A stretch of 57,946 nt of DNA from Psammoneis japonica (Eukaryota). The position numbers and the translations under genes were made by a program. The notes under the pieces are model-generated. The model saw only the letters and a list, made by a program, of their open reading frames with translations. It had not been told where the DNA came from and made no database searches. Where the stretch lies: NCBI GenBank assembly GCA_008632985.1, contig QPGO01000318.1:1-57946 (forward strand). The letters run 5' to 3'. Positions within the stretch are counted from its first letter, which is position 1; every line of letters begins with the position of its first letter. This document shows positions 1 to 57,946 of the stretch, in pieces.

Positions 1-886
1 TTCTGTCCTCCAAATATTAAGATGTACCTAGTACCGTTGAAACTGTTCACCCCATGGACAAGGTCCCGTCCGTGAAACACAGCAGAGCCAGGCTCTGTGT
101 CGACGGTGGTGGATCCGTCACCATTGAGGTAAATCAGGTTGCCTCCTTCTAATCCATCGTCGTTCAGCCAGACATGCATGACGGCCATGCTTCCATCATG
201 ATGATACTCAATGTGTGTGTTGCCTTCCATGTAATTGCGACGGAGAATGATGCTGGCAATTGGGGACAGCTTCATATGCCTGGAAAGCATCATACATGCG
301 ACGGATGCTCTCTACAGATATCAACTCTGCCAACTTGGAAGCACTGACATGGAGCCTAAACTCTTCATGGAGCTTGTTCGAGACGGTTGGACTCATCGTG
401 TCATCGAGGAGTGCATTCTCGAAGGCTTGTTCGGTGAAGTTGCGCAGGACGACACGTTCCTGTAAGGATACGACATTTTCTTGCCTGCCAAACGTCGCGT
501 CAAAGTTGCCATTCAATGAGTCAATGGCCCTCGAAGACGCTCTCAGGAGAGTGTAAGACCTCAAGTTCACCGGGAATGAACGAATAGAATGTGACCGAAA
601 TGGGCTTGACGTTCTTACAACTGAAGACTGGAAAATGGCCTGTGGCGCAGCCATCATTCGGAAAATCGGGGTCAAGGCAGTAGCCCTTGGCTCTATCAAC
701 CGAGACCAACTTCTTCTTATAGCCTGTGCCGCCTTTATGGGTAACTTCATGACACCAGAGTACGTAGCCAAAGCAACCTGGACAGATCTGTTCAATGTTC
801 TGGCAATCCTCATTACCAGCTGCTTCCACCGGCGCCACTGAGCAGTAGAGAAGGGTCAGTAGGAAAGTTGTCAACTTGAGCAACAT
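1..886 (-). CDS. Secreted 2OG-Fe(II) dioxygenase (prolyl-4-hydroxylase-like), 3' end runs off the window, two apparent frameshifts (~525, ~265)
   Basis: Signal peptide MLLKLTTFLLTLLYCSVAPVEA from ATG 886. Manual translation of 240->1 (absent from the ORF track) gives RNYMEGNTHIEYHHDGSMAVMHVWLNDDGLEGGNLIYLNGDGSTTVDTEPGSAVFHGRDLVHGVNSFNGTRYILIF, with HxD, LN..EGG.L, distal H and R motifs. Confidence 0.75.
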
Positions 887-1114
887 TCTACCGTATCGCG
901 ACGTCCTAATAAAATACACTATGAAGCGAGCCTTGTGTGTGTTTGTAGCGTTCTTCTCTTCCGTACCGGCACCGGTGTCGTAATATAAAGGAACCGTCAA
1001 CCCAAGAAGATGCCGTAGGGCCCTCTTAAGGTAGAGTAGATGAGGCAAAAGAAATCTTTGTAATCTGATCCGCTTGACCGTGCCGAGGGAATGATCTACC
1101 CCGCCCAGAAGCGA

Positions 1115-1520
1115 AGCAAGATTCCTTTTTCACATGACTTGAGGGGTTTGCGTGGAAAGGCAAGATTCCTTTTTGGCACGACTCGAGGGATCGAAAGGAG
1201 TCTTTTTTTGATCAAGATTCCTTTTTGTACAACGACGAAATCTGGTTTTAACATTGAAGATTCCCTTTTTCGACGTAGATCTGACGTAAACAATATACTA
1301 GAAGAGGAACATTTCGTCAATTTCGAGTCGATTTCGTGGCACCGGAGGAATCTTTCGTACGAAATTGCCTCCATTTCCCACGCAAATGGGAATCTTTCGT
1401 ACGAAATTGCCTCCTTTTCTACGCAAATAGGAATCTTAATTACGCAGATGCCGTAACAAACAAAAACGGATGCATCCTTTTTTCCTGGGCCTTATCACAC
1501 AGTCGAGATTCCTTTTCTGA
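1115..1520. repeat. Array of short GATTCCTTTT / GGAATCTTT motifs in both orientations plus a ~42-bp tandem repeat
   Basis: GATTCC(C/T)TTTT near 1120, 1164, 1215, 1259 and 1507. The unit GGAATCTTTCGTACGAAATTGCCTCC...CGCAAAT occurs at 1347 and 1389, with a partial third copy at 1430. Confidence 0.7.
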
Positions 1521-1528
1521 CGATGGTC

Positions 1529-1601
1529 GACACCCGAGAAAGCGACAGTCGTCTTTGCTTGTGCTCTAACCTGCCTTTCAGTTTTCCTTACACCACTACA
1601 G
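1529..1601 (+). repeat. 73-bp dispersed repeat, copy 1
   Basis: GACACCCGAGAAAGCGACAG...CCACTACAG matches 13766-13838 with 2 mismatches. Confidence 0.9.
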
Positions 1602-2318
1602 TCGTTTCATTGGACGTACAGTGCAAAAGCCGTGCAGCTCTCGTGTCTATCTATTTGTGCGGTTGTCGTTGTTTCGCTAAGTGTTGATCTGATCTCAAAG
1701 AATGCAGACCTTTCTTACTGAAACGGCAGTTTCGGTCAGGTCGATTTTTTGGGTTTTGGCATTATGGCGGCGCCGTGCGGTGAATTCTGTTTACGATTGA
1801 CAGCAACACGAGACAATTCAGACCAAATCGAGTCTCCTATCTCATCTACGAATCTGTGCCATGCACATCTTCTCTTCAAGATGACTCTTTTGCGTTGATT
1901 TGCTTGCGTACTACGATACCGCGACTGACGAGACGATACCACGACTGATACGAGACGATGCCACGATGACGATAGCCCGACAAGAAAACGATGGATCAAA
2001 ATGACAGTCAAACAAAAGAAAAATCCGACACTGGTACTTGCGTCGTCTTCCTTCAACAGAGGTGGATGTTTCTATTTCGTGTTCGTAATCGATTCGCTAT
2101 ACATCACCCGATTCGTCGCTTGCCAAGATTTTAACTGGACTGTGACCACGTCTTTTGAGAGAATCAAACGAAAATTCCTGTATTCTTGATTCATCCATCG
2201 AGTTGTTGCAGCGGCCACAAGAACTATTTTTCTGCCAACAAATGCAGGGGGGTTCACACGCTATCCAACGAATCAAGGCAAATACCAACACTACTATGAT
2301 ATGGCGGTTGCTGGATAG

Positions 2319-4147
2319 GTGGATGCTATTTTAAACGGTCTAGCCGAACTCGTAGCGGCTTACGAGAACCAGGGCACTGGCATTACTCGAGACGGCGGCA
2401 CAACAACAACAATAACAACCATCAAAAGAAGAACATACCTGGCATTGAATGCCTTGTTGAAATTCATCAATGGTCTCTGCCAAAAGAATATACAGTCTCG
2501 AGAGTTGGAGGCAGATGTACGGTATAAATAGCGGATCTCACGACGGCTTGTCGGTTGGTCATTCAATTTGCAGGCAAGCAAATGAAACTTCTCCCGATGC
2601 GTGATTGGGACTTGATGGACTTTGGTCGTTCCAAGACCAATACAACTGCAAACTTGCCATATATCTAGACGGAAACGATACAAATCAAAGAGCATTGACA
2701 CGATTGACGGAAAGTTGCCGCGAGGCCAGTGCCGTTTTGTTTGATGTCATGTCGGTCGTGTGGATGCGAATCCGTGATTCCAAGGGAATGCAATGGCAAA
2801 CACGGATTGTACGCCTTGCATATTTTACGGAATTTGATTCTGCACGGACCGCTTGCGGCCGTGGCGGAAGCGACGGATGGTCTTGATAAGATTCGTGCGT
2901 TAAAGTCACACAGTGATAGTTTGAGATCAAAACAAGCACAGCAAGTCCGAGAGGCTGTGACGCAAGTGTATTCGCTCTTGGTCGATCGAGCCATGCTTTT
3001 TTGGGCAAGACGGGTTTGTGCCAATGCACGGCGTGTCATGAAGAATCCGCCACAAGGGAGTGTGAGTGTGTTGAATATTGAGTATTTTGGATATTGTGTG
3101 TATTCGAATATTAAGTTTGTGGCTCACGCATTTTTGCATTACTATCTACTCCGTGTTGGTTACTACTGTTCGTGTATACAGCTCAAGAGAGATTCGAGGT
3201 TGCGTGTGAATATTCCATTCCAGAATATCCACGCAGCCATGGCGCCGACAGGACATCGACCCTCAGCTGCACCGTATCCACCACCTCAGCCTGCAAGGCA
3301 CCCGGGTCATGCTCAGGGTCGTGGACATCCGCAGCAGCAACGTCCACCGGCTGTTGCCAATCCGGTTGTGGACTTGTTGGGTATTGCGGCTCCTGCCGAA
3401 CCTGGCAAGACGGTCGCTCAAGTGCAACAACAGTCCAACAATGTCTTGGGCATGTTTGATTCCATGTCGGTATCTGGATCGTCCGCCACGTCTACACCAC
3501 CGCCGGCGTTTGCTCAGCAGCCAACGATTGCTCAATTGCCACCACCAACTAGTAGCAGACCTGCGGCATCGGCTCCGCCTGCCTTTGCTCAGCCACCGGC
3601 AGAATCGAGAGCTCCGACTACTAGTGCAGCCGCGCCTCCGAATCAACCAAGGTATACACAACAACAGCCACCGGGCGCGGGACCAGTGAGGCCAGTAGGA
3701 TATTCTCAGCAGCAGCAGCAGCCAGCACAACCTAGTAGATCGCCTGCTCCTCCTCAACCAACGTTTGCGCAGATTCCACCAAAGACTCTACAACCCATGG
3801 TGGCGGTGCAGCAGGCTCCTCCGCCATCAGCGTATGCATCTTCGGCTCCGCGTCAGCAGCCCCCCGCCTACAATCCTCAGCAGGCGGGTCCACCACAGTA
3901 CAATCCGCAAGGAGGACAAGCATCAGCTCCGCCAGCCTTTGCCGGACAACCGCAGTATCCGCCGCCGCCGCAACAGGCCTATGTACAAACACCGCAACAG
4001 CCTGGGTTTGGAGCAGCACCTCCACCACAATTACTTCCGGGACAGCAACCTCCGGCCACGACAAATTTGTTTGCGGCGGCTCCTCCGGCAACAGCGGCGC
4101 CGAAACAATCCAAATTTGATCCTTTGAGAAAAGATCCGTTTGCGTAA
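2319..4147 (+). CDS. Epsin-like ENTH-domain protein with Pro/Gln-rich tail; 5' structure uncertain, frameshift at ~2800
   Basis: DVMSVVWMRIRDSKGMQWQ followed by HGLYALHILRNLILHGP...VREAVTQVYSLLVD matches the ENTH helices. The low-complexity tail ends in a DPF motif (KDPFA). Confidence 0.65.
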
Positions 4148-6200
4148 CTAGATGATATGATAATAATATGGGAATTGATATGTTCTTTCGGACGATACTA
4201 GTTGCTTTTTTAATGAGTGTATTAGTTAGTCCCTCTCGTTTCCCGCTGTACCGAAGGTAAACCGAGCTGATGTAGTTGGACCGACGCTGAGCCTATGAAC
4301 CTATTCGATACTATGGAAGATTGCTGCTGTACTTTCTAGAGATTTCGTACAGAATAATGAGCTACACTATTGCTGTCTTTACTAGATACTACCTAATGTA
4401 AAATGCACTCCGCCTCGGTCTCCTTGTTGATGGAATCTAGTTGCCGTCCGCCAAGAAGAGGGCGAAGTCTGCAGATCCGTCATGGGTGCCGTCTGCGACG
4501 TCTTCCGCATCATCATCATCTTTCACGGTACAAAATCAAAAATGGAAGACGCTAAGCTTCCTTGTCCATGGCGACGATTCGGCTGTACTCTTCCCGTGTT
4601 AAGCCTCGATGGGTTTTGACACACACAACTTGGTGCAGCTGAAATCAGGCAGTGTTTTTGGCCATGGTGGGGCTGCTGTGCTTTTCACTTTTTTGGAGTG
4701 TGTGCTTTGAGTTTTCTCATTCTGTTGCATTGACACCAAGAAAGCACTGAGTGAGCACACAGCAAGAGATTTTGACATGAAAAGTTGGATTTTCAGTCAA
4801 GGCGACCCCCAACATGGTGAAGCACGGAGGGTCATTCTTTTCCCAGATTTGCGACACTCTGCATCCTGTCCAACTTGTGCACATCATGTCAGTGGGTCAA
4901 TGAATGTTTTGCATGCAACAAGAAGCACAGAGACATGTTGTTGGTGGTGTGTGCAGTCTCCAATGTGTGATGGACTCCCCCCTCCGTTGTCATGATGAGC
5001 GAGGTCTTGTTGTGTTCAGCATGCAGAGTCTGGCGCCATTTGTGCACACTCAGAAAATGTGCTGGGGATCAGAATTTTGGAAGCATGAAGCCCCTTTGCT
5101 CAAGTCTTGTTTGATTGCTCAGCCATTGCTCTGTGAAATGTGAAAATGACAAAAATGCAGCACAGCTGCAAGAGCTCCAATGTGACACACGAAAATCCTT
5201 CTTGGCATGTGTTGTTGAGCACAGAAAAACAATGCTGTTTGTTGCAAAACATCATTGTTGTTGTCTGCAATGGCCATGAACACCTCATTTTTGTGGCTCT
5301 GGTTTTGTGCCAAAGCCTGTGCGGCACACTCTCCATGATGGCACTGTGCACATTTGTGCTGAAGAGTCAGCACCAATTTCACGCACATGATGTGCACGCA
5401 CCTGCAGTTGTGCCTGGAGTTGCAACACACACCCTCTCTCTAATGTTTGCTGAGCAGCCGTCAGCACCCCAGTTGCACAATGTTGTCACAAGGAGCAGAC
5501 TGAGTTGCGCTGATGACAGTCAGTGGGCCTGTGCTGTGCAGTGGTTTTGCATCAGCACCCACCATTTCAGACTCGAAATGTGTGTTTGAAGAACTGCCCA
5601 GTGATGCTGCATGTTTGCAAGATGGCTTGTGCATGTCATGTTTCAGCAATCACTCAAAGCTGTGGTGCATGTTTGAGAAATTTCCCAAACAATGAGAGCC
5701 CCATTTGCTCAAACATGCCATGTTTGAGCAAAAGGTGGCATTTCAACAAAGTGCAACTCAAATGGCATCCTGCACAATGGCCACAATGGCCACAATGGTG
5801 GCACATTGTTTTGGATTTTTGTCATGCAAATTTGTGTGGTTTTGGTTTTAACAAAATGCCCACATGGTGCTGCATGTTCATTGCATCGCAATTTGGGAGA
5901 TCTTTTGCTGTGTGCATGCTGTTGTCACACTGGTGCCAAGACAGGCCTTGCTTCTAACTGCTGACCATGCAGGCCACCCACCTGCTGTGACCCTGGGCTG
6001 CCCTCTCGTGCAAAATTCCATGCTGATGCAGTGCAAAAAAAAAACTGATGTGTGGCACAAGCTCTTGACCAACATGCACACACATGATGTCTTTTGACAC
6101 GACCCCCCACAAAAACACCGGAGTGAACCCCAAAGATCAAGCTCAGCCATCAATTGCTCACTCCATCATGCTCTCTCTCTTTCCTTGCCATGCACTGTCT

Positions 6201-6608
6201 GATGCATTCCAGCTCCAGGTGGGACCTTGCACTGCCGCACTGTGACATGAGAGCTTTTTGGATTGTGCCACATGTTGTGTGCACACATTTCTGCATGCAA
6301 TCTTCTGCAAAATTCCTTCACATGCACCCCTGCTTTGCAAAGCCAAAGGCTTTCTTTTTTTCTCAACAGCAAAAACAAAAACAGGCTGGGTGCATTCTTT
6401 GACATCTGGAGAGCCCACCCAGGCAAACTGGAAATGATGAACTTCAAGTGTGGAGGAGGAGATGACTTTGCTGCCCAATTTTTGCCTCAATATCTGTTGG
6501 CAATTGTTCAGGTGTTTGTTGCTTGCTTGACAATTTTGCTGCAGAGCTCGCACACAGAACTCCATGGACCCATGTCACACAGAGCCTTGCCTGGGTCTGG
6601 AACATGTT
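6201..6608 (+). mobile_element. MITE copy 1 (TpA- and CpG-decayed)
   Basis: Colinear with 38030-38425 and 41132-41518. Ends are GATGCATTCCAG...CTGGAACATGTT, flanked by GTCT/GTCC (4-bp TSD with 1 mismatch). Confidence 0.85.
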
Positions 6609-7087
6609 GTCCTTCACAATGAGTCTCAGATGACTGACTGCCATGACTTCTGCCACATGCTTGCCAACCACCACGGCACAGAAAGCAATGCAACACCCAG
6701 CCAGTGCACATTGTGACAGGCAGAAGTTTCCACCAATGCAAAGGTGGCAACACCTGGGGAGATGTCAAGTGACTCACTTCAGAGCAGAGTGAAATGAAAG
6801 TCAAAGGCTGTGCTGGAACAAGATTTCTTCCCAACCAAGTCAATGGGATTTGCTCTGAGAACTTAGAGGCAAATTGCCAAAGAAAGTGTGACAAGGTTTT
6901 TGAGATTGTGGATCAGCAAGTTTCTCCAACTCTCTGAGGGGTGATGTCTTTGGGTTGCAACATCCAGAATGTGAAACATGCCAAGGAGAAATGTGCTGCA
7001 ACAAAGTCAGAGCTGCAGGGTTGGCACAGGGCACATTTGCCTGCAGCTCCCAAGGCAGCAACAGAAACATTTGAGCACCTTCCTGTG

Positions 7088-7090
<3 letters not shown>

Positions 7091-7137
<47 letters not shown>
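7091..7137 (+). repeat. (TC)n microsatellite
   Basis: Perfect TC run of about 23 units. Confidence 0.95.
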
Positions 7138-7142
<5 letters not shown>

Positions 7143-10100
7143 CTCAAGGCAGCTGAAGGACCAAAGCACATTGGTGCTGTGTGCTGGGGGGGGGNGTGCA
7201 GTGGCTGAAGATGCTCCACAGGGTGGGTCTGCTGCTGCTGGGCATGGCACCAGGCCAACCAAATTTGCAGGCACTCCCATGTCTCACTTGGGTGGAGGGT
7301 GTGACCTTGCTGGTCACACCTCATGAACAAATGACATCATTCTTGGCTGATCAGAAATGCACAGGTGAGCAAGCCAGAGACAAAAATGCGCTGCTGAACA
7401 AGCCAGCAGCAAAAATTCTTGGTTGAGCACAACAAATCTGTTGAGCACAACAAGCATCAGCATGCTCAGCTGAGCACAGCAAAGAACATCACAGGGGGTT
7501 CTTGGAGTCTGCCAACATGCCAGGCGCCACCTGTTGCCACACCCAAGAAAAACAACACAAGAGCAAGAGCAACTCACACAAATGACAACACTGGCATGCC
7601 AAATGGCAGAGACTCTGCAGAGAACAAAAGAAGTGGTTGAGATGCTGTTGTTGTCTTGTTTTGTGTTTTGTGGTGTTGGAAATGGCAAAGCACCGCACAC
7701 AAGTTCTGCCTGCTGTGACAATGACCTCAAGTGGTTGGGCCAGCACACAGAGTTGTTGTTCACTTTGTGCAGGGCTGAAAGGGACAAGCCTGCCAGCTCT
7801 TTTGTGCCATGCAGTGAGAAGCAGCATCATGGCTCCAACTTGCTTGATTGCTCCACAATGTGCAGCTGCTGGTCCTGGCTCATTTCTGTGCTCATTTCAT
7901 GTGAGTTGGAGGACCAGCCACAACTGTGGAAAAACTGGAAGGTGTCTTGACCAAAGTCACCACAGAAAAGAATGAAGTCATTCATCCCAAGCAATGTTTT
8001 CTGTTTGCCTGGAATCTCCTCAATGATCTCCTTCGCAACACCAACATCAAGAAAGAGGCTGCCTGTCTTGATGAGTGCAGAGCACACCTTCTGCAGCATG
8101 AGCACACTGGGGACAAATTCCTCAACAATCAATGAGGTGGATTCTCAACATCAAAGGTCTTTGAAACTTTTTGGCACTCTTTGGTTGGTGCAAAGTGGTG
8201 CCTCTGGCCATGAGAATGGTCTCATGTGAGCTTCAGCAATTTGCACTTTGGTGGGGTCTGTCAGGAAGTGGCTGCCCATGAACTGGAAAGATCCACAACA
8301 AGCCTTGCTCATTGACCCTCATCTTGTTTGAGCCAATGGCGGGACAGAACTTTTCACATCACAAGCAATCCCCCCAAAGTCTCTCCTGCAGTCTGGACTT
8401 CCATTGACACAACACAACAGCTGGGTCACACAGGACAGGTGGCAAACAAATCCACGACAAAATCTCCATCTGGCTTTGCAGCAAAGGGCCCAAAATGAAA
8501 ACAACTGTTCCTTCCTGACAACTTTTTTATCAAATCATGTTGCACTTCATTGTGTTGCTTTTTAGAAAGCTCCACAGAGATTGTTCTGCACCATCCCTTT
8601 AAAGCACTCAACACGCAAAAGTTTTCCCATTTCCTCTTGTGCTGCACATCACCAATGTGCTGTCTGGGAGTCAGCTGTTGCAAATGCCTTTTTAAACCTG
8701 ACTGAGATCTGGCCACTCCACAAATGTGCAGCTGGGTTTGGGATTCTTTTTTGCTGCTTCCACAACAGACTGCAAGCACCACAATGAGCTGCAAGCCACA
8801 ACCTGTGAAAGAAAATGATTGAAACAGCAAATGAAGGAGAACAACACTGAAAACTTTGCTGCTTGACACAAGAAGTGGTGCACTGGTCTGATGCTCAAGA
8901 AAAGATGCTTTGTTCACAAGTTGGTTTTTGACAAGAACACATCAACATCAACATGTCTGTGAGCAGAGCTGTCATGGCCATGATGTGTGAGTTTCTTGTG
9001 AGTGTGCAAAATTGTTTTGCAAGGTTGTGGCATGCTGTGTGTGTGTTCATGTTGTGCCAGCCTCTGTTCTTTTCTTCTTTGTCCTGTGCTGCAGCAATCT
9101 GAGAGAAGCTCATTGGCACCAAATGGAGAGTGGATGATGGTGCAACTCTCAAGAAGCCCCAACCCCACTGCACTGGGCTTGTTTTGAAAGAGCAGCTGGT
9201 TGTGATTTTTTTGTCCAACAGCCCCCACCCATGCTTCTTGCTTTTCTAACTTTCATTTCTCTAAGAACCTGATGGTCTTCTCTTTTTTGGTGAACAACCA
9301 GGTGTCCTCATGTGACGCGGCACACTTGGCTCATTCACAAAGCAGAAGCTTTGAAATTTTGGCAGACTGGCTTGAGGGTGAACTTTGACTCAGATGAAAT
9401 CTGGGTCATTTGTTTGAACTTTGGTGCAGAAAGAAGTGCAACAGTGCTGCTGTGACAAAGGACAAAGATTGCTTCTTTTCACAGCTGACATCCCAGTGTG
9501 CATGCAAGGTGTTGCACTCAGGAAACATGCATTGCAGGAATGAAGTGTGGTGCCAGCACTTGGCTTGTGCTGTTTTTGTGATTTGACAACACGCTGGCAC
9601 TTGGCACAAACAGAAACAGGTGTCAAGGTGGGTTTTTGGCAAACACTCACACCAGCTGCAGCTGCTTGCTTTGCTCTGCCATCTGATTCAAGATCTTCTT
9701 GACCACATGCCACACAGACTCCATCTGGGAGAGAATGGTGCCTGGAAGAAGTTTTTGGCAATGTGCCAAGCATCAAGCAAACCACTGAATTTGTTGGAGA
9801 GCTGAAGAGTGAGCATCAGAGACAACAGCTTGTGAGTCATCAGAGGTGGAGAAACAAGTTGTGCCCCCACAGATGCACCTGCATGCAGGCTTTTTTGTCT
9901 GATGTTTTTGTTGTCATGTGCCACCTTGCCAAATGCACCAACTCTGACACAGAGGCAGAGGAAGTCATCTTCATGAGGACATTTCTGGCAGTGACAACAA
10001 CTTCTTGTCCAGCAGAATTTGCTCATCCCAGAAAGATCTCCAAATTGTCACAGTGGTGCACCCTGCACTTGTGCAGTGCTCAAATGAACATGCAATGCCT

Positions 10101-11464
10101 TCTCCACCTGGGTGAAAAAGATTGTCACTTTCTTTTCCAGAGCAACCTGCTGCCAACACTTTTGCTGATTTCCAAAGCACCTGCCCTCTGACACCTCTGC
10201 TGGATCATGCTGCTTGGGTTGCATGTTGTGTTGCTGGCATTTTCATTTGTAAAAGTCACCAGCAGCTGTCATCACAACATTGTTCATGTGAAACAAATGG
10301 CAAGCATGGCCAATCATTGTGATGTCCATTGCACGCAATTGTTGCACTTGAGAAATTTGAGTGGAAAATGCCCCCAGCACAATGTCCACACTTTCTCCCC
10401 CCTTGCTCTTGCCCCACCCAACATGGGCAAAGCAACACAATTTGTCCTGTTCTTGCTTCTCATCAAGAGGAACTTTGTGAAGGAAAGTCAGTGTGCCGAC
10501 TCTTAGCTGCTCTTTGATCTGGGATTGCACAGGAAAACAATGGCAGCAAAAACATTTGACACTGGTGCAGTGGGCTGGCAGTTGAGCACTTGTGGGGTGA
10601 GCAGCAACGAGCTTTTGTTGCTTGATTTTGATGCTTGTTGGGGGTCGTGCAGGGTGCCCATCCAGGGTCCTTGAGTCAGGGCTGGTTGTTTGAAAAAGAG
10701 ACTTGCTTGCTGAAACTTGCACTTCTGCCAAAAATCAAAACTTTTGTGGGCCCTCAATGTTGGTGCCACATGCCACCAGCAGACCTCATTGGTTTTTGGA
10801 CCATTGCAGATGGGCATCTCAACCCACCCACTCTTTCTGTTTTTCATTTGTTTTGCCTTGTTTTTAAACCCAAAGAAACTCACAAACTTGTTTTCTCCTT
10901 GTCTCACTTGAAAATTTGGGAGAACAACAACTGCTCCAACACTTTAGGGTCAACAACAAGAGCCAATCATGCTTGTCACACAACAAGCCAGCCTTTGTGT
11001 GGGAATTGAAGGATCAGCTGGTGGAACAGGAGACAGCCAAATTGACCCCAAAAGCAGGTGCCATCACTTTTTGTGGCTGCTGTCAAGAAACGGCTGAAAC
11101 CCAGCTGTGCATGGCTGACAGAAAGAGGCCGCACTGGCAATGGCTGCAAGGTGATGAATCCCATGAAAGCCCATGCAGACACCATTGCAAAGGCAATGGG
11201 CAAGTCATCGAATCGTCCAATGTGTCAAGGAGGGGCCCTGCAGTCCACCGGGGTGCTGACATTCTAACACATTGTGCCCAGCCCGGTGCGCTAAAAAAAT
11301 GCACACAATTGATTTGTGCCTCAATTCGTTTTGCAACAGTTTGCTCCTCATCAATTTCTCAAGGTGAAGAGACAAGATCACAACAAATGCCTGCAGTGCC
11401 TTTGCATGCATCTCTGCAGCAATGCAGCCCCAACCTCCACACATCGGGCATCCAACGCAGTCGC

Positions 11465-12868
11465 TCAGGATGGGCTTCCTTCCCAATCCGCCTCACCCAA
11501 ATCATCTTCATCAGCGTCGGCCTGGGCTCTCAGACTCTCATCATCACTTTCAGAGTCTGCGCAGGAGTCTTCATCGCTTCCACCTTCCATGTCACTTCCC
11601 TCATCATCTCCTTCAAAAGCTTCTTGAATGCCGGCAATCTCTTCCTCAAGGGCAGCACGTTGATCCCAAAATGCAGCCACGCGAGTTGTCGCCCACATGG
11701 AGAACACTTCGCAGGTTTTCTCGGGGACCACGCCAGCCCCCGCATCAGATTTTTTTTGTTCATCTGAGAGCCCAACAATTTTCTCAAGGGAATCTTCCTC
11801 TTGTTTCAGCTCAGCCTGCTGTTGCAAAAGTGGCCTGATCGCTTGGACAAAAGGCACAGTCGCCAACTTTGGAAGATCGTTGTTCACCTTGACGTGTGCA
11901 GCTTCGGGACATGCTTTCAACATGTCAATCACGAGCTCTTGGACTGGTCTCCTGTTGCATTGGCGGGCCAGGCAATGAAGTGGCAGTCTGCCCCCTCGTC
12001 GTGCCTTGGCACGGACAGCCTCGGGATTCTCTTGCATGAAAAAGCGGCAAATGCTTGCCCTGTTCTCCGTGCATGTGTCCACACCCATTTCATGGTGAAC
12101 AGGTGAAAGAGACTCACAGGCACAGCACAAAGCAGTCTGTCCCCACATGCCACAATGTTTCAAGCATTCGGGATGCTTCTCAACCATCCATTTCACCAAG
12201 CCTAAGTCACACTCTTCCCATCCCGAAACAACATCTTGCAACATGCCTGGGAAACATTTGTCGAGAGCTGCAGGCAGCAACTCCAAGACTCCACAAACAA
12301 CGGATGCCTCACAATCTCCATTGCCACAGTGTCAAATGAGGCCACATTCAAGTGTTCTGTGGTGGTCTTGAATGATGGTCGGGTGCTCAAAAATCCACAT
12401 GTGGCTCCGAGCAATCCAGGGCATCAAAGCACAATGTCCCGAGGCGATGCATGCCAGAGGGAAGCATTTGGAGCCCCATTTCCACAGCAAGGCATGCGGG
12501 TTGACATGGATCAGAAACTTGATGGCCTCATGAAGAATGGGATTCTGATGAACGCTCTCGCAAACCATGGTCAGCAAAGACCATCCATTTGCATTTTCTT
12601 GAACAGCTCCTCCGAAAATCAATCTGTTTTCTCCATTGCAAACAGCTCTTGCGAGAATCGGTTCATTGGCGACTTCTTGTGCGATGAGATTAAGGATCTG
12701 CTCTCCTGCTCGCTGGATTTCTTCCCGCACGTTGTTGGCTCAGAGCAAGATGAAGATGCGATCAAACAAATGCACGAATTGATTGCGCAGTTCAACTGGC
12801 AAATCTGAGTGACAGACAGGCTCTTGCACGTCTCGCCCTTGCTGTTCTCCGGTGCTTTCATTGGACAC
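11465..12868 (-). pseudogene. Pseudogene of an ankyrin-like (LPLH-repeat) protein with acidic C-terminus
   Basis: Three in-frame ORF pieces are separated by TGA at 12740 and 12332. Motifs GQTALCCAC, RLPLHCLA, EKHPECL and KACPEAA are present. No Tyr occurs in the 273-aa or 132-aa segments. Confidence 0.7.
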
Positions 12869-13765
12869 AGTTGTTTGGTTTGAGGGTGGATCTACGTGCT
12901 GCAGTCTGTTTTTTGGGAGCTCGTAATTTTTATAAAAATGACCCGGATGCATCGTAGCAAATGCGCGCGCTTTCGCAAAAAAGAAATTCAGCGATCGGTC
13001 GAACTTTGTCCGTTCGCCAGACACCCCAGAATGCCCAAACGACAGGTGTGGCCATGCGCAACTTTTACCTCAATGACTGCAGACATGTCTGTAGCCAGTC
13101 AAATGCCACTTGTCGGCATTTCCCAGAAAGTTGCCGCTAATCTCCCACAAGAAGCCCGATTTTAGCGAAAATTGGCAGTTTTTTCGACCTGACAACAGGG
13201 CATGGGTCGACAAGTGGCATTTGAAGCACCAAATGTGCAGCTCTTATAGCTGTCTAACAGCCCCTGTGAGGGTTTGACGAACACATAAGTGTTCGAGGGT
13301 GTTCCGAGGCAGGTCAAAATGACACGGTGAAGTGTGGGAAATGCGAGCCATTTTAAATTAGACCGCAGCACGCAGATCCATCCTCAAAACAGCGCAAAGG
13401 CCACTTGGACTCGTTGATTCTGTTTGTTCGTTTGTGTTAGGAGAGGACGGGGGTGATTCGATCGCAACAACAACAACAACAACAATGATGATGGTGGCAA
13501 CGGCCAAAGTTTTGAGTTTTGGGGTTTTTTCTGCGGGAGAAAAGCAGCCGCGCGCCACGCGCGCAGCGCCGCGCCCGAGCGCTCCTGTCCGTCACACGCG
13601 ATGAAGCAAAATAACCTTTTTAAATAGGTACGTAGATATGAATGAACACAAGTATCATTTAAAATACTTCGTGAATGATGAATGGCATTGATTTCTGCCG
13701 ACCTGTTGAACCGCAACCGCCCACCGCGAACAGAACAAAACACTGACACTCGATACACTCGCGAT

Positions 13766-13838
13766 GACACCCGAGAAAGCGACAGCCGTCTTTGCTTGTA
13801 CTCTAACCTGCCTTTCAGTTTTCCTTACACCACTACAG
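13766..13838 (+). repeat. 73-bp dispersed repeat, copy 2
   Basis: Matches 1529-1601. Confidence 0.9.
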
Positions 13839-13921
13839 CACGATTAGCCCGTTTGAGGAAGCTGCTTCATGTCATAAACTGAGTGGAGACTTTCGTTCTC
13901 CTTATTTTATTTTCTGAAAAA

Positions 13922-16880
13922 ATGAGGCCAACGTCGTTGAGAGGCACCGGCATGTTTGTTCTCCTGGCCTCCATAATATTGCTCCTAGAATGCTCAGTTG
14001 CAGAGGACCACGACAACAAGCAGCTTCGTGATGAGCGTGATAAGCGTTTATCCGTTCTTACAGAATCTCTCGTCAAGTCGCGAGAGAAATTCAAACGCCG
14101 TGAATCTGCCCGGACGTATTGGAAGCGGGCGCTGGAGGAGATTCGAAATTCAACTTCTCGGTATAACGAGACACACTTTACGACGAGATGGAGAAAATCT
14201 TTTATGGAAACAAAGAGATTTGAAGGGTTTCCCTCTTGGGAAGGAATTTTACAGCAGTGGTCAGAGGATATTGCAGACTATTTGGAGAGAACTGGTGAAG
14301 GTGGTGAATACCCAATGTCGACTTATGGAAGACAGTCAACACAAAAAAAGGAAGAGTCTACCATGGTGATTGAAGACTTCCAAGATGCCATGGTGGAAGA
14401 TCAAGTTGCTGATCTCCGTCATCGCGAGAGAGCAGCGGTTCTAAGAAACTTTACAGCTCCGGTTCCAGCGACTGCGGATCAAGAAGTACTGCCTTATACA
14501 GACATATCGGACAAGTCCAAGAAGATATGGATCGTAACTACCGCCGCCTTGCCGTGGATGACGGGCACTGCTGTTAATCCGTTACTTCGTGCTGCCTATC
14601 TGACTAAAGGGCGGGCTCCCCAGGCGGTCACACTTATGCTACCTTGGTTGGAACGTAAGTCAGACCAAGAGCGAGTGTACGGGAAAAACAAGTTGTTTAC
14701 CACCCCTGAGGAACAAGAAGAGTATATTCGAACGTGGCTTGCCGACACTGCAAATTTGCCCCAGCCTAGTCGTGATCTGAAAATTGCATGGTACACAGCT
14801 TGGCAGCAGCGTGCAGAAAATTCTCTGTACAGCATGGGGGATATCACTGCTTTGATTCCGGTGAGTCAGTCGCTGTTGCGGTCGCAGCGACCCCTTTGTT
14901 TTGGCCAAGGTCTCACTATCGCTAACGATCGATTACTTTTGTTAACCACACGAACAGGAAGAGGAAGTGGATATCTGTATTCTAGAAGAGCCTGAGCATC
15001 TCAACTGGTACCGCGCCCCGGGTGAATCATGGACGGCAAAGTTTCCGCATGTTGTTGGAATTATACATACCAATTATTTCTTTTACGCGCAAGAGCAACC
15101 AGCCGCATTAATAAGAGCACCAGCTATGAAACTTCTTTGTAGCTGGATGTGTCGGGCACATTGCCACCGTGTCATTAAATTGAGCGGGACTCTGGGCAAG
15201 TTTTGTCCAGAGAAGGAGTTGGTTGAAAATGTTCATGGAGTACGACAAACATTTCTGACAACAGGACAGCAAGTTGCGAATTCATTGGCGAAGAAAAGTG
15301 ACGACGATATCTTTGGTCCGAATGCAACGCCTACAATATACTTTATTGGAAAGATGCTATGGTCAAAGGGTTTGGGATCGCTCATGGAATTGCTCAAGTA
15401 CGCTGAAAACAGTGCCGGTTTGAAGATCAAGGTTGATATGTACGGAGGCGGTCCTGATTTGGAGGCAGCTAAAACTCGAGCTGAGAAGTTGCGACTAGAC
15501 ATGCCATTCTATGGGCCAATCGACCATTCGGAGTTGGCTTGGACGCACAAGGTGTTTGTTAATCCATCAACGTCGGAGGTGCTGTGCACGACGGTCGCAG
15601 AAGCTTTGGCCATGGGCAAGTTTGTGGTCTTACCTTCCCATCCGTCAAATGACTTCTTTGCTCAGTTTCCGAATTGTCTTCCGTACACTACAAAGGAAGA
15701 GTTTGTCGGTGAGTATGAGCGCAAAGTCTTCCGCATACGGATCTTATATACATCATGTCTCACCACTCTTTTTGTGTTGCTCATTCAGGCAATCTCTATT
15801 ATGCTCTGACACACTCTCCTGAACCGCTCACCGAGGAATACGCCCACGCATTGTCTTGGGATGCCGCTACGGAACGTCTAGAGGCTGCTGGGTGCATTAC
15901 GTTGGAAGAAGCAGAAGCAAAAGACTCGCTCTCCGCGGAAACTGGTGTGGAGGTAATCTTTTGCTCTCACCTTCTGTCATGATTGTTTCTCTATCGTTGG
16001 TCTATGCTCACCGACATTATTTGTTGCGTTCGCGTGCAATGCAGATTACGTTGCCACCATTGATTGAAGACCAAGATGCCCGAAATGCAGTGAAGAAAAC
16101 TCTTCTCCGGTCAAGAGACCGGTACCGTCAATTTCGATCCAGATTGTCACAGGAAATTCAACAGAGTAATGGTGAGTATGTTTGAGGGGTGTCCACATTG
16201 CGCATGAGCTTGTGTTGTATAGGATGCCAGTGGGCGTCTCCTTCTGTTTGCTCACCTTTTTCATATTGCCTGTGGGTTTAGTGCTGCCGAAAGATCTGCA
16301 GATACGACTTGTGGCAGAACTTGACAAACGTCTCGACGTTGACATTGAAACAGTTTTGGAATCGCCCACACTTCGTCTCCAACTATCACCAGGAGAGCTG
16401 GATAAGGTTCTTTTAGAGTTTTATAACCAAGTCACGGTTGGACCAAGTGGTGATTTGCTGCGAGTGATTGGAGGCGGCACTGATGTTGGGCGACAGCACC
16501 TGTACCTGAAACAGCAAGCGGCACGCGAAAGACGACGACGGCTAAAAGTTAATGGAGAAGACGAGCCATCCGAATCAGAAGACTATTTTCCATCGCCTTT
16601 TGAGGCAGACGATTTGCCGTTTGCGACACAGCTAGTTAAGCGAGCATTACAGCGCAACCTACCTCGAAGGCCCGGAGGATTTGCGTTTGCCCCTTCCAAG
16701 GAAAGAGAAACAAGTCTCCGCTCCACGAAGAAGAATCGAGATAAGAATACACCAAAGATGTCTTTGCAACAACGATGCAGGAGCGACGAATGGACATTTG
16801 GGGTAAGAATGCCAGTAACAACGAAAACGCACCCCCTGGCTAGATCATCGTGGACTCCTCCGTTGGTTCCACTCATATAG
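13922..16880 (+). CDS. DGD1: Digalactosyldiacylglycerol synthase (GT4), multi-exon
   Basis: Motifs WIVTTAALPWMTGTAVNPLLRAAYL, ILEEPEHLNWY, IGKMLWSKG and SEVLCTTVAEALAMGK. N-terminal signal peptide. GT-AG introns such as 14861-14957. Confidence 0.92.
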
Positions 16881-16954
16881 ATAGATCTCTTTTCTACAAT
16901 GCCCAATCCTTCCTGTCAATATCGATATGTATTAGTAGCTTTTATTATCTAGTG

Positions 16955-19536
16955 TCATGCAGTCTCACTTTTGCTTGATTCTCTAGACTTGTTGTACAGT
17001 TCGTCCATGACTGTCTTGAAACGCTTGCGATTGCCAGCCACCACCTTGGTCGGGACAGTCTCCTGTCGTGCCTTTCGTTTTCGAGCACGACGCACTGCGT
17101 CATCTTTCCACTTGCTCACCGCCATGAAATCACGAATGCTCCACAAGACGGCCGAGTCTCCCATGTAGGAAAAGGACGACTCGTGAAAGGTACCCGGTCG
17201 AATCGCCAGCGCTCGTTTGGCGGTGGCTCGTTTGTTGATTTCGGTCGTTCCGTTGAGAATGGCCTTGTCCATTGCGGCCTTTGCTCGAATCTCCTTGTGT
17301 CCGGCACACTCCATGTCACTGCAACATAACAAACACGCGGATTGAACACAAGCTAATATTTTAAAGGGAAGCAATGGTAGAGTGAGCGAGTTGCGAATGC
17401 CACGATATTGATATTTTAAGTTTGCAATCACGTACCCCGGCGTGCCAACCTTGTGCCACACTTGGCACACTTTAATGTTTCTCCTCGCTTGGGAGCCCTC
17501 TTGGCGACATTGTTGTCACCGGTACGAGGCTCGGCGTTTGCGTCTTGCGCTTGTGTGCCATCATCATCAACATCAGATGATGCATCCAAACCTGTTGCGC
17601 TCTGTTGAGTGGGAGGGCCTTGTTGTTCAGAGCACTCGTCCACAGCTTGCCCCTCAGCGTCGGAGGACTCGTTCTCTTCCATATCATTGCCGTAAGACTT
17701 GATGGCACCGGCGGGGCCACCACCGCGAATAGACATGAGAGCAGGCTCCTTAGTGACGTCGTCGTCATGCTTGCCTACTACTGTCTTGGTGACTTCAGAA
17801 ACGTCGTGAGATTCCTTTGCAGCAGTCCATTCTTCGAGAGCCTCGCGGTATCGTTGCTTTGCTTGCGAAGCTTGCAATTCGTAGGGTTCTCGCTCGGACC
17901 ATTTCATAGTCTTCCACTTGGCACCAACCACCTTGGCCATGATTTTCCGATCCTTGTGATTGACTCGAATCATTTCTTGTCGTTCGTGTTGAAAAAACAA
18001 ATTGTACGCCGACAGTGGTTTCTTGGGTTTATTGCCATTGTTCTCTTGCTTTTGGGACGCTTTCGGCTTGGAGTCTTTTGTATTCATGGCATTGCAGTGT
18101 TGTTCTGGGAGCAGTGGCGACTGTTGCAACTCTTGTCGAAAATGTTCTCGAATCCATCCCGTTTGCAAGTTGCTCACCATGATGCGGGCAGCCTCTTGTC
18201 GATCGTTCTTGGACTTTTTCCAATCCTCCATGGCACTAAAGTACTTTTTCTTTTCTTCTCGCGCCAAGTCTTCGTAGTGTTGCCTTTTGTCCCTTGCCAG
18301 CTCTTTCCACTTGGCTCCCACCAAACGACCCATTTCGACAAAGGAAATCTGATCATCTTGTTGAATGAGCGCCTCTCGTTGGACTCTGAAAAACAAATTG
18401 TACGCAGACAGTGGTCTCTTGGGTTTGCCATTGGTAGTATGCTTGTCGGCACTACTCGTCTTGCTGTTGTTGCTGGCAGTACTACTCGTATGGCTCTTGT
18501 TGGATCCGTCCTTATTGCCATGATAGTTTGCTCGTTCTTGTTGAGCACGGTCTTCATACTTGGTACGAGTCGCTTCGTCCAGAGACTTCCATTTGGCCCC
18601 AATCTCCTTGGCCATGTTTTTGAAATCCCCGTTCTTCTTGTCCCTCAACATGGCTTGACGTTCATCTTGAAAAAACATGTTGTAAGCCGAGAGTGGTTTC
18701 TTCTTCTTTTTCAACGTAACCTTGGTAGTAGTCGTCGAGTTATTGGCCGCACGGTCCTCGTATTGCTTGCGAGTAGCTTCATCGAGACATTTCCACCTTG
18801 CTCCAATCTCCTTGGCCATGTCCTTCAAATCATTGCCCTTGTCTTGCTGTTGTAACATGGCTTGACGTTGTTCTTGAAAGTACAAGTCGAATGCAGAGAC
18901 TGCTTTCTTTTCTGATTTCGATGTCTTGACGTCTGCATCTTCTCTAGTAGCCACAACACTACTATTCGACGACGATGAGGATGCAGGCGAGGCCGACTTT
19001 GTCCTTGCTTGTGTCACACCGAAACCACCACTCATCAGAGACTCGGCTGTACTACACGACTTGTGACGCCCACCACCACCAAGACCTAGCTTGATCATGG
19101 CATTGGAAGAATCAATCATGGAAAGCAACTCTTGACGCTCGGCAGCTTGACGCAGAGTAGAAAGAGGCACCCGAGTTGGAACATATTGTACTTGCATTGG
19201 TATGTTTCCTGCTAGACTTCTCATGTAGTGTTGTTGTTGTTCTGGAGGAATTCCAACTTGCTGGAGCGCATGATAAGAAGCAGCTTGATTATAATGTGGG
19301 GGGAGTGCCGTGGGAGGAAACAAAGTTCCAAATGGCATAACGTCTCTTGGTAGGGGGAACTGCTGGCCATGTGCAGGAGATGCTTGTGTAATAAGCTGAT
19401 TCGAAGAATAAATGAGGCCTCCGTTGTTGTTGTTCATCCAAACAGGAGGAGATCCGACGTTATTTCCTCGCACGCCTCGGTCGTTGTTGTTGACACGAGG
19501 AGCGGCCTTGGTATCTTCTTGAGAAATCGACGACAT
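16955..19536 (-). CDS. Multi-HMG-box DNA-binding protein (4 HMG boxes) with Cys-containing C-terminal exon
   Basis: Repeated K(K/R)PLSAYN(L/M)FF...(I/V)GA(K/R)WK boxes in 17428-19536. A probable intron after CAKCGTRLARR joins exon 16955-~17360. Confidence 0.85.
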
Positions 19537-20097
19537 GATGATGATGATGTATGCGTAGTAAGTCTAGTCCTGAGAGTAGCGTTGTTCTTCGCTATCAACA
19601 ACTTGAATGAGAGAGAAGATTATTGTGTCTACTTCCTAATGCTCAGTCATTTTTTGACCTGTCCACCAATGAAAAGCTCCCAGCAATTGGGGGGGTGTCG
19701 CTCGTCTTGTCTTTTTGGCGGGAGAAAGGTCTTTGGGGTTGCTTCGTAGGATGAGACAAACATGAGATTTTTTATTTAGGGAGCAATGATTTAATATAAT
19801 AATTATAGAGAATTTGCGGGCATTGTCTGATATATATAGATTATTAAGGCATATAAGCACTAGAAAATTCAACGCTCATAAGAAAATTCTACGACTCTTT
19901 ATTCCAATTTATTAAGATACACATATAATAATGGACTTACTTAAATTCAAAAAGGTTTTGAATAATGATACAAACATACAATCAATACTATGTTGTACAG
20001 TACGAGTTTTCCAGCATTGCCCCGCGACATTTTGAAGGGGGTCGGTGAACATTCTCGAGTCGGGGGGTGAGAGTGACGACATCATGGATCATCATGG

Positions 20098-23000
20098 GTG
20101 TGCGAGGCCATTCGCTCACAAAATGGCCGGTGCGATTTTGTGTGGATTGAACAGCCTGGACAACATATCCAATGGACAAAAAAATGTGCACCAGGTCCTG
20201 TAAATCTTGGATGGACCACGTATGCAGCGTGGACAGACTGCGCTCGCCAGAGCCGTCACTGGCATGATCACTCTCGACTACTACGGTGTGTGTGCAACAG
20301 ATCCCATGGTTCGCAGACGGACAGTTGTTCTTGAAATGTTGCCGCCAACAAAGCACGCTTGACACACAATCGAAAACACAGCAAAAGAATCCTACTTGTT
20401 TTGTTTCCAACACGCATGGTGTGTCTTCTATAGGGTAATGATTCTATTATTGTAATGTCCTCGCGACTACTCGAATACAAGCAAGCAATCCCGCGTCTGC
20501 CTATCCTTGGAAGCCATTTGACTGCCAAACAGTTCCGTATTAATGTCTTCACTATCCAACTCTTCGTCCAGTTGTTCCTGCTGCAAGATCGGATTGGTGA
20601 CTTGCTGCACGCGCTTGGTTCGATTCATGGCGACCCGCGACATGCGTGCCGACACTTGGGGAAAGTCGTCGAGAATCGACAGCAAGTCTTGCTTCTTTAC
20701 TTGATACAAGAGACACTGCGTCTTGGCTCGGGCGCATGTGGTGCGTTTGATTCCAACCAAGAGAGAGACTTCTCCAAAGTACTACAAGATTTGAAAGCGT
20801 ACGGTGAAACAAGAGGTGAGACTCGAGAACCACAAACAACCACCAGAAAGCACAGAATCATTATTCGAGAACTTACGCAGCCGTCTCCAATTACTAGATA
20901 CGCGTCATCCTCTTTGGTCGATGCGTCCGAGAAGAATAGCTCCACGAGTCCGCTGGAAATAAAGTACATTCGATCGCCACTGGTTTGCTCTTGAAAGATC
21001 AATTCCCCCGCAAAGACAATAACGGGCTCGAGTAGCGTTGCCAATTCTCGGCTAAAGTCCTTGTTTTCCGGCGACGACAAGAGAGGCACCTTTTCAATAA
21101 TATCCTTGGCCACAAGTATTTCATTTCACGCAAATGAAGTGGCGACAAGAGTCGGTTCTGCACCAGGTCATAATCAAAGTACTTTTGATTGGGATAAAGC
21201 TGATGAAAGTGGTCGAGTGCCTTTTCTCGAATGCTTGCCGGCAACTTTTTCGCCTTCATGTAACCATCGAGCTGGTTGAGCTTTTCTTCAAAGCTACGAG
21301 ACGCGAGATTGGTTGTTTGGTGAATGGAAATCATCCAAGCGACAATGACGGTTTGAAAGAGTCCGCCCAGCAAGAGACAAATGAGCGTCGTCCAATGCTC
21401 AATCTTGCACCATTCGCTGGTAGTCTCGCAAGACGAGTTTGTAAAACTGGTAGTAGTAGTAGAACAAGAAAGAAAACGAGCATGAGATGAGTGACAAAGA
21501 GGAGCTCAAAAAGACACTACTTCAGTACCGGTACACACCACCCACAAACAAAAACAAAACTACTTACGGCGACACTTGAAACCCAACCAATATGAAAAAG
21601 GCAAGTCCCTTGAAAAAGGACCAATTCCATTGACTGTAAATACTCAAGTCTTGCAAATTCGCCGCCACGACCCAACTATCCTTGGGAAAATCGTAGAGAC
21701 GCACCAGCATGAAATTGATACATCCCATCCAGTGTGCCAAGACGAGCGCCAGGAGAAAGAGTCCACATAGTTTGGACAAGCCGTGACTGGGATGGATATT
21801 GAGCCGTTCTTCCCACCACTCATACGTGGAATTGACCGTCTGGACCAGCTTGCTGGCACGGGCAAAACGAAAGAACTTGAAGAATCGAAAGAGTTTCAAT
21901 GCCTTCATGGAGTGCTTGGCTCCCAACAAGAAACCTCGGTCCGACATGACTCCGGCCTGTAGAGAAGGAGAGAGGAGTATATGGAGAGTATTAGAGGATG
22001 ACAAACATGCATCACCAAACTACAACAACAACACAACAATGACACTATACTCACAATATACAAGACAAAATCATATGGAAAGCTCCCTAGCAAGTCCGCC
22101 ACAAAGTATCCACATAGATAATGCCTCGCCACGGCTTTCCGATCCAACACAATTACATCATTCTCATCAATATACCCCGTCACAAAGTTCTTGAGCATAT
22201 CCAAGACAAACAAGAAATCAAAGACGGTAATCAAAATCAGAAATTTCGAATTCAACTCGTCCCATCCCAACGAGAGCGGTAACGTGACAATCAAGACACA
22301 CATGACGAGTAAGGAAATCATAATGTCCCATAGCGCATGTAGTTTGCCCAATGGATGAATCAACCAAACATCATCACCAATGGTATTGTTTTCAATCCGT
22401 TCTTGATGAGACAAGAAAACATTTCGTGCAAATTGCGTAATCTTGTGCAGCTTGTTGTTATTGTTGTTGTTTGAATTGGATGAATCGTCGTTTTCTTCGT
22501 TTTCTTCATCATGAAAAAACAATCCCGTCTTCATCATGGTCATGTATTCCTTGTAATTGATTTGTCCATCACCATCGGTATCGACTTGTTCTAAAAGTCC
22601 ATCGACAAAGCGTGCCGGATCGGAAACAAAGGGTTGATATTCGAGTTGTTGATTGAGTTTCATTCGAGCAATTGCCAAGAAGACTTCGTTGCGTTGTAAA
22701 TATCCATCCTTGTTTTGATCCATGGCGTGAAAGGCGTCCGTGGCAATCTATACAAAGAAAAGCGAGAGAACGAAAAACGGTATATGTTTAGTGTGAGAGT
22801 ATTGTGTGTGGTATCATATACCCTGTACAAAATAAGCACTTACAATTCTCCAATCCAACCCCGACTTGGTCGTCGTTGGTGTAGCTGTAGTTGTATCCTT
22901 GTTGTTGCCATGTTCGACATCGTGCTTTTCTTGTTGTGGTTGTTGTGGATGACTTCCTCGGGTATAATTTCCTCCGTTGTTGGAAACAACAAACTACTGC

Positions 23001-23258
23001 TCGTACCCAATCGTACTGACTCGGTTTTTTCTTCATGACATGATTAAACGAGAGTGCCAACAAGTCATTTTCGTTATTGTTGGTTTGAGACGAATAGAGA
23101 GCAGAACCATGGCAAAGTCGTTTACTCGGAGGACGTTGTTGTTGTGATAAAAATCTCGGATTGAAATTATTTGCCGCCTGTGCGTCGTCGTTGCTGCTCC
23201 TCGTCATGGCCGCAACGAGTGTCTCGTCGTTATTATTCTCTGCCACCATGGGCGGCAT
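20098..23258 (-). CDS. Cyclic-nucleotide-binding-domain cation channel (HCN/EAG/CNG-like) with N-terminal EF-hand pair; multi-exon, ends approximate
   Basis: EF-hands DQNKDGYLQRNE and DTDGDGQINYKE; S1 IHPLGKLHALWD; S4 KALKLFRFFKFFRFARA; S5 LAHWMGC; C-linker YMKAKKLP; CNBD GELIFQEQTSGDRMYFISSG and RTTCARA. Confidence 0.85.
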
Positions 23259-23475
23259 GTTGTTGCTTTCCGACGGTACTTGCATAATATCAACAACAAA
23301 TAGCAACAATGAGAGATTGCTATCATTGTGAGCATGAGACAGACAAAAAAACTAGAGTGTGTGTAAAAAATGTTTGCACTAGTTTTTTCCTATTACGAGT
23401 ACTACTCTGCACTATACATCTTACTCATACTACCGTATGCTACCTACTCCACATACTACCACTCCACATCCTTCT

Positions 23476-24207
23476 TTACCACCCCCCATCACCTTCCAAA
23501 TGCGCCACGGGCGCCACAAAGGCCGCCGCATCCCAATTGGAGGTTTCCAGCTCGTACGGCTCGGAAATCAACACTTCCTTTGCGGTTGTCACCTTGGCGA
23601 TTTGAATCTTGTTCAAGGCCCGACAATCACGATAAAACAAAATCCGCAAACAATCTTCCAACAAGGCTCGTGCTTCACCTTCGGTCAAATCGGGTGACCA
23701 CTTTTCACGCAACAGCGGTAAGCAAAGATAGGAAGCAAAGCCTGTACAAATCACATCGTCTTGATAGGTTGTTCCAATCTTATCCACCAATCCCAAAAAG
23801 ACTTGACCGTTGGCTTCACATCCTGCCACGAGTACATCGTTCCAGAGTGGATTCATCTTGTTACGACGATTGTACATGACGGCACGCAGATAATTCCAAA
23901 CCTGTTTGGCCGATGATTCTGTCGTGGAATAGAGTGATTCTGCCGTACACTCGTGTTCAATGGCTTGTTGTTCCAACAAATCCGTAATGGCTTGAAAATC
24001 CGAATACTCACCGGATGCTCCAATTAGAGTGGATTGAACCGAAATGATACGACGTGTATCCTTGTATTTTGCCATGGTTCCATAACTGCAAAGCGTATCC
24101 GCAGCCAACATGACACCGTCCTTGTACTTGATGCCTAGTACGGATGTGCCCGTGACGATGGGGCGTGTCGTGCGAGAATTAGTACTTGCTGTTGTGGAGC
24201 GAATCAT
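23476..24207 (-). CDS. PSMB4: 20S proteasome subunit beta-7 (PSMB4/Pre4)
   Basis: TRPIVTGTSVLGIKYKDGVMLAADTLCSYG, YNRRNKMNPLWN and LFYRDCRA. Confidence 0.93.
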   Translation of the reverse strand: MIRSTTASTNSRTTRPIVTGTSVLGIKYKDGVMLAADTLCSYGTMAKYKDTRRIISVQSTLIGASGEYSDFQAITDLLEQQAIEHECTAESLYSTTESSAKQVWNYLRAVMYNRRNKMNPLWNDVLVAGCEANGQVFLGLVDKIGTTYQDDVICTGFASYLCLPLLREKWSPDLTEGEARALLEDCLRILFYRDCRALNKIQIAKVTTAKEVLISEPYELETSNWDAAAFVAPVAHLEGDGGW

Positions 24208-24614
24208 AATGAAGACTAACAAGAAGAAGAAGAGTAGAGACGGAATGGTTGACAATATGATATAACAACAAATCAAACACACTTCTGTTATGTTGCTGTT
24301 GCTGTTTGTTGTTGTTGTTGTTGCTTTGTGCGTGCTGTCGATGAGCTTCGGAAGACTTCGTTGGTGGGTGGATGGACAGACGAAGTTGGATCTTTCGCTT
24401 TTTCGTTTTTCAACGAAAAAATTCAAATGTTTCAAATTTTGGTAGTTTTTTGGCATTTTTCGTTGGGGCACACGCAAATTGGATCTTTCTACATAAATAT
24501 CCGTATTGCTTCTACCTACGCCAATGCTCGTACAATCCCTACACACCGCGAGAAATCAGCCGCTCATTTTCTCACACTCCAACAACAACAACAACAACAA
24601 CAAAAACAAACACC

Positions 24615-26221
24615 ATGACATCCTCCATGGCCTACAACTCAGCCGCTGGTCTCAGTGGCATGCTCAAGGAGGGCCACAATACGCACTCATCTGTCTTGGA
24701 GAGTAGCATATCCGCCGCGACGGAATTATCACGCATGGTTCGTTCGTCACTCGGTCCCATGGGTCTCAAAAAGCTCGTGGTGAATCATTTGGAAAAGTTG
24801 TTTGTGACATCGGACTGTCACACGATTTTACGTGAATTGGAAATCGAACATCCCATTGCCAAATTGGTCGAAACGGCAGCCAATCGACAAGCACTTGAAT
24901 GTGGTGATGGGACCAATGCGTGTGTCAGTTTGACGGGTGCGCTGTTGGAAGAGTGTTTGAATTTGTTACGACAGGGATTGCATGCTTCGGAATTAGTATA
25001 TGGAATTACACATGCCCATAACAAATTGTCGTTGTTATTGGAGGAGTGTGTATGTTTTACCGAAACGGAATTTACCGAATCGTCTCTCCAACAACTTGTT
25101 TCGCCCGTAGTGGGAGCCAAGCAGTATGGATACCACGATACCGTACTTGCTCCGCTCGTGAGTCAAGCGTGTTTGGCCGTCATGGACAAGGACGGAAAGG
25201 TTGCCGTCGAATCGGTGCGTGTGGTAAAAGTGTTGGGTGGAGACCCATCCCAATCCACCTTGATTCATGGATACGTGGCGCAGCGGTCAGTCGAGACGAG
25301 CATGACGTCGGTAGAAAATGCCAAAATTTGCGTCTTTGGTTGTGGTATCGAAGCCAGCTCGACCGAAGCCAAGGGTACGGTCTTGATGAAGACGGCGGAT
25401 GATTTGAAATCTTAATATTACCGAAGAAGCCAAAATGGAAGAATGCATCAAGAGTATTGCCGATGCCGGTGTACGGTTGTGGTGAGTGGTGGCAACGTGT
25501 CGGAAATGGCACTGCATTATTTGCAGCGACATGACATTATGGTACTCAAAGTGGGTAGCAAATGGGAATTGCGTCGTTTGTGTCTTGCCGTGGGTGCTAC
25601 CGCCTTGGTGCGCTTGGGACCACCCACACCCGACGAAGTCGGTCATGCCAATTCCGTCAAGGTCCAACATGTCGGTGGACGTAGTATGACGGTGTTTGAT
25701 TGTGGCAATGACCAAAACAACAAAAAGAAACTCGCCACCCTTGTTTTGCGTGCTTCCACCTCGTCCAATTTACAAGATTTGGAACGCGCCGTGGATCACG
25801 GTGTCTTTACCATTTCCCAAGCCTGTCTGATGGCCGCATGGTGTACGGAGCGGGGGCCACGGAAATGAATCTTTCGATTCAATTGGGAGACTACGCCGAT
25901 ACCCGTCCCGGATTGGAACAGTATGCCATTCGTGCCTTTGCCAAAGCCCTTCAAGCCGTTCCGCGGGCCTTGGCGGAAAATGCCGGCATGGATGCTTCGG
26001 AAACCATCTCCAAACTCATTGCGGCACACAAGGACGGAAAGAAGAATATGGGTATTGATGTGGAACAACTCAATGTGGGGGATAATGGTGGCAAGATTTT
26101 GGATCTCTACAAGACCAAATTGTCCGCCATGCGCTTGGCGGTCGATACGACTCTGACCATTCTTCAAGTGGATCAAATCATCATGAGCAAACAAAGTGGT
26201 GGTGGTGGCGGTGGAAAGTAG
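24615..26221 (+). CDS. CCT8: Chaperonin CCT/TRiC theta subunit, two apparent frameshifts (~25413, ~25828)
   Basis: SSLGPMGLKKLVVNHLEKLFVTSD, ECGDGTN, TEAKGTVLMKTADDL, SKWELRRLC, GAGATE and ILQVDQIIMSK. Confidence 0.92.
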
Positions 26222-26864
26222 GGAAACGAAGGAAAGCAGTGTAGTTTGAGTGAATGTGAGAAAGGTAGAGTGCAAAATTGGAGTTTAGTATACGTAATGA
26301 GGTGTGCTGATCAACTAGAGAAACTATGGGATGTAGAAACTGGTGGATTTTTCCAGGGTAGACACGCGAGAGTAGGAGGGAGTGTATGAACGCAGGCGAT
26401 CAAATAGGAATGAATACTCTTGTGTGTCTGATTGCGATTTGCTCTTGCGCACTCTAGAGCACTATAGTTAGTCGTTTTCGGTTCCACAGAAATACGGTAT
26501 TTCCATTACCGTGCCTGCTGGCTAGCTACGCAAGCTCAAAGTACGTTCCGGGAAACTTCTTACTTGTGATCGCGTTGTCTCGTCTGTTGTTCTAGCCTCT
26601 TTATGAATACACTTCAAACAAAGAACAAGACGAAGATCTGGTGAACATAAAAGTCGAGAATTGAACTTCTCTAAAGGTCGGCAAAAACGCTGCCTTAATC
26701 TCTGATTCTCAAGAATACTTCGTTCGGAACAGAAGTGAAGTACTTTTGAAAGCCTACACTACTCCATTGTGTACACTATACATCTAATCTTGACACTTTA
26801 GAGCTGAATTGTTTGCCACTGATTCAAACACAAAATATTCAAAACTAAAATATGCAATAATTCA

Positions 26865-29800
26865 CTACACCCCGTCACCAAGACCTTCTGGCAAGGGATA
26901 ACACTCGTGACAACAGTCACATTCAATCTTTCCATTGTTGGAACAGTCAGCCGCAATATAGGTCAATTGGTGCTCGGTTCGTAAATAACAAACCTCTGCC
27001 GGGACGGCTCCGGACAAGTCATTATTGTAAAATGTGAAGTCGTGCAGCTCCAGCAGCTCACCAAACTTGGAAGGAACGCTTCCGGTTAACTTATTTTCGT
27101 GGATTCGCAGCTCATTGAGGGAAACCAAATTGCCAAGGGCAAGAGGCAACGATCCCGAAAGTTGGTTGGTAGCTAGATTCATCTGTTGGAGGGAGGAGAT
27201 TTCACCATAGAGGGGTGGAATGGTGGATTCAAACTGATTTCCATCCAGATACAAGCTCTCCAACGACCTGAGTTTTGCCACACTGTGTGGGAGCGACGAA
27301 ACGAACTGGTTGTTGCTCAGCTGGATCTCTTTTAGATCACGCAATCGATCAAACATGTCGGGAACGGTTCCTGTAAAGTGGTTTCCACCTAGTAAAAGCG
27401 TCTCCAAAAAGAGCAAATGAAAAACGTCCTCAGGAATCGTTGAGTTGAGTAGTTGTTAGACAAGTCAAGGTGCTTCAGCTCTACAATATGCTCAATGCCG
27501 GACGGGATGCTGGAGGTGAATTTGTTGTTTTCGAGACGAAGTTCGACTGTGCGGTAAGAAGGAGACACGTGTAGGGAAAGAACAGAGAGAAATGAGCATA
27601 GGATAAGCGCACATCATTAAGAGATAGAAGAATGAGGCACAGCTTGTCACGCTGTTCGCGTACCTAACAAATGGAATTCTTCAAGGTCTAGAAGAGGACC
27701 AGTTAAGTTGTTGTGGGACAATCCAAGAAATCCTGGGAATAGAGAAGCGTGTTGAAAGACGCAAAAGAAAATGTCAGTCGACCAAATGGAAGAGACAACA
27801 GACTGCTGCAATGGCTCAACTCCACACTTACGCAAATTTCGAAGCATTGTCATGTTTCTCGGGGGGTCCCCAAACAGTTGATTCCTTCTCAAGTCCAGAG
27901 TTTGTAGCGTCCTGAGTCCACTAAGCTCTGCTGGGATTTGGGATTGGAGCTTATTGTTTAACAATACCAGATGCTCCAATTTGTGCAGGCCGCCGAATGT
28001 GGCGGGGATACCGCTATCCAGACCATTGTTCGAGACGTCCAGCACTTTCAAATTGTAGAGTTCACCAATGGATGGAGGGATCGACGACGTGAATGCATTA
28101 TCGGCAAGCTCGAGCTCTTCCAGAAGTGGCACTTGTGCGAACATATCGGGTATGGGGCCAACCATGTTGTTGTTTGTCAAGTCCAAAATTTTGAGTTTGT
28201 CTAGACTGAAAATGGACTTTGGGATTGTTCCAGTCAAATCATTGTGCGACACTGACACGTGCTCAAGGGAAGGCATCAAGTCGATCGCATCTGGAAGCTG
28301 TCCAGAAAACTGGTTGTCGTCCAAGACGAGGTAGCCTGTTTTAGAGAAAGAGGAGTGAGACCAAGTTCGATGCAAGGACACGGTCACATCAGAAATAGCA
28401 TTGCGCTTTCAAAGAATTCTTACGCAATTCATGAAGCCTCGTAAAGCGAAGCAGCTGACCCTGGAGGAGATTGTAGTGCAAGTCGAGCGTTTCTGTGGTG
28501 AATTCGCAATGCACAAAATGGATTGTGTCAGCCCAGCGAGATAATTCGTAACGCCACACGCCACTCGTCACTCCATGTCAAACTTACTTAGTTGCGGTAG
28601 TTCGGTAATCTCGGACGGTACAGGCCCTTCGAGGTTATTAACGCCAAGACTAAGGGACAATAGTTCTGGCAAGCTTCCAATCTGGGAAGGAATCGTTCCA
28701 TTCAGATAATTTGTAGGCAAGTGCAATGCGACTGTAACACAAAATAATGAATGTGAGATGCACCACTTCAAAACCAAGACTATAATACGAATGATGAACG
28801 CTGGCACTTTCAGTGACTTACCCAGTTCATTCAATCCTCCGAGAGATGTCGGGATAGTTCCACCAAGGTCATTATTTCCTAGATCCAAGACGTTGAGACT
28901 CTTCAAGGCTGACAGCTCGGATGGAATGGTTCCCGGGATGCCAAGCTCCGCCAGATTGACAATCCTGACGGGAAGCCACTGGTCATGGAATTCTTCAGTG
29001 GAGTTTTCTTGCTGCATCGTTTCGTTGATCGAGAGACACGAGAGTCCATACCAAGAGCATACGCTGTCTCCCGACATCCAGTTGTCCGTCGCGTTCCACT
29101 CCGTTTCTGGTACAATATACACAAAGTCATCGTCTCCATCCTTGTTGACCGTGTTGACTTGATGAGTGCTAAAGAAAAACACAGCGAGCGCGTAACGCTC
29201 AAGCAGCAATTGCTTGTTTTTGGTCTTGAAGGTGCCGTCGGCAATCCACCTGCTGGAAGGCACGTCATAATCTGTAATCCAACGGAGCGCTACGTGCGTC
29301 GGAGATCCCTCGAAGTCAAGGTCGTCGCCGTTGGTAATGCCCTCGCTGACAATTTCATTCCAAACCAAACTCTGATGCTGCATGTTCTTGGGCTTGGAAG
29401 AAATAGGAAGTGCATAAATGTTTTCTTGAGCACTACCATTGCTGGATGATCCAGAGCCTGTCGCAAAGACAGCTGCGAAAATAACAATCAAGGGCAGAAC
29501 CACAAAGATGGTTGTGAGCACCATGATGCGCTGCCTTCGAGTACGACCGCACAGGCAAACGAGGCGTTCCCTCATGCCGTAGTAGCAGTTTATGATCCGT
29601 CCACTGATAGAGGAACAGCAGCGCGTCTTCTTCTCGTGACTGCCGCTTCCTCCGTAAGGGTTTTCCATGAGATTGACATTGTACAGATACTCTTCAGCCT
29701 CAATCATGGTTTCCAAGCGACGAGAGTGATGGGTCGAGTGACTGTTATCCATGGGGTCTCGATGACGAGAGTGATGAGACGAAGTGCTAGAGAGATTCTC

Positions 29801-30010
29801 ATTTACCATTTCGGCAACAAAATCTCGTGCCCTCCGCATGGATGCCTCTGACAGCAAGGAATTTTCATCCCCCCAATCGACACCTTTAAAGTCGTCGCGG
29901 TAGCTCGACTCCAGCTCATCTCGAATCCTTTTGCGCTCGCCTTCGCGATAGGCAGAATCAAGAGGATGGAGCTGCTCTTCCTTATGAAGAGGGGATTCCA
30001 CCGGGTCCAT
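26865..30010 (-). CDS. Type II membrane LRR receptor-like protein (diatom-expanded family), multi-exon
   Basis: TM segment IMVLTTIFVVLPLIVIFAAVFA; LRRNT region LLERYALAVFFFST...NWMSGDSVCSWYGLSC; many LxxLxLxxNxLxGxIP repeats; C-terminal ADC...CDCCHECY cap. Confidence 0.88.
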
Positions 30011-30289
30011 GGTTCACACGAATGTTGCACTTTGCAAAGAAAAATGAAAAACAAAAGCACGTGGTTGGTCGTTGCGAAAAATGATGACCAACGGGGTGAA
30101 CTCGGTCATCGTCATTTTGCCTACAGTCATTTGATTAAGCCACGAGGTCATCGTCTTTTTTGTGCATTCGCAGATTCTTCAGATTTGCGAAATGTAAAAA
30201 GTCATAAGGTGACGTGCGCGGCCGGCTTGAAGTCATTGTTCAACTGTGAGTCGTTCCTCAAAAAGTTGCTCACATCAAGAACCACTAAA

Positions 30290-31580
30290 TTCTAAATTGA
30301 AATCATTGGTGTGGGCTCTGCAGGATTTTTGTGCACTTTTGCACCACCAGAGAACAAAACTTGATAAATTTTGACTTTGGGTTGGAGATTGGGCAATTGC
30401 TCAAAGTTTTGCAGCATTGTGTTTGAGCATGTCTGCTCCAACTTGCCATTTTTGAGCAGCGCACATTGTTTTTGAACAATTGCCTTGCACAATTTTGAGC
30501 AATGGGCGAGCACTTTCCCAAAACACCACTGAAAAGCCATCAAAAGCAATCTCAGTGCTGCAAAATTTCCAACTTTCTTGTGCACGGCCAGCCACCAAGC
30601 AGAGAGCACCAAAAAGCAACTTTTTTTGCATTTTTGCATTGCAGCCACTTGCTCCATGTTCACAAATGCACAAGTTGCTGGCTGGCACCCCAGAAATGAT
30701 CATTGAATGCCTGCCAAACAATCGTGCCTCACGTGCCAAGCAAAAAGTCCAAGGAGTGGGTGCTCGTCAGTGCAGCATGCTTCCCTGGTTTGGCGGCATG
30801 TTCCACGCGGCATGTCCAGCACCAAGGAAGAAAAAAAGGGAGCAAGTGGGTGCAAGAACTGTTTGACTGCATTCTTGGCCATGCTCAGTGGAGACAACAT
30901 GAGGTCTCACCTTGATGCAAAGGCAGACACAGTGAAATCTCTCAAACTTGAAGCTGTTGAGTTTGTGCAAAAACAAAAATCACGTGGAGACTGTGTGAAA
31001 AGACTCAACCTTGGCTTCTTGCTTCTTTTCAGGACAAAATCACTTGGCAGCAAACAACATTGTGAAAAAGGAAGCCAGAAACAGCACCAAAAATGTGAAT
31101 CACCTTGACAGAGACAACGGCAAAAGACAGCTCACTCTTGCAATCATCCTCTGCAGCTTGAGTTGGCAAATTTAAGAAATTTTTTCACATGTGGTGCCAC
31201 CCCATTTGCTCCAGCCAAAATGCAAGCAACAACAAACTTGATGAATCTGATGAAAGCGTGCAGAGCTGTTTAATCATTGCCTTGTTGAGCAGAGATGACA
31301 ATGTGGGGTCTGAACTGCTGCATGAAAAGTTGAGTGTCTCTCTCACTCTGAAGTTTTTCTTTTTGTGAAAGGAAATGTTTGCACAGGCAGTTGGAGAAGC
31401 TCCACCTGTGTGTCTCTTTGAGGCAACCTTGTTCACATGAGGAGGAAAGAATGAGGCAGCTCAAGGCCTGCAGGACTCTGTGAGACACGTGCCACCTAAA
31501 TGGCAAACATGACTGGGGGTCTCACCTGGATGGGAAGACGGATGACAATGGCTCTGTCAAAGAAGCTGCTTGGTTTTTTG
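30290..31580. other. TpA/CpG-depleted block B (unidentified degenerate repeat)
   Basis: Abrupt loss of TA between two normal genes; the survivors are mostly TTA/TAA. Confidence 0.8.
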
Positions 31581-31802
31581 AAGAGAATTACATGCAGCAG
31601 TTACAGAATGCGACTTGATCAGGCTGGAAAATGATGCATTTATGAACTTCCGTACACGCAAGAGACAAAGCTAGCGCAAAAGCAGCATGGTAACTCATGA
31701 CCAAGATGCTATTTAATTTCGTCTACACTCTGACAAGCATGAGTCATCTTTTTTACGCACAGCTGCAGCATTCGTCATTCCCAGGCGGTCAGCCAACAAT
31801 TT

Positions 31803-32695
31803 TCAGTTACTCTTTGAAACCGCAAAACACGTTTGGGAAAAGAACATAGCCAACCTTTCAACGGCCCTCGGCTGCCGCTCTCTCCATGCGCTCTTGCAAA
31901 GTCCCACCCCGTCTCGTAAACTCCATTGAAATCCCAAATTTTCCAATGCCACGATTCGTTCTTGTGCCAATTTTCCCTGTCGATAATGCCGACGCATGGA
32001 CAGAACGAATTCTCCCAATCCCGCTGGATGGCTCTTGTCGTCGTTCTTTTGCGGGACATTGCAATTCCCATGGACTTGTTGGTACTCCGACAATTGCGCC
32101 AAGCGATCTTGGAAACACAACATTTTCGGACCGACATGCCATTCGAAACCCAGTCCGTTCAACAATTGAATACGATCCGGAGTCATGGTGTTTGGTTTGC
32201 CCTCGCGGAGTTTGCGGTGTTGGGTCCGTTGCGTACAGACCCACGTGCACAATTTCTGCAAGGTTGGATCGTTGCTTTTGGAGGGTAAATTGCAATGTCC
32301 GTGTGCGGCATGGAACAATTGCAATTCTTCAAACATTTCTTTCCACTTGATATGAGACTTATTCTTTAAACCCAGTGTAGTCACCTCAACCCGAGGAACC
32401 TTGGCTACTGGTTCGGAGGATGATGAGTCGTCTTGTTGTTGCATAGCAGTAGTTGTTGCTTTCTCTTTTTCAAAGCATTGAACTTTTCTTTGGTTTTTTC
32501 ATGCTTGGCTTGTTCCTTGGCGAGTGCCTTTTTTAATTTCTTGGTTTCCTTTTCGAGTGTCTTTTCGTGTCGCGTTTGTTCTTGTTCCAGCAAAAGTTTC
32601 ATGCGCTGCACTTCTGCCGTGAGGCGAGCACACCGTTCGTCATTCTGCTCTTGCTGAGCACGCAGAAGTTTCTCGTGGTCTTCTCTTGAAATCAT
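31803..32695 (-). CDS. Helicase-associated (HA) domain protein with N-terminal coiled coil, frameshift at ~32445
   Basis: Two HA repeats: WKEMFEELQLFHAAHGHCNLP...WVCTQR...RIQLLNGLGFEW and YQQVHGNCNVP...RIVALENLGFQW. Confidence 0.85.
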
Positions 32696-33111
32696 AATAT
32701 GACGAAACTAATGTGTATGGATGGTATAGAGGGGAGGCTTTACTTGTTGGAGATGGGAGAGATGCAAATACAAACTGCACTGTACCGGTACTTATTAGAG
32801 CTGATGTTGTTTGTTGTTGCACGAGAATAGCAGTGATGGTGTGCGACATTCATTAGTCCCCCCATCGCCCCCCCTTCAGAATGCCTGGTAAATTTTCACG
32901 TGTACGTATGGTATGATTGAATATGAACATCTTAGAGGGGGGAATTAAAAACGCAAGCCGGAGCGTGCGTTACGCACTCATTCACCGCAGCGGATCAAAA
33001 TCAAGAAACGATCGCCGAAGCAGAATGGATTGCACTGTATTGTATGGTGTCAATCAAGAAGAAGTCCCGTAATTCCTCCAACATGATGCCTTTGACAAAA
33101 GTAGTGTTTTC

Positions 33112-34249
33112 ATGCCGCTCGTATTGGGTGGCTTGCTATTGGTGGTGAACGTAGGCCACACGGTCTTTGCTCAAATGGCAGCCAACGACGACGGCAGTTT
33201 TCCGTTTCACGAGTCGTCGGCCGTGTTGGTGTCGGAGTTTGGTAAAATGATTCTCGCCATGGTATTGTTGGGGAGAGCGTACAGAACTACATCTTCAAAT
33301 TCTACTACTGCAATGACCGGGAAATCTCAAATTCACTCTGACCCGACAAATCATTGCGGAGATGGCTGTTCCCGGCATGCTGTACACCATGAGCAACATT
33401 TTGAGTTACACAACGGTGGGCTTGTTGGGATCTACCAATTATCAATTATTCAGCAATATCAAAATTGTCATTACAGCCGTCACCTTTCGATTGATTCTCC
33501 AGAAGCGACTCAAAGTCATTCAGTGGGTCTGTCTTTTGTTCTTGACCACGGGGTTGTTGGTTGCCACGACGGGAAACAACAACACGAGTGCATCATCCAG
33601 TAACAGCAACAACGATATCAGTTACTACGACAAGTCGCGACTGGTGTCAGGCTTTGTTCTCATGGTATTGCTCAGTTTAGCCAGTTCGTTTGCCGGTGTC
33701 TTTTCAGAACTCAAACTCAAGCAAGCGCCACAACACCCCATGCTTCAGAACGCCCTCATGTACGCCTGGTCGTGTGTTTTCTGTTTGGTGAAGTACAACT
33801 ACAATGCCAGCAAGTTGGATGGAGGATTCTTTCAAGGATTTTCATGGCCGCTCTGGGGAGCCATTTTGACGACTGCGATCTACGGACAAGTCGTGGCGTT
33901 GATCTTTTACTATTGTGACAATATCGTCAAGGTCTTTGCCAACAGCGCCACCGTCATTGCATCCGCCTTGGTGGATCAAGTACTCTGGAAAAAGCCGCTC
34001 ACGATTCAAATTGGTATTGCCGGTAGCATCATTTTTTGTTCCACCGTCATTTATTATGGCAATCATTCGCTCTTGCTGAGTGATGATGTACAGTTTTTGG
34101 AGAATCACGTGCGGCGATGGACCTCGCCCTTGCCGTTGCACAGTACTGCCGGCAAGCGACCATGGTATTCGCGGGCCCGCACGCTTTGTCTGGCGGGTAT
34201 CATTTGTTTGTTTCCTTGTCATTTTCTCTCTTTTCAAGCACCGAGGTGA
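33112..34249 (+). CDS. Nucleotide-sugar transporter (SLC35A-like), frameshift at ~33330
   Basis: SAVLVSEFGKMILA, MAVPGMLYTMSN, YQLFSNIKIVITA, SSFAGVFSE and YCDNIVKVFA. Confidence 0.88.
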
Positions 34250-35172
34250 TTGCTCCGCCCGTCGCAAGCAATTCATTAACGGAAATGCCGCTCCCCAAGG
34301 ACAACATGACGCACAATTCGCCCTGTGACTGGCCGCCTCCGCTTTATCATCCCTACAAAAACAACAAGCCCGATGACGGTCTTATCCAAGCCATGCAAAC
34401 GGCCAAACGCTTCTTTGATGAGCATCCCGACACGACCTTTTCCTACATTGATAGTGGAGGCGCCCTCGGTGCCTACCGCGATGGCAGTCTCATTCCGGGA
34501 GACTCGGATTTGGATGTTCGTTTTGGCATTTGCAGAAGTTGTGGTGGCAGCGACATTTCCCTGCCAAAACTCAATTCGTCCTTTATATCCGCCAATGATT
34601 ATGCCGTGTGGGGAGACGTTTGGACACGACGCCAAATTGTGATTGAAACTGACGCGCTTCACGTGCAACAGGTAAAGCGCGACTTGTGTTTGCACGAGTA
34701 CGCTCCCGGACAATCGTATTGGTTTCATCGTTCTGCCATGCAACGACGAGCCTTTCAATACACCTATGGCGACTTTTGGTTTGTGAGAATGCCTTGGAAA
34801 GGAATGCACAATGTGGAAATGTGGAACAATTACGCGAAGACCAACAAGAATCATGCCATTCCACCACCCGACGGCTTTCAGGCCAATTGGGACAAGAGTA
34901 TTGAACAAATTACAAAAATGGATACCAACAGAAATGGGGAAATATCGGAAGCAGAATTGAAAGCCCGTGTCTTGGCGGATGGAATTATTCCGCAACGTTT
35001 TCAGACTCAAATTTCATCACGAGAGCGCTGTAGGGCGGCAAAGATGATGAGCTTCTTGTTGAAGTTTAACGCTGAGCCCTTTGTTATTTCCAAACCGGCT
35101 AATTGTTTTCTCGGGTGCTTGAGTAATGCCGATCACCCCTTGTTTCGATTTCCCGAATGTAATGGAAAATGA
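34117..35172 (+). CDS. LicD/fukutin-family nucleotidyltransferase domain plus EF-hand; probably the C-terminal part of the transporter gene
   Basis: IDSGGALGAYRDGSLIPGDSDLDV fits the LicD consensus G.LLGA.R....IP.D.D.D. FQYTYGDFW and EF-hand DTNRNGEISEAE are also present. Confidence 0.75.
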   Translation: MDLALAVAQYCRQATMVFAGPHALSGGYHLFVSLSFSLFSSTEVIAPPVASNSLTEMPLPKDNMTHNSPCDWPPPLYHPYKNNKPDDGLIQAMQTAKRFFDEHPDTTFSYIDSGGALGAYRDGSLIPGDSDLDVRFGICRSCGGSDISLPKLNSSFISANDYAVWGDVWTRRQIVIETDALHVQQVKRDLCLHEYAPGQSYWFHRSAMQRRAFQYTYGDFWFVRMPWKGMHNVEMWNNYAKTNKNHAIPPPDGFQANWDKSIEQITKMDTNRNGEISEAELKARVLADGIIPQRFQTQISSRERCRAAKMMSFLLKFNAEPFVISKPANCFLGCLSNADHPLFRFPECNGK

Positions 35173-35560
35173 AAAAGTGGGTCTCTGCTCTTCAGAGCTG
35201 GCTGCAGACAGTTTTCGTCATTAGGCGACTTCTAAGGAGACATTTCTCGAGACTAGTCCTGGAAAGAACAATGTAGTACTACTATAGATTGGATTCGTAA
35301 GATACTACCTAATTCATCACCTTAGCTTTGCAAATCGCCACCTGTTCATTTGCATACAAGGCAAAAGTCTTACAAGAAAAGCATTAGTTTCCCGCAGTCA
35401 TAGTTCTAACTCAACAGTAGTGTACGGCTGCTTCCAAAGGGTTCCTACTAGAGGCTAGCTAGAGCTAATGCCACTTGGATCAGGACGAGTGCGTGCCAGC
35501 GAGGACGCTACCTAGCGAAGTGCGTACCGTACGACAGACGTGTGACGTCAGACCGTGGTT

Positions 35561-37750
35561 CACGCCCATCTCATTCTGGGCAACCCAACTGCGGCACTGT
35601 TGACAATGTCTTGCACATTTGCAATGCAAGCAGACCCGTCTGCTCCCCCTTTTGTGAATCCATGTCCTGCTTTAAGGACAGTCAAGAATGGACATGCTTT
35701 GGGGCTTGCACATGTTTGGTCATGATGCTGCGCTGGGCACAGCAGGCTGGGATTTCCGCCGCCAATTGAACTTGCACATTCTGCAATGCACCAAGTGGCT
35801 TGTCAGTTGGGTTGCTCTGGTCAAGCCAAGAAAATGGGACAATTTCAAGGAGAACACCAACCCAGCTGTGCAACACAACTGGGTGCAGACAAGAGAACAA
35901 TGAGTGTGAGCATGGGCACTTTGTGCCTGCCAAATCAATGCTGCTGGTGGTCACATCTGAGAATGACAACTGTCCAGGTCCGATGCCCATCTGTCTGGCA
36001 CACCTTGGGCGCAAATTTCCAAACTTCAACAAGTCTGAAGCACATTGGGAAGCTCATCTCTCCTGGTTGCAGGCAAGAACAGGTCAGCATGCCGCTGACA
36101 GCATCGCCCACAACAGCAACAGTGCCAGTGGACGGCATGGTGTCACTTGCCAGCCCACAGCTGACCAAACTGCCAATGATTCCTGATGCAAGATCTAGAG
36201 CCAACTGTGGCATGACAGCTCCACTTTTGACAATTCTGCAATTTGTGCAGTGACATGGCATGTCTTGAAGGCTGGAGCTCTGCTTGGAACTTTGTTTTGC
36301 AGATGGTTGACCTGCATCAAATTTCACTCATGATGGCAAGCCATTTAATTTGGAAGTGGCATGCACAACTGCTCTTTCTCCATGGTGATGTCTTCCTTGG
36401 CTGTGTCAATGTCAGGGCATCTGTCTCTTCATTGCAGTGCCTGGCATGCCTTTCCAAGGCAGATGCTTCTGGAGCACATTGCACAGAGCTGTTAGGTGTG
36501 TTGCCCGATGTTGCGGGCCACCTGCTGTGCTTTTCTGGCAGCTCCCTTCTCAATTGAGCAAGCTGTTTGCTCTTGCTGATGAACTCCAAGAATGAAGCTG
36601 GCTCCACTCAATTGTCTGTTTGTTCAAAAAATGCAATGAGATCTTTTTGATGATGCCAAGAACATCTCTTGTGGCTGCCATGTCTTCACAACATTGCACT
36701 GCACTTTGAGCAGCCTTGCAGCACTTGCACCAGCCAGCTGAACAAGGAAAAATGATGCGACACTTCTTCTTAAAGGGGCAGAAGAAGTGGGGCCTTCTTG
36801 AGCTGGCCAAAGCTCTGAAAATGAAACCCTTTGGCTTTTGCACTTGCACTGTCAATGCTCACAACAAGTGAATGATCACGCAAGGCAGGAGAAAAAAAGC
36901 AGGCCAAAAGGGGGTGGAGATTTAACCAAGACAACTTTGCTCTGTTGGCTGTTTGCTTGTGAGCTGCCACCAGCATCCTGCAACAACAGCACTTTGTCAA
37001 TGGCAGTGTTGTTGCTCTTGCATTTCCAGATGGACAGCAACATTTTGCTTGCATCACACTGGGTGGCACAACTCCATCATCAACAACAAGATTGTGGTGC
37101 TTCATTGTCATTTCTGACAACTCAAAATCTCCAGCCAGCTCTCCTGCAAAGTGAGTCATTCTCACCATTGTTTGCATGAGGCTCAAATTGCAGCAAAAAT
37201 AGAAAAGATTGTTGCCACCACAACCCACAACAAAACAGACTGCAAGTTTGTGTGCTGAGGTCCACCACAAGGAATTGTCTTTGCCAACAGAGTTGTTGTG
37301 ACTTGACATGAGTGGAGTGTGCAGGTGTGAAGTGCTCTCCTTCTCTTCTTGCTCTGTGACAGCACTGAGAGATTTTGCTGCTGTTTTGTTGCTGCAACAA
37401 TGGCAATGTTTGCCAGTTTGTGTTTCCGACACTGCCCAAGTTAAAACCACATTGACGCAAATCATCAGAACATTCGGTTGAGAGAGGCGCACACGAAAAT
37501 CCCGCATTTTTGCCTCTGAGGCACAGTGCAGCACAGCACTCAATCAGGAAGGGGTTGTCCAGTGCCCATGCACTGCCAAGGCACAAACAACAAATTGTGA
37601 AGGAGGAGACTGCCATGCTGAGCAAGGGCAATCATCTTGCTAGAACCCCACCACCCATTTGAACACACCACCACCACGACAAACAAACTTGTCCCCCTCC
37701 TGCTTGACTCCAACTCGCACAATTAAGTGCTGAGATCCATCCACAATGAA
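35561..37750. pseudogene. Hypermutated inverted duplicate of 48390-50553 (3' parts of the aspartic protease and phosphatase/LRR genes)
   Basis: Colinear reverse-complement match. Donor gtatatttacaatgcgag becomes gcacatttgcaatgcaag, and donor ELAGDVELSE becomes ELAGDFELSE. The donor intron is retained. Confidence 0.93.
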
Positions 37751-37759
37751 CCCCAACAC

Positions 37760-37990
37760 ACAAGGTTGACAATGCTGTGTGGGTTCTACTTGGCAGCCAC
37801 GAACACCTTTCTTTTCTTTTTTCAGTGGTGGATTTTGCACCAAATCTTGCTCCACACAAAGAAATCGCCCTCGCTCCAAATTTTTTGACATTTTTGCCAT
37901 GCACACAAGGTTGACACTGCTGCGCAGATTCTTTTTGATGGCCGCGAACACCTTTCCTCCGTTGCACCGTGGTGGATTTTGCACCAACTT
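37760..37990 (+). repeat. Degenerate tandem pair with a ~144-bp period
   Basis: CACAAGGTTGACA...GAACACCTTTC...GTGGTGGATTTTGCACCAA occurs at ~37760 and ~37904. Confidence 0.75.
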
Positions 37991-38029
37991 TCTGTGCACA
38001 TCATCCCAGTGGCTGCGCATCATTCCCAC

Positions 38030-38425
38030 GACGCGTTCCAGCCCTAGGTGGGAGCTCGTAGTACTGACGTGTGACAACAACAATTTTTATCATCCGTCGT
38101 ATGTTTCGTACGTAGATTTCTACGTGTGATATTAAAAAAAAATTGTCCAGACTCGCTGTTTTGCGAAGCCCCAGAAGTTTTATATAACAAATTTATAGAA
38201 ACAATAATGCGCCAGTTACATTCTTCAATGTCTGAAGAATGTAACTGGCTAAGTAAAAAATGATGTACTTCAATCATGTGCGAGTTTGTGCGTTCGCAAA
38301 ATTGCCTCATTTTCTGTTGGCGATCATTGACATTTTAATTACCGTATAATTTTACTACGGAGCTCGCACGTAGAAGTCTACGGGCCCAATGTCACACGGA
38401 TTCCCACCTACGTCTGGAACGCGTC
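38030..38425 (+). mobile_element. MITE copy 2 (not TpA-depleted), inserted in the 5' LTR
   Basis: 24-bp imperfect TIRs GACGCGTTCCAGCCCTAGGTGGGA and TCCCACCTACGTCTGGAACGCGTC; TSD CCAC on both sides. Confidence 0.92.
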
Positions 38426-38512
38426 CCACTTAGACTGGGATCTCTGTCAGGTTGTGAGCAGCGTTTGCGCTTTGCGCAAATGAGGCCCCTCCACCGACCA
38501 ACGACTTGACAC

Positions 38513-40979
38513 ATGCACTCCTCTCTCTTGTCATCAATGCCACCAAAGACCGCTTTGCAAGCAATTTTTGCCGCCATTGTGACAGCAACGTCTCTGCCGC
38601 AAGCGCTCCTCATTCTTGCGCCATTGTCATTTGCATCTGCTGCTGCCACTGCAGCTTTCGGCATCGGCTCTGCGCACGCATTTTGTCCAGTGCGCCTCCT
38701 GACACCTGTTGCCCTCCATGCTGCACAGCCCCAACTCCGCATCTCCAACACTGTGGCGCCTGCGGAAAGCACCCGTTCTAAGACGGCCTCGTCTTGGTGG
38801 GAACGGATGTCCAACCTCCAAGCGGCTGTCTCTCCCAATGCAGCATCTCCTGAAGCTTCGTCCACTCCTGCGGGCACCCCATCCATGAGAGCATCTGTTG
38901 TGGCAGCTGTTCGGGATGCTCTGCAACCTCATGCATCAACTGCTGCTCCAGTTGATGCGATGGCAGCAACTTCCCCACCTGCACCTGTGCAACAATCGGC
39001 TCCTCCTGCAATCTGTGCCCCGCCACATGACACACCGGCACCATCGCCTCCACCTTGTTTGCCTCCTCCTTCAGCTCCGAATTGGCCTCACTCTCCTCCG
39101 GTCCCCAATGAGGAACTTTTGTGGGGCTGTCGGGTTCAACTGGAAAATGATGCAGTGCAACTGCATGACACCCAAACTGCACACACCAATGCTGCCACCA
39201 AAATCTGCTCTCTTCACAGCAAGGTGCAGTCCCACCGTGCCCTGACTGAACAGACCCGAATGGATGTGACAAATGTTGCGACCACCAGTGCCATTGATGC
39301 GCCAAGCCAATCTCTGGAGAAACAGATGCAAGCCACCAAAGAGGAGGCTTTGGCAATGGCTGGTGACATCACTGACTCCACCATTGCCTCCCGAGACAAT
39401 CAATTTGTTCAACTCTTGGATGAAAATCTTGCACCTTGCATTGCCGAAATCAAAAACGAGATTGATGCTTCTGAGGCCACCGTGCTGCAGCACCTGAAAC
39501 GGACCTCCCAAGATGAAGAACAATGCATCACCGCAGTCACTGCTTCCCAGATTGAGGCATTGGAAACGGCTGTCTCCAATGCAACACACACCCTGGGAGA
39601 ACTCGCTGGCTCTGCTCACACCAATTTTCAAAACCAGATGCAAGGTGATGTCACCAAACATGCAGAAGAGTTTGACATTGATCCTTGCTTGATTGGATGC
39701 CACTAAAGCTGCAGCCAAAACCGTCATTAAAAACAGCCTTGAAGTGGCGGCGACCATGACGGGTTCACTTGAGGACTGTGAGAAACTGCTCCCTTCCCCC
39801 TCCTCTGACACTGCTGCTGCGACTCAACTCCTGGCGGCTAAATGTGTCATGCAGGATGACCTTGCAGACACCCTTCGAACAGAATTCGATGGCGTTAATG
39901 CCCAGCTGCTCGCCCAAAACAACTCCATCCGATCACAGGAGGAACGTGTTCAGACTGCTGCCAAAGTCTCTGAGGCTGCTCGTTGTGAAGTCTCGGGCAT
40001 TCGGAAGGATCTCCAGGCTTTTAAAGCATCTGCCCCACCACCCACCACCCCATCCTTCCCTGCGGGCCATGCAATGTCGTCTCCGGACCCGTCCGATGGG
40101 GCCAGTGCTCCAGATCCTGACAGCATTCCTCCCACCCTTGCAGTGAAACTCACCACGGTTTTGGACAACATCATCAACCGTCTCCCTGGTGCCAATCCCA
40201 CCTCATCCTCTTCTGGTTCACCGTTGGCCTCACTTCTCTCGTCAGGTAAATCCTCTGGCTCCTCCAGCTCTGAACGGTGCCACAGCAGTGAAACGTTTCG
40301 CGAGACCCCGGGCCCCTGTCTCTGAACTGTGGAACCATCCGATGTCGTCACGTTCCTGAAGGCCTTCCACACTTGGTGCACCCAGACGGGTGTCCCCATG
40401 CATGACCCTGACACCCTTGCAAGGGATCAATCAGATTTCTGCAACCCCATGCTCGTCAGCACCATCCAACGCCAGAAGTGCACCATTGACATTCATGCCA
40501 AGCTGATCCAAGATGATGTCCTTCTGGATCATTGCCTGTGTGATGGCTGGAAGAAGATCTGCACAGCTTCTGTGGATGGCCATGCCATTCTGTCTCATCT
40601 GGCCGCCATTGGTCTTCCAGCACTCACCGGCAAAGTCGCTGAACCTCCTGCATGGAAAGGTGGCCTGTGCGAACTTGTTGCAGATTTTACCACCTTCTTT
40701 GCAGTGGCCGATGTGGCGGCTGCCACAGTGGATCCGGCTGCACCTCCGGCGCACTCGGACAGGAACAAATCTGTCAAGTTGCTGGACTCGATTCCGGACG
40801 GCCTCTGTGAATTGGTCCCCCTCCTCAAACACTGCCTCCGTGAACTTGGAGAATCCTCCCCACCACCACATGACCTGCATCTTGTCTCCTTGATCACTCA
40901 GATTGATCCAAAACTTGCCTCCTCCTCGGATCCAGCCGGGTCTCTTCACGCATTCCGAGGCCGCTTGCAACGCCCATGA
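38513..40979 (+). pseudogene. Disrupted gag-like region of the Copia element
   Basis: Long Pro/Ala-rich and coiled-coil ORF pieces directly after the PBS. All pieces are Tyr-free. The assignment is positional. Confidence 0.55.
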
Positions 40980-41131
40980 CCCTCGTCTTCTACGGACAGA
41001 CAGACACACGCATTTCAACATCGCAAGGACCTTGTCTGGGATGCTTGTGGTGCATTCGGACGTGGCCACTGTGATTGCTCTCAGCTTGCTTGTCATGCTC
41101 TGCCAATGGATTTTGTCAAGAACCACACGGA

Positions 41132-41518
41132 GACGCATTCCAGCTCTGGGTGGGACCTTGCACTGTTGAACTGTGACACAATCATTTTTTGTCATCCGTC
41201 GCATGTTTTGCACACACTTGTTCTGTTGTGAAAAATTGTTCCACACTGCCTGTTTTGCGAAGCCAAAGGCTTTCTGCCATCTGTGTTTGTGACAATAAAA
41301 ATGCACTGGGTGTGTTCTTTAACATCTGAAGAACACACCCGGACATGCTGCAAAGAATGTGCTTCAAGTGTGGAGGAGGAGACACATTCGCAAAATTGCC
41401 TCTTTTTCTTTTGCAATCATTGATGTGTCCATTGCTTCACAATTTTACTGCGGAGCTCGCACGCAGAATTCTGCGGGCCCAATGTCACAAAAAGTCCCAC
41501 CTGGGACTGGAACCCATC
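41132..41518 (+). mobile_element. MITE copy 3 (TpA-decayed, CpG partly kept), nested in the Copia element
   Basis: TIRs GACGCATTCCAGCTCTGGGTGGGA and TCCCACCTGGGACTGGAACCCATC; TSD CGGA at 41128-41131 and 41519-41522. Confidence 0.9.
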
Positions 41519-42122
41519 CGGACAAAGTGTCTTCCATCATCTCCAAGTGGCGCTCACACAACCAATGTCACAAGGACACACCGCGTCCTGTGGTGCGTGC
41601 CTTCTCATCCGATGCGTCGGACAAGATTCTTGATTTCATGATGGACGAAGCCGCGTCTGACCTGCTGTTTGAGTCCAACGCATCCCCGGATTTTCAGTGA
41701 GCCAACTGTGTCCATCTCCCACTCACAGCGAACGGCTTCACAATGACAGCGGGGCAGATGATCGGGGCACTTCCATGCCTCTGCCTTCCGCTGAACCACC
41801 GATCCCTCCTTTGACATGTCGATCTTTTGCATCTGCGATTCCTCTGCCTGCTGAACTTCCCGACTGGACTCACTTGGGCCGACCTCCCAATCTTGTCTCC
41901 ACCAACTTGGACTCTGCATCATCACACTCCATCCCCGATGATGACTCCTTGTCCATCTCTGACGAATCCTGGGCCACGGCTGTCAAAGAGTTTGCCGATG
42001 ACCCCACGGCTGTGTTGCGTTGCTTTGATTGTCAATTTGAGTCTGCGGAGCCCCCATCTCCACCGCTGCCCATCACCGCACCCCATGACTGTGTCTCCCA
42101 ACCACCACAGGCAACTTCTCCC

Positions 42123-42713
42123 ATGGAACTCACTGGATGCAAGGACTCTGATTGGGCCGCTGACATCCGCCACCGACGCTCCAATGCTGGCATTGCCTCC
42201 CCACTTGCTTGCGCCGCCATTGCTTGGAAGACACGAGTGCAACCCTCCACATCCACATCATCCTCAGAAGTGGAATTCACCGCTGCCTTGGATGCTGGCA
42301 AGGTGGCTTTGCACCTTTGCTCAGTCCTCGATGAACTGCCCGTGTCGCAAACACAGGCTGCCCTCACGTGCGAGAACAGCGGTGCATCTCGGATCTCTCG
42401 GATGATGGCCAACGCCAGCCAACCCACCAGACGGACCCGCCACATCGACATTCGCCACTTTGCACTGCAGAATTGGGTCAAACAAGATCTTGTGCACATG
42501 GAAAGGATTGACACTGCCTCGAACTGCAGCGACACACTCACCAAGAACGTTCTGCGCATTCTCTTCTTTCGACATTTGGGCACCCTCACTGGACGTCATC
42601 CCCCATCCTACGTTTTAGATAGCAGCAACGACACGCCACTACACTGTTCACTAGAAGAACAGTGCTCCCACGGTAGATGGGCTCACCATTCTCCTAGCAT
42701 GGGGGGGTCTTAG
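42123..42713 (+). pseudogene. Copia RNase H domain remnant
   Basis: LTGCKDSDWAADIRHRRS...IAWKTRVQ...SSSEVEFTAA...TRHIDIRHFALQNWV...NCSDTLTK. Confidence 0.9.
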
Positions 42714-43021
42714 TGGCTGCGCATCATTCCTGCTTAGATTGGGATCTCTGTCACATCATGCGTCATCGCTCGCAGAAATTTTTTGATTTTTTTGCCACGC
42801 ACGACTGATGATCAAATATTATATTCGAGTCTTAATGTGGAACATACCCGGTTGCGCTTCGTTCGTTGTTCTCCTCATCGCCACGAATGCATTGCTATTT
42901 TATTTGAAAGGCCTTATTACTTCCCTCTCTGGCTTTATTTCCTCTCGCCACTCTCGTCGCCTGGAGATCAGTGAACGACATAACATTGCTTTCTATTCTT
43001 TTTTCATAATCCTCATTGGAA

Positions 43022-43648
43022 ATGTGTAACACGTTAGACAGTCTGATCTACAGATTGGAGAGAAACGACCCGGAACTTGAGGAACTCAGTTTTGCGAACG
43101 AAGGGATCGTCGATGTAACCGATGAAGATGCGGCCACTTTTGCAATTGCTCTTACTCTCAACAAAACTCTCACGACCCTTGATTTGAGTGGCTTGAAGCT
43201 TGGTGATTTATGGGCCGAAATGCTTGCAAATGCGCTTATTCTGAATGACACCCTCACCGTGCTCCGACTCCACAAGAATAAAATACACGATGGCGGAGCC
43301 AAGAGCCTGCTTGCGGCCTTGCGTCACAATCACACCATCACGGCTATTTATATTGCTATGAACTCCATTCATGACGATTGCATCAATGATGAACTACAAA
43401 AGCTCGTCGATATAAACAAGTTGGGTGCCGAGGAGGCTGCCAAGAAAAAGGCCGAGCTCTTTGGATCAGGATGGGTGGGAGAAGCCATCAAGCTCCGTCG
43501 CCAGGCAGAAGCCGAACTTTGTCCAAAGGATCCGACGCCAGTTGCACTAGCTCACTCGCCAGAGGGATCAGGAAGCAGTTACAGCTTGTCGCATCAAAAG
43601 CCCGCGTATTCATATGCACCTTCAGGCGGGCACAAGAAAGTTGACTGA
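43022..43648 (+). CDS. RNI-like LRR protein (NLRC3-like repeats)
   Basis: RLERNDPELEEL, LTLNKTLTTLDL and NDTLTVLRLHKNKIHDGGAKSL. Confidence 0.8.
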   Translation: MCNTLDSLIYRLERNDPELEELSFANEGIVDVTDEDAATFAIALTLNKTLTTLDLSGLKLGDLWAEMLANALILNDTLTVLRLHKNKIHDGGAKSLLAALRHNHTITAIYIAMNSIHDDCINDELQKLVDINKLGAEEAAKKKAELFGSGWVGEAIKLRRQAEAELCPKDPTPVALAHSPEGSGSSYSLSHQKPAYSYAPSGGHKKVD

Positions 43649-43856
43649 ATGAAACGCGTATAAATGGATGGCTTTGTATGCATTCGAGATGCTATTTTTA
43701 CCGCGCTATACTTTGCTCGATAAGCAAGCAAAGGAATCCTTTTGGTTGTGTCGTTCTCGATTCAATTTACTTGACGAGTGAGTCTTTGTCTAAAGATAAT
43801 CCTGTACATAATTTTTTGTTTATTCCTAGCCCTTTCGTATTGAAAATTAACACGGC

Positions 43857-44634
43857 CTAGATCAACGAGCGCCTTGTTTTTAAATCATCGTCGTCATCCT
43901 TTTCCAGTTTAATGCCATAGTCCAATGCAAACAATCGCTTTTGCAATTGTTGTTCCACTCTCCCACTCCAACGCTTGTTCGGATTGTCTTCACGTTCAAT
44001 GTCATCCATTTTACCGGCGCCGTCCACAAGTAATCTCATAAGCGGAGAGCAGTTACTTCGACTCTGCGGTGGTCCTATTGAGCATAATAATACGGTAGAG
44101 AAGAAGGATTAAGAACAAGCTAGAGTACGTGCACGTATCCAGCAACGAATCAGCAGGACGACGCGTACCTGTTTCACAGAGTCGGTCAAAGATTTTGTCA
44201 ACATGTTCTTTTGAATACCTTCCATCTTGTAGGCGCTGCATCACTTCCTCCACAGTATTTAATATGTCTGTACTTTCGTCAATCTTGAAATTCACAAGCA
44301 AATCGTTTATCCATCTATCAACTTTCTCTTCTTCCTTTTGTAGCTTTTGCTTTTTCTCTTCCTCTATTGCCTTTTGCAGCGACTCTGCTTCTGCTCGGAG
44401 AGCATTTGCTTGCTCCTGAAGAGTAGTAACAGACATGACAAGAGCTGACGATGACTCTGTAGTGATATTTTTCTGCAGACTCTCCATTTCGTCTGAACTA
44501 GCCGCGACGAAGTGCGTCAAGGGTCGACGCCGGTTAATTGCGTGATGGAACAGCCCACGTTGAACGAGCAGCGCCCTAGCATCCGGAAAGTACACAAACA
44601 GAAAAGGAAGACAGAAACATGTTGTTCTTAGCAT
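43857..44634 (-). CDS. Uncharacterised two-exon protein with signal/transit-like N-terminus and coiled coil
   Basis: ORF 44053-44688 is joined by a probable GT-AG intron (~44168-44064) to SRSNCSPLMRLLVDGAGK. Confidence 0.6.
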
Positions 44635-44829
44635 CACGGCAATAACAAAGCACAAACAGTGCTGCGGCGGAGGTTTGGTATGATACACCCATCGAAGGCC
44701 ACGCCAGTCAGATTGAGAATCCCGTTCTGCGCCAAGTTTTTCGGTTCGGCCACAACGGTATGTTGGCGAGTGATCGAACTGATCCGCTAAGTCGTGTTCT
44801 GCAAACGTTTACGCCAACCCGAGTCGTGT

Positions 44830-46940
44830 TTCACTTTTAACAAGATGTTCCGCAGGTGGGTGGAAAGCCTTCGGAGCACCCTTCTGTTGATTTGAGCCCA
44901 CTCTTCACAACAAGGCTGTTGTTTGTTGCACTCAGCAGCACAAACATTGGGTGGGGGTAATTTGCCAACAAGGTGAGGGTGAGCAAGCATGGGTGAATCA
45001 TTGGGTTGGTGAAATCTCTTGCTGTGCCAACAACGCCAAAAAAAGAGCGCTGGCTGCAGAAGCTGCGCTGTCTCTTCCTGCCTGCAAATGCTTTCATTGT
45101 CAATGTCTTCTCAAGAAGTGCAGTGAAAGAGAATGTCATTTGGCAGATCAAGGCTTTGCTCAGGCCAAATTGAGAAGACACAAGTGTGTCATCACAAAGA
45201 ACAGACCGCAGCCAGCGCCGCCATTGTCTTTCTTGTGCAGAGCTGTTTTTGGAGCATGTTCCTGCTTGCTCTGAATGAGTCCAGACACTCCATTGTTTTT
45301 CTGTCAGCATGACAAAGTCAAGCAATCAGGCTCTCACATTGTTCCAGAGAGATGAACCTCACCTGTGGTGTGTCAACAATTCTCCATTGTGACAGCAGCA
45401 GCACCACCAGCTGCCTTGACAAATGTGAGCGGTGGGCCAGTCATCCACGCCACCCATTGCTGTGGTTCCTTGCATGGGTGGGTGATGTTGCTGTGAAGAA
45501 GAAGAACCCAGCAAAGGTGCTGATGCCAGCATGGCCTTGGCTCTGCAGTCTGAGTGTGATGGGGTGCCCGTGCACGGAAGATTTTCCTGCCAAAGCCACA
45601 CACAACCCAGTGTCTCCTGCCACCCCCTGAGATGCTCTGAGAAAGTCATGCAAACACATCATGTGCTTTTGCATGCAAAACACAAGGTCTGAGAGTTGGT
45701 GTTTGTTTGTCTGCGATTGCCCCCCACCTTTCCATGAATTTTCTGCACCAAACTGGTGCCACAGTTTTTACCACAATGCTGCATGAAAAATGATTGATGG
45801 TTGAGAGAGCTGCTGCTTTTCCCCAGAGCTTTGCTTGCTTGCAAAAAAAAAGGCCTTCAAAACAAATTTGGCAGTGCCTGACAGTCACTTGCCATTTTGA
45901 GCTCTGAGCTGCATGAGGGAAGCATGGTGGAATCTTCTGCCCACCCCATTTTTCAGATTTTCCATCATCATCTTCTCCACGCAAAACAAACTGTCTGAGA
46001 TCTGAGAGCTGTTGCAAGGAATTTTGAAAAACTGACTTTCAGCAACCTGGGCTTTATGTTTTTCTAAGGCCAGCAGCTCAGAAAGAAGCTGCACATTCTC
46101 CTTGTCTTTGTTCACGTGCTGGGCCTGCTGCACCTTGCCCTGTGATGCTGCAGCAAAACATTTTGCATTTTGCCTCCCCTGAGTGATGCCCCACTGTTGT
46201 GATGGTTGTTGTTGTTGCTGACAGGTTGTTTCATGAAAAAACCATTTGTCCAAGCTCTTCTCTTAGAGAACTCACAAGGAACAAGCTCTGAAGCTGCTGC
46301 TTGCAGCTCTTTTCTTTGCACAGGGGATTCCAAGCAATGCTCACAACTCTTGCACAAAGCTCTCCTCATCTTGACACATTGACCAAGACAGCAGTTGCAT
46401 GGCCTTCCCACTTGCCAACAACAAGAAGCAGGTGCTGACAACAAAGCCTCACCTTGGTGGAAGAAAACAAACAAAACAAGTGGCATGACAATGAGCCATG
46501 CGTTCTGTTTGCAGAAGAGGTGTGATGGTTTCCTGCTCCAGCCACCATCACAGACAGCCTTCTTTGGCACCATGTCATTCTCTCTCCTGGCAGACAAGCA
46601 CGCATGATCTGAGCAGCAACAAAAGTGCATGTGACAATTCTGTGTCACAATTTGTGAAGTGATTCGCAACAAGCAACAACATCATGTTCACAGCTTGTCT
46701 CAAATTGCAGAGAAAGGCGCTGCAATCTGAAAGGGCTGTTTTTTGTTGTTCTTTCTTCTTGCACCACCCATGCACCGCAGCAGCAGTGTGGTTGCATGTG
46801 AGAACACCACTCATTCTCCCAACAAACACAGCTCTGATGCAGCTGATGGTGGTGGCTGCAAGACCATTTGTCCTGCTGGGCGCAGTGGTGAGGCCAACAG
46901 TGAGCGCGGACAGAGAGGGTGTGCCGGAGGTTCAAGGGAT
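44830..46940. other. TpA/CpG-depleted block D (unidentified degenerate DNA)
   Basis: TA is nearly absent except in TTA/TAA contexts; overlapping Tyr-free ORFs occur on both strands. Confidence 0.85.
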
Positions 46941-47221
46941 GACTTTCTTTTATTCTGCGACCTTCCAACAGAGAAGTCATCACTGTTACATGCTGTTCCG
47001 CGCCGCCGCTTGCCAATTGCGTACGGCAAGTAACTACGGCTGGGCCCCTCTCTCTAGTGGCTAGCATGTAGAGAGAGAGTATAGAGTCTAATGACCAACA
47101 ATCGCGAATCCATTTTTTATTTTGCGCACCACTGCTCCCGCCCGGAAAAAGGTTTTCCGCCTTTTCCTGATCACCTGCCTGCTGCCGATTTTTGCCCAAA
47201 TACCGAGGCAATGGTGAGGTC

Positions 47222-49074
47222 ATGACTTATGCCGCCGCCGCCATGACAACTACAACCACGAGAACAACACCAGGACACGCAGCAGTATCCATAACGTTAG
47301 AGCCAAGAAATGAGGTTTCCAGACAAGAATTATTCTGGCGTCAAGCAAGACATTTTGCTAAGCGAAGGCGAGCTACAATTTCTCAGAGCGAGAATTGGAG
47401 AACGGTGCGGCTACTCGAAAACGAGAACAACTCATCAGCGACGACTGTTCCTTTATCGAATTGTCACTTGTCTCTATGGACGGGTGAGATTGGGATTGGA
47501 ACACCACCACAGAAATTTACAGTCGATTTTGATACGGGCTCTTCCGTCTTGTGGGTTCCCAGCGCGTTGTGTGATGATTCCTGCATGACTGAGTGGAACA
47601 AGTTTGATGCTTCTCGCTCTTCGACCTATGCTTCCAATAAGGAACCATTCCAACAATCCTATGAAGACGGTGAAACTGTACAGGGAATTTTAGCGACAGA
47701 TGTCTTGTCCATGGGTTCGCTGCAAGTACCAGAGCAATTGTTTGCACAGGTCTCGTCTCTGTCGCAGTTTCATGCTTGTGCCAGTGAAGAGGGCGTGATT
47801 GGATTGGCCTTTTCCATCAAGTACGAAAACTCGTTGCTTTTGAATTTGGCGCCGCATCTCAAGCATTCCATGTTTGGATTGTATTTGAATCCAACCAATG
47901 ATTATGGATTAGAGGGACAAGCACCGTCCAACAACAAACAACCGAGCGACGTGGCTGTGCAGAGCCACTCGGAACTGGCACTGGGTGGAATCAATCCATT
48001 GCACTATGAAGGGTGTCTGCATTGGCATGATTTGGGGCAGTTTCAGCTGAATACAGGAGAAACCTTTCGTGGCTACTGGGATATCAAGTAAGTGCTTGTT
48101 GAAGAGATTGCTTTTGATTCCTTCCTTTTTCGTCACAAGTTTCCGTTTTTTTTGGCAGATTGCAAGCGGTCCAGGTCGGCGGTACCATTTTACCAAGCTC
48201 GAATTTTTGCTTGGTTGATTCCGGTTCCACCTCCATTGTCGGTCCTCGAGAGGCGGTGGGAGCATTTGCTCGTGTCAATAATGCAGAATGTTTTGAGCAG
48301 CAGGGAGAAACAAACAGTAGGGTAGATTGTTCTTTTGCCTTTGATATAATCGCGGTGGATTGCGATCAACCTCTCTTTTCATTGGACTTTATTGCGGATG
48401 GATCTCGGTATACCTTGGAAAAGGAGGATTTGATTATGCGAGTTGGAGTCGAGGGCGAGGAAGAAGTTTGTTTGTTGCGCGTTCAAGGAGACGACGGGAT
48501 TCCGGTAAGAGCACGCTTGCTCAGTGTGGCGGCTTCCTCCTTTATTATTCATTGCTTACATCTCACTTTATGGTTTTGTTAGGGATGGGTGCTGGGTGAT
48601 CCCTTTCTGATTAAGTATTACGCTGCATTCGACTTTGGTAATAAACGTGTGGGATTTGCACGCGCCTCTCAACACAGTACCGATTCGTGTCCGGATGACT
48701 TTGAATTGAGTATCGGAAACTCAAACCAGCAAACACCGCCATCACTACAGCCACAGGATAGCAACCCTCTAATGCCATCGCAACAAGAAGAGAAAGAGAG
48801 TACTTCAGATCATGTCTACGTTCCACCTGAATCAAGTCACCATAAGTCCTCTGATGAAGATGATTCCTTGTGGAGCGCAGCACACAAATTTGTAGTCGGT
48901 TTTGTTATCGTGGCAATATTTTCTATTTTCATTACAATTCGAGTTCGTAAACGACAACGAGAACGACTCATGATTCAGTTTGCAGAACTGGCTGGAGACG
49001 TGGAGTTGTCGGAAACAACAACAGAGCATCAATTTACGATTGACGATGAAGCCGTGCCACCCAGTATAATATAA
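47222..49074 (+). CDS. A1 pepsin-family aspartic protease with C-terminal TM anchor, 3 exons
   Basis: IGIGTPPQKFTVDFDTGSSVLWV, VDSGSTSI and LGDPFLIKYYAAFDFGNKRVGFA; introns at ~48089-48158 and ~48505-48582. Confidence 0.92.
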
Positions 49075-49315
49075 GCATAACATACATTATCATCCAGCTA
49101 GAGAGGTAGGTAAGGGTAATAATGAATAATGCGCTATTAATCTAGTCTCGTTAGACTGCTCTGCCAAGATAAGGAGGAGATGCTGATGGCATAGCTCGAA
49201 CTGCGAAGCAGAGCAAACACGCATGAAATCCCTATCCTTTTTGCTTTGCTGCTCCCTAATCACACGCTCGCGAGAATTAACAATGCAAGTAAGGGTATCG
49301 TTGTCAGAGCATCGA

Positions 49316-50191
49316 TCAAGAAGGTGCTTCTTCTTCTCCCTCTACAAGAAGAGTTGCCGTATCATTTTGCCTTGCGCAATTGGTGCAATTGCTATACGGT
49401 TGTTCAAAGTATGACGTAATGTTGCGAAGACATGGTCCACCAGAAATGTTGGTTCCATTCAAAAAGATCTCATTATACCGTTTCGAACAGACAGACAATG
49501 GAACGGATCCAGTCACATTCTTGGAGTTCATCAACCAGAGCAAACAGCCAACTCGATTGAATAGGGAGCCACCAGAAAAGCATGGCAGATGGCCTACAAC
49601 ATTAGGCAACGTACCCGACAGTTGCGTGCGTTCCAGAAAGGCATACCGGGTATTGCGAGGAAGAGACAGATGCCCTGAAATGGACGTAGCCGAGGAAGAC
49701 CACGGAGAAAGAGCAACCGTGTGTACTCTTGGCAACGCCTTTTCCAAATTAAAAAGCTTACCATAAATAAAATTCGACGAAAGGTCGATTATCTGCAACG
49801 AAGTTCCGAGAGCTCTAAATGCATCTTCAAGATGTGAGATATCCCCGCTCAAATTGTTGGACGCCAAAAGTAGAGCCGTAATGCCGTAGTTAGCTCCAGA
49901 TCCTGCATCGGGGAGCATTTGGTCCACTATAGGCTGGCAAGTAACACCATACCATCCACAAGCATTGTTGCTGTCGGTGATGCTGTCAGCACCGACCCAT
50001 CCTTTGCTGTGTAGCCAGGACGGACCTCCCAGTGTGTCGTAGATTTGTCGGAGCGCGGCAACTTGCTCCCAAGGTACACTGGATGATTGGATATCCAAAC
50101 CTCCATGGATTTCATTGTCGGATATGACAATTGTTCCGACTGGTAACTCCCGCAAGCGTTGATTTCGCAGACATGAAACGTCCGTCTTCAC
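49316..50191 (-). CDS. LRR domain (LRRNT plus plant-type LRRs); likely the C-terminal part of the phosphatase gene
   Basis: ALRQIYDTLGGPSW...CGWYGVTC and LASNNLSGDI; overlaps the upstream ORF by 80 bp. Confidence 0.75.
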   Translation of the reverse strand: MKTDVSCLRNQRLRELPVGTIVISDNEIHGGLDIQSSSVPWEQVAALRQIYDTLGGPSWLHSKGWVGADSITDSNNACGWYGVTCQPIVDQMLPDAGSGANYGITALLLASNNLSGDISHLEDAFRALGTSLQIIDLSSNFIYGKLFNLEKALPRVHTVALSPWSSSATSISGHLSLPRNTRYAFLERTQLSGTLPNVVGHLPCFSGGSLFNRVGCLLWLMNSKNVTGSVPLSVCSKRYNEIFLNGTNISGGPCLRNITSYFEQPYSNCTNCARQNDTATLLVEGEEEAPS

Positions 50192-51791
50192 GTTCGTTGT
50201 TCTCTTGTCGGTATTCGGTTGTGGGCACGGCTAGGTCGTCGCTATCCTCCTTGAAATCATCTTGTTTTCTGGGCTTGGCTAGAGTGACACGATGAGCTAT
50301 TTGACGCGTTGCGGAATGTACAAATTCAATCGTAAGAATCTCGTCAGTCTTGGTGGCAGGCCCAACCGACAGCGTAGCATGACCAAACATGTACGAGCGC
50401 CAAAGTGTCCATTCCCGACTGTCCTCAAAGTACGATGTGGATTCGTAATTGGAGGGATTACCAGCCACCACGTAGACGGGTTTGCTCGCATTGTAAATAT
50501 ACGAAGCATTGTGAACAGCGCTATAGTCGGATTGGTTGAACGAGACGGGCGTGGTCAGTTCCATATTGTGAACGTGTCCAGCAAAAACCGCATCCACCTG
50601 ATACTTGTGGAACACTTCCTCAAAGGCATCAAAAGGCTTGGAATCCTTTTCTGGATCACCCCAAGAAGAGTAGGATGGACGATGATAATGAACAACAATC
50701 CAAGGATACAATCGTCGCATCGTCGGAGAAGTGGCTTTTCTCAAATCTTGAACGAGCCATTGCATCATTCTAACTTTCATTTCGGGAGGTAAGGACGGCC
50801 AATACCCCAAAAGTTCCGAGGATAGCGCAATCAAATGCATACCACCGCCCGTAGCACCGTTGCGATTGCTGTTGCTTTCGCTACCACCGACATTGATGGA
50901 GTACCAGTGATTTCTGCAAAAGCGTTCCTGACCTGGGTTGCAGGGCATGAAGAAGCGATTGTGATAGTCGGAGAAGCTATTATAGGCTTCTCCATTTCCC
51001 GGCGAGACCAATAGGGGAGCAATCCTTGTAGTGACTGTCTTGCTTGTAAGTCTAGTACCCGTACCGGTGGTCATGTCTGACAAGTTTTGCATAAACCAAA
51101 GCGTATTTTGACGGTGATGGGTGACGTTGGTGTCGGATGTTTCTTGTCCCCAATAATAGACCATGTCTCCAAAGAGTACAATGGCATCCAAATCACCCTG
51201 ATCCAATTGCGCTCTTGTTAAATGATAGATTTGATTGTTGGACCATCCCAAATCACCAAACATGCTCAGCCGAGGACATGTCGTGGATAGTAAATTGGTG
51301 GCTTGAAAGATTTTCTGACACGGTGCTGTGTCTAAATGGATCTTTTCATCACCAGTAGTTGAAGTGTTGAAGTGGTCGTAGAGTAGCCGAAAGTAAATTT
51401 GTGTTTGCCCTTGAAACGGTAGGGTAGTATTGTGGATGATGGTGACGACCGTAGAGTTCTTGTCATTGAAGTCTGGAGACAAGAAGGACGTGGCGTCACT
51501 CTGAAAGGTCAGCTCTTGGTCCTTGTAACCCCACTGAACTCCAGCCCATGTTTTTGATGCATGGCTCCGGTGAGAAACATTTCCGCTATCATGTAAATGG
51601 ATTATAGTATTCCAGCTCACCACAAGACCATCCTCGCCACCATTACCAACATTGCTCTTCGCGGCAGGTGCTGTCAACACATTCCGGCAGAGGTGGAACT
51701 CGTTGCTTTGATTTTTGATTCGAGCAAAAGCAAACGAGACCGCAAACACCAGCAGCAACAGTGAACAGAACTTGCAAGATTTAAACAGCAT
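50112..51791 (-). CDS. Secreted purple-acid-phosphatase-like metallophosphoesterase
   Basis: Signal peptide; motifs FGDLG, GDMVY, PGNGE, HYHRP and FAGHVH. Confidence 0.88.
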   Translation of the reverse strand: MLFKSCKFCSLLLLVFAVSFAFARIKNQSNEFHLCRNVLTAPAAKSNVGNGGEDGLVVSWNTIIHLHDSGNVSHRSHASKTWAGVQWGYKDQELTFQSDATSFLSPDFNDKNSTVVTIIHNTTLPFQGQTQIYFRLLYDHFNTSTTGDEKIHLDTAPCQKIFQATNLLSTTCPRLSMFGDLGWSNNQIYHLTRAQLDQGDLDAIVLFGDMVYYWGQETSDTNVTHHRQNTLWFMQNLSDMTTGTGTRLTSKTVTTRIAPLLVSPGNGEAYNSFSDYHNRFFMPCNPGQERFCRNHWYSINVGGSESNSNRNGATGGGMHLIALSSELLGYWPSLPPEMKVRMMQWLVQDLRKATSPTMRRLYPWIVVHYHRPSYSSWGDPEKDSKPFDAFEEVFHKYQVDAVFAGHVHNMELTTPVSFNQSDYSAVHNASYIYNASKPVYVVAGNPSNYESTSYFEDSREWTLWRSYMFGHATLSVGPATKTDEILTIEFVHSATRQIAHRVTLAKPRKQDDFKEDSDDLAVPTTEYRQENNEREDGRFMSAKSTLAGVTSRNNCHIRQ

Positions 51792-52067
51792 TTATACAGT
51801 GTCGCTCTCCATCAGCAATAATCTCATGCTGCAAAGCATCGGCGATGAGGATTACAGTCGCGGATTTGGGATTTTTTGCCGCAGTAGATTGGAGGCGCCT
51901 GTGCTGCCAGTTCAGTCGTGACTGTAAATTACGCGTAGAGTTATACGGTAACGACAACACGACTCAAATTGGTGGGAAGACGAGCATTTTTTTTTGAAAA
52001 AGGCCGACAAAGCAACAACACAGACAAACGCAGAGAGCAGCGCAATAAGCGCCTCACTGTTTTGACC

Positions 52068-53757
52068 ATGGTGCCTCCGACGGCGGCAGCGACAAGGACA
52101 CCGCAGGAGGTTCAGAATGCGTGGGACGAGCTCAAACAATGTCTTTTAAATACGTCATTACAAGACGCACATAATCAGCAGTCCATGGCGACGGACATGT
52201 ATGAGCAAGAGGAAAAGAAACAACAACAACAAAAAGAGGTGAAACAGCGTGGTGGCAAGACGGAGACTCGCAAATCAGAAACAAAAAGAGCATCACGCAT
52301 ATCGAACAAAAGTCAATCTCGCCCACAAGTATCGAATACTAAATCTACACCTACATCAACGCCATTCATGATACACAGTGATTGGTCCTTTGCAATTGAA
52401 GAAATGCCAAACATTTCGAGGTACAGCGTCACGCTTCGTCGAGTAAAGTCGATTTCAGCAACGATTGATGCGACACAATTAAAAGTCACCATGAATTATT
52501 CAGACGCAAAGGATTCGACACGGGTGACCTTGACCAATCATCGAGACAAGATCGTGTTGTTTCAAGCGGTGTTTCCCGTGCGACTCGTCAATGCGACTGC
52601 CGGACTTGTAGTACTTGACGACGACGACGGCATGATTAGCTTGCGACTCCAAAGCGAGACGCCTCTTTTGCCGACTCCTCGCTCCATTGTTCCAACAAGG
52701 ACTCTCGAAGGAATATCTTGTCGGTTCTGTCATCAGTCTCTTTGCAGTGCAGCAGAAATTGAAAAGATCGTGCCACTCCCAAGTGTGGATTGGAGTGAAG
52801 TTGCAGATTACCTTGTTTGTTACAATGGCGTAAGTATCGAAACAAAAACCTCACGCTTTCTTTCTTTAATTCGAAACTCACTTCTTATGTTTGTAATTTT
52901 TTGTGTTGTAGCCACTGGCGGTCGACTTTGGATCCGTCAAACTGGAACGTGGTGTGGCCATGGAGGATTCGACCGTGTTTGTGCTGCATCGCGAGGACGT
53001 TGGGGAATCAGTCGCTGTGCTTGCCCTAGAGGGATATGGTACAGCATGGGAAGCATCCAAAGAACAGTCAGTAGAAAGCAATGATGAGTCGGTACCGTTG
53101 GAATTGCAAGATGCTGGCGGCAGTGCTGCGACCGTGTGTTGTAGTCAATGTTGTTCCGTGTTGGGATGTACGCCCTTGCAGGATACGGACAAGATTCGAT
53201 TCTTGAAACATCGTCTATCGTATGAAAAGCAGTCTCGTTGTGCCTCCTTTGTGGCCCAGGAAATGATACGGTACGCGGAAAGCAAGGCAATCTTTACCTT
53301 TGCCATCATTGACAATGGCGTCCAACACAGCAACAGCAATTGCTTGATTTTGAAAATTTTGAGCTGGGATGCACAAATGGCAGTGTCGTCTCGTGGCAAC
53401 GGTGTGCTTGATTTTCAAAATGTGGTCAAGGTCATTTATGAGGTGACAAGTTCAGCGGCAGCACTATCATCACACAAACAAGCCGACAGTCCTTGGTTCC
53501 TTGCCGGAGGAACCGTAGACTTTTGCTGTCTTCCAAACATGGGAGGACCGTCGACAGCTCAAGAATCAAACAAGAACACATCCTCCATGGTTACTTTGTA
53601 TCTAGATAGTGAGGAATGGGCTGAAGTGAAGCAGACTGTCACAGATGGTTCCTCGTTCTTCTCAAAAGCTGTGGCGGATACTACGATTCGGTTCAAAGTT
53701 GGTGCCATGGCAACGGCTAGCCGCAGCCTTGGTATGAGTGCACTATTTCTTCAGTAG
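52068..53757 (+). CDS. UBE3D-like (HECT_2, E2-binding) protein, 2 exons
   Basis: ISCRFCHQSL...PLPSVDWSEVADYLVC and VCCSQCCSVLG; intron at ~52830-52910. Confidence 0.7.
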
Positions 53758-54071
53758 AAGCAAGATCTGTGAGGCTGTGGCGGCGGGCTTTATCATTAAT
53801 TCTCTAGAGAGTAAGTGTCCCCTTTGTTTGGTGGGAATATTTGCGATCGGTTGTGGTCCTGTATCCGGAACAACTGACGGACGATTTCTCGATGACGTCA
53901 TCGATGTCAGGGTGGCAATTTTGATTTTCAGATTTGTCGTGATTCGACGATTTGCATTCGATTGATTCTTGTTTGTTGGGGTTCTCAATCTCATTTGATG
54001 TGACGCCAACGCGATGCTTTGCCACAAAGAAAGCACAACGAAATAAGAAGCAGCACATTTTGTTATCGGAT

Positions 54072-56645
54072 ATGTGGAGAAGCAGAATGGGAGGTCGTTT
54101 TGTGAAACCAGCGGCGATGGCTCTTCTTTCCGGACGGCTGGTCGAATCATCGTCGAGCATGTTGGGGAGGAACAAGATCGCCTTCACCTATCATCACCGA
54201 GGTTGTCTTTATCGCAATACGCAACTTCGCCAACTTTTGGCGCGGTCTGCTGGAGCTGCGCCTCTCCCCGCCGAAGAATTACGATGGACGTGTGATCCAG
54301 AACAATTTCATTTCAAGACTACCGCAGATCTTGATGATCTGGGGGGAGACGCGTTGCTTGGACAAGAGAGGGCAACGTCTTCAATCGAATTTGGAATCGG
54401 CATGCATCGAGATGGGTATAATCTCTACGTTCTGGGCCCTGCTGGTGCTGGAAAAAGAACGGTTGTTCAAAAGTACCTTGAACAGCGTGCAAAAGACTGC
54501 GATGTTCCGTCGGACTGGTGTTATGTGTACAACTTTGAGGATGCCGACTGCCCAGAAGCTTTGGCAGTTCCTGCCGGTATGGGACGCATACTGAGCGACA
54601 ATATGGATCAAATAATCGAGGATCTCAAAGAGGCTATCCCTGCCGCGATGGAGAACGACGAACACGTCAAAAGGGTGCAGGCGGCGGAAAAGGAGATTGC
54701 ACAAGATTTTGAATCTACCTTGAAGGAACTCTCTGACGAAGCAAAGTCGTTTGGCTTTGAGATTACTCGCAGGCAGAACGGCTTTGCTCTGTTAATACCA
54801 AAAACAGTTGAAAACATGACCCAGCAGGAGAAAGTAGCACTCGAAAAGGCTTCTGAACAAATGGAACCAAAGATGCAGGAGCTCGTACAGAGATTGTCAC
54901 AGGCCACCAAGGAAACCCGGGAGAAAGTAAAGGAACTGAATCGAGAAGCTGCGAAGGCAGTGGCACATGGACTGTTTCTTTCAGTCAGAGAAATGTACAA
55001 AGATCAATCCAATGTCCTTGAGTTTCTCTCGAAAGTCGAGGATGATGTTATTCAGAACTTTCGAGAATTTCTTGTATCATCTGAAGACACAGTCATGCCA
55101 TTCTTGTTCTTGCAAGGTCGCCAGAAATTTGTTAACAGATATCGTGTTAATCTTATTGTTGATCACGGCGAGACGGTTGGGGCCCCGGTGGTGTACGAAG
55201 ATCATCCATATTACCACAATCTCATGGGACGTGTTGACCATGAGAGCAGCCTTGGCTCGCTAACCACAGACTTTTCACTCATCAAAGCTGGGGCCTTACA
55301 CCGTGCCAATGGAGGATTCCTCGTATTACGAGCACGGGACGTCCTCCTCCAGCCGTTCTCGTGGGAAGCACTAAAGCGAGCGTTGCGTACGGGACGGGTT
55401 CAAATGGAATCCTTGGGTGCTGAGTTGAGGCTAATCAGTACCGTATCACTGGAGCCCGAGCCCATCCCGCTCGACTTGAAAGTGGTACTGATTGGAGACC
55501 GTATGATATACTACCTACTTCAGGCTTATGACGAGGACTTCAATGAGCTCTTCAAGGTAGGGGCTGACTTTAGCGACGAGACTGACCGTTCAGAGGAGAG
55601 CTGCCAGCTATATGCACGGATGTTGGCAACACTCAGCAAGACGGAAGAAGCGAAACCAATGGATCGCGAGGCAGTCGCTTTGATGATTGAACAAGCCTCA
55701 AGGCATGTGGGGGACCAAGAGAAGCTATCAACGCACATGCTAAGTACAGCGGACCTTTTGCGAGAAGCAGATTATTGGGCTGAGACCGACTCTTCAGATG
55801 TCATCGGTGCGGCCCACGTTAGCAAAGCAATACAGCAACATATCTATCGCTCTGATCGTGTGCGCGAACTAATACATGAGCAGATAAGACGAGGCACTCT
55901 TCTGGTTGATGTTGACGGAGAAAGGATTGGGCAAGTAAATGGCTTGTCCGTCATGTCACTGGGAAAGCTCGCTTTTGGACGACCATCGCGAATAACGGCT
56001 ACTGGGCGATTAGGCCGAGGCAAAGTTATTGACATTGAGCGTGAAGTTGAGCTGGGGGGACCGATTCATTCAAAAGGTGTTATGATTCTTTCGTCTCTCT
56101 TAGCATCGAGATATGCTAGGGACTTTCCACTTTCTCTGTCGGCAAGTTTGGTGTTTGAACAATCGTACGGTATGGTGGAAGGTGACAGCGCCTCCGTAGC
56201 AGAATTCTGCGCTTTGCTGTCCGCCCTTGCCCAAGTCCCCATAAGGCAGAACCTGGCGATTACTGGTTCACTGAACCAGCACGGCGAAGCCCAGGCGATT
56301 GGCGGAGTCAACGAAAAGATCGAGGGGTACTTTGATGTTTGCAGTGCAATTGGTTTGACTGGCGAGCAGGGCGTTCTTATTCCGTCATCGAACCGGAAGC
56401 ACTTGATGTTAAGGCAGGATGTCGTGGATGCGGTGCGTCAGGGTATGTTTGCGGTATATTCATACGATACTGTCGATGATGCCATAGCTCTTCTTACTGG
56501 AGTCGATGCGGGAGAACGGGATAGTAAGGGAGAATACAGACCCGAAACTGTCAACTATCTAGTGGATCATCGACTCAAAGAACTTGCCGATTTGATGGTG
56601 GCATACTCTGCAAACTCCGAGAAAAATGAATCTTCGTCTTTGTAG
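54072..56645 (+). CDS. LonC/LonB-like S16 protease (AAA_32 plus Lon_C), intronless, bacterial type; start codon uncertain
   Basis: LLGQERA, GPAGAGKRT, DWCYVYNF, IKAGALHRANGGFL, GQVNGLSV, DIEREVELGGPIHSKG, catalytic VEGDSAS and GGVNEKIEG. Confidence 0.93.
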   Translation: MWRSRMGGRFVKPAAMALLSGRLVESSSSMLGRNKIAFTYHHRGCLYRNTQLRQLLARSAGAAPLPAEELRWTCDPEQFHFKTTADLDDLGGDALLGQERATSSIEFGIGMHRDGYNLYVLGPAGAGKRTVVQKYLEQRAKDCDVPSDWCYVYNFEDADCPEALAVPAGMGRILSDNMDQIIEDLKEAIPAAMENDEHVKRVQAAEKEIAQDFESTLKELSDEAKSFGFEITRRQNGFALLIPKTVENMTQQEKVALEKASEQMEPKMQELVQRLSQATKETREKVKELNREAAKAVAHGLFLSVREMYKDQSNVLEFLSKVEDDVIQNFREFLVSSEDTVMPFLFLQGRQKFVNRYRVNLIVDHGETVGAPVVYEDHPYYHNLMGRVDHESSLGSLTTDFSLIKAGALHRANGGFLVLRARDVLLQPFSWEALKRALRTGRVQMESLGAELRLISTVSLEPEPIPLDLKVVLIGDRMIYYLLQAYDEDFNELFKVGADFSDETDRSEESCQLYARMLATLSKTEEAKPMDREAVALMIEQASRHVGDQEKLSTHMLSTADLLREADYWAETDSSDVIGAAHVSKAIQQHIYRSDRVRELIHEQIRRGTLLVDVDGERIGQVNGLSVMSLGKLAFGRPSRITATGRLGRGKVIDIEREVELGGPIHSKGVMILSSLLASRYARDFPLSLSASLVFEQSYGMVEGDSASVAEFCALLSALAQVPIRQNLAITGSLNQHGEAQAIGGVNEKIEGYFDVCSAIGLTGEQGVLIPSSNRKHLMLRQDVVDAVRQGMFAVYSYDTVDDAIALLTGVDAGERDSKGEYRPETVNYLVDHRLKELADLMVAYSANSEKNESSSL

Positions 56646-56774
56646 GTTTGATCAACCGTCGTATCATACTTTGAAGTACAACCGTCGTTTGATTCTTTTT
56701 TCTGGAAAATCTAGAAGTACTCGTAAGCTTCGAATAAATCTGCCATTTATTGACAATTTTAAAAGCACCTCATT

Positions 56775-57935
56775 TTACAAGTGACGCACAGATTCACTTT
56801 CTTCATGAAAGAGCTCTTGCATCATGTTATCCACCAAGTCATCGAGTGGTTTTCTTCGTTCTGATTCCACTTCGTCTTTGCCAGTTCCGTGTACAAGATC
56901 AAGGACTTGTTCCGCTTGAGTACGCGTCAACTGCCAACGATCTTTCTCTCGTCTCAAGGAGATCCTCCAAGGGATCTTCAAGGGCTGGCAGCCAATCGCT
57001 GTGAAACCAACCATCAAAGCTCAAACGCTTTTCCTTAGCATGGGGGCTCACTTGAGTAGTGAAGTGTTGTGAGTTGGGGTTGACGGCGAACAAAGCCAAG
57101 GTGTTGAACTCAGCGTGAACGTAGGAATTTTGCGAACTTTCTGGGGTCCAATCTGCAAGAATCAAACAAAGAGTAAGGCGCTAAATGAGTTTCAGTCAGA
57201 AATTTAAAAGCGAGCAAATCAGTCGCCAATGCGAAACTTACAAAGTGCGCCACCCCATTCGGGTTGCCAGTTGTGACTCAGCAGCCACTGGTAAGAAACT
57301 GCACGTTGGCCCATATATTGATTGTGCGGAAGTGAATAATCTCCAGACATGTGATAACATGCAGAGCCAGAAGGCGCTCTCGTTCCGCCCATACAGTTAC
57401 GACCTGATAAAGTGGACATGAACTTCTTCGTGTCGGGGTGTTCGAAAACAGCAAGTGTAGAGTTCATCAAAGCTGAATAGTCAGCACGGTCTGTGACTGC
57501 ATGTCGGCTGTATTGAAAGCCGTCTTCGTTGAAGCCTGTATCTAGGGGCCATTTTGCCATTCTTTCAAGTTCGCAGTGAAGTGCTTCGGCCAAATTCAGG
57601 AATAACGCGTCATGAATGACAACCAAGTCGTCGCCTCGCAAAGTCTCCGCAATATCTTCCAATATCTCTCCATCCTCGAACAAGTTAGGATTCAGATAGT
57701 GTTCGATACTGGCATACTTTACATCATACGTAGGGCAGGGTTTATCTTCTTTGTATTTTCTGGCACTTGGCGGGGGCTGGCATTTTTCACCTCGGCATGG
57801 CTTTGATTGCGACGACTCGCCGTCGTCGTCATCTCGTCGAACATACTTATTAGTTGATCTTTTACGAACAGCAAAGACAGGATTGATCGAGGCCAACGCA
57901 AATGCCACAAGTAGAAACTGTTGTTGTAATCCCAT
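56775..57935 (-). CDS. Secreted 2OG-Fe(II) oxygenase-fold protein, 2 exons
   Basis: Signal peptide; GDYSLPHNQ...WLLSHNWQPEWGGAL; second exon FNTLALFAVNPNSQHFTTQV...KRLSFDGWF. Confidence 0.75.
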
Positions 57936-57946
57936 TTTTCTCGTGT

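Follow-up and report, generated by a model that had tools for sequence, protein, structure and literature searches.

Region-restricted TpA to TpG and CpA hypermutation of transposon relics and duplicated DNA in a protist contig

Identification of the TA-poor blocks

The stretch of DNA considered in the current analysis (57,946 nucleotides, referred to as the window) raises the question of why some of its regions have almost no TA dinucleotide while the DNA on either side has it in normal numbers. A two-state HMM on YpR steps has assigned five blocks of this kind, at 4610-12887 (block 1), 30298-31579 (block 2), 35567-38027 (block 3a), 38507-42542 (block 3b) and 44853-46901 (block 4), with a summed length of 18.1 kb (18,106 bp). 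The initial annotation had described four blocks; their coordinates are nearly exact by the HMM, but the third is interrupted by a normal island of 474 bp (38029-38502).

The five blocks together contain 51 TA, 331 CG, 1980 TG and 2006 CA, which correspond to observed/expected (o/e) ratios of 0.04, 0.30, 1.84 and 1.69 respectively. The remaining 39.8 kb of the window has 1577 TA with a TA o/e of 0.57 and a CG o/e of 0.99, in line with the earlier description of the flanking DNA as normal in TA. The sliding-window survey proposed with that description, run here within the window at 500 bp, gives TA o/e values of 0-0.18 within the blocks as against mostly 0.4-0.9 elsewhere, and TG and CA values of 1.5-2.2 in the blocks. 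TA occurs at a median spacing of 16 bp over the whole window and no TA-free run outside the blocks exceeds 182 bp; the longest within them extend over 1664, 1163, 988, 925 and 911 bp. The region-restricted depletion of TA is thus real. A shortage of CpG in the same blocks had been understated in the initial annotation.

The block edges are sharp, the shift in composition being accomplished inside a single 150-bp bin. At the left edge of block 1, for example, the bin 4460-4609 has 4 TA and 13 CG and the bin 4610-4759 has none of either. Contiguous blocks comprising several elements have one common TA-poor state, and the outcomes are even between the strands over all blocks (TG 1980 vs CA 2006). 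GC content of the blocks (45.6-54.2%) overlaps with that of the flanks (44.0-48.9%). GC-biased gene conversion has been rejected as a source of the pattern on account of this overlap and because the excess of A:T>G:C changes is tied to sequence context.

Confirmation of the blocks from short reads had been suggested. Contigs from the public run X1 reproduce the block sequence at a depth equal to that of the flanks, although this run is possibly the assembly's own sample.

Contents of the blocks

Block 1 (8.3 kb; 19 TA, 97 CG, 932 TG, 946 CA) is delimited by the HMM, by its o/e ratios and by the sharp left edge. Its CpG o/e rises from 0.10 in 4610-10900 to 0.50 in 10901-12887, with a TA o/e of 0.03-0.04 in both parts. 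Self-blastn and a three-way alignment have located an old mutated copy of a MITE-like element on the forward strand at 6200..6610. The reverse strand at 11468..12331 carries a pseudogene-like copy of a family of 400-500 aa proteins with weak ankyrin-like similarity, identified by phmmer (best E-value 5.8e-49 at 45% identity; 210 matches at E<=1e-3). This copy is free of tyrosine, which makes up 2.8% of its homologues, and its cysteine content is 5.9% as against 2.9%.

Block 2 (1.3 kb; 4 TA, 14 CG, 140 TG, 137 CA) and block 4 (2.0 kb; 5 TA, 20 CG, 238 TG, 226 CA) are defined by the HMM and the edge bins, and block 4 is also covered by X1 contigs. The greater part of block 3a (about 35570-37758) has been duplicated, in inverted orientation, from host genic DNA located at 48403-50650, as revealed by self-blastn and alignment. 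Block 3b (4.0 kb, 54% GC) is distinguished by the HMM and its o/e ratios, having 12 TA but 169 CG, with a CpG o/e of 0.59. A second old mutated MITE-like copy, found by the same means as the first, is present on the forward strand at 41129..41518.

The forward strand at 42051..42626 encodes a Ty1/copia relic, corresponding to the polyprotein's C-terminal part (RNase H end), and block 3b ends together with its ORF. The homology search gave a best E-value of 3.7e-49, with PF07727 on all 50 matches listed, and in tblastn 10/10 copia polyproteins map to this location only. Of the four conserved tyrosine columns of the copia family one is kept in the relic and the others have become Cys, His and Phe; in the pseudogene-like copy of block 1 none of four is kept (1 His, 1 Cys, 2 Leu). 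The numbers are too few to count in either family, and agree with a change of TA to TG or CA.

Relics of copia and MITE-like elements are thus present in the blocks together with a pseudogene of a gene family and a duplicate of host genes, which bears out the initial view that the process is directed at transposable and duplicated DNA. No transposon or viral Pfam family has been found in the 146 stop-to-stop ORFs (>=70 aa) of the blocks, six of which have weak matches below the cut-off; the ORFs of blocks 1, 2 and 4 are accordingly without a Pfam transposon domain. Comparison of 156 normal ORFs of the window with the blocks by tblastn has revealed nothing beyond the MITE-like repeat and the duplicate already described. 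A tRNA scan returned 0 genes and an Rfam search 0 matches.

Direction of the mutations

The untouched parent of the duplicate in block 3a, at 48403..50650, comprises the 3' parts of two genes, encoding an aspartyl protease and a purple acid phosphatase, and a spacer (Pfam, alignment). The duplicated segment therefore spans the ends of two convergent genes together with the spacer between them. TA and CpG are normal in the parent and its coding frames are intact; only the duplicate is mutated, and the homology stops within about 50 bp of the edge of block 3a. In the alignment of 2465 columns, with the parent as reference, 38 of the 96 parental TA have become TG and 36 CA (74/96) and 3 are kept, the commonest of the other fates being AA (5), TT (4) and TC (3). 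A>G changes are found at 83/188 sites in TpA and at 127/845 in other contexts (OR 4.5, p=6.5e-17), the latter being distributed as 53/303 in ApA, 43/279 in CpA and 31/263 in GpA. All 17 tyrosine codons of the parent are lost from the duplicate, nine to Cys, six to His, one to Asp and one to a stop. The duplicate also carries indels and other substitutions relative to the parent. Exchanges between TG and CA are seen at 17/143 and 15/152 positions, which fits an ongoing loss of TA or CG as these arise anew.

The MITE-like repeat provides a second comparison. The normal island (31 TA, 31 CG) contains an unmutated element of 396 bp on the forward strand at 38030..38425, recognised from its sequence, the alignment and the HMM state, in which neither TA nor CpG departs from normal. 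Its terminal inverted repeats are 24 bp long (22/24 matching by eye) with CCAC on each side, and its copy number is very high (summed contig depth of about 2e4-5e4 vs about 57 in the flanks). The copy at 6200..6610 has changed 10 of the 30 aligned island TA into CA and 9 into TG (19/30); for the copy at 41129..41518 the figures are 14 to TG and 9 to CA among 29 (23/29). Since the two old copies have an identical outcome at 13/17 TA sites, part of their mutation load is inherited and not independent. The presence of an untouched insert in a mutated zone means that either the process is episodic or the insert is very young.

Intact relatives of these elements are not TA-free. Besides the MITE-like island, related copia loci in metagenomes have a TA o/e of 0.59-0.99 in 80/80 cases, in a search that requires intact peptide motifs and is hence blind to hypermutated copies and silent on how common the process is.

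These comparisons establish that the mutations of the blocks arose in place, through a process that persists, is restricted to particular regions, changes A to G after T on either strand, and halts at the borders of inserted or duplicated DNA, sparing the functional parent gene copy. The direction proposed in the initial annotation, TA to TG or CA by A:T>G:C transitions, is recovered from the duplicate at the level of both DNA and codons and from the MITE-like copies, and the expected enrichment of such changes at TpA over other contexts is evident from the above odds ratio.

Sequence context and relation to CpG decay

The current analysis has also revealed a preference for a pyrimidine after the mutated A, which is new. 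In the duplicate the A>G rates are 30/55 for TAC, 27/57 for TAT, 15/36 for TAG and 11/40 for TAA, giving the hierarchy TAC~TAT>TAG>TAA. The TA that survive in the blocks are in the form YTAR in 37/51 cases, compared with 245/1577 outside (p=1e-18). As a fraction of its density in normal DNA, TA survives at 0.004 for RTAY, 0.032 for RTAR, 0.037 for YTAY and 0.33 for YTAR; it reaches 0.53 for TTAA and is 0/143 for GTAC.

The CpG>TpG/CpA component of the blocks is of the type expected from ordinary decay of CpG by deamination of 5-methylcytosine, 73/108 parental CG having become TG or CA in the duplicate, and the loss is quickest where A or T flank the CpG. This decay is unable to remove TpA, however, and the loss observed here is not limited to CpG. 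All blocks are uniformly low in TA (o/e 0.03-0.07), while CpG o/e varies between 0.10 and 0.59 from block to block, and the process acting on TpA is therefore distinct from 5mC deamination, as the initial annotation had it: the two run in parallel and are separable.

Comparison with known hypermutation systems

Fungal RIP resembles the present process in being a dinucleotide-specific transition hypermutation that is confined to repeated or duplicated DNA, has sharp borders and disables the copies. The direction is contrary, as had been recognised from the outset. RIP turns CpA into TpA, whereas TpA is nearly gone here with CpA and TpG in excess; the mutated base is A/T and not C/G; TAA and TAG stops, created by RIP, are removed; and RIP mutates both copies of a duplication, only one being affected here.

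The initial annotation knew of no eukaryotic system with this spectrum, a statement that is now outdated. In mutation-accumulation lines of Bigelowiella natans, integrated viruses have been shown to undergo TpA>TpG/CpA hypermutation de novo (Mettrop et al., bioRxiv 10.64898/2026.01.13.699255). According to the main text of this preprint the targets are integrated NCLDV and virophage DNA; in two integrated viruses 230/231 de novo mutations are A>G or T>C transitions, every one of them at TpA, and arise in situ at about 1000 times the background rate. An ADAT2 homologue is named as the candidate enzyme. Both cases have A>G/T>C transitions at TpA confined to regions with normal flanks, and a long-term footprint of clusters depleted in TpA and enriched in CpA and TpG. 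RT and DDE domains are reported as enriched in the TpA-poor CDS of B. natans, and copia and MITE-like relics are affected here. The spectrum and the footprint are thus of the same kind in the two organisms.

There are also differences. B. natans is a rhizarian and the present organism is another, probably a diatom. The Rho value given for the NCLDV region of B. natans is 0.45, whereas the blocks are near saturation (TA o/e 0.04). Duplicated host genes are affected here too, and the block ORFs have no viral Pfam family. CpG decay is co-located with the TpA loss here; the terms 'CpG', 'trinucleotide' and 'diatom' are absent from the main text of the preprint. The +1 hierarchy is resolved in the current analysis, although the supplements of the preprint may hold sequence contexts. 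The B. natans mutations were caught in real time, those described here being deduced from composition and from comparison of copies.

In the literature searched, no other description of such hypermutation was found beyond the B. natans preprint, and nothing on diatoms or stramenopiles. A paper on Phaeodactylum retrotransposons (PMC2806351) gave no hits in a term search for RIP, deamination, dinucleotides or hypermutation.

Possible mechanisms

The preferred explanation as a whole, an in-place, region-restricted TA loss with an adenine deaminase as the putative mutagen, is considered slightly more likely than not. TadA/ADAT2-type deaminases and their DNA-editing derivatives convert A to I, which reads as G, at targets preceded by a pyrimidine (U or T), although the natural substrate of ADAT2/3 is tRNA. 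TadA-derived DNA editors are described as having an inherent YAC preference with the hierarchy YAY>YAR (PMC12528748), comparable to T-A-Y>T-A-R here, which is a resemblance of context only. There may be about an even chance that the mutagen is a TadA/ADAT2-type or other deaminase-fold DNA adenine deaminase, making hypoxanthine and recruited to methylated or heterochromatic repeats. Such targeting to silenced chromatin is proposed because the CpG decay is co-located. The candidate enzyme would deaminate A in TpA to hypoxanthine, whose pairing with C would turn TA into TG or CA. The copies would be disabled by removal of all tyrosine codons, of TA-containing regulatory words and of TA/TTAA transposon target sites.

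An unlikely alternative is a coupling of 5mC deamination with error-prone patch repair, in which T:G mismatches in methylated repeats would attract mismatch or excision repair and a polymerase-eta-like refill that mis-inserts opposite T at WA. It would account for the exact coincidence of TpA loss and CpG decay in blocks and edges, and restoration of T:G to C:G would let the TA loss outrun the net CpG loss, as in 38507-42542. Polymerase eta is known for a WA motif with hotspots at both AA and TA and for mixed transitions and transversions, known from antibody hypermutation in its phase 2. ApA, however, is no hotspot in the duplicate, its A>G rate being set beside similar ones for CpA and GpA; transversions at TA are rare among the fates of parental TA; and the B. 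natans spectrum, with all but one of the reported mutations being transitions at TpA, is cleaner than that of polymerase eta.

The mutated base may instead be thymine, which we consider quite unlikely. TET/JBP-type oxidation of T at TpA in silenced DNA to 5-hydroxymethyluracil, or to a further modified base, would be followed by T>C through mispairing with G or faulty repair. In dinoflagellates 5hmU is biased to TpA. In sequence A>G on one strand is indistinguishable from T>C on the other, and T>C at a TpA preceded by a purine mirrors the A-centred motif and fits all counts equally. The match of the +1 hierarchy with TadA-type DNA deaminases, as a resemblance, favours the A-centred reading.

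A-to-I hyper-editing of double-stranded transposon transcripts with fixation by reverse transcription is very improbable. ADAR-type enzymes prefer U before the edited A (bioRxiv 10.64898/2026.01.13.699255, Discussion), and one block does contain a retrotransposon relic. The mutated DNA, however, includes a genomic duplicate with two convergent gene ends and their spacer, and MITE-like copies bearing terminal inverted repeats, neither of which should pass through RNA; the strand symmetry of TG and CA noted above, the common state of contiguous multi-element blocks and the in situ origin of the B. natans events also argue against it.

It is scarcely credible that no mutation process was at work, the blocks being an artefact of assembly or base calling at modified bases or TA-free originally (by foreign origin or selection against TA): the runs containing the stretch are all from one sample and one study, which limits the independence of the read support, but X1 contigs have 0 differences over 929 bp and 818 bp at flank-like depth, the block copy of the host gene differs from its parent also by indels and other substitutions, and the intact MITE-like and copia relatives are normal in TA.

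Implications

With adenine deamination as the preferred reading, we tentatively propose, at less than even odds, that a heterochromatin-targeted 5'-T-A-Y DNA adenine deaminase is an old genome defence of SAR-clade protists, common to rhizarians (Bigelowiella) and stramenopiles (with the present probable diatom). If true, this defence would be a mirror image of fungal RIP, through which transposons, integrated viruses and stray duplicates of genes would lose their TA permanently. Cytosine is the base acted on by RIP and APOBEC, the genome-defence mutators known. The B. natans preprint of 2026 was the only description found of a cellular system hypermutating A:T pairs in resident DNA. A second, saturated case in another major lineage argues for a widespread process and not a quirk of a single strain, and shows ordinary transposons and host gene duplicates to be affected, not viruses alone. 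The sharper motif T-A-Y can be used in choosing and testing candidate enzymes, and a natural sequence-specific A-to-G mutator of DNA would be of relevance to genome evolution, algal epigenetic silencing and base editing.

The blocks also carry a warning for annotation. TA-free DNA is without TAA and TAG stops and gives rise to long false ORFs, and true protein domains in it escape Pfam, as seen from the 0 transposon domains in the block ORFs.

Cover by run X2 extends to 14/30 bins, none of them entirely within a block, and absent cover is no sign of silence. One X2 contig omits 48088-48158, as expected of a spliced transcript.

Map of the hypermutated blocks

Segmentation of the window with a two-state HMM over pyrimidine-purine steps has identified five TA-poor hypermutated blocks at 4610-12887 (block 1), 30298-31579 (block 2), 35567-38027 (block 3a), 38507-42542 (block 3b) and 44853-46901 (block 4). 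The initial annotation had described four blocks, the coordinates of which agree with the segmentation, except that the third is not one piece but two, separated by 474 bp of normal composition (the island 38029-38502). In 500-bp windows the observed/expected ratio (o/e) of TA is 0-0.18 within the reported blocks and mostly 0.4-0.9 in the flanks, with TG and CA reaching 1.5-2.2 in the block windows. The combined block length of 18,106 bp contains 51 TA, 331 CG, 1980 TG and 2006 CA, which correspond to o/e values of 0.04, 0.30, 1.84 and 1.69 respectively; GpC is raised (1.26) and ApT is lowered (0.82). The 39.8 kb outside the blocks has 1577 TA, with o/e of 0.57 for TA and 0.99 for CG. The longest run free of TA is 1664 bp in the blocks compared to 182 bp outside, the median TA spacing being 16 bp. 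At all ten block edges the shift in composition takes place inside a single 150-bp bin. A lone N is present at position 7195 within block 1.

Direction of change in a duplicated segment

Self-comparison of the window has revealed that the region 35.6-37.8 kb (~35570-37758, in block 3a) duplicates 48.4-50.65 kb (48403-50650) in inverted orientation. This parent region covers the 3' portions of two genes, for an aspartyl protease and a purple acid phosphatase, and the spacer between them; each gene has Pfam matches and the parent is of normal composition. The alignment of 2465 columns has 1549 matches, 556 mismatches and 360 gap columns, and 379 of the 556 mismatches are transitions. Among 96 parental TA sites, the duplicate has TG at 38 and CA at 36 and keeps TA at 3, and so the direction from TA to TG or CA proposed in the initial annotation is borne out at 74/96 sites. 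Parental CG (n=108) has become TG at 43 and CA at 30 sites, with 8 kept. The A>G change affects 83/188 sites at TpA and 127/845 elsewhere (odds ratio 4.5, p=6.5e-17), which confirms the expected enrichment at TpA over other contexts; C>T affects 83/205 sites at CpG and 75/695 elsewhere (p=7e-20). The outcomes are strand-symmetric, both in the duplicate (38 TG and 36 CA) and in all blocks (1980 TG and 2006 CA).

None of the 17 Tyr codons in the parental frames is kept in the duplicate, nine having changed to Cys, six to His, one to Asp and one to a stop, and 6 in-frame stops occur among the 409 codons compared. At the edge 35567 the homology with the parent stops within ~50 bp of the block border, which indicates that the hypermutated state tracks the insert without spilling over into the adjoining sequence. 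Unlike in fungal RIP, the parent copy is left untouched. Swaps are also observed, in which a parental TG is CA in the duplicate (17/143) or a parental CA is TG (15/152). By our arithmetic a swap frequency of about 10% is expected if background transitions of ~0.1 per site create TA or CG, each resolving either way, and the process therefore seems to have kept acting for a long time.

Sequence context of TA loss

The base after the A influences A>G at TpA in the duplicate (TAC 30/55, TAT 27/57, TAG 15/36, TAA 11/40), and outside TpA an A before a pyrimidine is altered more often than an A before a purine. The surviving TA sites are of the form Y-TA-R in 37/51 cases in the blocks compared to 245/1577 outside (p=1e-18). 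Relative to normal DNA, the density of TA in the blocks is 0.004 for RTAY, 0.032 for RTAR, 0.037 for YTAY and 0.33 for YTAR; survival is 0.53 for TTAA, 0.38 for CTAA/TTAG, 0/143 for GTAC and 0/243 for ATAC/GTAT. The tetranucleotide survival is roughly multiplicative, as expected if the A of either strand were attacked independently of the other. Each such attack would require T before the A and would favour a pyrimidine after it. This context preference is a new detail of the current analysis.

CpG decay in the same blocks

CpG is depleted in the same blocks with identical edges. Its survival is lowest with A/T flanks (TCGA 0.12, ACGA/TCGT 0.15) compared to 0.58 for GCGC, and such faster loss of A/T-flanked CpG is typical of methyl-cytosine deamination. 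Across all blocks the TA o/e stays at 0.03-0.07 while that of CpG varies from 0.10 (4610-10900) to 0.50 (10901-12887) and 0.59 (38507-42542), and the two losses are thus separable. Repair synthesis coupled to deamination of 5mC, in which TA loss would accompany CpG loss as it does in the shared edges of the blocks, is unlikely as the source of the TA changes.

Proposed mechanism

Deamination of adenine in DNA is favoured as the mechanism, with moderate confidence, because the changes are nearly pure transitions, the requirement for the base at -1 is strict, and the order T-A-Y>T-A-R resembles that of TadA-type DNA editors. In these editors YAC is preferred and YAY ranks above YAR (PMC12528748), the next-base order being alike in the blocks. 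What the analysis demonstrates is the spectrum, its context rule and strand symmetry, the restriction to inserted or duplicated sequence and the independence from CpG decay; the mutating enzyme and its targeting are inferred. A modified thymine as the mutated base would place the change on the other member of the same symmetric dinucleotide and is considered quite doubtful beside the putative adenine deamination. RNA editing, the changes then entering the genome by retrotransposition, is highly improbable: although a retrotransposon relic is among the targets, so is a duplicate that includes a spacer between two genes and should not pass through RNA. The routes by coupled repair, a modified thymine and RNA editing would look alike in sequence data.

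Elements present in the blocks

An ORF at 41673-42698 matches Ty1/copia polyproteins (best E-value 3.7e-49, PF07727 in all 50 hits listed), of which the C-terminal part alone of the polyprotein maps, at 42051-42626. Another ORF, at 11468-12331 on the minus strand, is a pseudogene of a family of 400-500 aa proteins (best E-value 5.8e-49); it has zero Tyr and twice the Cys content of its family. Pfam searches have assigned no transposon domain to the 146 block ORFs, due to the damage in these sequences. These stop-to-stop ORFs of at least 70 aa, in 18 kb, extend up to 398 aa, since the lack of TA removes the TAA and TAG stops. Such spurious long ORFs are a pitfall for gene prediction.

The island between blocks 3a and 3b harbours an unmutated MITE-like element of 396 bp (38030-38425), the ends of which form 24-bp inverted repeats flanked by CCAC on both sides. 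Older copies are found in the blocks at 41129-41518 and 6200-6610, where 23/29 and 19/30 of the aligned TA sites of the island are TG or CA. The outcome in both old copies is identical at 13/17 TA sites, and part of the mutation load is thus older than their separation. The young insert is untouched either because its insertion is very recent or because the process is episodic. Contigs of the public sequencing run X1 pile up on this element with summed depths of 2e4-5e4, which indicates a highly abundant family that has probably been active recently.

The identified targets, which lie in blocks 3a and 3b and in part of block 1, are therefore a retrotransposon relic, relics of a MITE-like element that bears TIRs, the pseudogene of a protein family and the duplicated segment of two host genes, the hypermutation being confined to DNA that has been inserted or duplicated. 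Intact members of these families are not already free of TA, as the MITE-like island is unmutated and all 80 of the 80 metagenome loci related to the copia relic have normal TA o/e (0.59-0.99); the third refuting condition of the initial annotation is thus not borne out.

Support from sequencing reads

Reads for the window were found in three runs from one sample of one study. X1 contigs cover 30/30 bins at a depth of ~40-65, have 0 differences from the block sequence over 36140-37067 and 37241-38058, and extend across 45049-47931. These contigs argue against an assembly artefact, although X1 may stem from the sample used for the assembly itself, and the explanation of the blocks as artefact or original composition is very improbable.

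An X1 contig differs from the window by 21 letters in 1.75 kb at a nucleotide-sugar transporter gene (33362-35111), which suggests two haplotypes or strain variation. Within the blocks, 7 of the 12 listed differences between X1 contigs and the window are one-step swaps among TA, CG, TG and CA (31064, 31257, 38557, 38563, 39495-39496 and 39501), for example TG/TA, CG/TG and TG/CA. This hints that the process has run differently in haplotypes or in paralogous copies; the X1 contigs may be paralogues. A second run, X2, labelled 'DNA?', is RNA-like in behaviour; one of its contigs omits 71 bases of the aspartyl protease gene (48088-48158) like a spliced transcript.

Relationship to a known system

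The reading of TA hypermutation in the initial annotation is right in substance and the observation is real. The initial annotation was aware of no described eukaryotic system with this spectrum, but a preprint of 2026 describes one in Bigelowiella natans (bioRxiv 10.64898/2026.01.13.699255). According to this preprint, 230/231 mutations of an integrated giant virus and virophage in mutation-accumulation lines are A>G or T>C, all at TpA, with a rate of ~6e-7 per site per generation and only in some lines. The genome has 124 clusters poor in TpA and rich in CpA+TpG, RT and DDE domains are enriched in TpA-poor CDS, and an ADAT2-like adenine deaminase has been proposed by its authors. The terms 'CpG', 'trinucleotide' and 'diatom' are absent from its main text. 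Our literature search has found no further natural case and none from stramenopiles. The blocks represent a second case, here at saturation, of a phenomenon with a single earlier description, from another supergroup-level lineage, to which the motif detail, the range of targets and the co-located CpG decay are added.

Other features of the window

No near-identical match was found for any protein of the window in the protein collection searched, which makes the sequenced B. natans strain a very unlikely source of this DNA. An unbroken ORF of 897 aa at 53952-56645 (+) encodes a LonB/LonC-like protease, whose named relatives come from planctomycetes and other bacteria (~54% identity; best unnamed matches 64%). 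This eukaryotic gene may derive from bacteria. Four HMG boxes are encoded by a 702-aa ORF at 17428-19536 (-), which contains internal repeats at the DNA level (17905-18913). The sole relatives of this ORF are at 23-46% identity, the named best matches being from diatoms and one pelagophyte at low identity. For an ORF without explained function, the closest Atlas clusters are mostly of Bacillariophyta, which is a weak lead. The source of the window is taken to be an ochrophyte alga, probably a diatom. A 73-bp direct repeat, not a tRNA and without a match in Rfam, occurs in DNA of normal composition at 1529-1601 and 13766-13838 with 97% identity, the latter copy being ~0.9 kb past the right edge of block 1.

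Follow-up and report, generated by a model that had tools for sequence, protein, structure and literature searches.

TA-depleted blocks in the window

The window, the whole 57,946-nucleotide stretch of Psammoneis japonica contig QPGO01000318.1 that we analysed, carries genes that keep a CG o/e near 1, three copies of one MITE and five sharply bounded TA-depleted blocks. The best named relatives of its CCT-theta are diatom proteins (52-60% identity), and the best matches of a Lon-like ORF are bacterial-type (64%), which gives no guide to taxonomy. A tRNA scan and an Rfam scan of the window returned 0 matches. The five blocks span ~18 kb, about one-third of the window, and have a TA o/e of 0-0.11 versus 0.56 for the background; CG o/e varies from 0.09 to 0.72 across block parts.

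4610..11000, no strand, Block A1: TA o/e 0.034, CG o/e 0.095, CA/TG o/e 1.89
11001..12890, minus strand, Block A2: TA o/e 0.035, CG o/e 0.52
30370..31495, no strand, Block B: intergenic insert; TA o/e 0.024, CG o/e 0.22
35562..38029, plus strand, Block C: TA o/e 0.07, CG o/e 0.22
38430..42608, plus strand, Block D: TA o/e 0-0.07, CG o/e 0.56-0.72 (D1 0.56, D2 0.72), GC 0.55-0.56
44960..46950, no strand, Block E: intergenic insert; TA o/e 0.03, CG o/e 0.19

At the background rate of 1549 TA in 39,501 bp, ~250 TA would be predicted in the 6391 bp of Block A1, whereas only 15 are present; the depletion is therefore not a matter of chance. Block edges are defined to within tens of bp, and an island of normal composition at 38030-38425 is bounded exactly by the ends of a MITE.

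TA-free DNA lacks TAA and TAG stops as well as Tyr codons and so gives rise to long spurious ORFs; the depleted blocks contain several ORFs of 200-400 aa. A Pfam search of the 109 ORFs that reach 80 aa in these blocks found no credible family, as would be expected if TA loss conceals transposons from searches for domains. The 109 included no viral domain, and the ORFs of Block A1 gave no match.

Blocks A2 and D could be interpreted at the protein level. The minus-strand ORF at 11468-12331 in Block A2 belongs, in decayed form, to an ankyrin-like protein family; it has kept 0/5 conserved Tyr columns and contains 0% Tyr, compared with 2.9% in its homologues. The original prediction had described 11001-12890 as CpG-retaining and nearly TA-free, and we counted 63 CG and 4 TA there, in agreement with that description. 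It had also proposed a "Copia body" with the same properties. Low TA with retained CG was confirmed, but only the ~0.6-kb pol C-terminal tail at the end of Block D (~42054-42713) is Copia: about 190 aa match Ty1/copia polyproteins, and 45/45 database matches of this tail carry RVT_2. A search upstream of the tail revealed neither RT nor integrase, and the rest of Block D is without a Pfam match. Within the depleted homologous part, all three conserved Tyr columns read TGC, TGG and TGC, and the first retained Tyr is the first TA beyond the block edge. Depletion stops at 42609, ~100 bp before the end of the Copia ORF rather than at the end of the element; since this edge lies inside the ORF, the insert is not the unit of targeting at every edge.

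Direction, context and order of TA and CG loss

The direction of change could be read from Block C, in which 35562-37758 duplicates, in inverted and decayed form, a normal region 11 kb away. We used this region as the unmutated reference.

48380..50553, minus strand, source region: normal composition; 3' part of a purple-acid-phosphatase-like gene and downstream flank

Comparison with the normal gene copy sets the polarity as TA to TG or CA. The gene copy has 51 TA, of which 41 read TG (21) or CA (20) in Block C and 0 are kept; its 68 CG gave 28 CA and 24 TG (52/68), with 3 kept. CA and TG themselves are mostly retained (59/87 and 62/89, respectively). Where neighbouring bases are clean, changes affect 48/57 TAN and 52/72 NCG sites, compared with 15/194 NCY sites; NCA to NTA changes number 4/158, and R-A-R changed at only 12/162 sites in the gene/duplicate pair. 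The onset of depletion coincides with the left boundary of the homology (35562) to within ~10-30 bp. The source region keeps normal TA and CG, so that only one member of the duplicate was mutated, and because this functional copy is untouched, simple homology fails to explain the targeting.

Both losses are strand-symmetric. TA outcomes comprise 36 TG and 40 CA without strand-coordinated runs (runs-test z 0.95), consistent with independent events on both strands, and CG outcomes comprise 31 TG and 47 CA, that is, C>T at CpG on both strands. Residual TA in the blocks is mostly TTAA or TTAG/CTAA (34/48, versus 171/1546 in the background). Relative rates by 3' neighbour, estimated from the choice of outcome, are 1 for A, 4.7 for C, 1.8 for G and 2.7 for T (LRT chi2 10.67, 3 df). 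TA loss hence shows a 3'-pyrimidine preference in the order TAC>TAT>TAG>TAA, and the survivors are TTAA and TTAG. We also considered off-motif editing at V-A-Y, the apparent excess of which vanished after we controlled for the direction of change and CpG; a weak R-A-Y excess (24/127 versus 7/85) reached p=0.046, uncorrected. Double changes between CA and TG (13/87 and 6/89) were dropped as a sign of continuing activity because other double transitions occur at ~5-9%.

The two losses are nested, with TA lost first and CG later. TA is at its floor in 8/8 block parts while CG o/e spans 0.09-0.72; 28/70 TA-low 500-bp windows retain mid or normal CG, whereas 0/150 TA-normal windows of this size have low CG. 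These counts, together with the TpA-only hypermutation with almost no C>T measured in another alga, Bigelowiella natans (bioRxiv 10.64898/2026.01.13.699255), support the original prediction that TpA and CpG are lost separately and that the loss of TpA is the first to saturate. It was further predicted to be faster, which holds as a bound only: no block in the window has intermediate TA loss, and the difference is at least ~4-8 fold if both losses are assumed to have started together. CpG decay still differs between related contigs, which differ from the window at 118 sites in all: among 40 of these that were listed, 10 have TG/CA in the window versus CG elsewhere, 3 show the reverse, and few involve TA.

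Three copies of one MITE

6201..6608, plus strand, MITE copy 6201: 1 TA, 2 CG, 94 CA+TG; flanks GTCT (6197-6200) and GTCC (6609-6612)
38030..38425, plus strand, MITE copy 38030: 30 TA, 25 CG, 50 CA+TG; CCAC duplication (38026-38029 and 38426-38429)
41132..41518, plus strand, MITE copy 41132: 3 TA, 10 CG, 83 CA+TG; CGGA duplication (41128-41131 and 41519-41522)

The assignment of this element as a MITE in the original prediction was borne out by its terminal inverted repeats (24 nt and 92% complementary in copy 38030), 4-bp target-site duplications, length of 387-408 bp, absence of an ORF and many copies. The three strings that it had quoted are present at ~38353-38388, ~41445-41480 and ~6535-6570. 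In run X1, MITE bins reached a summed contig depth of 38,000-146,000, compared with ~35-50 for unique DNA; at roughly a thousand times the unique depth, the family must be very abundant. The three copies align over ~400 bp at ~70% identity, or 82-85% when only purine versus pyrimidine is scored. Terminal repeats erode in depleted blocks: the repeat of copy 41132 is 22 nt and only 77% complementary, and that of copy 6201 is no longer detectable. A metagenome scan for further copies, based on a degenerate 21-nt terminal-repeat motif, returned 14 loci, of which only L001 matches beyond the motif, by 47 nt; a scan of viral contigs gave 0, and neither scan added a MITE copy. The related terminal repeat of L001, an outgroup, keeps the three TA of copy 38030.

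Copy 6201 lies inside Block A1. Its CG o/e of 0.09 compares with 0.095 for the block, and that of copy 41132, 0.49, with 0.56 and 0.72 for D1 and D2. Because the TA/CG state of each copy matches that of its own block, the state is a property of the surrounding DNA and not of the MITE, and the record is regional. The copies had been read as three stages in the history of one MITE; the three states are real, but each is shared with the block around it. The supposedly intact copy 38030 does have normal composition, but it is an insertion between depleted Blocks C and D, where it interrupts a short direct repeat that has an uninterrupted paralogue at 42714-42753. Copy 41132 had been described as having lost TA and kept CG, which is accurate for TA but overstated for CG, since 9/25 aligned CG are kept.

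Two proposed processes, their rivals and known systems

Taken together, the one window, three MITE copies and one gene/duplicate pair analysed here make it probable that certain inserted or silenced stretches of this genome undergo two separable mutational processes. The first would be a region-targeted hypermutation that turns TpA into TpG or CpA by A:T>G:C transitions, which can fall on either strand; it would prefer a pyrimidine 3' of the changed A and go almost to completion, leaving mostly TTAA and TTAG. The second would be a slower decay of CpG to TpG/CpA within the same blocks; this is most likely 5-methylcytosine deamination, given that diatoms methylate CpG in repeats. MITE copies would then differ by where and when they came to lie in such blocks: copy 6201 in an old block from which both dinucleotides are gone, copy 41132 in one that has lost its TA and about half of its CG, and copy 38030 inserted after the surrounding DNA had mutated. 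For the first process, a DNA-acting adenine deaminase of the ADAT2/TadA type, like that suggested in Bigelowiella natans, is a candidate enzyme, and the process may serve as a defence.

TA is its own reverse complement, hence T>C on one strand is indistinguishable from A>G on the other, and the chemistry might act on T instead. Thymine oxidation to 5-hydroxymethyluracil is a route to mispairing or repair to C, and over-active T:G mismatch repair has been proposed for CTAG loss in E. coli; either could act at the thymine of TpA, and a context of A followed by a pyrimidine equals one of T preceded by a purine. TadA edits the tRNA loop U-A-C, and the TAC preference recalls this substrate, a weak hint for A; the data fit both, and we regard chemistry on T as unlikely. 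A polarity reversed as in fungal RIP, with CA/TG>TA in the TA-rich copy, would fit copies 38030 and 41132 if these were taken alone. It is virtually untenable, since Block C has an ordinary coding gene as its TA-rich partner, the blocks have a TA o/e of 0.03 versus 0.56 for the genome, Tyr codons are lost within them, and the outgroup L001 has TA. Blocks of modified DNA can give systematic base-calling errors, or the blocks might be foreign DNA of odd composition. Independent contigs (depth 27-37) from run X1, a run which may nevertheless derive from the assembly's own sample, match Blocks C and D with 0 differences, however; strand-specific miscalls would yield TA and CG too and not TG/CA alone, and among the contents of the blocks are a local gene copy, a member of a host family and a local MITE. 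Artefact or foreign origin is thus highly improbable.

For the MITE, the differences between copies might mostly be fixed subfamily variants, with copies 41132 and 6201 derived from a TA-poor master that mutated elsewhere. Transversions relative to copy 38030, and in the terminal region also relative to L001, are common to these two copies, and they agree at 13/17 TA-derived and 5/6 CG-derived sites; some differences may therefore stem from a common sublineage, and part of the TA loss may have been inherited rather than acquired in place. A context-bias model alone predicts 10.0/17 TA agreements, however, so that the excess is not significant (P=0.11), and flanking non-MITE DNA is in the same TA/CG state as each copy. 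Furthermore, the nine CG kept in copy 41132 read 4 TG, 4 CA and 1 CG in copy 6201, which indicates independent decay, and at position 41383, 71% of the depth has T and so reads TA in place of the CA of copy 41132. We consider subfamily variants as the main cause quite unlikely. The remaining rival is a single process, such as a dual A/C deaminase or a repair bias, that drives both TA and CG to CA/TG, so that the stages reflect two rate constants. The two losses share exactly the same blocks, CG loss is confined to TA-depleted DNA, and ADAT2 enzymes are reported to act on A and C in DNA (work cited in the B. natans preprint; bioRxiv 10.64898/2026.01.13.699255). Against this, A2, D1 and D2 retain a CG o/e of 0.52-0.72 although their TA has reached the floor, the contexts differ in that a 5' T matters for A and a 3' G for C, and mutations in the B. 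natans lines fell at A:T in 230/231 cases with almost no C>T. A single process is accordingly very doubtful, and we favour two.

More broadly, we hold it plausible, if somewhat doubtful, that diatoms and Rhizaria, and maybe SAR algae widely, share a TpA-directed, T-A-pyrimidine-preferring DNA-editing defence that marks recently inserted or ectopic DNA, transposons as well as stray host-gene copies, with insertion-precise edges, stays active long after saturation, and is independent of methyl-CpG decay and at least several-fold faster. If so, it would be an A-to-G counterpart of fungal RIP. A defence described in one 2026 preprint for one chlorarachniophyte would extend to a diatom-like alga, to ordinary transposons and to gene duplicates, and the question would move from a one-alga curiosity to a general eukaryotic system. 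The motif (TAC/TAT hit, TTAA spared) and an internal clock (TA first, CG later) offer handles on it, and copy 38030, with 30 intact TA and mutated DNA on both sides, is a potential live target.

Our search of the literature outside subscription journals found TpA-specific hypermutation only in the B. natans preprint and none for diatoms. According to its main text, mutation-accumulation lines of B. natans undergo TpA-only hypermutation, with 230/231 mutations in two regions being A>G or T>C; the genome holds further TpA-depleted, CpA+TpG-enriched clusters, some with transposon domains; the targets are integrated viral DNA, either giant-virus or virophage inserts; and an ADAT2-like deaminase is the authors' candidate enzyme (Mettrop et al., bioRxiv 10.64898/2026.01.13.699255). 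As in B. natans, the TpA process here affects only TpA, yields TpG or CpA by strand and is confined to regions. The present host, however, is a diatom-like stramenopile and not a chlorarachniophyte, and the targets that could be recognised comprise a MITE, a Copia fragment, part of a host gene present as a duplicate and an ankyrin-like pseudogene, to which a description as viral does not apply. Loss here is near saturation (TA o/e 0.03 versus 0.45 in the B. natans NCLDV region) and is known from standing sequence rather than new mutations. CpG is also lost in the same blocks, whereas the preprint's main text mentions neither CpG nor trinucleotide context. New relative to the preprint are the 3'-pyrimidine preference, an edge that matches an insertion edge and the erosion of MITE terminal repeats.

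Similar to fungal RIP, transition hypermutation here is limited to inserted or duplicated DNA and inactivates transposons, and one edge matches a duplication edge. RIP, however, makes TpA from CpA, whereas TpA is destroyed here, in only one member of the duplicate and by changes scattered on both strands without strand runs. The CpG component resembles methyl-CpG deamination in diatoms, plants and vertebrates in being CpG-specific C>T on both strands of repeat or silent DNA only, and diatom methylation is reported to lie mainly at CpG and in repeats (PMC5124317); it differs in that CpG decay here is always preceded by complete TpA loss, and methylation is presumed from diatom methylomes. Finally, deaminase-type transition clusters on parasitic sequences, here by a putative enzyme, recall ADAR/APOBEC editing, and ADAR also favours a 5' U. 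In contrast to these systems, changes here affect a DNA transposon and a gene duplicated at the DNA level, with both strands hit alike; a pyrimidine and not G is preferred on the 3' side, and C>T occurs at CpG and not at TC/CC.

TA-depleted blocks and MITE copies

A 250-bp scan revealed five blocks with sharp bounds (A to E), which cover ~18 kb (31% of the window) and within which TA was almost absent and CA+TG was nearly doubled.

Observed/expected (o/e) dinucleotide ratios in the blocks; A1/A2 and D1/D2 are block parts
Region; positions; TA o/e; CG o/e
A1; 4610-11000; 0.034; 0.095
A2; 11001-12890; 0.035; 0.52
B; 30370-31495; 0.024; 0.22
C; 35562-38029; 0.068; 0.22
D1; 38432-41131; 0.065; 0.56
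D2; 41520-42608; 0.0; 0.72
E; 44960-46950; 0.03; 0.19
Background; 39.5 kb; 0.56; 0.98

The original prediction read three copies of one MITE as three stages: intact, TpA lost, and both TpA and CpG lost. The three strings quoted for them were all found in the window, and their counts differed as follows.

38030-38425: copy 38030, with 30 TA, 25 CG and 50 CA+TG
41132-41518: copy 41132, with 3 TA, 10 CG and 83 CA+TG
6201-6608: copy 6201, with 1 TA, 2 CG and 94 CA+TG

The observation is confirmed, far beyond chance. The clean time series did not stand, as the two mutated copies mirror the state of their host blocks. Copy 6201 (CG o/e 0.088) matched block A1, in which it lies, and copy 41132 (CG o/e 0.49) matched block D; its CG had been called kept, which is true only in a relative sense, since 16 of the 25 CG were lost. 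Between blocks C and D, copy 38030 (TA o/e 0.88, CG o/e 1.48) stands out as an island of normal composition that ends exactly at the MITE's own ends. The TA/CG pattern is regional and not a MITE property, and the copies, as bystanders, register the condition of the DNA around them.

The MITE is a genuine small TIR transposon. Its copies could be aligned over ~400 bp with ~70% identity, rising to 82-85% when only purine/pyrimidine was scored, so that about half of the differences are transitions. Four-bp duplications flanked all three copies (CCAC/CCAC, CGGA/CGGA, GTCT/GTCC). Copy 38030 carries a 24-nt terminal inverted repeat; terminal complementarity fell from 92% in this copy to 77% and then to undetectable, with the TpA process eroding the element. 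In run X1, the one public sequencing run with contigs matching the window, the summed contig depth of the MITE was 38,000-146,000 versus ~35-50 for unique sequence, indicating a family copy number on the order of a thousand. A terminal sequence in metagenome contig L001 (568-624) shares 91% identity with the end of copy 38030 across 47 nt, with TA intact; a related element is therefore present in another organism. An internal hairpin of copy 38030 (38211-38249; 17 nt, 100% complementary) retains perfect complementarity over 12 nt in copy 41132 (41308-41340) because its arms changed to match, TA to TG in one and TA to CA in the other; the sites are so few that the match could be due to chance.

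We also noted other features in and around the blocks. Long ORFs without a family match occur on both strands, many in A2, C and D (for example 10868-11767, 36770-37543 and 38510-39706); they are numerous because TGA is the sole stop in TA-free DNA, and gene predictors are likely to call false genes there. Just left of copy 38030, depleted DNA holds an 87-bp tandem-like duplication (37757-37843 and 37902-37987, 78% identity). Adjoining the right edge of block A is a ~510-bp unit of normal composition (12879-13388), with an inverted repeat of ~56 nt at each end (91% when coded as purine/pyrimidine). Its arms differ at TA/TG and CA/CG steps, and the unit is possibly a further young TIR element. 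A 73-bp repeat (1529-1601 and 13766-13838, 97% identity, both in normal composition) gave no ARAGORN tRNA call and no Rfam match; a promoter or leader element common to both places is one possibility.

Direction of change

Block C duplicates, in inverted and decayed form, a region of normal composition, 48380-50553, in which a purple-acid-phosphatase-like gene is represented by its 3' part and flank. Over the first 1.27 kb of this pair, 51 TA of the gene copy became 21 TG, 20 CA and 0 TA in the duplicate, and 68 CG became 28 CA and 24 TG, with 3 CG left; CA and TG of the gene copy were mainly kept (59/87 and 62/89). Across the whole 2.1 kb, transitions at sites with clean neighbours were seen at 48/57 T-A-N, 52/72 N-C-G and 15/194 N-C-Y.

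Coding remnants changed in the same direction. The final stretch of block D encodes a Ty1/copia pol C-terminus (RVT_2 in 45/45 matches, best E 4e-49); in its depleted homologous part, all three conserved Tyr columns read TGC, TGG and TGC, and the first retained Tyr is the first TA past the block edge at 42609. The minus strand of A2 encodes a decayed ankyrin-like family member (210 matches at E<=0.001, best 5.8e-49) with no tyrosine, versus 2.9% in homologues, and with C, C, H, L and L at the five conserved Tyr columns. Furthermore, three TA of copy 38030 that were lost from 41132 and 6201 are present in the L001 terminal repeat. Overall, the gene/duplicate pair, the Copia tail, the A2 ORF and L001 establish the polarity as TA to TG/CA and CG to TG/CA.

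The same evidence (the pair, the Tyr losses and the L001 TA) excludes a RIP-like process of reverse polarity. Consensus or polishing error was ruled out by independently built run X1 contigs, which showed zero differences from blocks C and D at depth 27-37, although the run may come from the same sample as the assembly. Had modified bases been miscalled in a strand-specific way, TA and CG would be expected as well, and both are absent.

Motif, mutated unit and order of loss

TpA outcomes were equal on both strands (36 TG, 40 CA), and a runs test found no strand-run clustering (z = 0.95), a picture that suggests duplex DNA was hit many times independently and that speaks against both one processive event and the editing of RNA or cDNA intermediates. 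Among surviving block TA, 34/48 were TTAA or TTAG/CTAA versus 171/1546 in the background. In the gene/duplicate pair, relative A-change rates by 3' neighbour were 1 (A), 4.7 (C), 1.8 (G) and 2.7 (T) (likelihood ratio chi2 10.67, 3 df). Together, survivors and outcomes give the motif T-A-pyrimidine, T-A-A being most resistant. Outside TpA, A>G showed at most a weak R-A-Y excess in this pair (24/127 vs 7/85, p = 0.046 uncorrected) and no excess at R-A-R.

The mutated unit is roughly, not always exactly, the inserted DNA, as judged from two edges. On its left side, block C becomes depleted within ~10-30 bp of the start of source-gene homology at 35562, and the flank just outside is TA- and CG-rich. 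Simple homology to another copy is rejected as the trigger, because the source copy is without depletion. The right-hand limit of depletion in block D is at 42609, ~100 bp short of the Copia ORF end and ~145 bp before one copy of a 40-nt direct repeat that brackets the block.

38010-38029 and 38430-38449: 5' repeat copy, split by MITE 38030
42714-42753: 3' repeat copy, following a G-run, which serves as the 'empty site' for this MITE

The repeat starts with TG and ends with CA, and its copies are possibly very short LTRs that belonged to a deleted Copia derivative.

The claim that TpA loss is specific, separate from CpG deamination and earlier to saturate was borne out: TA was at its floor at CG o/e from 0.095 to 0.72. 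Losses were also nested across 230 overlapping 500-bp windows.

Nesting of CG state within TA state (number of windows)
TA state; CG low; CG mid; CG normal
TA low (70); 42; 26; 2
TA normal (150); 0; 14; 136

The sole TA-mid/CG-low window sits across a block edge. Assuming that both processes started jointly from background composition, log-survival ratios make TA loss faster than CG loss by a factor of at least 3.8 (D1), at least 4.4 (A2) and ~8 (D2, where an upper bound stands in for the 0 TA observed). With TA already at its floor, all three factors are lower bounds. The state of CpG decay still varies among related contigs: block D had 118 differences from other run X1 contigs, and among the 40 listed, 10 were TG/CA in the window versus CG in the contig, 3 were the reverse, and only ~5 involved TA.

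Copies 41132 and 6201 share transversions relative to copy 38030 and the same outcome at 13/17 TA-derived sites, so some of their TA loss could go back to a shared ancestor in which it had already occurred. The 3'-neighbour bias alone predicts 10.0 of the 17 agreements, which leaves no significant excess (P = 0.11). CG sites give a cleaner comparison: 9 of the 10 CG of 41132 are CA (5) or TG (4) in 6201.

Host and known systems

The window's organism is not Bigelowiella natans. Its best named CCT-theta relatives are diatoms (52-60% identity). Its genes are intron-poor. An uninterrupted 900-aa LonB/LonC-like protease ORF (53943-56645, plus strand) has best relatives, at up to 64% identity, with bacterial names where named (e.g. 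Planctomycetes); the ORF may have come from an organelle or by horizontal acquisition. Diatom methylation is described as mainly CpG and in repeats, with gene-rich DNA unmethylated (PMC5124317); such a pattern fits a gene CG o/e near 1 and CpG decay confined to blocks.

In full-text literature searches, the only report of this TpA signature that we found was a 2026 preprint on B. natans (bioRxiv 10.64898/2026.01.13.699255). According to its main text, two integrated viral regions in mutation-accumulation lines acquired ~6e-7 mutations per site per generation, 230/231 being A>G or T>C and these all at TpA; elsewhere in the genome lie 124 TpA-depleted, CpA+TpG-enriched clusters, and an ADAT2-like deaminase is proposed as candidate enzyme. 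That main text makes no mention of CpG or trinucleotide context. These direct measurements are in line with a TpA loss that is separate from CpG deamination and reaches saturation sooner. The window is best filed as a new member of this very recently described kind of TpA hypermutation, which it extends to a new lineage and to new classes of target; the longer motif and the order relative to CpG decay are further additions.

Follow-up and report, generated by a model that had tools for sequence, protein, structure and literature searches.

Organization of the locus

The window, i.e. the whole 57,946-nucleotide stretch that was analysed (contig QPGO01000318.1 of assembly GCA_008632985.1, from the diatom Psammoneis japonica), contains two convergent genes, coding respectively for a metallophosphoesterase and a pepsin-like aspartyl protease, whose 3' parts and the spacer between them constitute a segment of normal composition. 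An inverted duplicate of this segment lies about 11 kb away, on the margin of a transposon-relic cluster, and is one of five islands in the window from which the dinucleotide TA, and to a varying extent CG, has been purged (Table 1). Islands without both TA and CG are termed class A here, and those without TA that keep about half of their CG are termed class B. The phosphatase gene is recognized by Pfam (Metallophos 5e-9, Metallophos_C 7.8e-7) and contigs from run X3, which behaves like RNA, span positions 49313-49664 and beyond; a protein search with its ORF recovered one relative only, at 29% identity. In the protease gene both introns (48088-48158 and 48504-48581, GT..AG) are skipped by one 1756-nt X3 contig.

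Table 1. Features of the window, with their coordinates, strand and the basis or properties of each
Feature	Coordinates	Strand	Basis or properties
Island 1	4601..12890	.	4601-11000 class A; 11001-12890 class B
Purged MITE copy	6201..6603	+	Same family as 38030..38440; inside island 1
Island 2	30300..31590	.	Class A
Purged inverted duplicate (pseudogene fragment)	35569..37770	.	Alignments, seeds, BLASTN
Copy part: phosphatase-LRR gene 3' part	35569-36830
Copy part: spacer	36831-37039
Copy part: aspartyl-protease gene 3' part	37040-37770		Antisense
Unmutated MITE-like element	38030..38440	+	Terminal inverted repeats begin GACGCGTTCCAG; between islands
Island 4	38441..42605	.	Class B; TA-free, CG o/e ~0.56, GC 54%
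Purged MITE copy	41132..41519	+	Same family as 38030..38440; inside island 4
Ty1/copia polyprotein C-terminal (RNase H) relic	42048..42623	+	phmmer homology
Island 5	44850..46990	.	Class A; fills gap between two expressed genes
Donor gene 2: pepsin-like aspartyl protease, C-terminal tail	47171..49074	+	Pfam Asp 8.4e-36
Donor segment	48375..50553	.	Normal composition; 109 TA and 120 CG in 2179 nt
Donor gene 1: purple-acid-phosphatase-like metallophosphoesterase, C-terminal LRR-like tail	49316..51791	-	ORFs, Pfam

The inverted duplicate

A transition-tolerant global alignment identifies 35569-37770 as an inverted, DNA-level copy of 48375-50553, spacer included, with about 72% identity overall and 94% in purine/pyrimidine space. 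BLASTN of the window against itself recovers two parts of this relationship: 35561-36831 matches the reverse complement of 50553-49291 (67% over 1340 columns) and 37043-37433 that of 49080-48709 (68%). Seeds in purine/pyrimidine space join them into a single continuous inverted cluster (35603-37728 against 48428-50512, 167 seeds); the same search found 102 direct and 403 inverted seeds in the real sequence versus 26 and 78 in a shuffled control.

These results bear out the preliminary description, made from the letters alone, in which the block was held to be a DNA-level copy of 48390-50553 with its intron: BLASTN, seeds and alignment agree, the alignment takes in the spacer, and the segment itself stands, with its limit lying about 15 bases further out, at 48375. 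An intron is indeed included, namely 48504-48581, which is confirmed by the spliced contig, falls within the duplicated part and is also present in the copy; the one originally meant (about 49675-49766) is putative only. The sequence changes quoted there, with WYGVTC becoming RHGVTC and ANYG becoming ANCG at the protein level, are all present in the alignments.

The copy has the features of an unprocessed partial gene duplicate, carrying the source intron and flanking non-coding DNA in broken frames: 48 of the 69 indel events that separate it from the donor in the transition-tolerant alignment are not multiples of three, and none of its three ORFs scanned has a Pfam match. The block goes back to an old, inverted segmental duplication that took in the 3' ends of both convergent genes, and is by now a dead fragment; about 5% transversions together with the indels attest to its age. 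On its left side the purge ends within about 20 bases of the duplication edge and the adjoining intergenic DNA is normal, while on its right side the purged state extends into other transposon-derived DNA. In being an unprocessed partial duplicate with broken frames it resembles segmental-duplication pseudogenes in general; unlike ordinary pseudogenes, it has not decayed in a neutral-looking way, two particular dinucleotides having lost about 97% of their occurrences.

The substitution spectrum

The copy contains 10 TA and 22 CG in 2202 nt, with observed/expected ratios (o/e) of 0.07 and 0.17, against 0.70 and 1.02 in the donor, whose composition is within the background range (148 non-island 500-bp windows: TA 0.56+-0.14, CG 0.98+-0.16). 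The non-coding sites of the donor, comprising the intron 48504-48581, the spacer 49075-49318 and the putative intron 49675-49766, hold 31 TA in 414 nt, whereas the aligned parts of the copy hold two. The proposition that the donor is untouched, at non-coding sites too, is thus upheld, and its neutral sites are not equally poor in TA.

Two alignments were used for the spectrum: an unbiased MAFFT alignment with 410 transitions and 144 transversions, and the transition-tolerant one, which inflates the transition count (1469 matches, 449 transitions, 113 transversions, 69 indel events). Tabulated by dinucleotide context, as had been suggested at the outset, the transition-tolerant alignment retains two of 94 donor TA (40 becoming TG and 40 CA) and five of 108 CG (47 becoming CA and 35 TG) in a strand-symmetric manner, and 40-72% of every other dinucleotide. 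MAFFT gives a like picture, with two of 84 TA (34 to TG, 34 to CA) and four of 103 CG (44 to CA, 31 to TG) retained. Relative to the roughly 52% dinucleotide retention expected from overall identity, both the TA and the CG value have P ~6e-27.

By direction, the MAFFT transitions comprise 115 A>G and 115 T>C (230 together) and 101 G>A and 79 C>T (180 together). Trinucleotide rates of A>G are 0.32-0.63 at TAN, 0.23-0.32 at NAY and 0.07-0.17 at NAR; those of C>T are 0.26-0.53 at NCG, 0.35 at TCA and 0.04 at GCA. Double changes are also seen in the old copy, with CA>TG at 21 of 137 and TG>CA at 20 of 146 sites (transition-tolerant alignment). Two candidate mechanisms were rejected on these rates. 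A Pol-eta-type WA signature does not explain the TpA changes, since AAN (0.07-0.26) mutates no more than CAN or GAN; and a YpR deaminase acting at equal rates on all steps fails because about 15% CA<->TG flipping predicts some 70% retention of TA against the 2% seen.

Purged islands

The five islands, the copy included, are sharp-edged and occupy 18,357 of the 57,946 bases (32% of the window). The 500-bp windows are bimodal, with a TA o/e of 0.05+-0.04 in the 63 island windows versus 0.56+-0.14, and a minimum of 0.26, in the 148 outside, and the island edges are sharp to about 30 bases. Class A shows o/e values of 0.04 for TA, 0.14 for CG, 0.73 for AT and 1.35 for GC; in class B the corresponding values are 0.05, 0.56, 1.03 and 1.08, against a background of 0.56 for TA and 0.98 for CG. 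As class B islands are TA-free yet keep half of their CpG, TA loss precedes CpG loss.

A purine/pyrimidine seed search within the window yielded no partners for islands 1, 2, 4 and 5 beyond a trio of MITEs. None of the scanned island ORFs reached a Pfam family's curated cut-off, the Copia relic coming to light through phmmer alone, and tRNA and Rfam scans gave no hits. A protein atlas returned a weak RVT_2 lead for the island ORFs (0.85; 17% of members). Run X3 gives no cover on the islands, an observation without bearing on whether they are silent. Position 7195 of the window is an N.

The letters of the islands were compared with contigs built independently from run X1 (word depth 32-36), which match 35231-35851, 36140-37067 and 37241-38058 with no other letters, the first of them crossing the left junction of the copy. 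The purge is not an artefact of the window's assembly, read with the proviso that X1 is possibly the sample used for that assembly or the data that polished it. A technical artefact, in which modified bases are misread and systematic consensus errors arise at TA and CG, is accordingly given very little credence: the affected letters are those expected from modified A or C, and the window and the contigs differ at TG/CA steps in island 5, but three contigs carry the same letters (X1 being, again, perhaps the polishing data), and copy and donor also differ by transversions and 69 indels.

Altogether the window and the X1 contigs differ at 77 positions, most of them in island 5, and the spectrum was taken from 40 of the 77. 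Among these 40, transitions make up 23 of 26 differences inside islands versus six of 14 outside; ten island rows form five adjacent TG<->CA double changes and eight more make or break CG or TA. The differences may reflect allelic variation, divergence between strains or errors of assembly. The purging process probably still acts in place.

Transposon content of the islands

The MITE-like element between islands is intact, with 31 TA and 30 CG in a slice of 501 nt, and word depth sums to 73,432 in its bin versus 35-60 in the neighbouring ones, so that the family looks high-copy. Its two relatives inside islands are purged: relative to the intact copy, the one in island 4 keeps none of 30 TA (14 became TG and nine CA) and nine of 25 CG, and the one in island 1 keeps none of 31 TA and none of 25 CG. 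That host MITE copies were purged along with their surroundings tells against the islands being foreign DNA, for instance carried by a virus, that evolved under TA/CG avoidance elsewhere and was later integrated. Such an origin would suit their sharp edges and uniformly odd composition, but the duplicated block keeps the locus's own gene order, spacer and intron with 94% purine/pyrimidine identity, and we consider it the most improbable of the explanations weighed here.

The relic near the end of island 4 has 11,892 protein matches at E<=1e-3 by phmmer, located at the C-termini of proteins of 1000-1600 amino acids; six of six long matches contain RVT_2 and five of six long relatives encode a dUTPase. 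It retains 72 of 95 conserved columns, and the purge stops at its last conserved residues. In columns where 63-90% of 71 homologues have Tyr, the relic has His (CAC), Cys (TGC) or Trp (TGG); Cys (TGC) also stands where an Arg is conserved. Polarized on these 71 homologues and on the MITE family, the direction of change is loss of TA. Only a relic is present: no integrase or reverse transcriptase was found upstream of it in the window, and a search for its LTRs yielded nothing longer than similarities of 27-33 bases, which link 37878-38456 with 42728-42802.

Among related Copia loci in metagenomes, scanned with a 5-sequence alignment, none of 80 has any 600-bp window with a TA o/e below 0.15, so TA loss does not come with the element family; several loci are poor in CpG alone, as in one with a CG o/e of 0.06 and a TA o/e of 0.59. 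These loci also bear on ordinary slow decay of non-functional, CpG-methylated DNA without a separate TpA process. The copy is old, as its transversions and indels attest, CpG loss is expected in methylated repeats, and CpG-poor Copia loci do exist; however, TA loss equals or exceeds CG loss and is complete in islands that keep half of their CG and the majority of the conserved Copia residues, gene introns and spacers retain TA, and the 80 loci lack TA depletion even where they are CpG-poor. Slow decay is already contradicted by the class B islands and has scarcely any probability left.

The Copia relic further raises the question of editing in a retrotransposition intermediate. ADAR converts A to I on double-stranded RNA and prefers A after U, and APOBEC converts C to U on cDNA; a single burst of such editing of RNA or cDNA could have inserted the block already purged, as a passenger of Copia. 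The island edges do match inserted DNA, the donor is untouched, the intact element is a DNA transposon, the Copia relic adjoins, and the dUTPase of its long relatives hints at uracil-linked pressure on the clade. Even so we judge this unlikely: the block includes an intron as well as the spacer between two convergent genes, the 40 TG versus 40 CA outcome is symmetric between strands, unlike single-strand editing, the two island classes separate steps in time, the differences between window and contigs in island 5 show the same spectrum, and 113-144 transversions plus 69 indels imply long residence. More generally, hyperediting of retroelements by these enzymes likewise produces transitions of both kinds, but it affects one strand of a replication intermediate, whereas the present changes are strand-symmetric and extend to a DNA transposon and an intron-bearing genomic duplicate.

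Mechanistic interpretation

The copy and its spectrum, the domains, the direction and order of the steps and the normal donor are shown by the data. From them comes the proposal, which we regard as reasonably likely, that silenced or foreign DNA is stripped of its two self-complementary YpR steps by a domain-restricted, strand-symmetric process. The gene fragment and the relics of Copia and MITE elements would lie in sharply bounded domains where strand-symmetric transitions act in place: TpA would become TpG or CpA via A:T>G:C on either strand, and CpG would become TpG or CpA via C:G>T:A on either strand, with A>G at ApY and C>T at TpCpA as weaker parts. TpA would be lost first and fastest; the decay of CpG would come after it, as would a drift towards GC from AT, AC and GT. 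Because the sinks are TG/CA and GC, the G+C content would remain nearly constant. Pairing of the copy with the donor would have no role, and the donor would owe its escape to being ordinary DNA of expressed genes, outside all such domains.

The domains, we infer, would be silenced, cytosine-methylated chromatin. The TpA part, we guess, would be a further step, linked to that mark and driven by an enzyme or a modification; in its preferred form, also a guess, a modified thymine is read as C or a deaminated adenine as G. We know of no chemistry or mechanism for near-total A:T>G:C at TpA in DNA. As for the CpG part, it looks like deamination of 5-methylcytosine, and in the diatom P. tricornutum transposons are CG-methylated through DNMT5a (PMC9998398). 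Against the proposal of a domain-restricted process, the coincidence of the left purge edge with the duplication edge would also fit recognition of inserted or duplicated DNA as such, or mutation before insertion. The intact MITE between islands implies that the process is slow or episodic relative to insertion, or blind to this element.

A tentative, more active version gives this diatom lineage a genome-defence editor whose substrate would be double-stranded chromosomal DNA in silenced or foreign domains. Acting on only one strand at any one time, it would turn the amino base of a YpR step, A in TpA or C in CpG (in CpA sometimes both), into the keto partner, so that TA and CG would be erased soon after arising and TG and CA would interconvert.

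The preliminary description had set the locus against RIP and attributed the asymmetry between copy and donor to chromatin location instead of homology pairing. A cause in the position of each copy, or in the kind of DNA around it, is favoured over pairing by the four other islands, purged without a partner in the window, and by the unmutated MITE between islands. A pure location reading is nevertheless incomplete, given how closely the left purge edge follows the duplication edge and that the intergenic DNA next to it is normal; what is targeted looks to be the inserted DNA as such, with no spreading neighbourhood. The RIP frame fails: TpA disappears, and the A>G and T>C changes together exceed those of G>A and C>T. 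A process resembling RIP and triggered by homology, possibly premeiotic and possibly acting via the RID-related DNMT4, with mutated donor alleles removed by selection, appears unlikely. It does accord with the left edge and with the repeated or duplicated nature of all identifiable island content. It also accords with the occurrence in diatoms of DNMT4, relatives of fungal RID of no known function present in 31 of 60 species (PMC9998398). However, TpA is destroyed instead of made, A:T>G:C accounts for more than half of the transitions, selection is of no help at the TA-bearing non-coding sites of the donor, and the most repeated element seen, the intact MITE, is unmutated.

Comparison with known systems

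Region-restricted hypermutation as a defence is known from fungi (RIP), and passive CpG decay from methylated genomes. With RIP of ascomycete fungi the islands share heavy transition mutation of duplicated or transposon DNA, sharp edges, a dead copy and a dinucleotide signature. RIP, however, makes only C:G>T:A changes, mainly CpA>TpA, and TpA rises, whereas here TpA falls to about zero and A:T>G:C is at least as common; RIP is triggered by homology and hits both copies, whereas here the donor is untouched and the intact MITE spared. The CpG half of the signature also resembles the methylation-driven CpG decay of vertebrate repeats, where CpG becomes TpG or CpA in silenced repeats, and the CpG-directed RIP-like hypermutation of basidiomycetes (Horns et al. 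2012, PMC3318451). Neither of these is known to remove TpA, whereas here TpA loss is earlier and more complete than that of CpG. Full-text literature searches recovered no description of TpA erasure by A:T>G:C together with CpG erasure.

If real and enzymatic, the process would amount to a new type of DNA editing in nature and could give a function to unexplained diatom enzymes (DNMT4, deaminase or dioxygenase families). Were the tentative editor reading true, it would be the first natural A:T>G:C DNA hypermutation system, and a defence that operates without homology pairing and leaves the G+C content unchanged. The process would also supply a simple compositional marker of silenced DNA in diatoms, and one that keeps time, with TA going first, CpG next and RpY drift coming last. 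Within the window itself, the direction of change is known in three natural experiments (the gene fragment set against its donor, the copies of the MITE and the relic of Copia), through which the spectrum is measurable without an outgroup.

An inverted DNA-level duplicate with an intact source

BLASTN of the window against itself recovers 35561-36831 as the reverse complement of 50553-49291 and 37043-37433 as that of 49080-48709, both at 67-68% identity. Since transitions leave the purine/pyrimidine class unchanged, seeds were also sought in this two-letter alphabet: 167 of 403 inverted seeds form a single unbroken inverted cluster (35603-37728 against 48428-50512), while a shuffled control gave 78, scattered. 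A global alignment with a light transition penalty pairs 35569-37770 (the copy) end to end with 50553-48375 (the donor), spacer included, with 1469 matches, 449 transitions, 113 transversions and 69 indel events, i.e. 94% purine/pyrimidine identity. This penalty favours transitions; an unbiased MAFFT alignment has 410 transitions and 144 transversions. The strings and both amino-acid changes quoted in the preliminary description all recur in these alignments.

A 1756-nt contig from X3, a run labelled probable DNA that behaves like RNA in cleanly skipping introns, spans 47212-49116 without 48088-48158 and 48504-48581, both GT..AG. Retention of the latter intron means that the copy was made from DNA. 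The earlier claim of an included intron thus holds for 48504-48581, while the one originally proposed, at about 49675-49766, is plausible and skipped by no contig. The duplicate is dead: 48 of the 69 indel events have lengths not divisible by three, and a Pfam search of three of its ORFs gave no matches. Separately, summed contig depth in another run, X1, climbs to 86-142 across the donor (48675-50942), with a one-base deletion at 49904 on about half of it, which suggests two donor-region alleles assembled separately.

Features of the window (o/e, observed/expected dinucleotide ratio; class A, TA and CG gone; class B, TA gone and about half of CG left)
Feature	Position	Strand or ends	Evidence or composition
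Purple-acid-phosphatase-like gene with LRR-like tail, 3' part	in donor	minus	Pfam Metallophos, Metallophos_C
Pepsin-like aspartyl protease gene, convergent, 3' part	in donor		Pfam Asp, 8.4e-36
Spacer between donor genes	within donor		244 bases
Intron	44074-44167	minus, CT..AC	skipped by X3 contigs
Intron	48088-48158	GT..AG	skipped by X3 contig
Intron, in duplicated part and present in copy	48504-48581	GT..AG	skipped by X3 contig
Island 1	4601-12890		dinucleotide profile
Island 2	30300-31590		dinucleotide profile
Island 3, holding copy	35560-38029		dinucleotide profile
Island 4	38441-42605		dinucleotide profile
Island 5	44850-46990		dinucleotide profile
Class A	remaining island sequence, copy included		o/e TA 0.04, CG 0.14, AT 0.73, GC 1.35
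Class B	11001-12890, 38441-42605		o/e TA 0.05, CG 0.56, AT 1.03, GC 1.08
Background			o/e TA 0.56, CG 0.98, AT 0.94, GC 1.03
MITE, normal composition, between two islands	38030-38440		31 TA, 30 CG in 501-nt slice
MITE, purged, inside island 1	6201-6603		0/31 TA, 0/25 CG of intact copy kept
MITE, purged, inside island 4	41132-41519		0/30 TA, 9/25 CG of intact copy kept

Loss of TpA and CpG from the copy

In the transition-tolerant alignment the copy keeps 2 of 94 donor TA steps (40 now TG, 40 CA) and 5 of 108 CG steps (47 CA, 35 TG), other dinucleotides being retained at 40-72%; by MAFFT the figures are 2/84 and 4/103. Against the ~52% retention expected from overall identity, P ~ 6e-27 for each step. 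Residual TA in the copy is mostly new, 2 of 9 aligning to a donor TA in the unbiased alignment. There, A>G plus T>C changes number 230 against 180 for G>A plus C>T, and this excess of A:T>G:C over C:G>T:A holds G+C steady at 48-49%. Rates vary with context: A>G occurs at 0.32-0.63 in TAN, 0.23-0.32 in NAY and 0.07-0.17 in NAR, and C>T at 0.26-0.53 in NCG, 0.35 in TCA and just 0.04 in GCA. CA became TG at 21/137 sites and TG became CA at 20/146, each requiring two neighbouring bases to change. Plain decay was considered as an explanation.

The donor has a normal composition, with TA and CG o/e of 0.70 and 1.02 (in the 148 windows of 500 bp that lie outside islands, 0.56±0.14 and 0.98±0.16). Across its spacer, confirmed intron and putative intron, 414 bases in all, it has 31 TA and 17 CG, versus 2 and 1 in the aligned copy counterparts. 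Protein selection therefore cannot account for the asymmetry, and the initial view of a donor untouched even at non-coding sites holds.

Five islands in the same state

The copy does not stand alone: by dinucleotide profile, the window has five islands in this state, which cover 18,357 of the 57,946 bases. TA o/e over 500-bp windows is bimodal, at 0.05±0.04 in islands (n=63) with a minimum of 0.26 outside. Islands begin and end abruptly, within about 30 bases; on the left, the island with the copy starts where the homology does, and the adjoining upstream intergenic DNA is rich in TA and CG. Either a homology-triggered RIP-like process (RIP, repeat-induced point mutation) or editing on a retrotransposition intermediate would explain this left edge, but these alternatives fail on the strand symmetry, the untouched donor non-coding sites or the two-stage pattern described below. 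That islands with no partner within the window carry the same mark bears out the core of the earlier suggestion: the asymmetry reflects the location, or the kind, of the DNA and not pairing of the copies. A Pfam scan of island ORFs gave no convincing match; a foreign origin of the islands was also considered.

Island 4 has a strongly negative GC skew (-0.13 to -0.22) at 54% G+C. Its plus strand has open frames of 398, 210, 217 and 346 aa, with detectable homology just in the last; such long frames are expected because TAA and TAG cannot occur there. Just right of the copy lies a tandem pair of ~87 bases (37757-37843 and 37902-37987, 78% identical), and pieces of this zone, 27-33 bases long, are found again at 42728-42802, to the right of the Copia relic discussed below; these may be LTR remnants.

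A technical artefact was weighed against contigs of X1, built independently of the window's assembly (word depth 32-36). They match the window with no differing letters at 35231-35851 (over the left junction), 36140-37067 and 37241-38058, which rules out a window consensus artefact; since X1 could be the sample behind the window, it does not count as independent biology. X1 contigs depart from the window in island 5, and also in part of island 4. Among the 40 differences listed of 77, 26 rows fall inside islands, 23 of them transitions: ten constitute five adjacent TG<->CA pairs and eight others make or break CG or TA. Outside islands, 6/14 are transitions. One differing contig extends from an island into the neighbouring unique gene and is thus allelic, not paralogous. 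These departures could reflect alleles, strain differences or errors; in the first case the process would still be active in place, and any TA or CG newly arising in an island would soon be lost.

Transposable elements inside and between islands

A ~410-base MITE-like element, with terminal inverted repeats starting GACGCGTTCCAG, occurs three times in the window; it is flanked by CCAC, a possible duplication. Summed X1 word depth reaches 73,432 in the bin of the MITE between islands against 35-60 in neighbouring bins; word depth is not copy number, but a high-copy family would yield such a value, which makes great abundance and recent activity of the family probable. The very deep contigs match the TA- and CG-bearing form.

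The stretch 42048-42623, residues 126-317 of ORF 41673-42710, resembles the C-terminal ends of long polyproteins (11,892 matching proteins at E<=1e-3; best single-stretch match 1.4e-48, 56% identity). RVT_2 is present in 6/6 long matches tested and integrase-related domains in 5/6, and by these similarities the region is assigned to a Ty1/copia relic. The purge extends as far as the relic's final conserved residues and halts at 42605. Aligned with 71 homologues, the window has His (CAC), Cys (TGC) or Trp (TGG) in columns with 63-90% Tyr, and Cys (TGC) in a column with 92% Arg; the sole retained Tyr sits at the island edge.

None of 80 metagenome loci encoding relatives of the relic has any 600-bp window of TA o/e <0.15. 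Several combine normal TA with a strong shortage of CpG (e.g. CG 0.06 with TA 0.59): among such elements CpG decay is common and TpA purge is not. In five of six long relatives (P0128, P0130, P0134, P0140, P0146), integrase and reverse transcriptase are separated by a dUTPase domain; this is unusual for Ty1/copia elements and may have to do with host pressure based on uracil or deamination.

Direction and order of change

A search of the protein collection gave no close donor orthologue, with one match at 29% identity. The donor genes are intact, with domains, and are represented in spliced contigs. Together with the deep-contig MITE form and the Copia Tyr and Arg columns, this establishes TA and CG as ancestral and TG and CA as derived. 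Class B is TA-free while its CG remains at 0.56 and its Copia relic retains 72/95 conserved columns; thus TpA loss is the earliest and fastest step, with CpG decay and RpY drift towards GC later. CG left in class A is enriched after G (75/192 versus 900/4176 in background), in keeping with infrequent C>T at GCG and GCA.

Mechanistic interpretation

The RIP frame of the preliminary description does not survive these results: whereas RIP makes TpA, the process here removes it, makes A:T>G:C changes no less often than C:G>T:A, spares one MITE copy of an apparently high-copy family, and marks islands partnerless in the window. Our reading is a strand-symmetric process, restricted to domains, that purges silenced or foreign DNA of both self-complementary YpR steps. 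Its CpG half is the outcome that cytosine methylation of transposons would give; such methylation is documented in a model diatom (PMC9998398). The data match neither a Pol-eta-like WA signature, AAN being no higher than CAN or GAN, nor a YpR-step deaminase acting equally at all steps: the 15% CA<->TG flipping predicts ~70% TA retention. We know of no mechanism for the TpA half. The remaining option would be modification or deamination specific to TpA and linked to the same domains; possible precedents would be dual deaminases of A and C, and hydroxylation of thymine at TpA in other protists. Full-text searches of the non-subscription literature returned no account of TpA and CpG being purged together, whether in diatoms or in other organisms.

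Other features of the window

The window is eukaryotic and diatom-like. At E<=1e-3 its CCT-theta ORF matches 770 relatives, the organism-named ones among the 120 listed being diatoms (<=60% identity). It also contains helicase-associated (HA) domain and LRR genes (Pfam), and its introns have GT..AG ends. ORF 57222-57944 (minus strand, running off the window) has a weak 2OG-FeII_Oxy_4 match (9e-6, below the curated cut-off); this 2OG-Fe(II) oxygenase superfamily includes base-modifying dioxygenases, and nothing ties the ORF to the islands. A 73-base stretch ending CTACAG occurs on the same strand at 1529-1601 and 13766-13838 (97% identical), the second ~45 bases upstream of an ORF at 13883; it matches no tRNA or Rfam family and could be a shared 5' leader, intron end or promoter module. 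A 711-aa ORF (17431-19563, minus strand) contains four HMG boxes, with internal DNA repeats at 17905-18913.

What the first reader, a model, noticed from the sequence alone, without database searches (positions are those of the whole stretch)
37999..38460. A nested insertion dates the mutagenesis: the unmutated MITE landed after the TA>CA change
Seen: the 5' LTR has attcCCACtta and the 3' LTR has attcCTGCtta, the two alternative products of an inferred ancestral CTAC. The TA-rich MITE sits at this site and both TSD copies read CCAC, so the mutation most simply predates the insertion. The 400-bp TA-rich island inside a TA-free block also argues against a sequencing artefact. The PBS reads GGTTGTGAGC where Copia-type tRNA-Met PBS is GGTTATG(A/G)GC, so the same change may have damaged priming (inference).
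Basis: partly seen in the sequence, partly recalled or inferred. Interest (0 to 1): 0.8.

Follow-up and report, generated by a model that had tools for sequence, protein, structure and literature searches.

The report
Young transposon lands in TA-erased DNA
A small jumping element landed in DNA where almost every T-A step had already been rewritten to T-G or C-A, and its many sister copies show that this rare, targeted mutation process is still running and that the element strongly favours such rewritten DNA.

Summary
Confirmed, with two corrections. A 396-bp MITE (38030-38425, TSD CCAC/CCAC) sits in the 46-bp 5' LTR of a Copia-type element. Sibling copies keep CTAC and GGTTATGAGC, so TA is the old state and the two LTRs were mutated in place. 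The order (mutation, then insertion) holds: 44 of 44 young MITEs have matching TSDs, whereas 5 of 10 copies of a TA-targeting control element have one TSD copy mutated. But the MITE does not mark an end of mutagenesis: TA transitions run about 16-fold above other transitions in 28 near-identical copies, the window copy has one hit, and siblings range from 32 to 0 TA. MITEs also erode more slowly than a transposase ORF nested in them, so they are a weak clock. The PBS change gives a G-U wobble with equal predicted pairing energy; priming damage is unsupported. Additions: 43 of 44 young MITEs sit in erased DNA (33% expected), and TA survival fits a four-rate rule, TAT>TAC>TAG>TAA. The signature matches TpA hypermutation in Bigelowiella natans (2026 preprint); the enzyme was not found. 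This scan reported the erasure, MITE clocks and the context rule before, on other DNA of this genome.

The parts
37999..38003 (+). left 5-bp target-site duplication (CATCA) of the Copia-type element
   Evidence: same letters at 42754-42758
38004..38449 (+). 5' LTR (46 bp of LTR split by the MITE and one extra CCAC)
   Evidence: 41 of 46 positions equal to the 3' LTR; about 20 sibling LTRs of the same length
38026..38029 (+). MITE target site, CCAC (TA>CA product of CTAC); left TSD copy
   Evidence: 3' LTR has CTGC, sibling L040 has CTAC
38030..38425 (.). young 396-bp MITE, 12-bp TIRs, 30 TA kept, one TA>CA hit
   Evidence: at least 40 copies at 97-100% identity; 568 matches of the terminal pattern, 0 in the control; spectrum
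38426..38429 (+). right TSD copy, CCAC
38450..38459 (+). half-tRNA-type primer binding site, GGTTGTGAGC (TA>TG form)
   Evidence: sibling L092 reads GGTTATGAGC, the complement of positions 31-40 of a tRNA-Met at G000:C15:145071-145145
38460..42700 (+). TA-erased interior of the Copia-type element; integrase-RT part missing at about 42060; RNase H-like tail
   Evidence: 84-91% identity to siblings L091 and L092 with a 4.1-kb gap against L092; siblings carry gag_pre-integrs, SH3_retrovirus, RVT_2; RNase H reading rests on recalled motifs, no Pfam or PDB hit
41132..41518 (.). older MITE of the same family inserted in this Copia copy, TSD CGGA/CGGA, 3 TA left
   Evidence: absent from siblings L091 and L092 (alignment gap)
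42701..42707 (+). polypurine tract (G run)
   Evidence: directly before the 3' LTR, also in siblings
42708..42753 (+). 3' LTR, CTGC at the site (TA>TG product)
42754..42758 (+). right TSD (CATCA) of the Copia-type element
35561..37731 (-). TA- and CG-erased duplicate of the host gene region 48425-50553, part of the same erased block
   Evidence: 72 of 91 TA of the intact copy read CA or TG here, 2 kept
6201..6608 (.). oldest MITE relative in the window, 1 TA and 2 CG left

Best explanation
The genome has a DNA-level process that changes TpA to TpG on either strand (seen as TG or CA) inside repeat blocks, about 30% of sampled DNA. Sequence of events here: (1) a Copia-type element integrated with two identical LTRs reading CTAC (shown by LTR logic and siblings); (2) the process hit the two LTRs independently, giving CCAC and CTGC, and erased the interior, an older nested MITE and a neighbouring duplicated host-gene region (shown); (3) the young MITE then inserted at CCAC and duplicated it (strongly supported); (4) the process continues, patchily and in bursts, and has begun on the MITE family (shown statistically). 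The MITE family lands almost only in erased blocks (shown), probably because its unknown transposase is drawn to the same silenced chromatin (inferred). The most likely chemistry is deamination of A in 5'-TA to hypoxanthine by a TadA/ADAT-like enzyme guided to silenced DNA, with preference TAT>TAC>TAG>TAA (context rule shown; enzyme inferred, about 0.5). One hit destroys the palindromic target, so TA ends as TG or CA and almost never CG.
For: Sibling LTRs: 8 TG, 11 CA, 1 TA at the site among 20 other LTRs listed; PBS 9 TG, 2 CA, 1 TA among 12. Young MITE TSDs match in 44 of 44; only 1 of 62 exact TSDs holds a TA against 12.4% of 4-mers in TA-rich DNA (p 0.003) and 1.5% in TA-poor DNA; control element with TA TSD shows TA against CA or TG in 5 of 10. 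Young copies: 29 TA transitions on 62 sites against 10 other transitions on 332 sites over 28 copies, odds ratio 15.8, p 5e-16; six pairs of shared hits fail the four-gamete test. No strand coordination (p 0.45 and 0.26), TA>CG in 2 sites only. Hits overdispersed among 16 copies of like age (mean 5.3, variance 33). Four rates fit ten NTAN survival classes, chi2 1.5 on 6 df, against 378 for a uniform rate. AA content unchanged in erased bins, ratio 0.97. 43 of 44 young MITEs in TA-poor flanks against 33% of random windows. Same signature measured in mutation-accumulation lines of B. natans.
Against: No special deaminase was found: the 9 PF00383 and 5 PF14437 matches look like housekeeping enzymes. 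Two of five LTR differences are T>C outside TA. The CA:TG split at the LTR site (11:9 with the window's 3' LTR) is less TG-rich than the 35:65 the context rule predicts. Hits shared between MITE copies may partly be inherited, so per-copy counts are not independent. MITEs can resist: 5 of 29 and 8 of 30 TA hit, against 39 of 55 and 28 of 55 in the ORF nested in them. The lineage (diatom-like) was not tested by a tree here.
Confidence: 0.78

Rival explanations
2. The MITE is old but shielded; it inserted at CTAC and both TSD copies were changed to CCAC afterwards.
For: Partial resistance of MITE and terminal sequence is real in L181 and L182. If both copies are hit, both read CA with probability 0.12 under the context rule.
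Against: 3 differences in 396 bp from its subfamily; 44 of 44 young TSDs concordant against 5 of 10 discordant in the control element; older family members are erased, one of them in the same Copia copy.
Confidence: 0.04
3. Same history, other chemistry: a modified thymine (oxidised T mispairing with G), methylated adenine, or an error-prone polymerase with WA preference working during repair of methylated repeats, not a deaminase.
For: Sequence cannot tell A>G on one strand from T>C on the other. T>C at TT occurs twice in the LTR pair. CpG loss accompanies TA loss (CG ratio 0.39) and the genome has many C5 methyltransferase matches, one next to a chromodomain-like stretch (domain read by eye).
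Against: AA and TT are not depleted (0.97), unlike the WA rule recalled for polymerase eta; TA loss precedes CG loss (L058: 19 TA, 2 CG, 0 private other changes), so it does not need prior CpG deamination; the TAC/TAT preference resembles TadA-type enzymes (PMC9126838 passage, for RNA off-targets).
Confidence: 0.3
4. Editing at RNA level (ADAR-like) before reverse transcription.
For: The host element is a retrotransposon; ADAR favours U before A (as stated in the B. natans preprint).
Against: CA and TG arise equally within copies; the two LTRs differ; DNA transposons, their TSDs and a duplicated host gene are hit.
Confidence: 0.02
5. Reverse polarity: TA-free DNA is ancestral and TA-rich copies come from RIP-like CA>TA changes; or a sequencing artefact.
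For: RID-like cytosine methyltransferases are recalled for diatoms; many methyltransferase matches exist.
Against: TA-rich MITE copies are 99% alike while TA-poor ones differ as CA versus TG at the same sites; the TA form of the PBS is the Watson-Crick match to tRNA-Met; intact host genes keep TA; contigs of run X1 match erased stretches letter for letter (probably the source sample, not independent).
Confidence: 0.01

Closest known systems
TpA hypermutation of integrated NCLDV and virophage DNA in Bigelowiella natans (Mettrop et al., bioRxiv 10.64898/2026.01.13.699255; parts 1-3 of 5 of the text read)
   Same: TpA>TpG and TpA>CpA on both strands, confined to foreign or repeated DNA, uneven in time, enzyme unknown with adenine deamination proposed.
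   Different: There: measured in mutation-accumulation lines, two viral regions, TpA only partly depleted (Rho 0.45). Here: inferred from copies, about 30% of sampled DNA, TA down to 11% of the level in gene-rich DNA, LTR elements, DNA transposons, MITEs and a duplicated host gene hit, CpG lost later, and a 3' context rule. The preprint has no occurrence of 'diatom', 'MITE', 'context' or 'trinucleotide'.
Repeat-induced point mutation (RIP) of ascomycete fungi (features recalled; abstract start of PMC2621366 seen)
   Same: Dinucleotide-specific transition mutagenesis of repeats at DNA level, on both strands, leaving sharply bounded blocks.
   Different: Opposite direction (TA lost, not made); only one copy of a duplicated gene region is hit; dozens of 99%-identical MITE copies are left almost intact; no strand-coordinated runs; creates no stop codons from TA, so frames often stay open while Tyr is lost.
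TadA/ADAT-type adenosine deaminases and TadA-derived adenine base editors
   Same: A>G outcome with a 5' T requirement and TAC-like preference (PMC9126838, one passage on RNA off-targets).
   Different: No dedicated enzyme identified here; TAT is slightly faster than TAC; natural, locus-directed and acting on genomic DNA.
Hemivirus-type (half-tRNA primed) Ty1/copia elements such as copia and Ty5 (PMC1181622 passages)
   Same: PBS directly after the LTR, complementary to the tRNA-Met anticodon arm ending at nucleotide 40; integrase before RT in siblings; 5-bp TSD; PPT.
   Different: 46-bp LTRs, against 153-844 bp for the diatom CoDi families in PMC2806351 (passage); LTR mostly starts TC, not TG; this copy lacks integrase and RT.
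MITEs of 4-bp-TSD DNA transposon superfamilies, e.g. Sola (PMC10741241 passage)
   Same: Short non-coding element, TIRs, variable 4-bp TSD, hundreds of copies.
   Different: No autonomous partner was found, so the superfamily is open; strong bias for TA-erased blocks.

Membership tests
B. natans-type TpA hypermutation | changes are A>G / T>C transitions at TpA on both strands | tested here: met
B. natans-type TpA hypermutation | confined to foreign or repeated DNA, host genes spared | tested here: met
   bimodal TA counts; one duplicated host-gene copy is also hit
B. natans-type TpA hypermutation | not constitutive (uneven activity) | tested here: inconclusive
   overdispersion among copies and patchiness within elements fit, but place and time cannot be separated
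B. natans-type TpA hypermutation | de novo rate about 1000 times background in lines | not testable with these tools
   only a lower bound of about 16-fold over other transitions in young MITEs
B. natans-type TpA hypermutation | same enzyme | not testable with these tools
   enzyme unknown in both; an ADAT2-like gene is present (L112), which is expected in any eukaryote (recalled)
RIP | C>T transitions creating TpA | tested here: not met
   TA is lost
RIP | both copies of a duplication mutated | tested here: not met
   35561-37731 erased, 48425-50553 intact; caveat: 64% identity now, order of events unknown
Ty1/copia LTR retrotransposon | two LTRs, TSD, PBS, PPT | tested here: met
Ty1/copia LTR retrotransposon | integrase before RT | tested here: met
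   in sibling L099 (RVT_2 at E 1e-4, below the curated cut-off); missing from the window copy
Hemivirus-type priming | PBS complementary to tRNA-Met up to nucleotide 40 | tested here: met
   initiator identity of the tRNA judged only from recalled features
MITE | short, non-coding, TIRs, TSD, many near-identical copies | tested here: met
Sola superfamily (for the MITE) | 4-bp TSD | tested here: met
Sola superfamily (for the MITE) | autonomous partner with the same TIRs and a Sola transposase | tested here: inconclusive
   the DUF7869 ORF found between MITE TIRs belongs to another element nested in the MITE; not filed under Sola

The most novel reading that the evidence does not exclude
The MITE family is adapted to the host's adenine-editing defence: its transposase homes to the chromatin that the editor has already erased (a safe haven), and its termini locally shield DNA from the editor, so that MITEs and the ends of elements nested in them keep TA while an adjacent ORF is erased. 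The MITE would then be both a reporter of the chromatin mark that guides a natural genomic adenine base editor and a counter-defence, and it would keep supplying TA target sites for TA-targeting transposons inside erased blocks.
Probability: 0.25. Interest if true: 0.86.

Novelty: new variant of a known kind. Interest (0 to 1): 0.62.

Why it matters
A TpA-specific A-to-G mutator of foreign DNA was found in print only for one rhizarian alga. This locus and its sister copies show such a process acting in place on DNA across a large part of another algal genome, still active, with a precise neighbour rule that a candidate enzyme must reproduce. A family of several hundred MITE copies gives a ready reporter for rate and targeting. 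If the enzyme is a deaminase it would be a natural genomic adenine base editor, of interest for genome defence, TE annotation (Tyr-less but open frames) and editing tools. The dating claim itself is local and modest.

Tried and rejected
Autonomous partner of the MITE: a 3703-bp unit with MITE TIRs and a DUF7869 ORF (L153/L181) first looked like it; two searches showed a separate TA-TSD element nested in a MITE, so this was rejected. Two other long TIR-bounded units (L152, L156) showed no transposase by eye. Strain polymorphism: three runs, one sample, one study, no RNA holder listed; X1 and X2 contigs gave no joint across the MITE among the 15 of 24 joints shown, and the contig at the left junction ends 29 letters inside the MITE, under the 31-letter bar, so nothing follows for an empty allele. 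Enzyme hunt: PF00383 and PF14437 gave housekeeping-type deaminases only; the MT-A70 search found nothing and its control rang nowhere, so it is uninformative; Tet/JBP, Y-family polymerases and inosine-repair genes were not searched. Priming damage rejected. RNase H frame: no Pfam or PDB match. tRNA scan of the 20 sample stretches: none; the loose 10-nt pattern was near background. Homologue search with a host gene for the lineage found nothing at E 1e-60 and was not repeated. Strand-coordinated mutation tested and not seen. Correlation of TA hits with private other changes was weak (rho 0.06 and 0.28). Supplements of the bioRxiv preprint are closed; its Table S2 could hold the flanking context of the B. 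natans mutations and bears on whether the context rule is shared.

Full report
1. What is there. The window is contig C318 of G000, a 91-Mb eukaryotic assembly. TA counts per 500 bp are bimodal: gene-bearing stretches hold 12-35, four blocks hold 0-5. The finding lies in the block 35500-42600. It contains a Copia-type element with TSD CATCA (37999-38003, 42754-42758), 46-bp LTRs, a PBS at 38450-38459 and a G-run PPT. The 5' LTR is split by a 396-bp MITE (38030-38425; TIR GACGCGTTCCAG; CCAC on both sides). The MITE has 30 TA (34 expected), the left flank 15 in 2504 bp (164 expected), the element interior 12 in 4151 bp (217 expected). That the organism is a diatom comes from earlier notes of this scan and a plastid-targeting-like motif seen by eye (recalled); my own homologue search for the lineage returned nothing at a too strict threshold.

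2. Is TA the old state? Yes. Of 20 other LTR copies listed, 8 read TG, 11 CA and 1 TA at the site (L040, G000:C317); four more seen were missed by that pattern and are not counted. Of 5 elements with both LTRs seen, 3 differ CA versus TG there (window, C29, C7) and 2 agree (C76, C84). Of 12 PBS copies, 9 read GGTTGTGAGC, 2 a CA form and 1 GGTTATGAGC (L092, at a TA-rich block edge). The TA form is the exact complement of positions 31-40 of a tRNA-Met in this genome, which is the half-tRNA priming of copia and Ty5 (PMC1181622, passages). As LTRs are identical at integration (established), CCAC and CTGC arose in place, at DNA level.

3. Did the change precede the MITE? Very probably. All 44 young MITE copies examined (26 or more TA; 33 and 11 of two subfamilies) have exact 4-bp TSDs. 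Only 1 of 62 exact TSDs contains TA, as expected for erased targets (1.5% of 4-mers) and not for intact ones (12.4%; p 0.003); 11 of the 73 copies lacked an exact TSD or a found end and are not in the 62. A positive control turned up: a DUF7869 transposon with a TA target site shows TA on one side and CA or TG on the other in 5 of 10 copies, TA/TA in 3, unclear in 2. So when mutation follows insertion the TSD copies disagree; for young MITEs they do not. At the MITE's own dose, two independent equal hits have probability about 1e-4; at full erasure 0.12.

4. The MITE does not close the process. Forty copies at 97-100% identity were scored out of 1361 candidates, and a terminal pattern matches 568 times. 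I examined the 30 best copies and 42 copies taken in list order from contigs C1-C12, plus those in the window. TA counts run from 32 to 0. In 28 near-identical copies (27 best hits and the window copy; L027 dropped as a duplicate of L021's site) there are 29 TA transitions on 62 sites against 10 other transitions on 332 sites (odds ratio 15.8, p 5e-16), and only 1 CpG transition. Six pairs of shared hits fail the four-gamete test, so they recur. The window copy has one TA>CA, shared with L029 and so possibly inherited. Hits are overdispersed: L058 has 19 TA hits, 2 CG hits and no private other change; among 16 copies with at most 2 private changes the mean is 5.3 and the variance 33 (part of this is shared descent). 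CA and TG are mixed within copies (p 0.45, 0.26) and TA>CG occurs at 2 sites. An older MITE in the same Copia copy (41132-41518, absent from siblings) is erased, so the two insertions bracket the erasure without ending it. For scale only: the B. natans numbers give about 1e-5 hits per TpA per generation (211 / (3132 x 6169), my arithmetic); nothing shows that this rate applies here.

5. The MITE is a weak clock. Two MITEs carry the DUF7869 element nested at different positions (L181, L182). The host MITE is at least as old as its guest, yet has 5 of 29 and 8 of 30 TA hit, against 39 of 55 and 28 of 55 in the guest's ORF (p 3e-6 and 0.04). After correction for context the guest's non-coding ends have doses 0.05 and 0.07 against 0.55 and 0.31 in the ORF; two copies outside MITEs show no such gap (p 0.35, 0.41; the least-hit copy L184 served as reference). 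The guests may have carried ORF hits in with them, so shielding by the MITE is a hypothesis, but patchy targeting is clear. The MITE's TA sites are not slow contexts (mean rate 2.46 against 2.63).

6. The MITE homes to erased DNA. 43 of 44 young copies have at most 4 TA in 150+150 bp of flank; 33% of 3836 windows from 20 stretches of 10 kb do; p 6e-20, and still 7e-4 if the true share were 80%. Of the 42 list-order copies, 39 have a TA-poor 5' flank. The sample favours large contigs and nine of them were known from the LTR search, so 31% of bins (124 of 394) is a rough share. Selection against insertions near genes contributes, but 3-kb DUF7869 elements persist in TA-rich DNA (5 of 10 with 8 or more TA per 300 bp on both sides), although their TA target biases them that way. 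Targeting is the better reading; the transposase is unknown.

7. Mechanism. Surviving TA in 161 poor bins against 324 rich bins falls from TTAA 0.51 to ATAT 0.015. Four rates, set by the base after the A and added over both strands (T 2.21, C 1.52, G 0.81, A 0.35), fit all ten classes (chi2 1.5, 6 df; uniform 378); MITE copies give the same order. This explains why TTAG survives in many LTRs and why the PBS mostly went to TG; it fits the LTR site less well (11 CA: 9 TG seen, 35:65 predicted). AA is not depleted (0.97). CG loss lags behind TA loss. DNA transposons, TSDs and one copy of a duplicated host-gene region (72 of 91 TA changed) are hit, which excludes RNA editing. Adenine deamination by a TadA/ADAT-like enzyme on silenced DNA is my preferred chemistry (about 0.5); TadA-8e prefers TAC in RNA (PMC9126838, passage). 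The deaminases found look like housekeeping enzymes, so the enzyme step is inference.

8. Priming. The window PBS pairs with tRNA-Met through a G-U wobble; predicted duplex energy is -14.7 kcal/mol for both the TA and the TG form, and -10.6 and -8.4 for the CA forms. The copy lacks about 4 kb including integrase and RT. The MITE in the LTR and that deletion matter more than the PBS change.

9. Known systems and novelty. The signature matches the B. natans preprint (10.64898/2026.01.13.699255; parts 1-3 of 5 read; supplements closed). Searches for a diatom report found none. It is not RIP. This scan has noted the erasure, MITE clocks and the TAY rule many times on other DNA of this genome; those notes are leads, and the preprint came to me from them. 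What I did not see in the notes shown is the family-wide insertion bias, the TSD control and the slower erosion of MITEs beside a nested ORF. Verdict: new variant of a known kind; local order of events 0.93, ongoing in-place process 0.85, deaminase 0.5; interest 0.62.

Noticed in passing
window 38004-38449 and 42708-42753; siblings L032-L049, L091-L106: The Copia-type family has LTRs of only 46-48 bp, mostly starting TC, far below the 153-844 bp given for diatom CoDi families in PMC2806351.
   Followed up: partly
L181 (G000:C3:422051-425753) and L182 (G000:C169, about 95260-98960): A 3.3-kb DUF7869 transposon with TA target site is nested in MITEs twice, at different positions; MITEs are nearly the only TA source inside erased blocks. 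ORF erased, termini and host MITE largely spared.
   Followed up: yes
L161-L180: All DUF7869 transposase loci fetched are TA-poor over the ORF; many frames of 650-780 codons stay open with 0-14 Tyr left, Tyr codons read as His or Cys.
   Followed up: partly
window 35561-37731 versus 48425-50553: Inverted duplicate of a host region (end of an aspartyl protease gene to a purple acid phosphatase gene); only one copy is TA- and CG-erased.
   Followed up: partly
L121-L123 (G000:C301, C297): Several duplicated C5 cytosine methyltransferase genes are themselves TA-erased; intact relatives at C10, C59 and C34, the last with a chromodomain-like stretch upstream (read by eye).
   Followed up: no
L092 (G000:C146:139440-139900), L040 3' LTR, window 42600-42753: Element ends that border TA-rich host DNA keep TA over 100-200 bp, a graded block edge.
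   Followed up: partly
window 35231-42443 versus 43034-44000 in run X1: Contigs over the erased block have depth 27-37 against 57 on the gene-bearing flank, a hint that the block differs between or is missing from one haplotype; contig depths cannot settle it.
   Followed up: no
L021 (G000:C77) and L027 (G000:C64): Two MITE loci share TSD, flanks and both TA hits: one insertion duplicated or assembled twice.
   Followed up: partly
L024 (G000:C28:97505-97901): A young MITE inserted at an unmutated CTAC inside an erased block, and both TSD copies still read CTAC.
   Followed up: no
L111 (G000:C79, about 87300-88800): A deaminase domain fused to what looks like a 2-oxoglutarate/Fe(II) oxygenase domain (read by eye); probably metabolic, not tested.
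   Followed up: no
window 53943-56645 +: 900-codon frame with LonB/LonC-type AAA and Lon protease domains, a family more typical of prokaryotes (recalled).
   Followed up: no
window 17428-19563 -: Gene with four HMG boxes in tandem.
   Followed up: no
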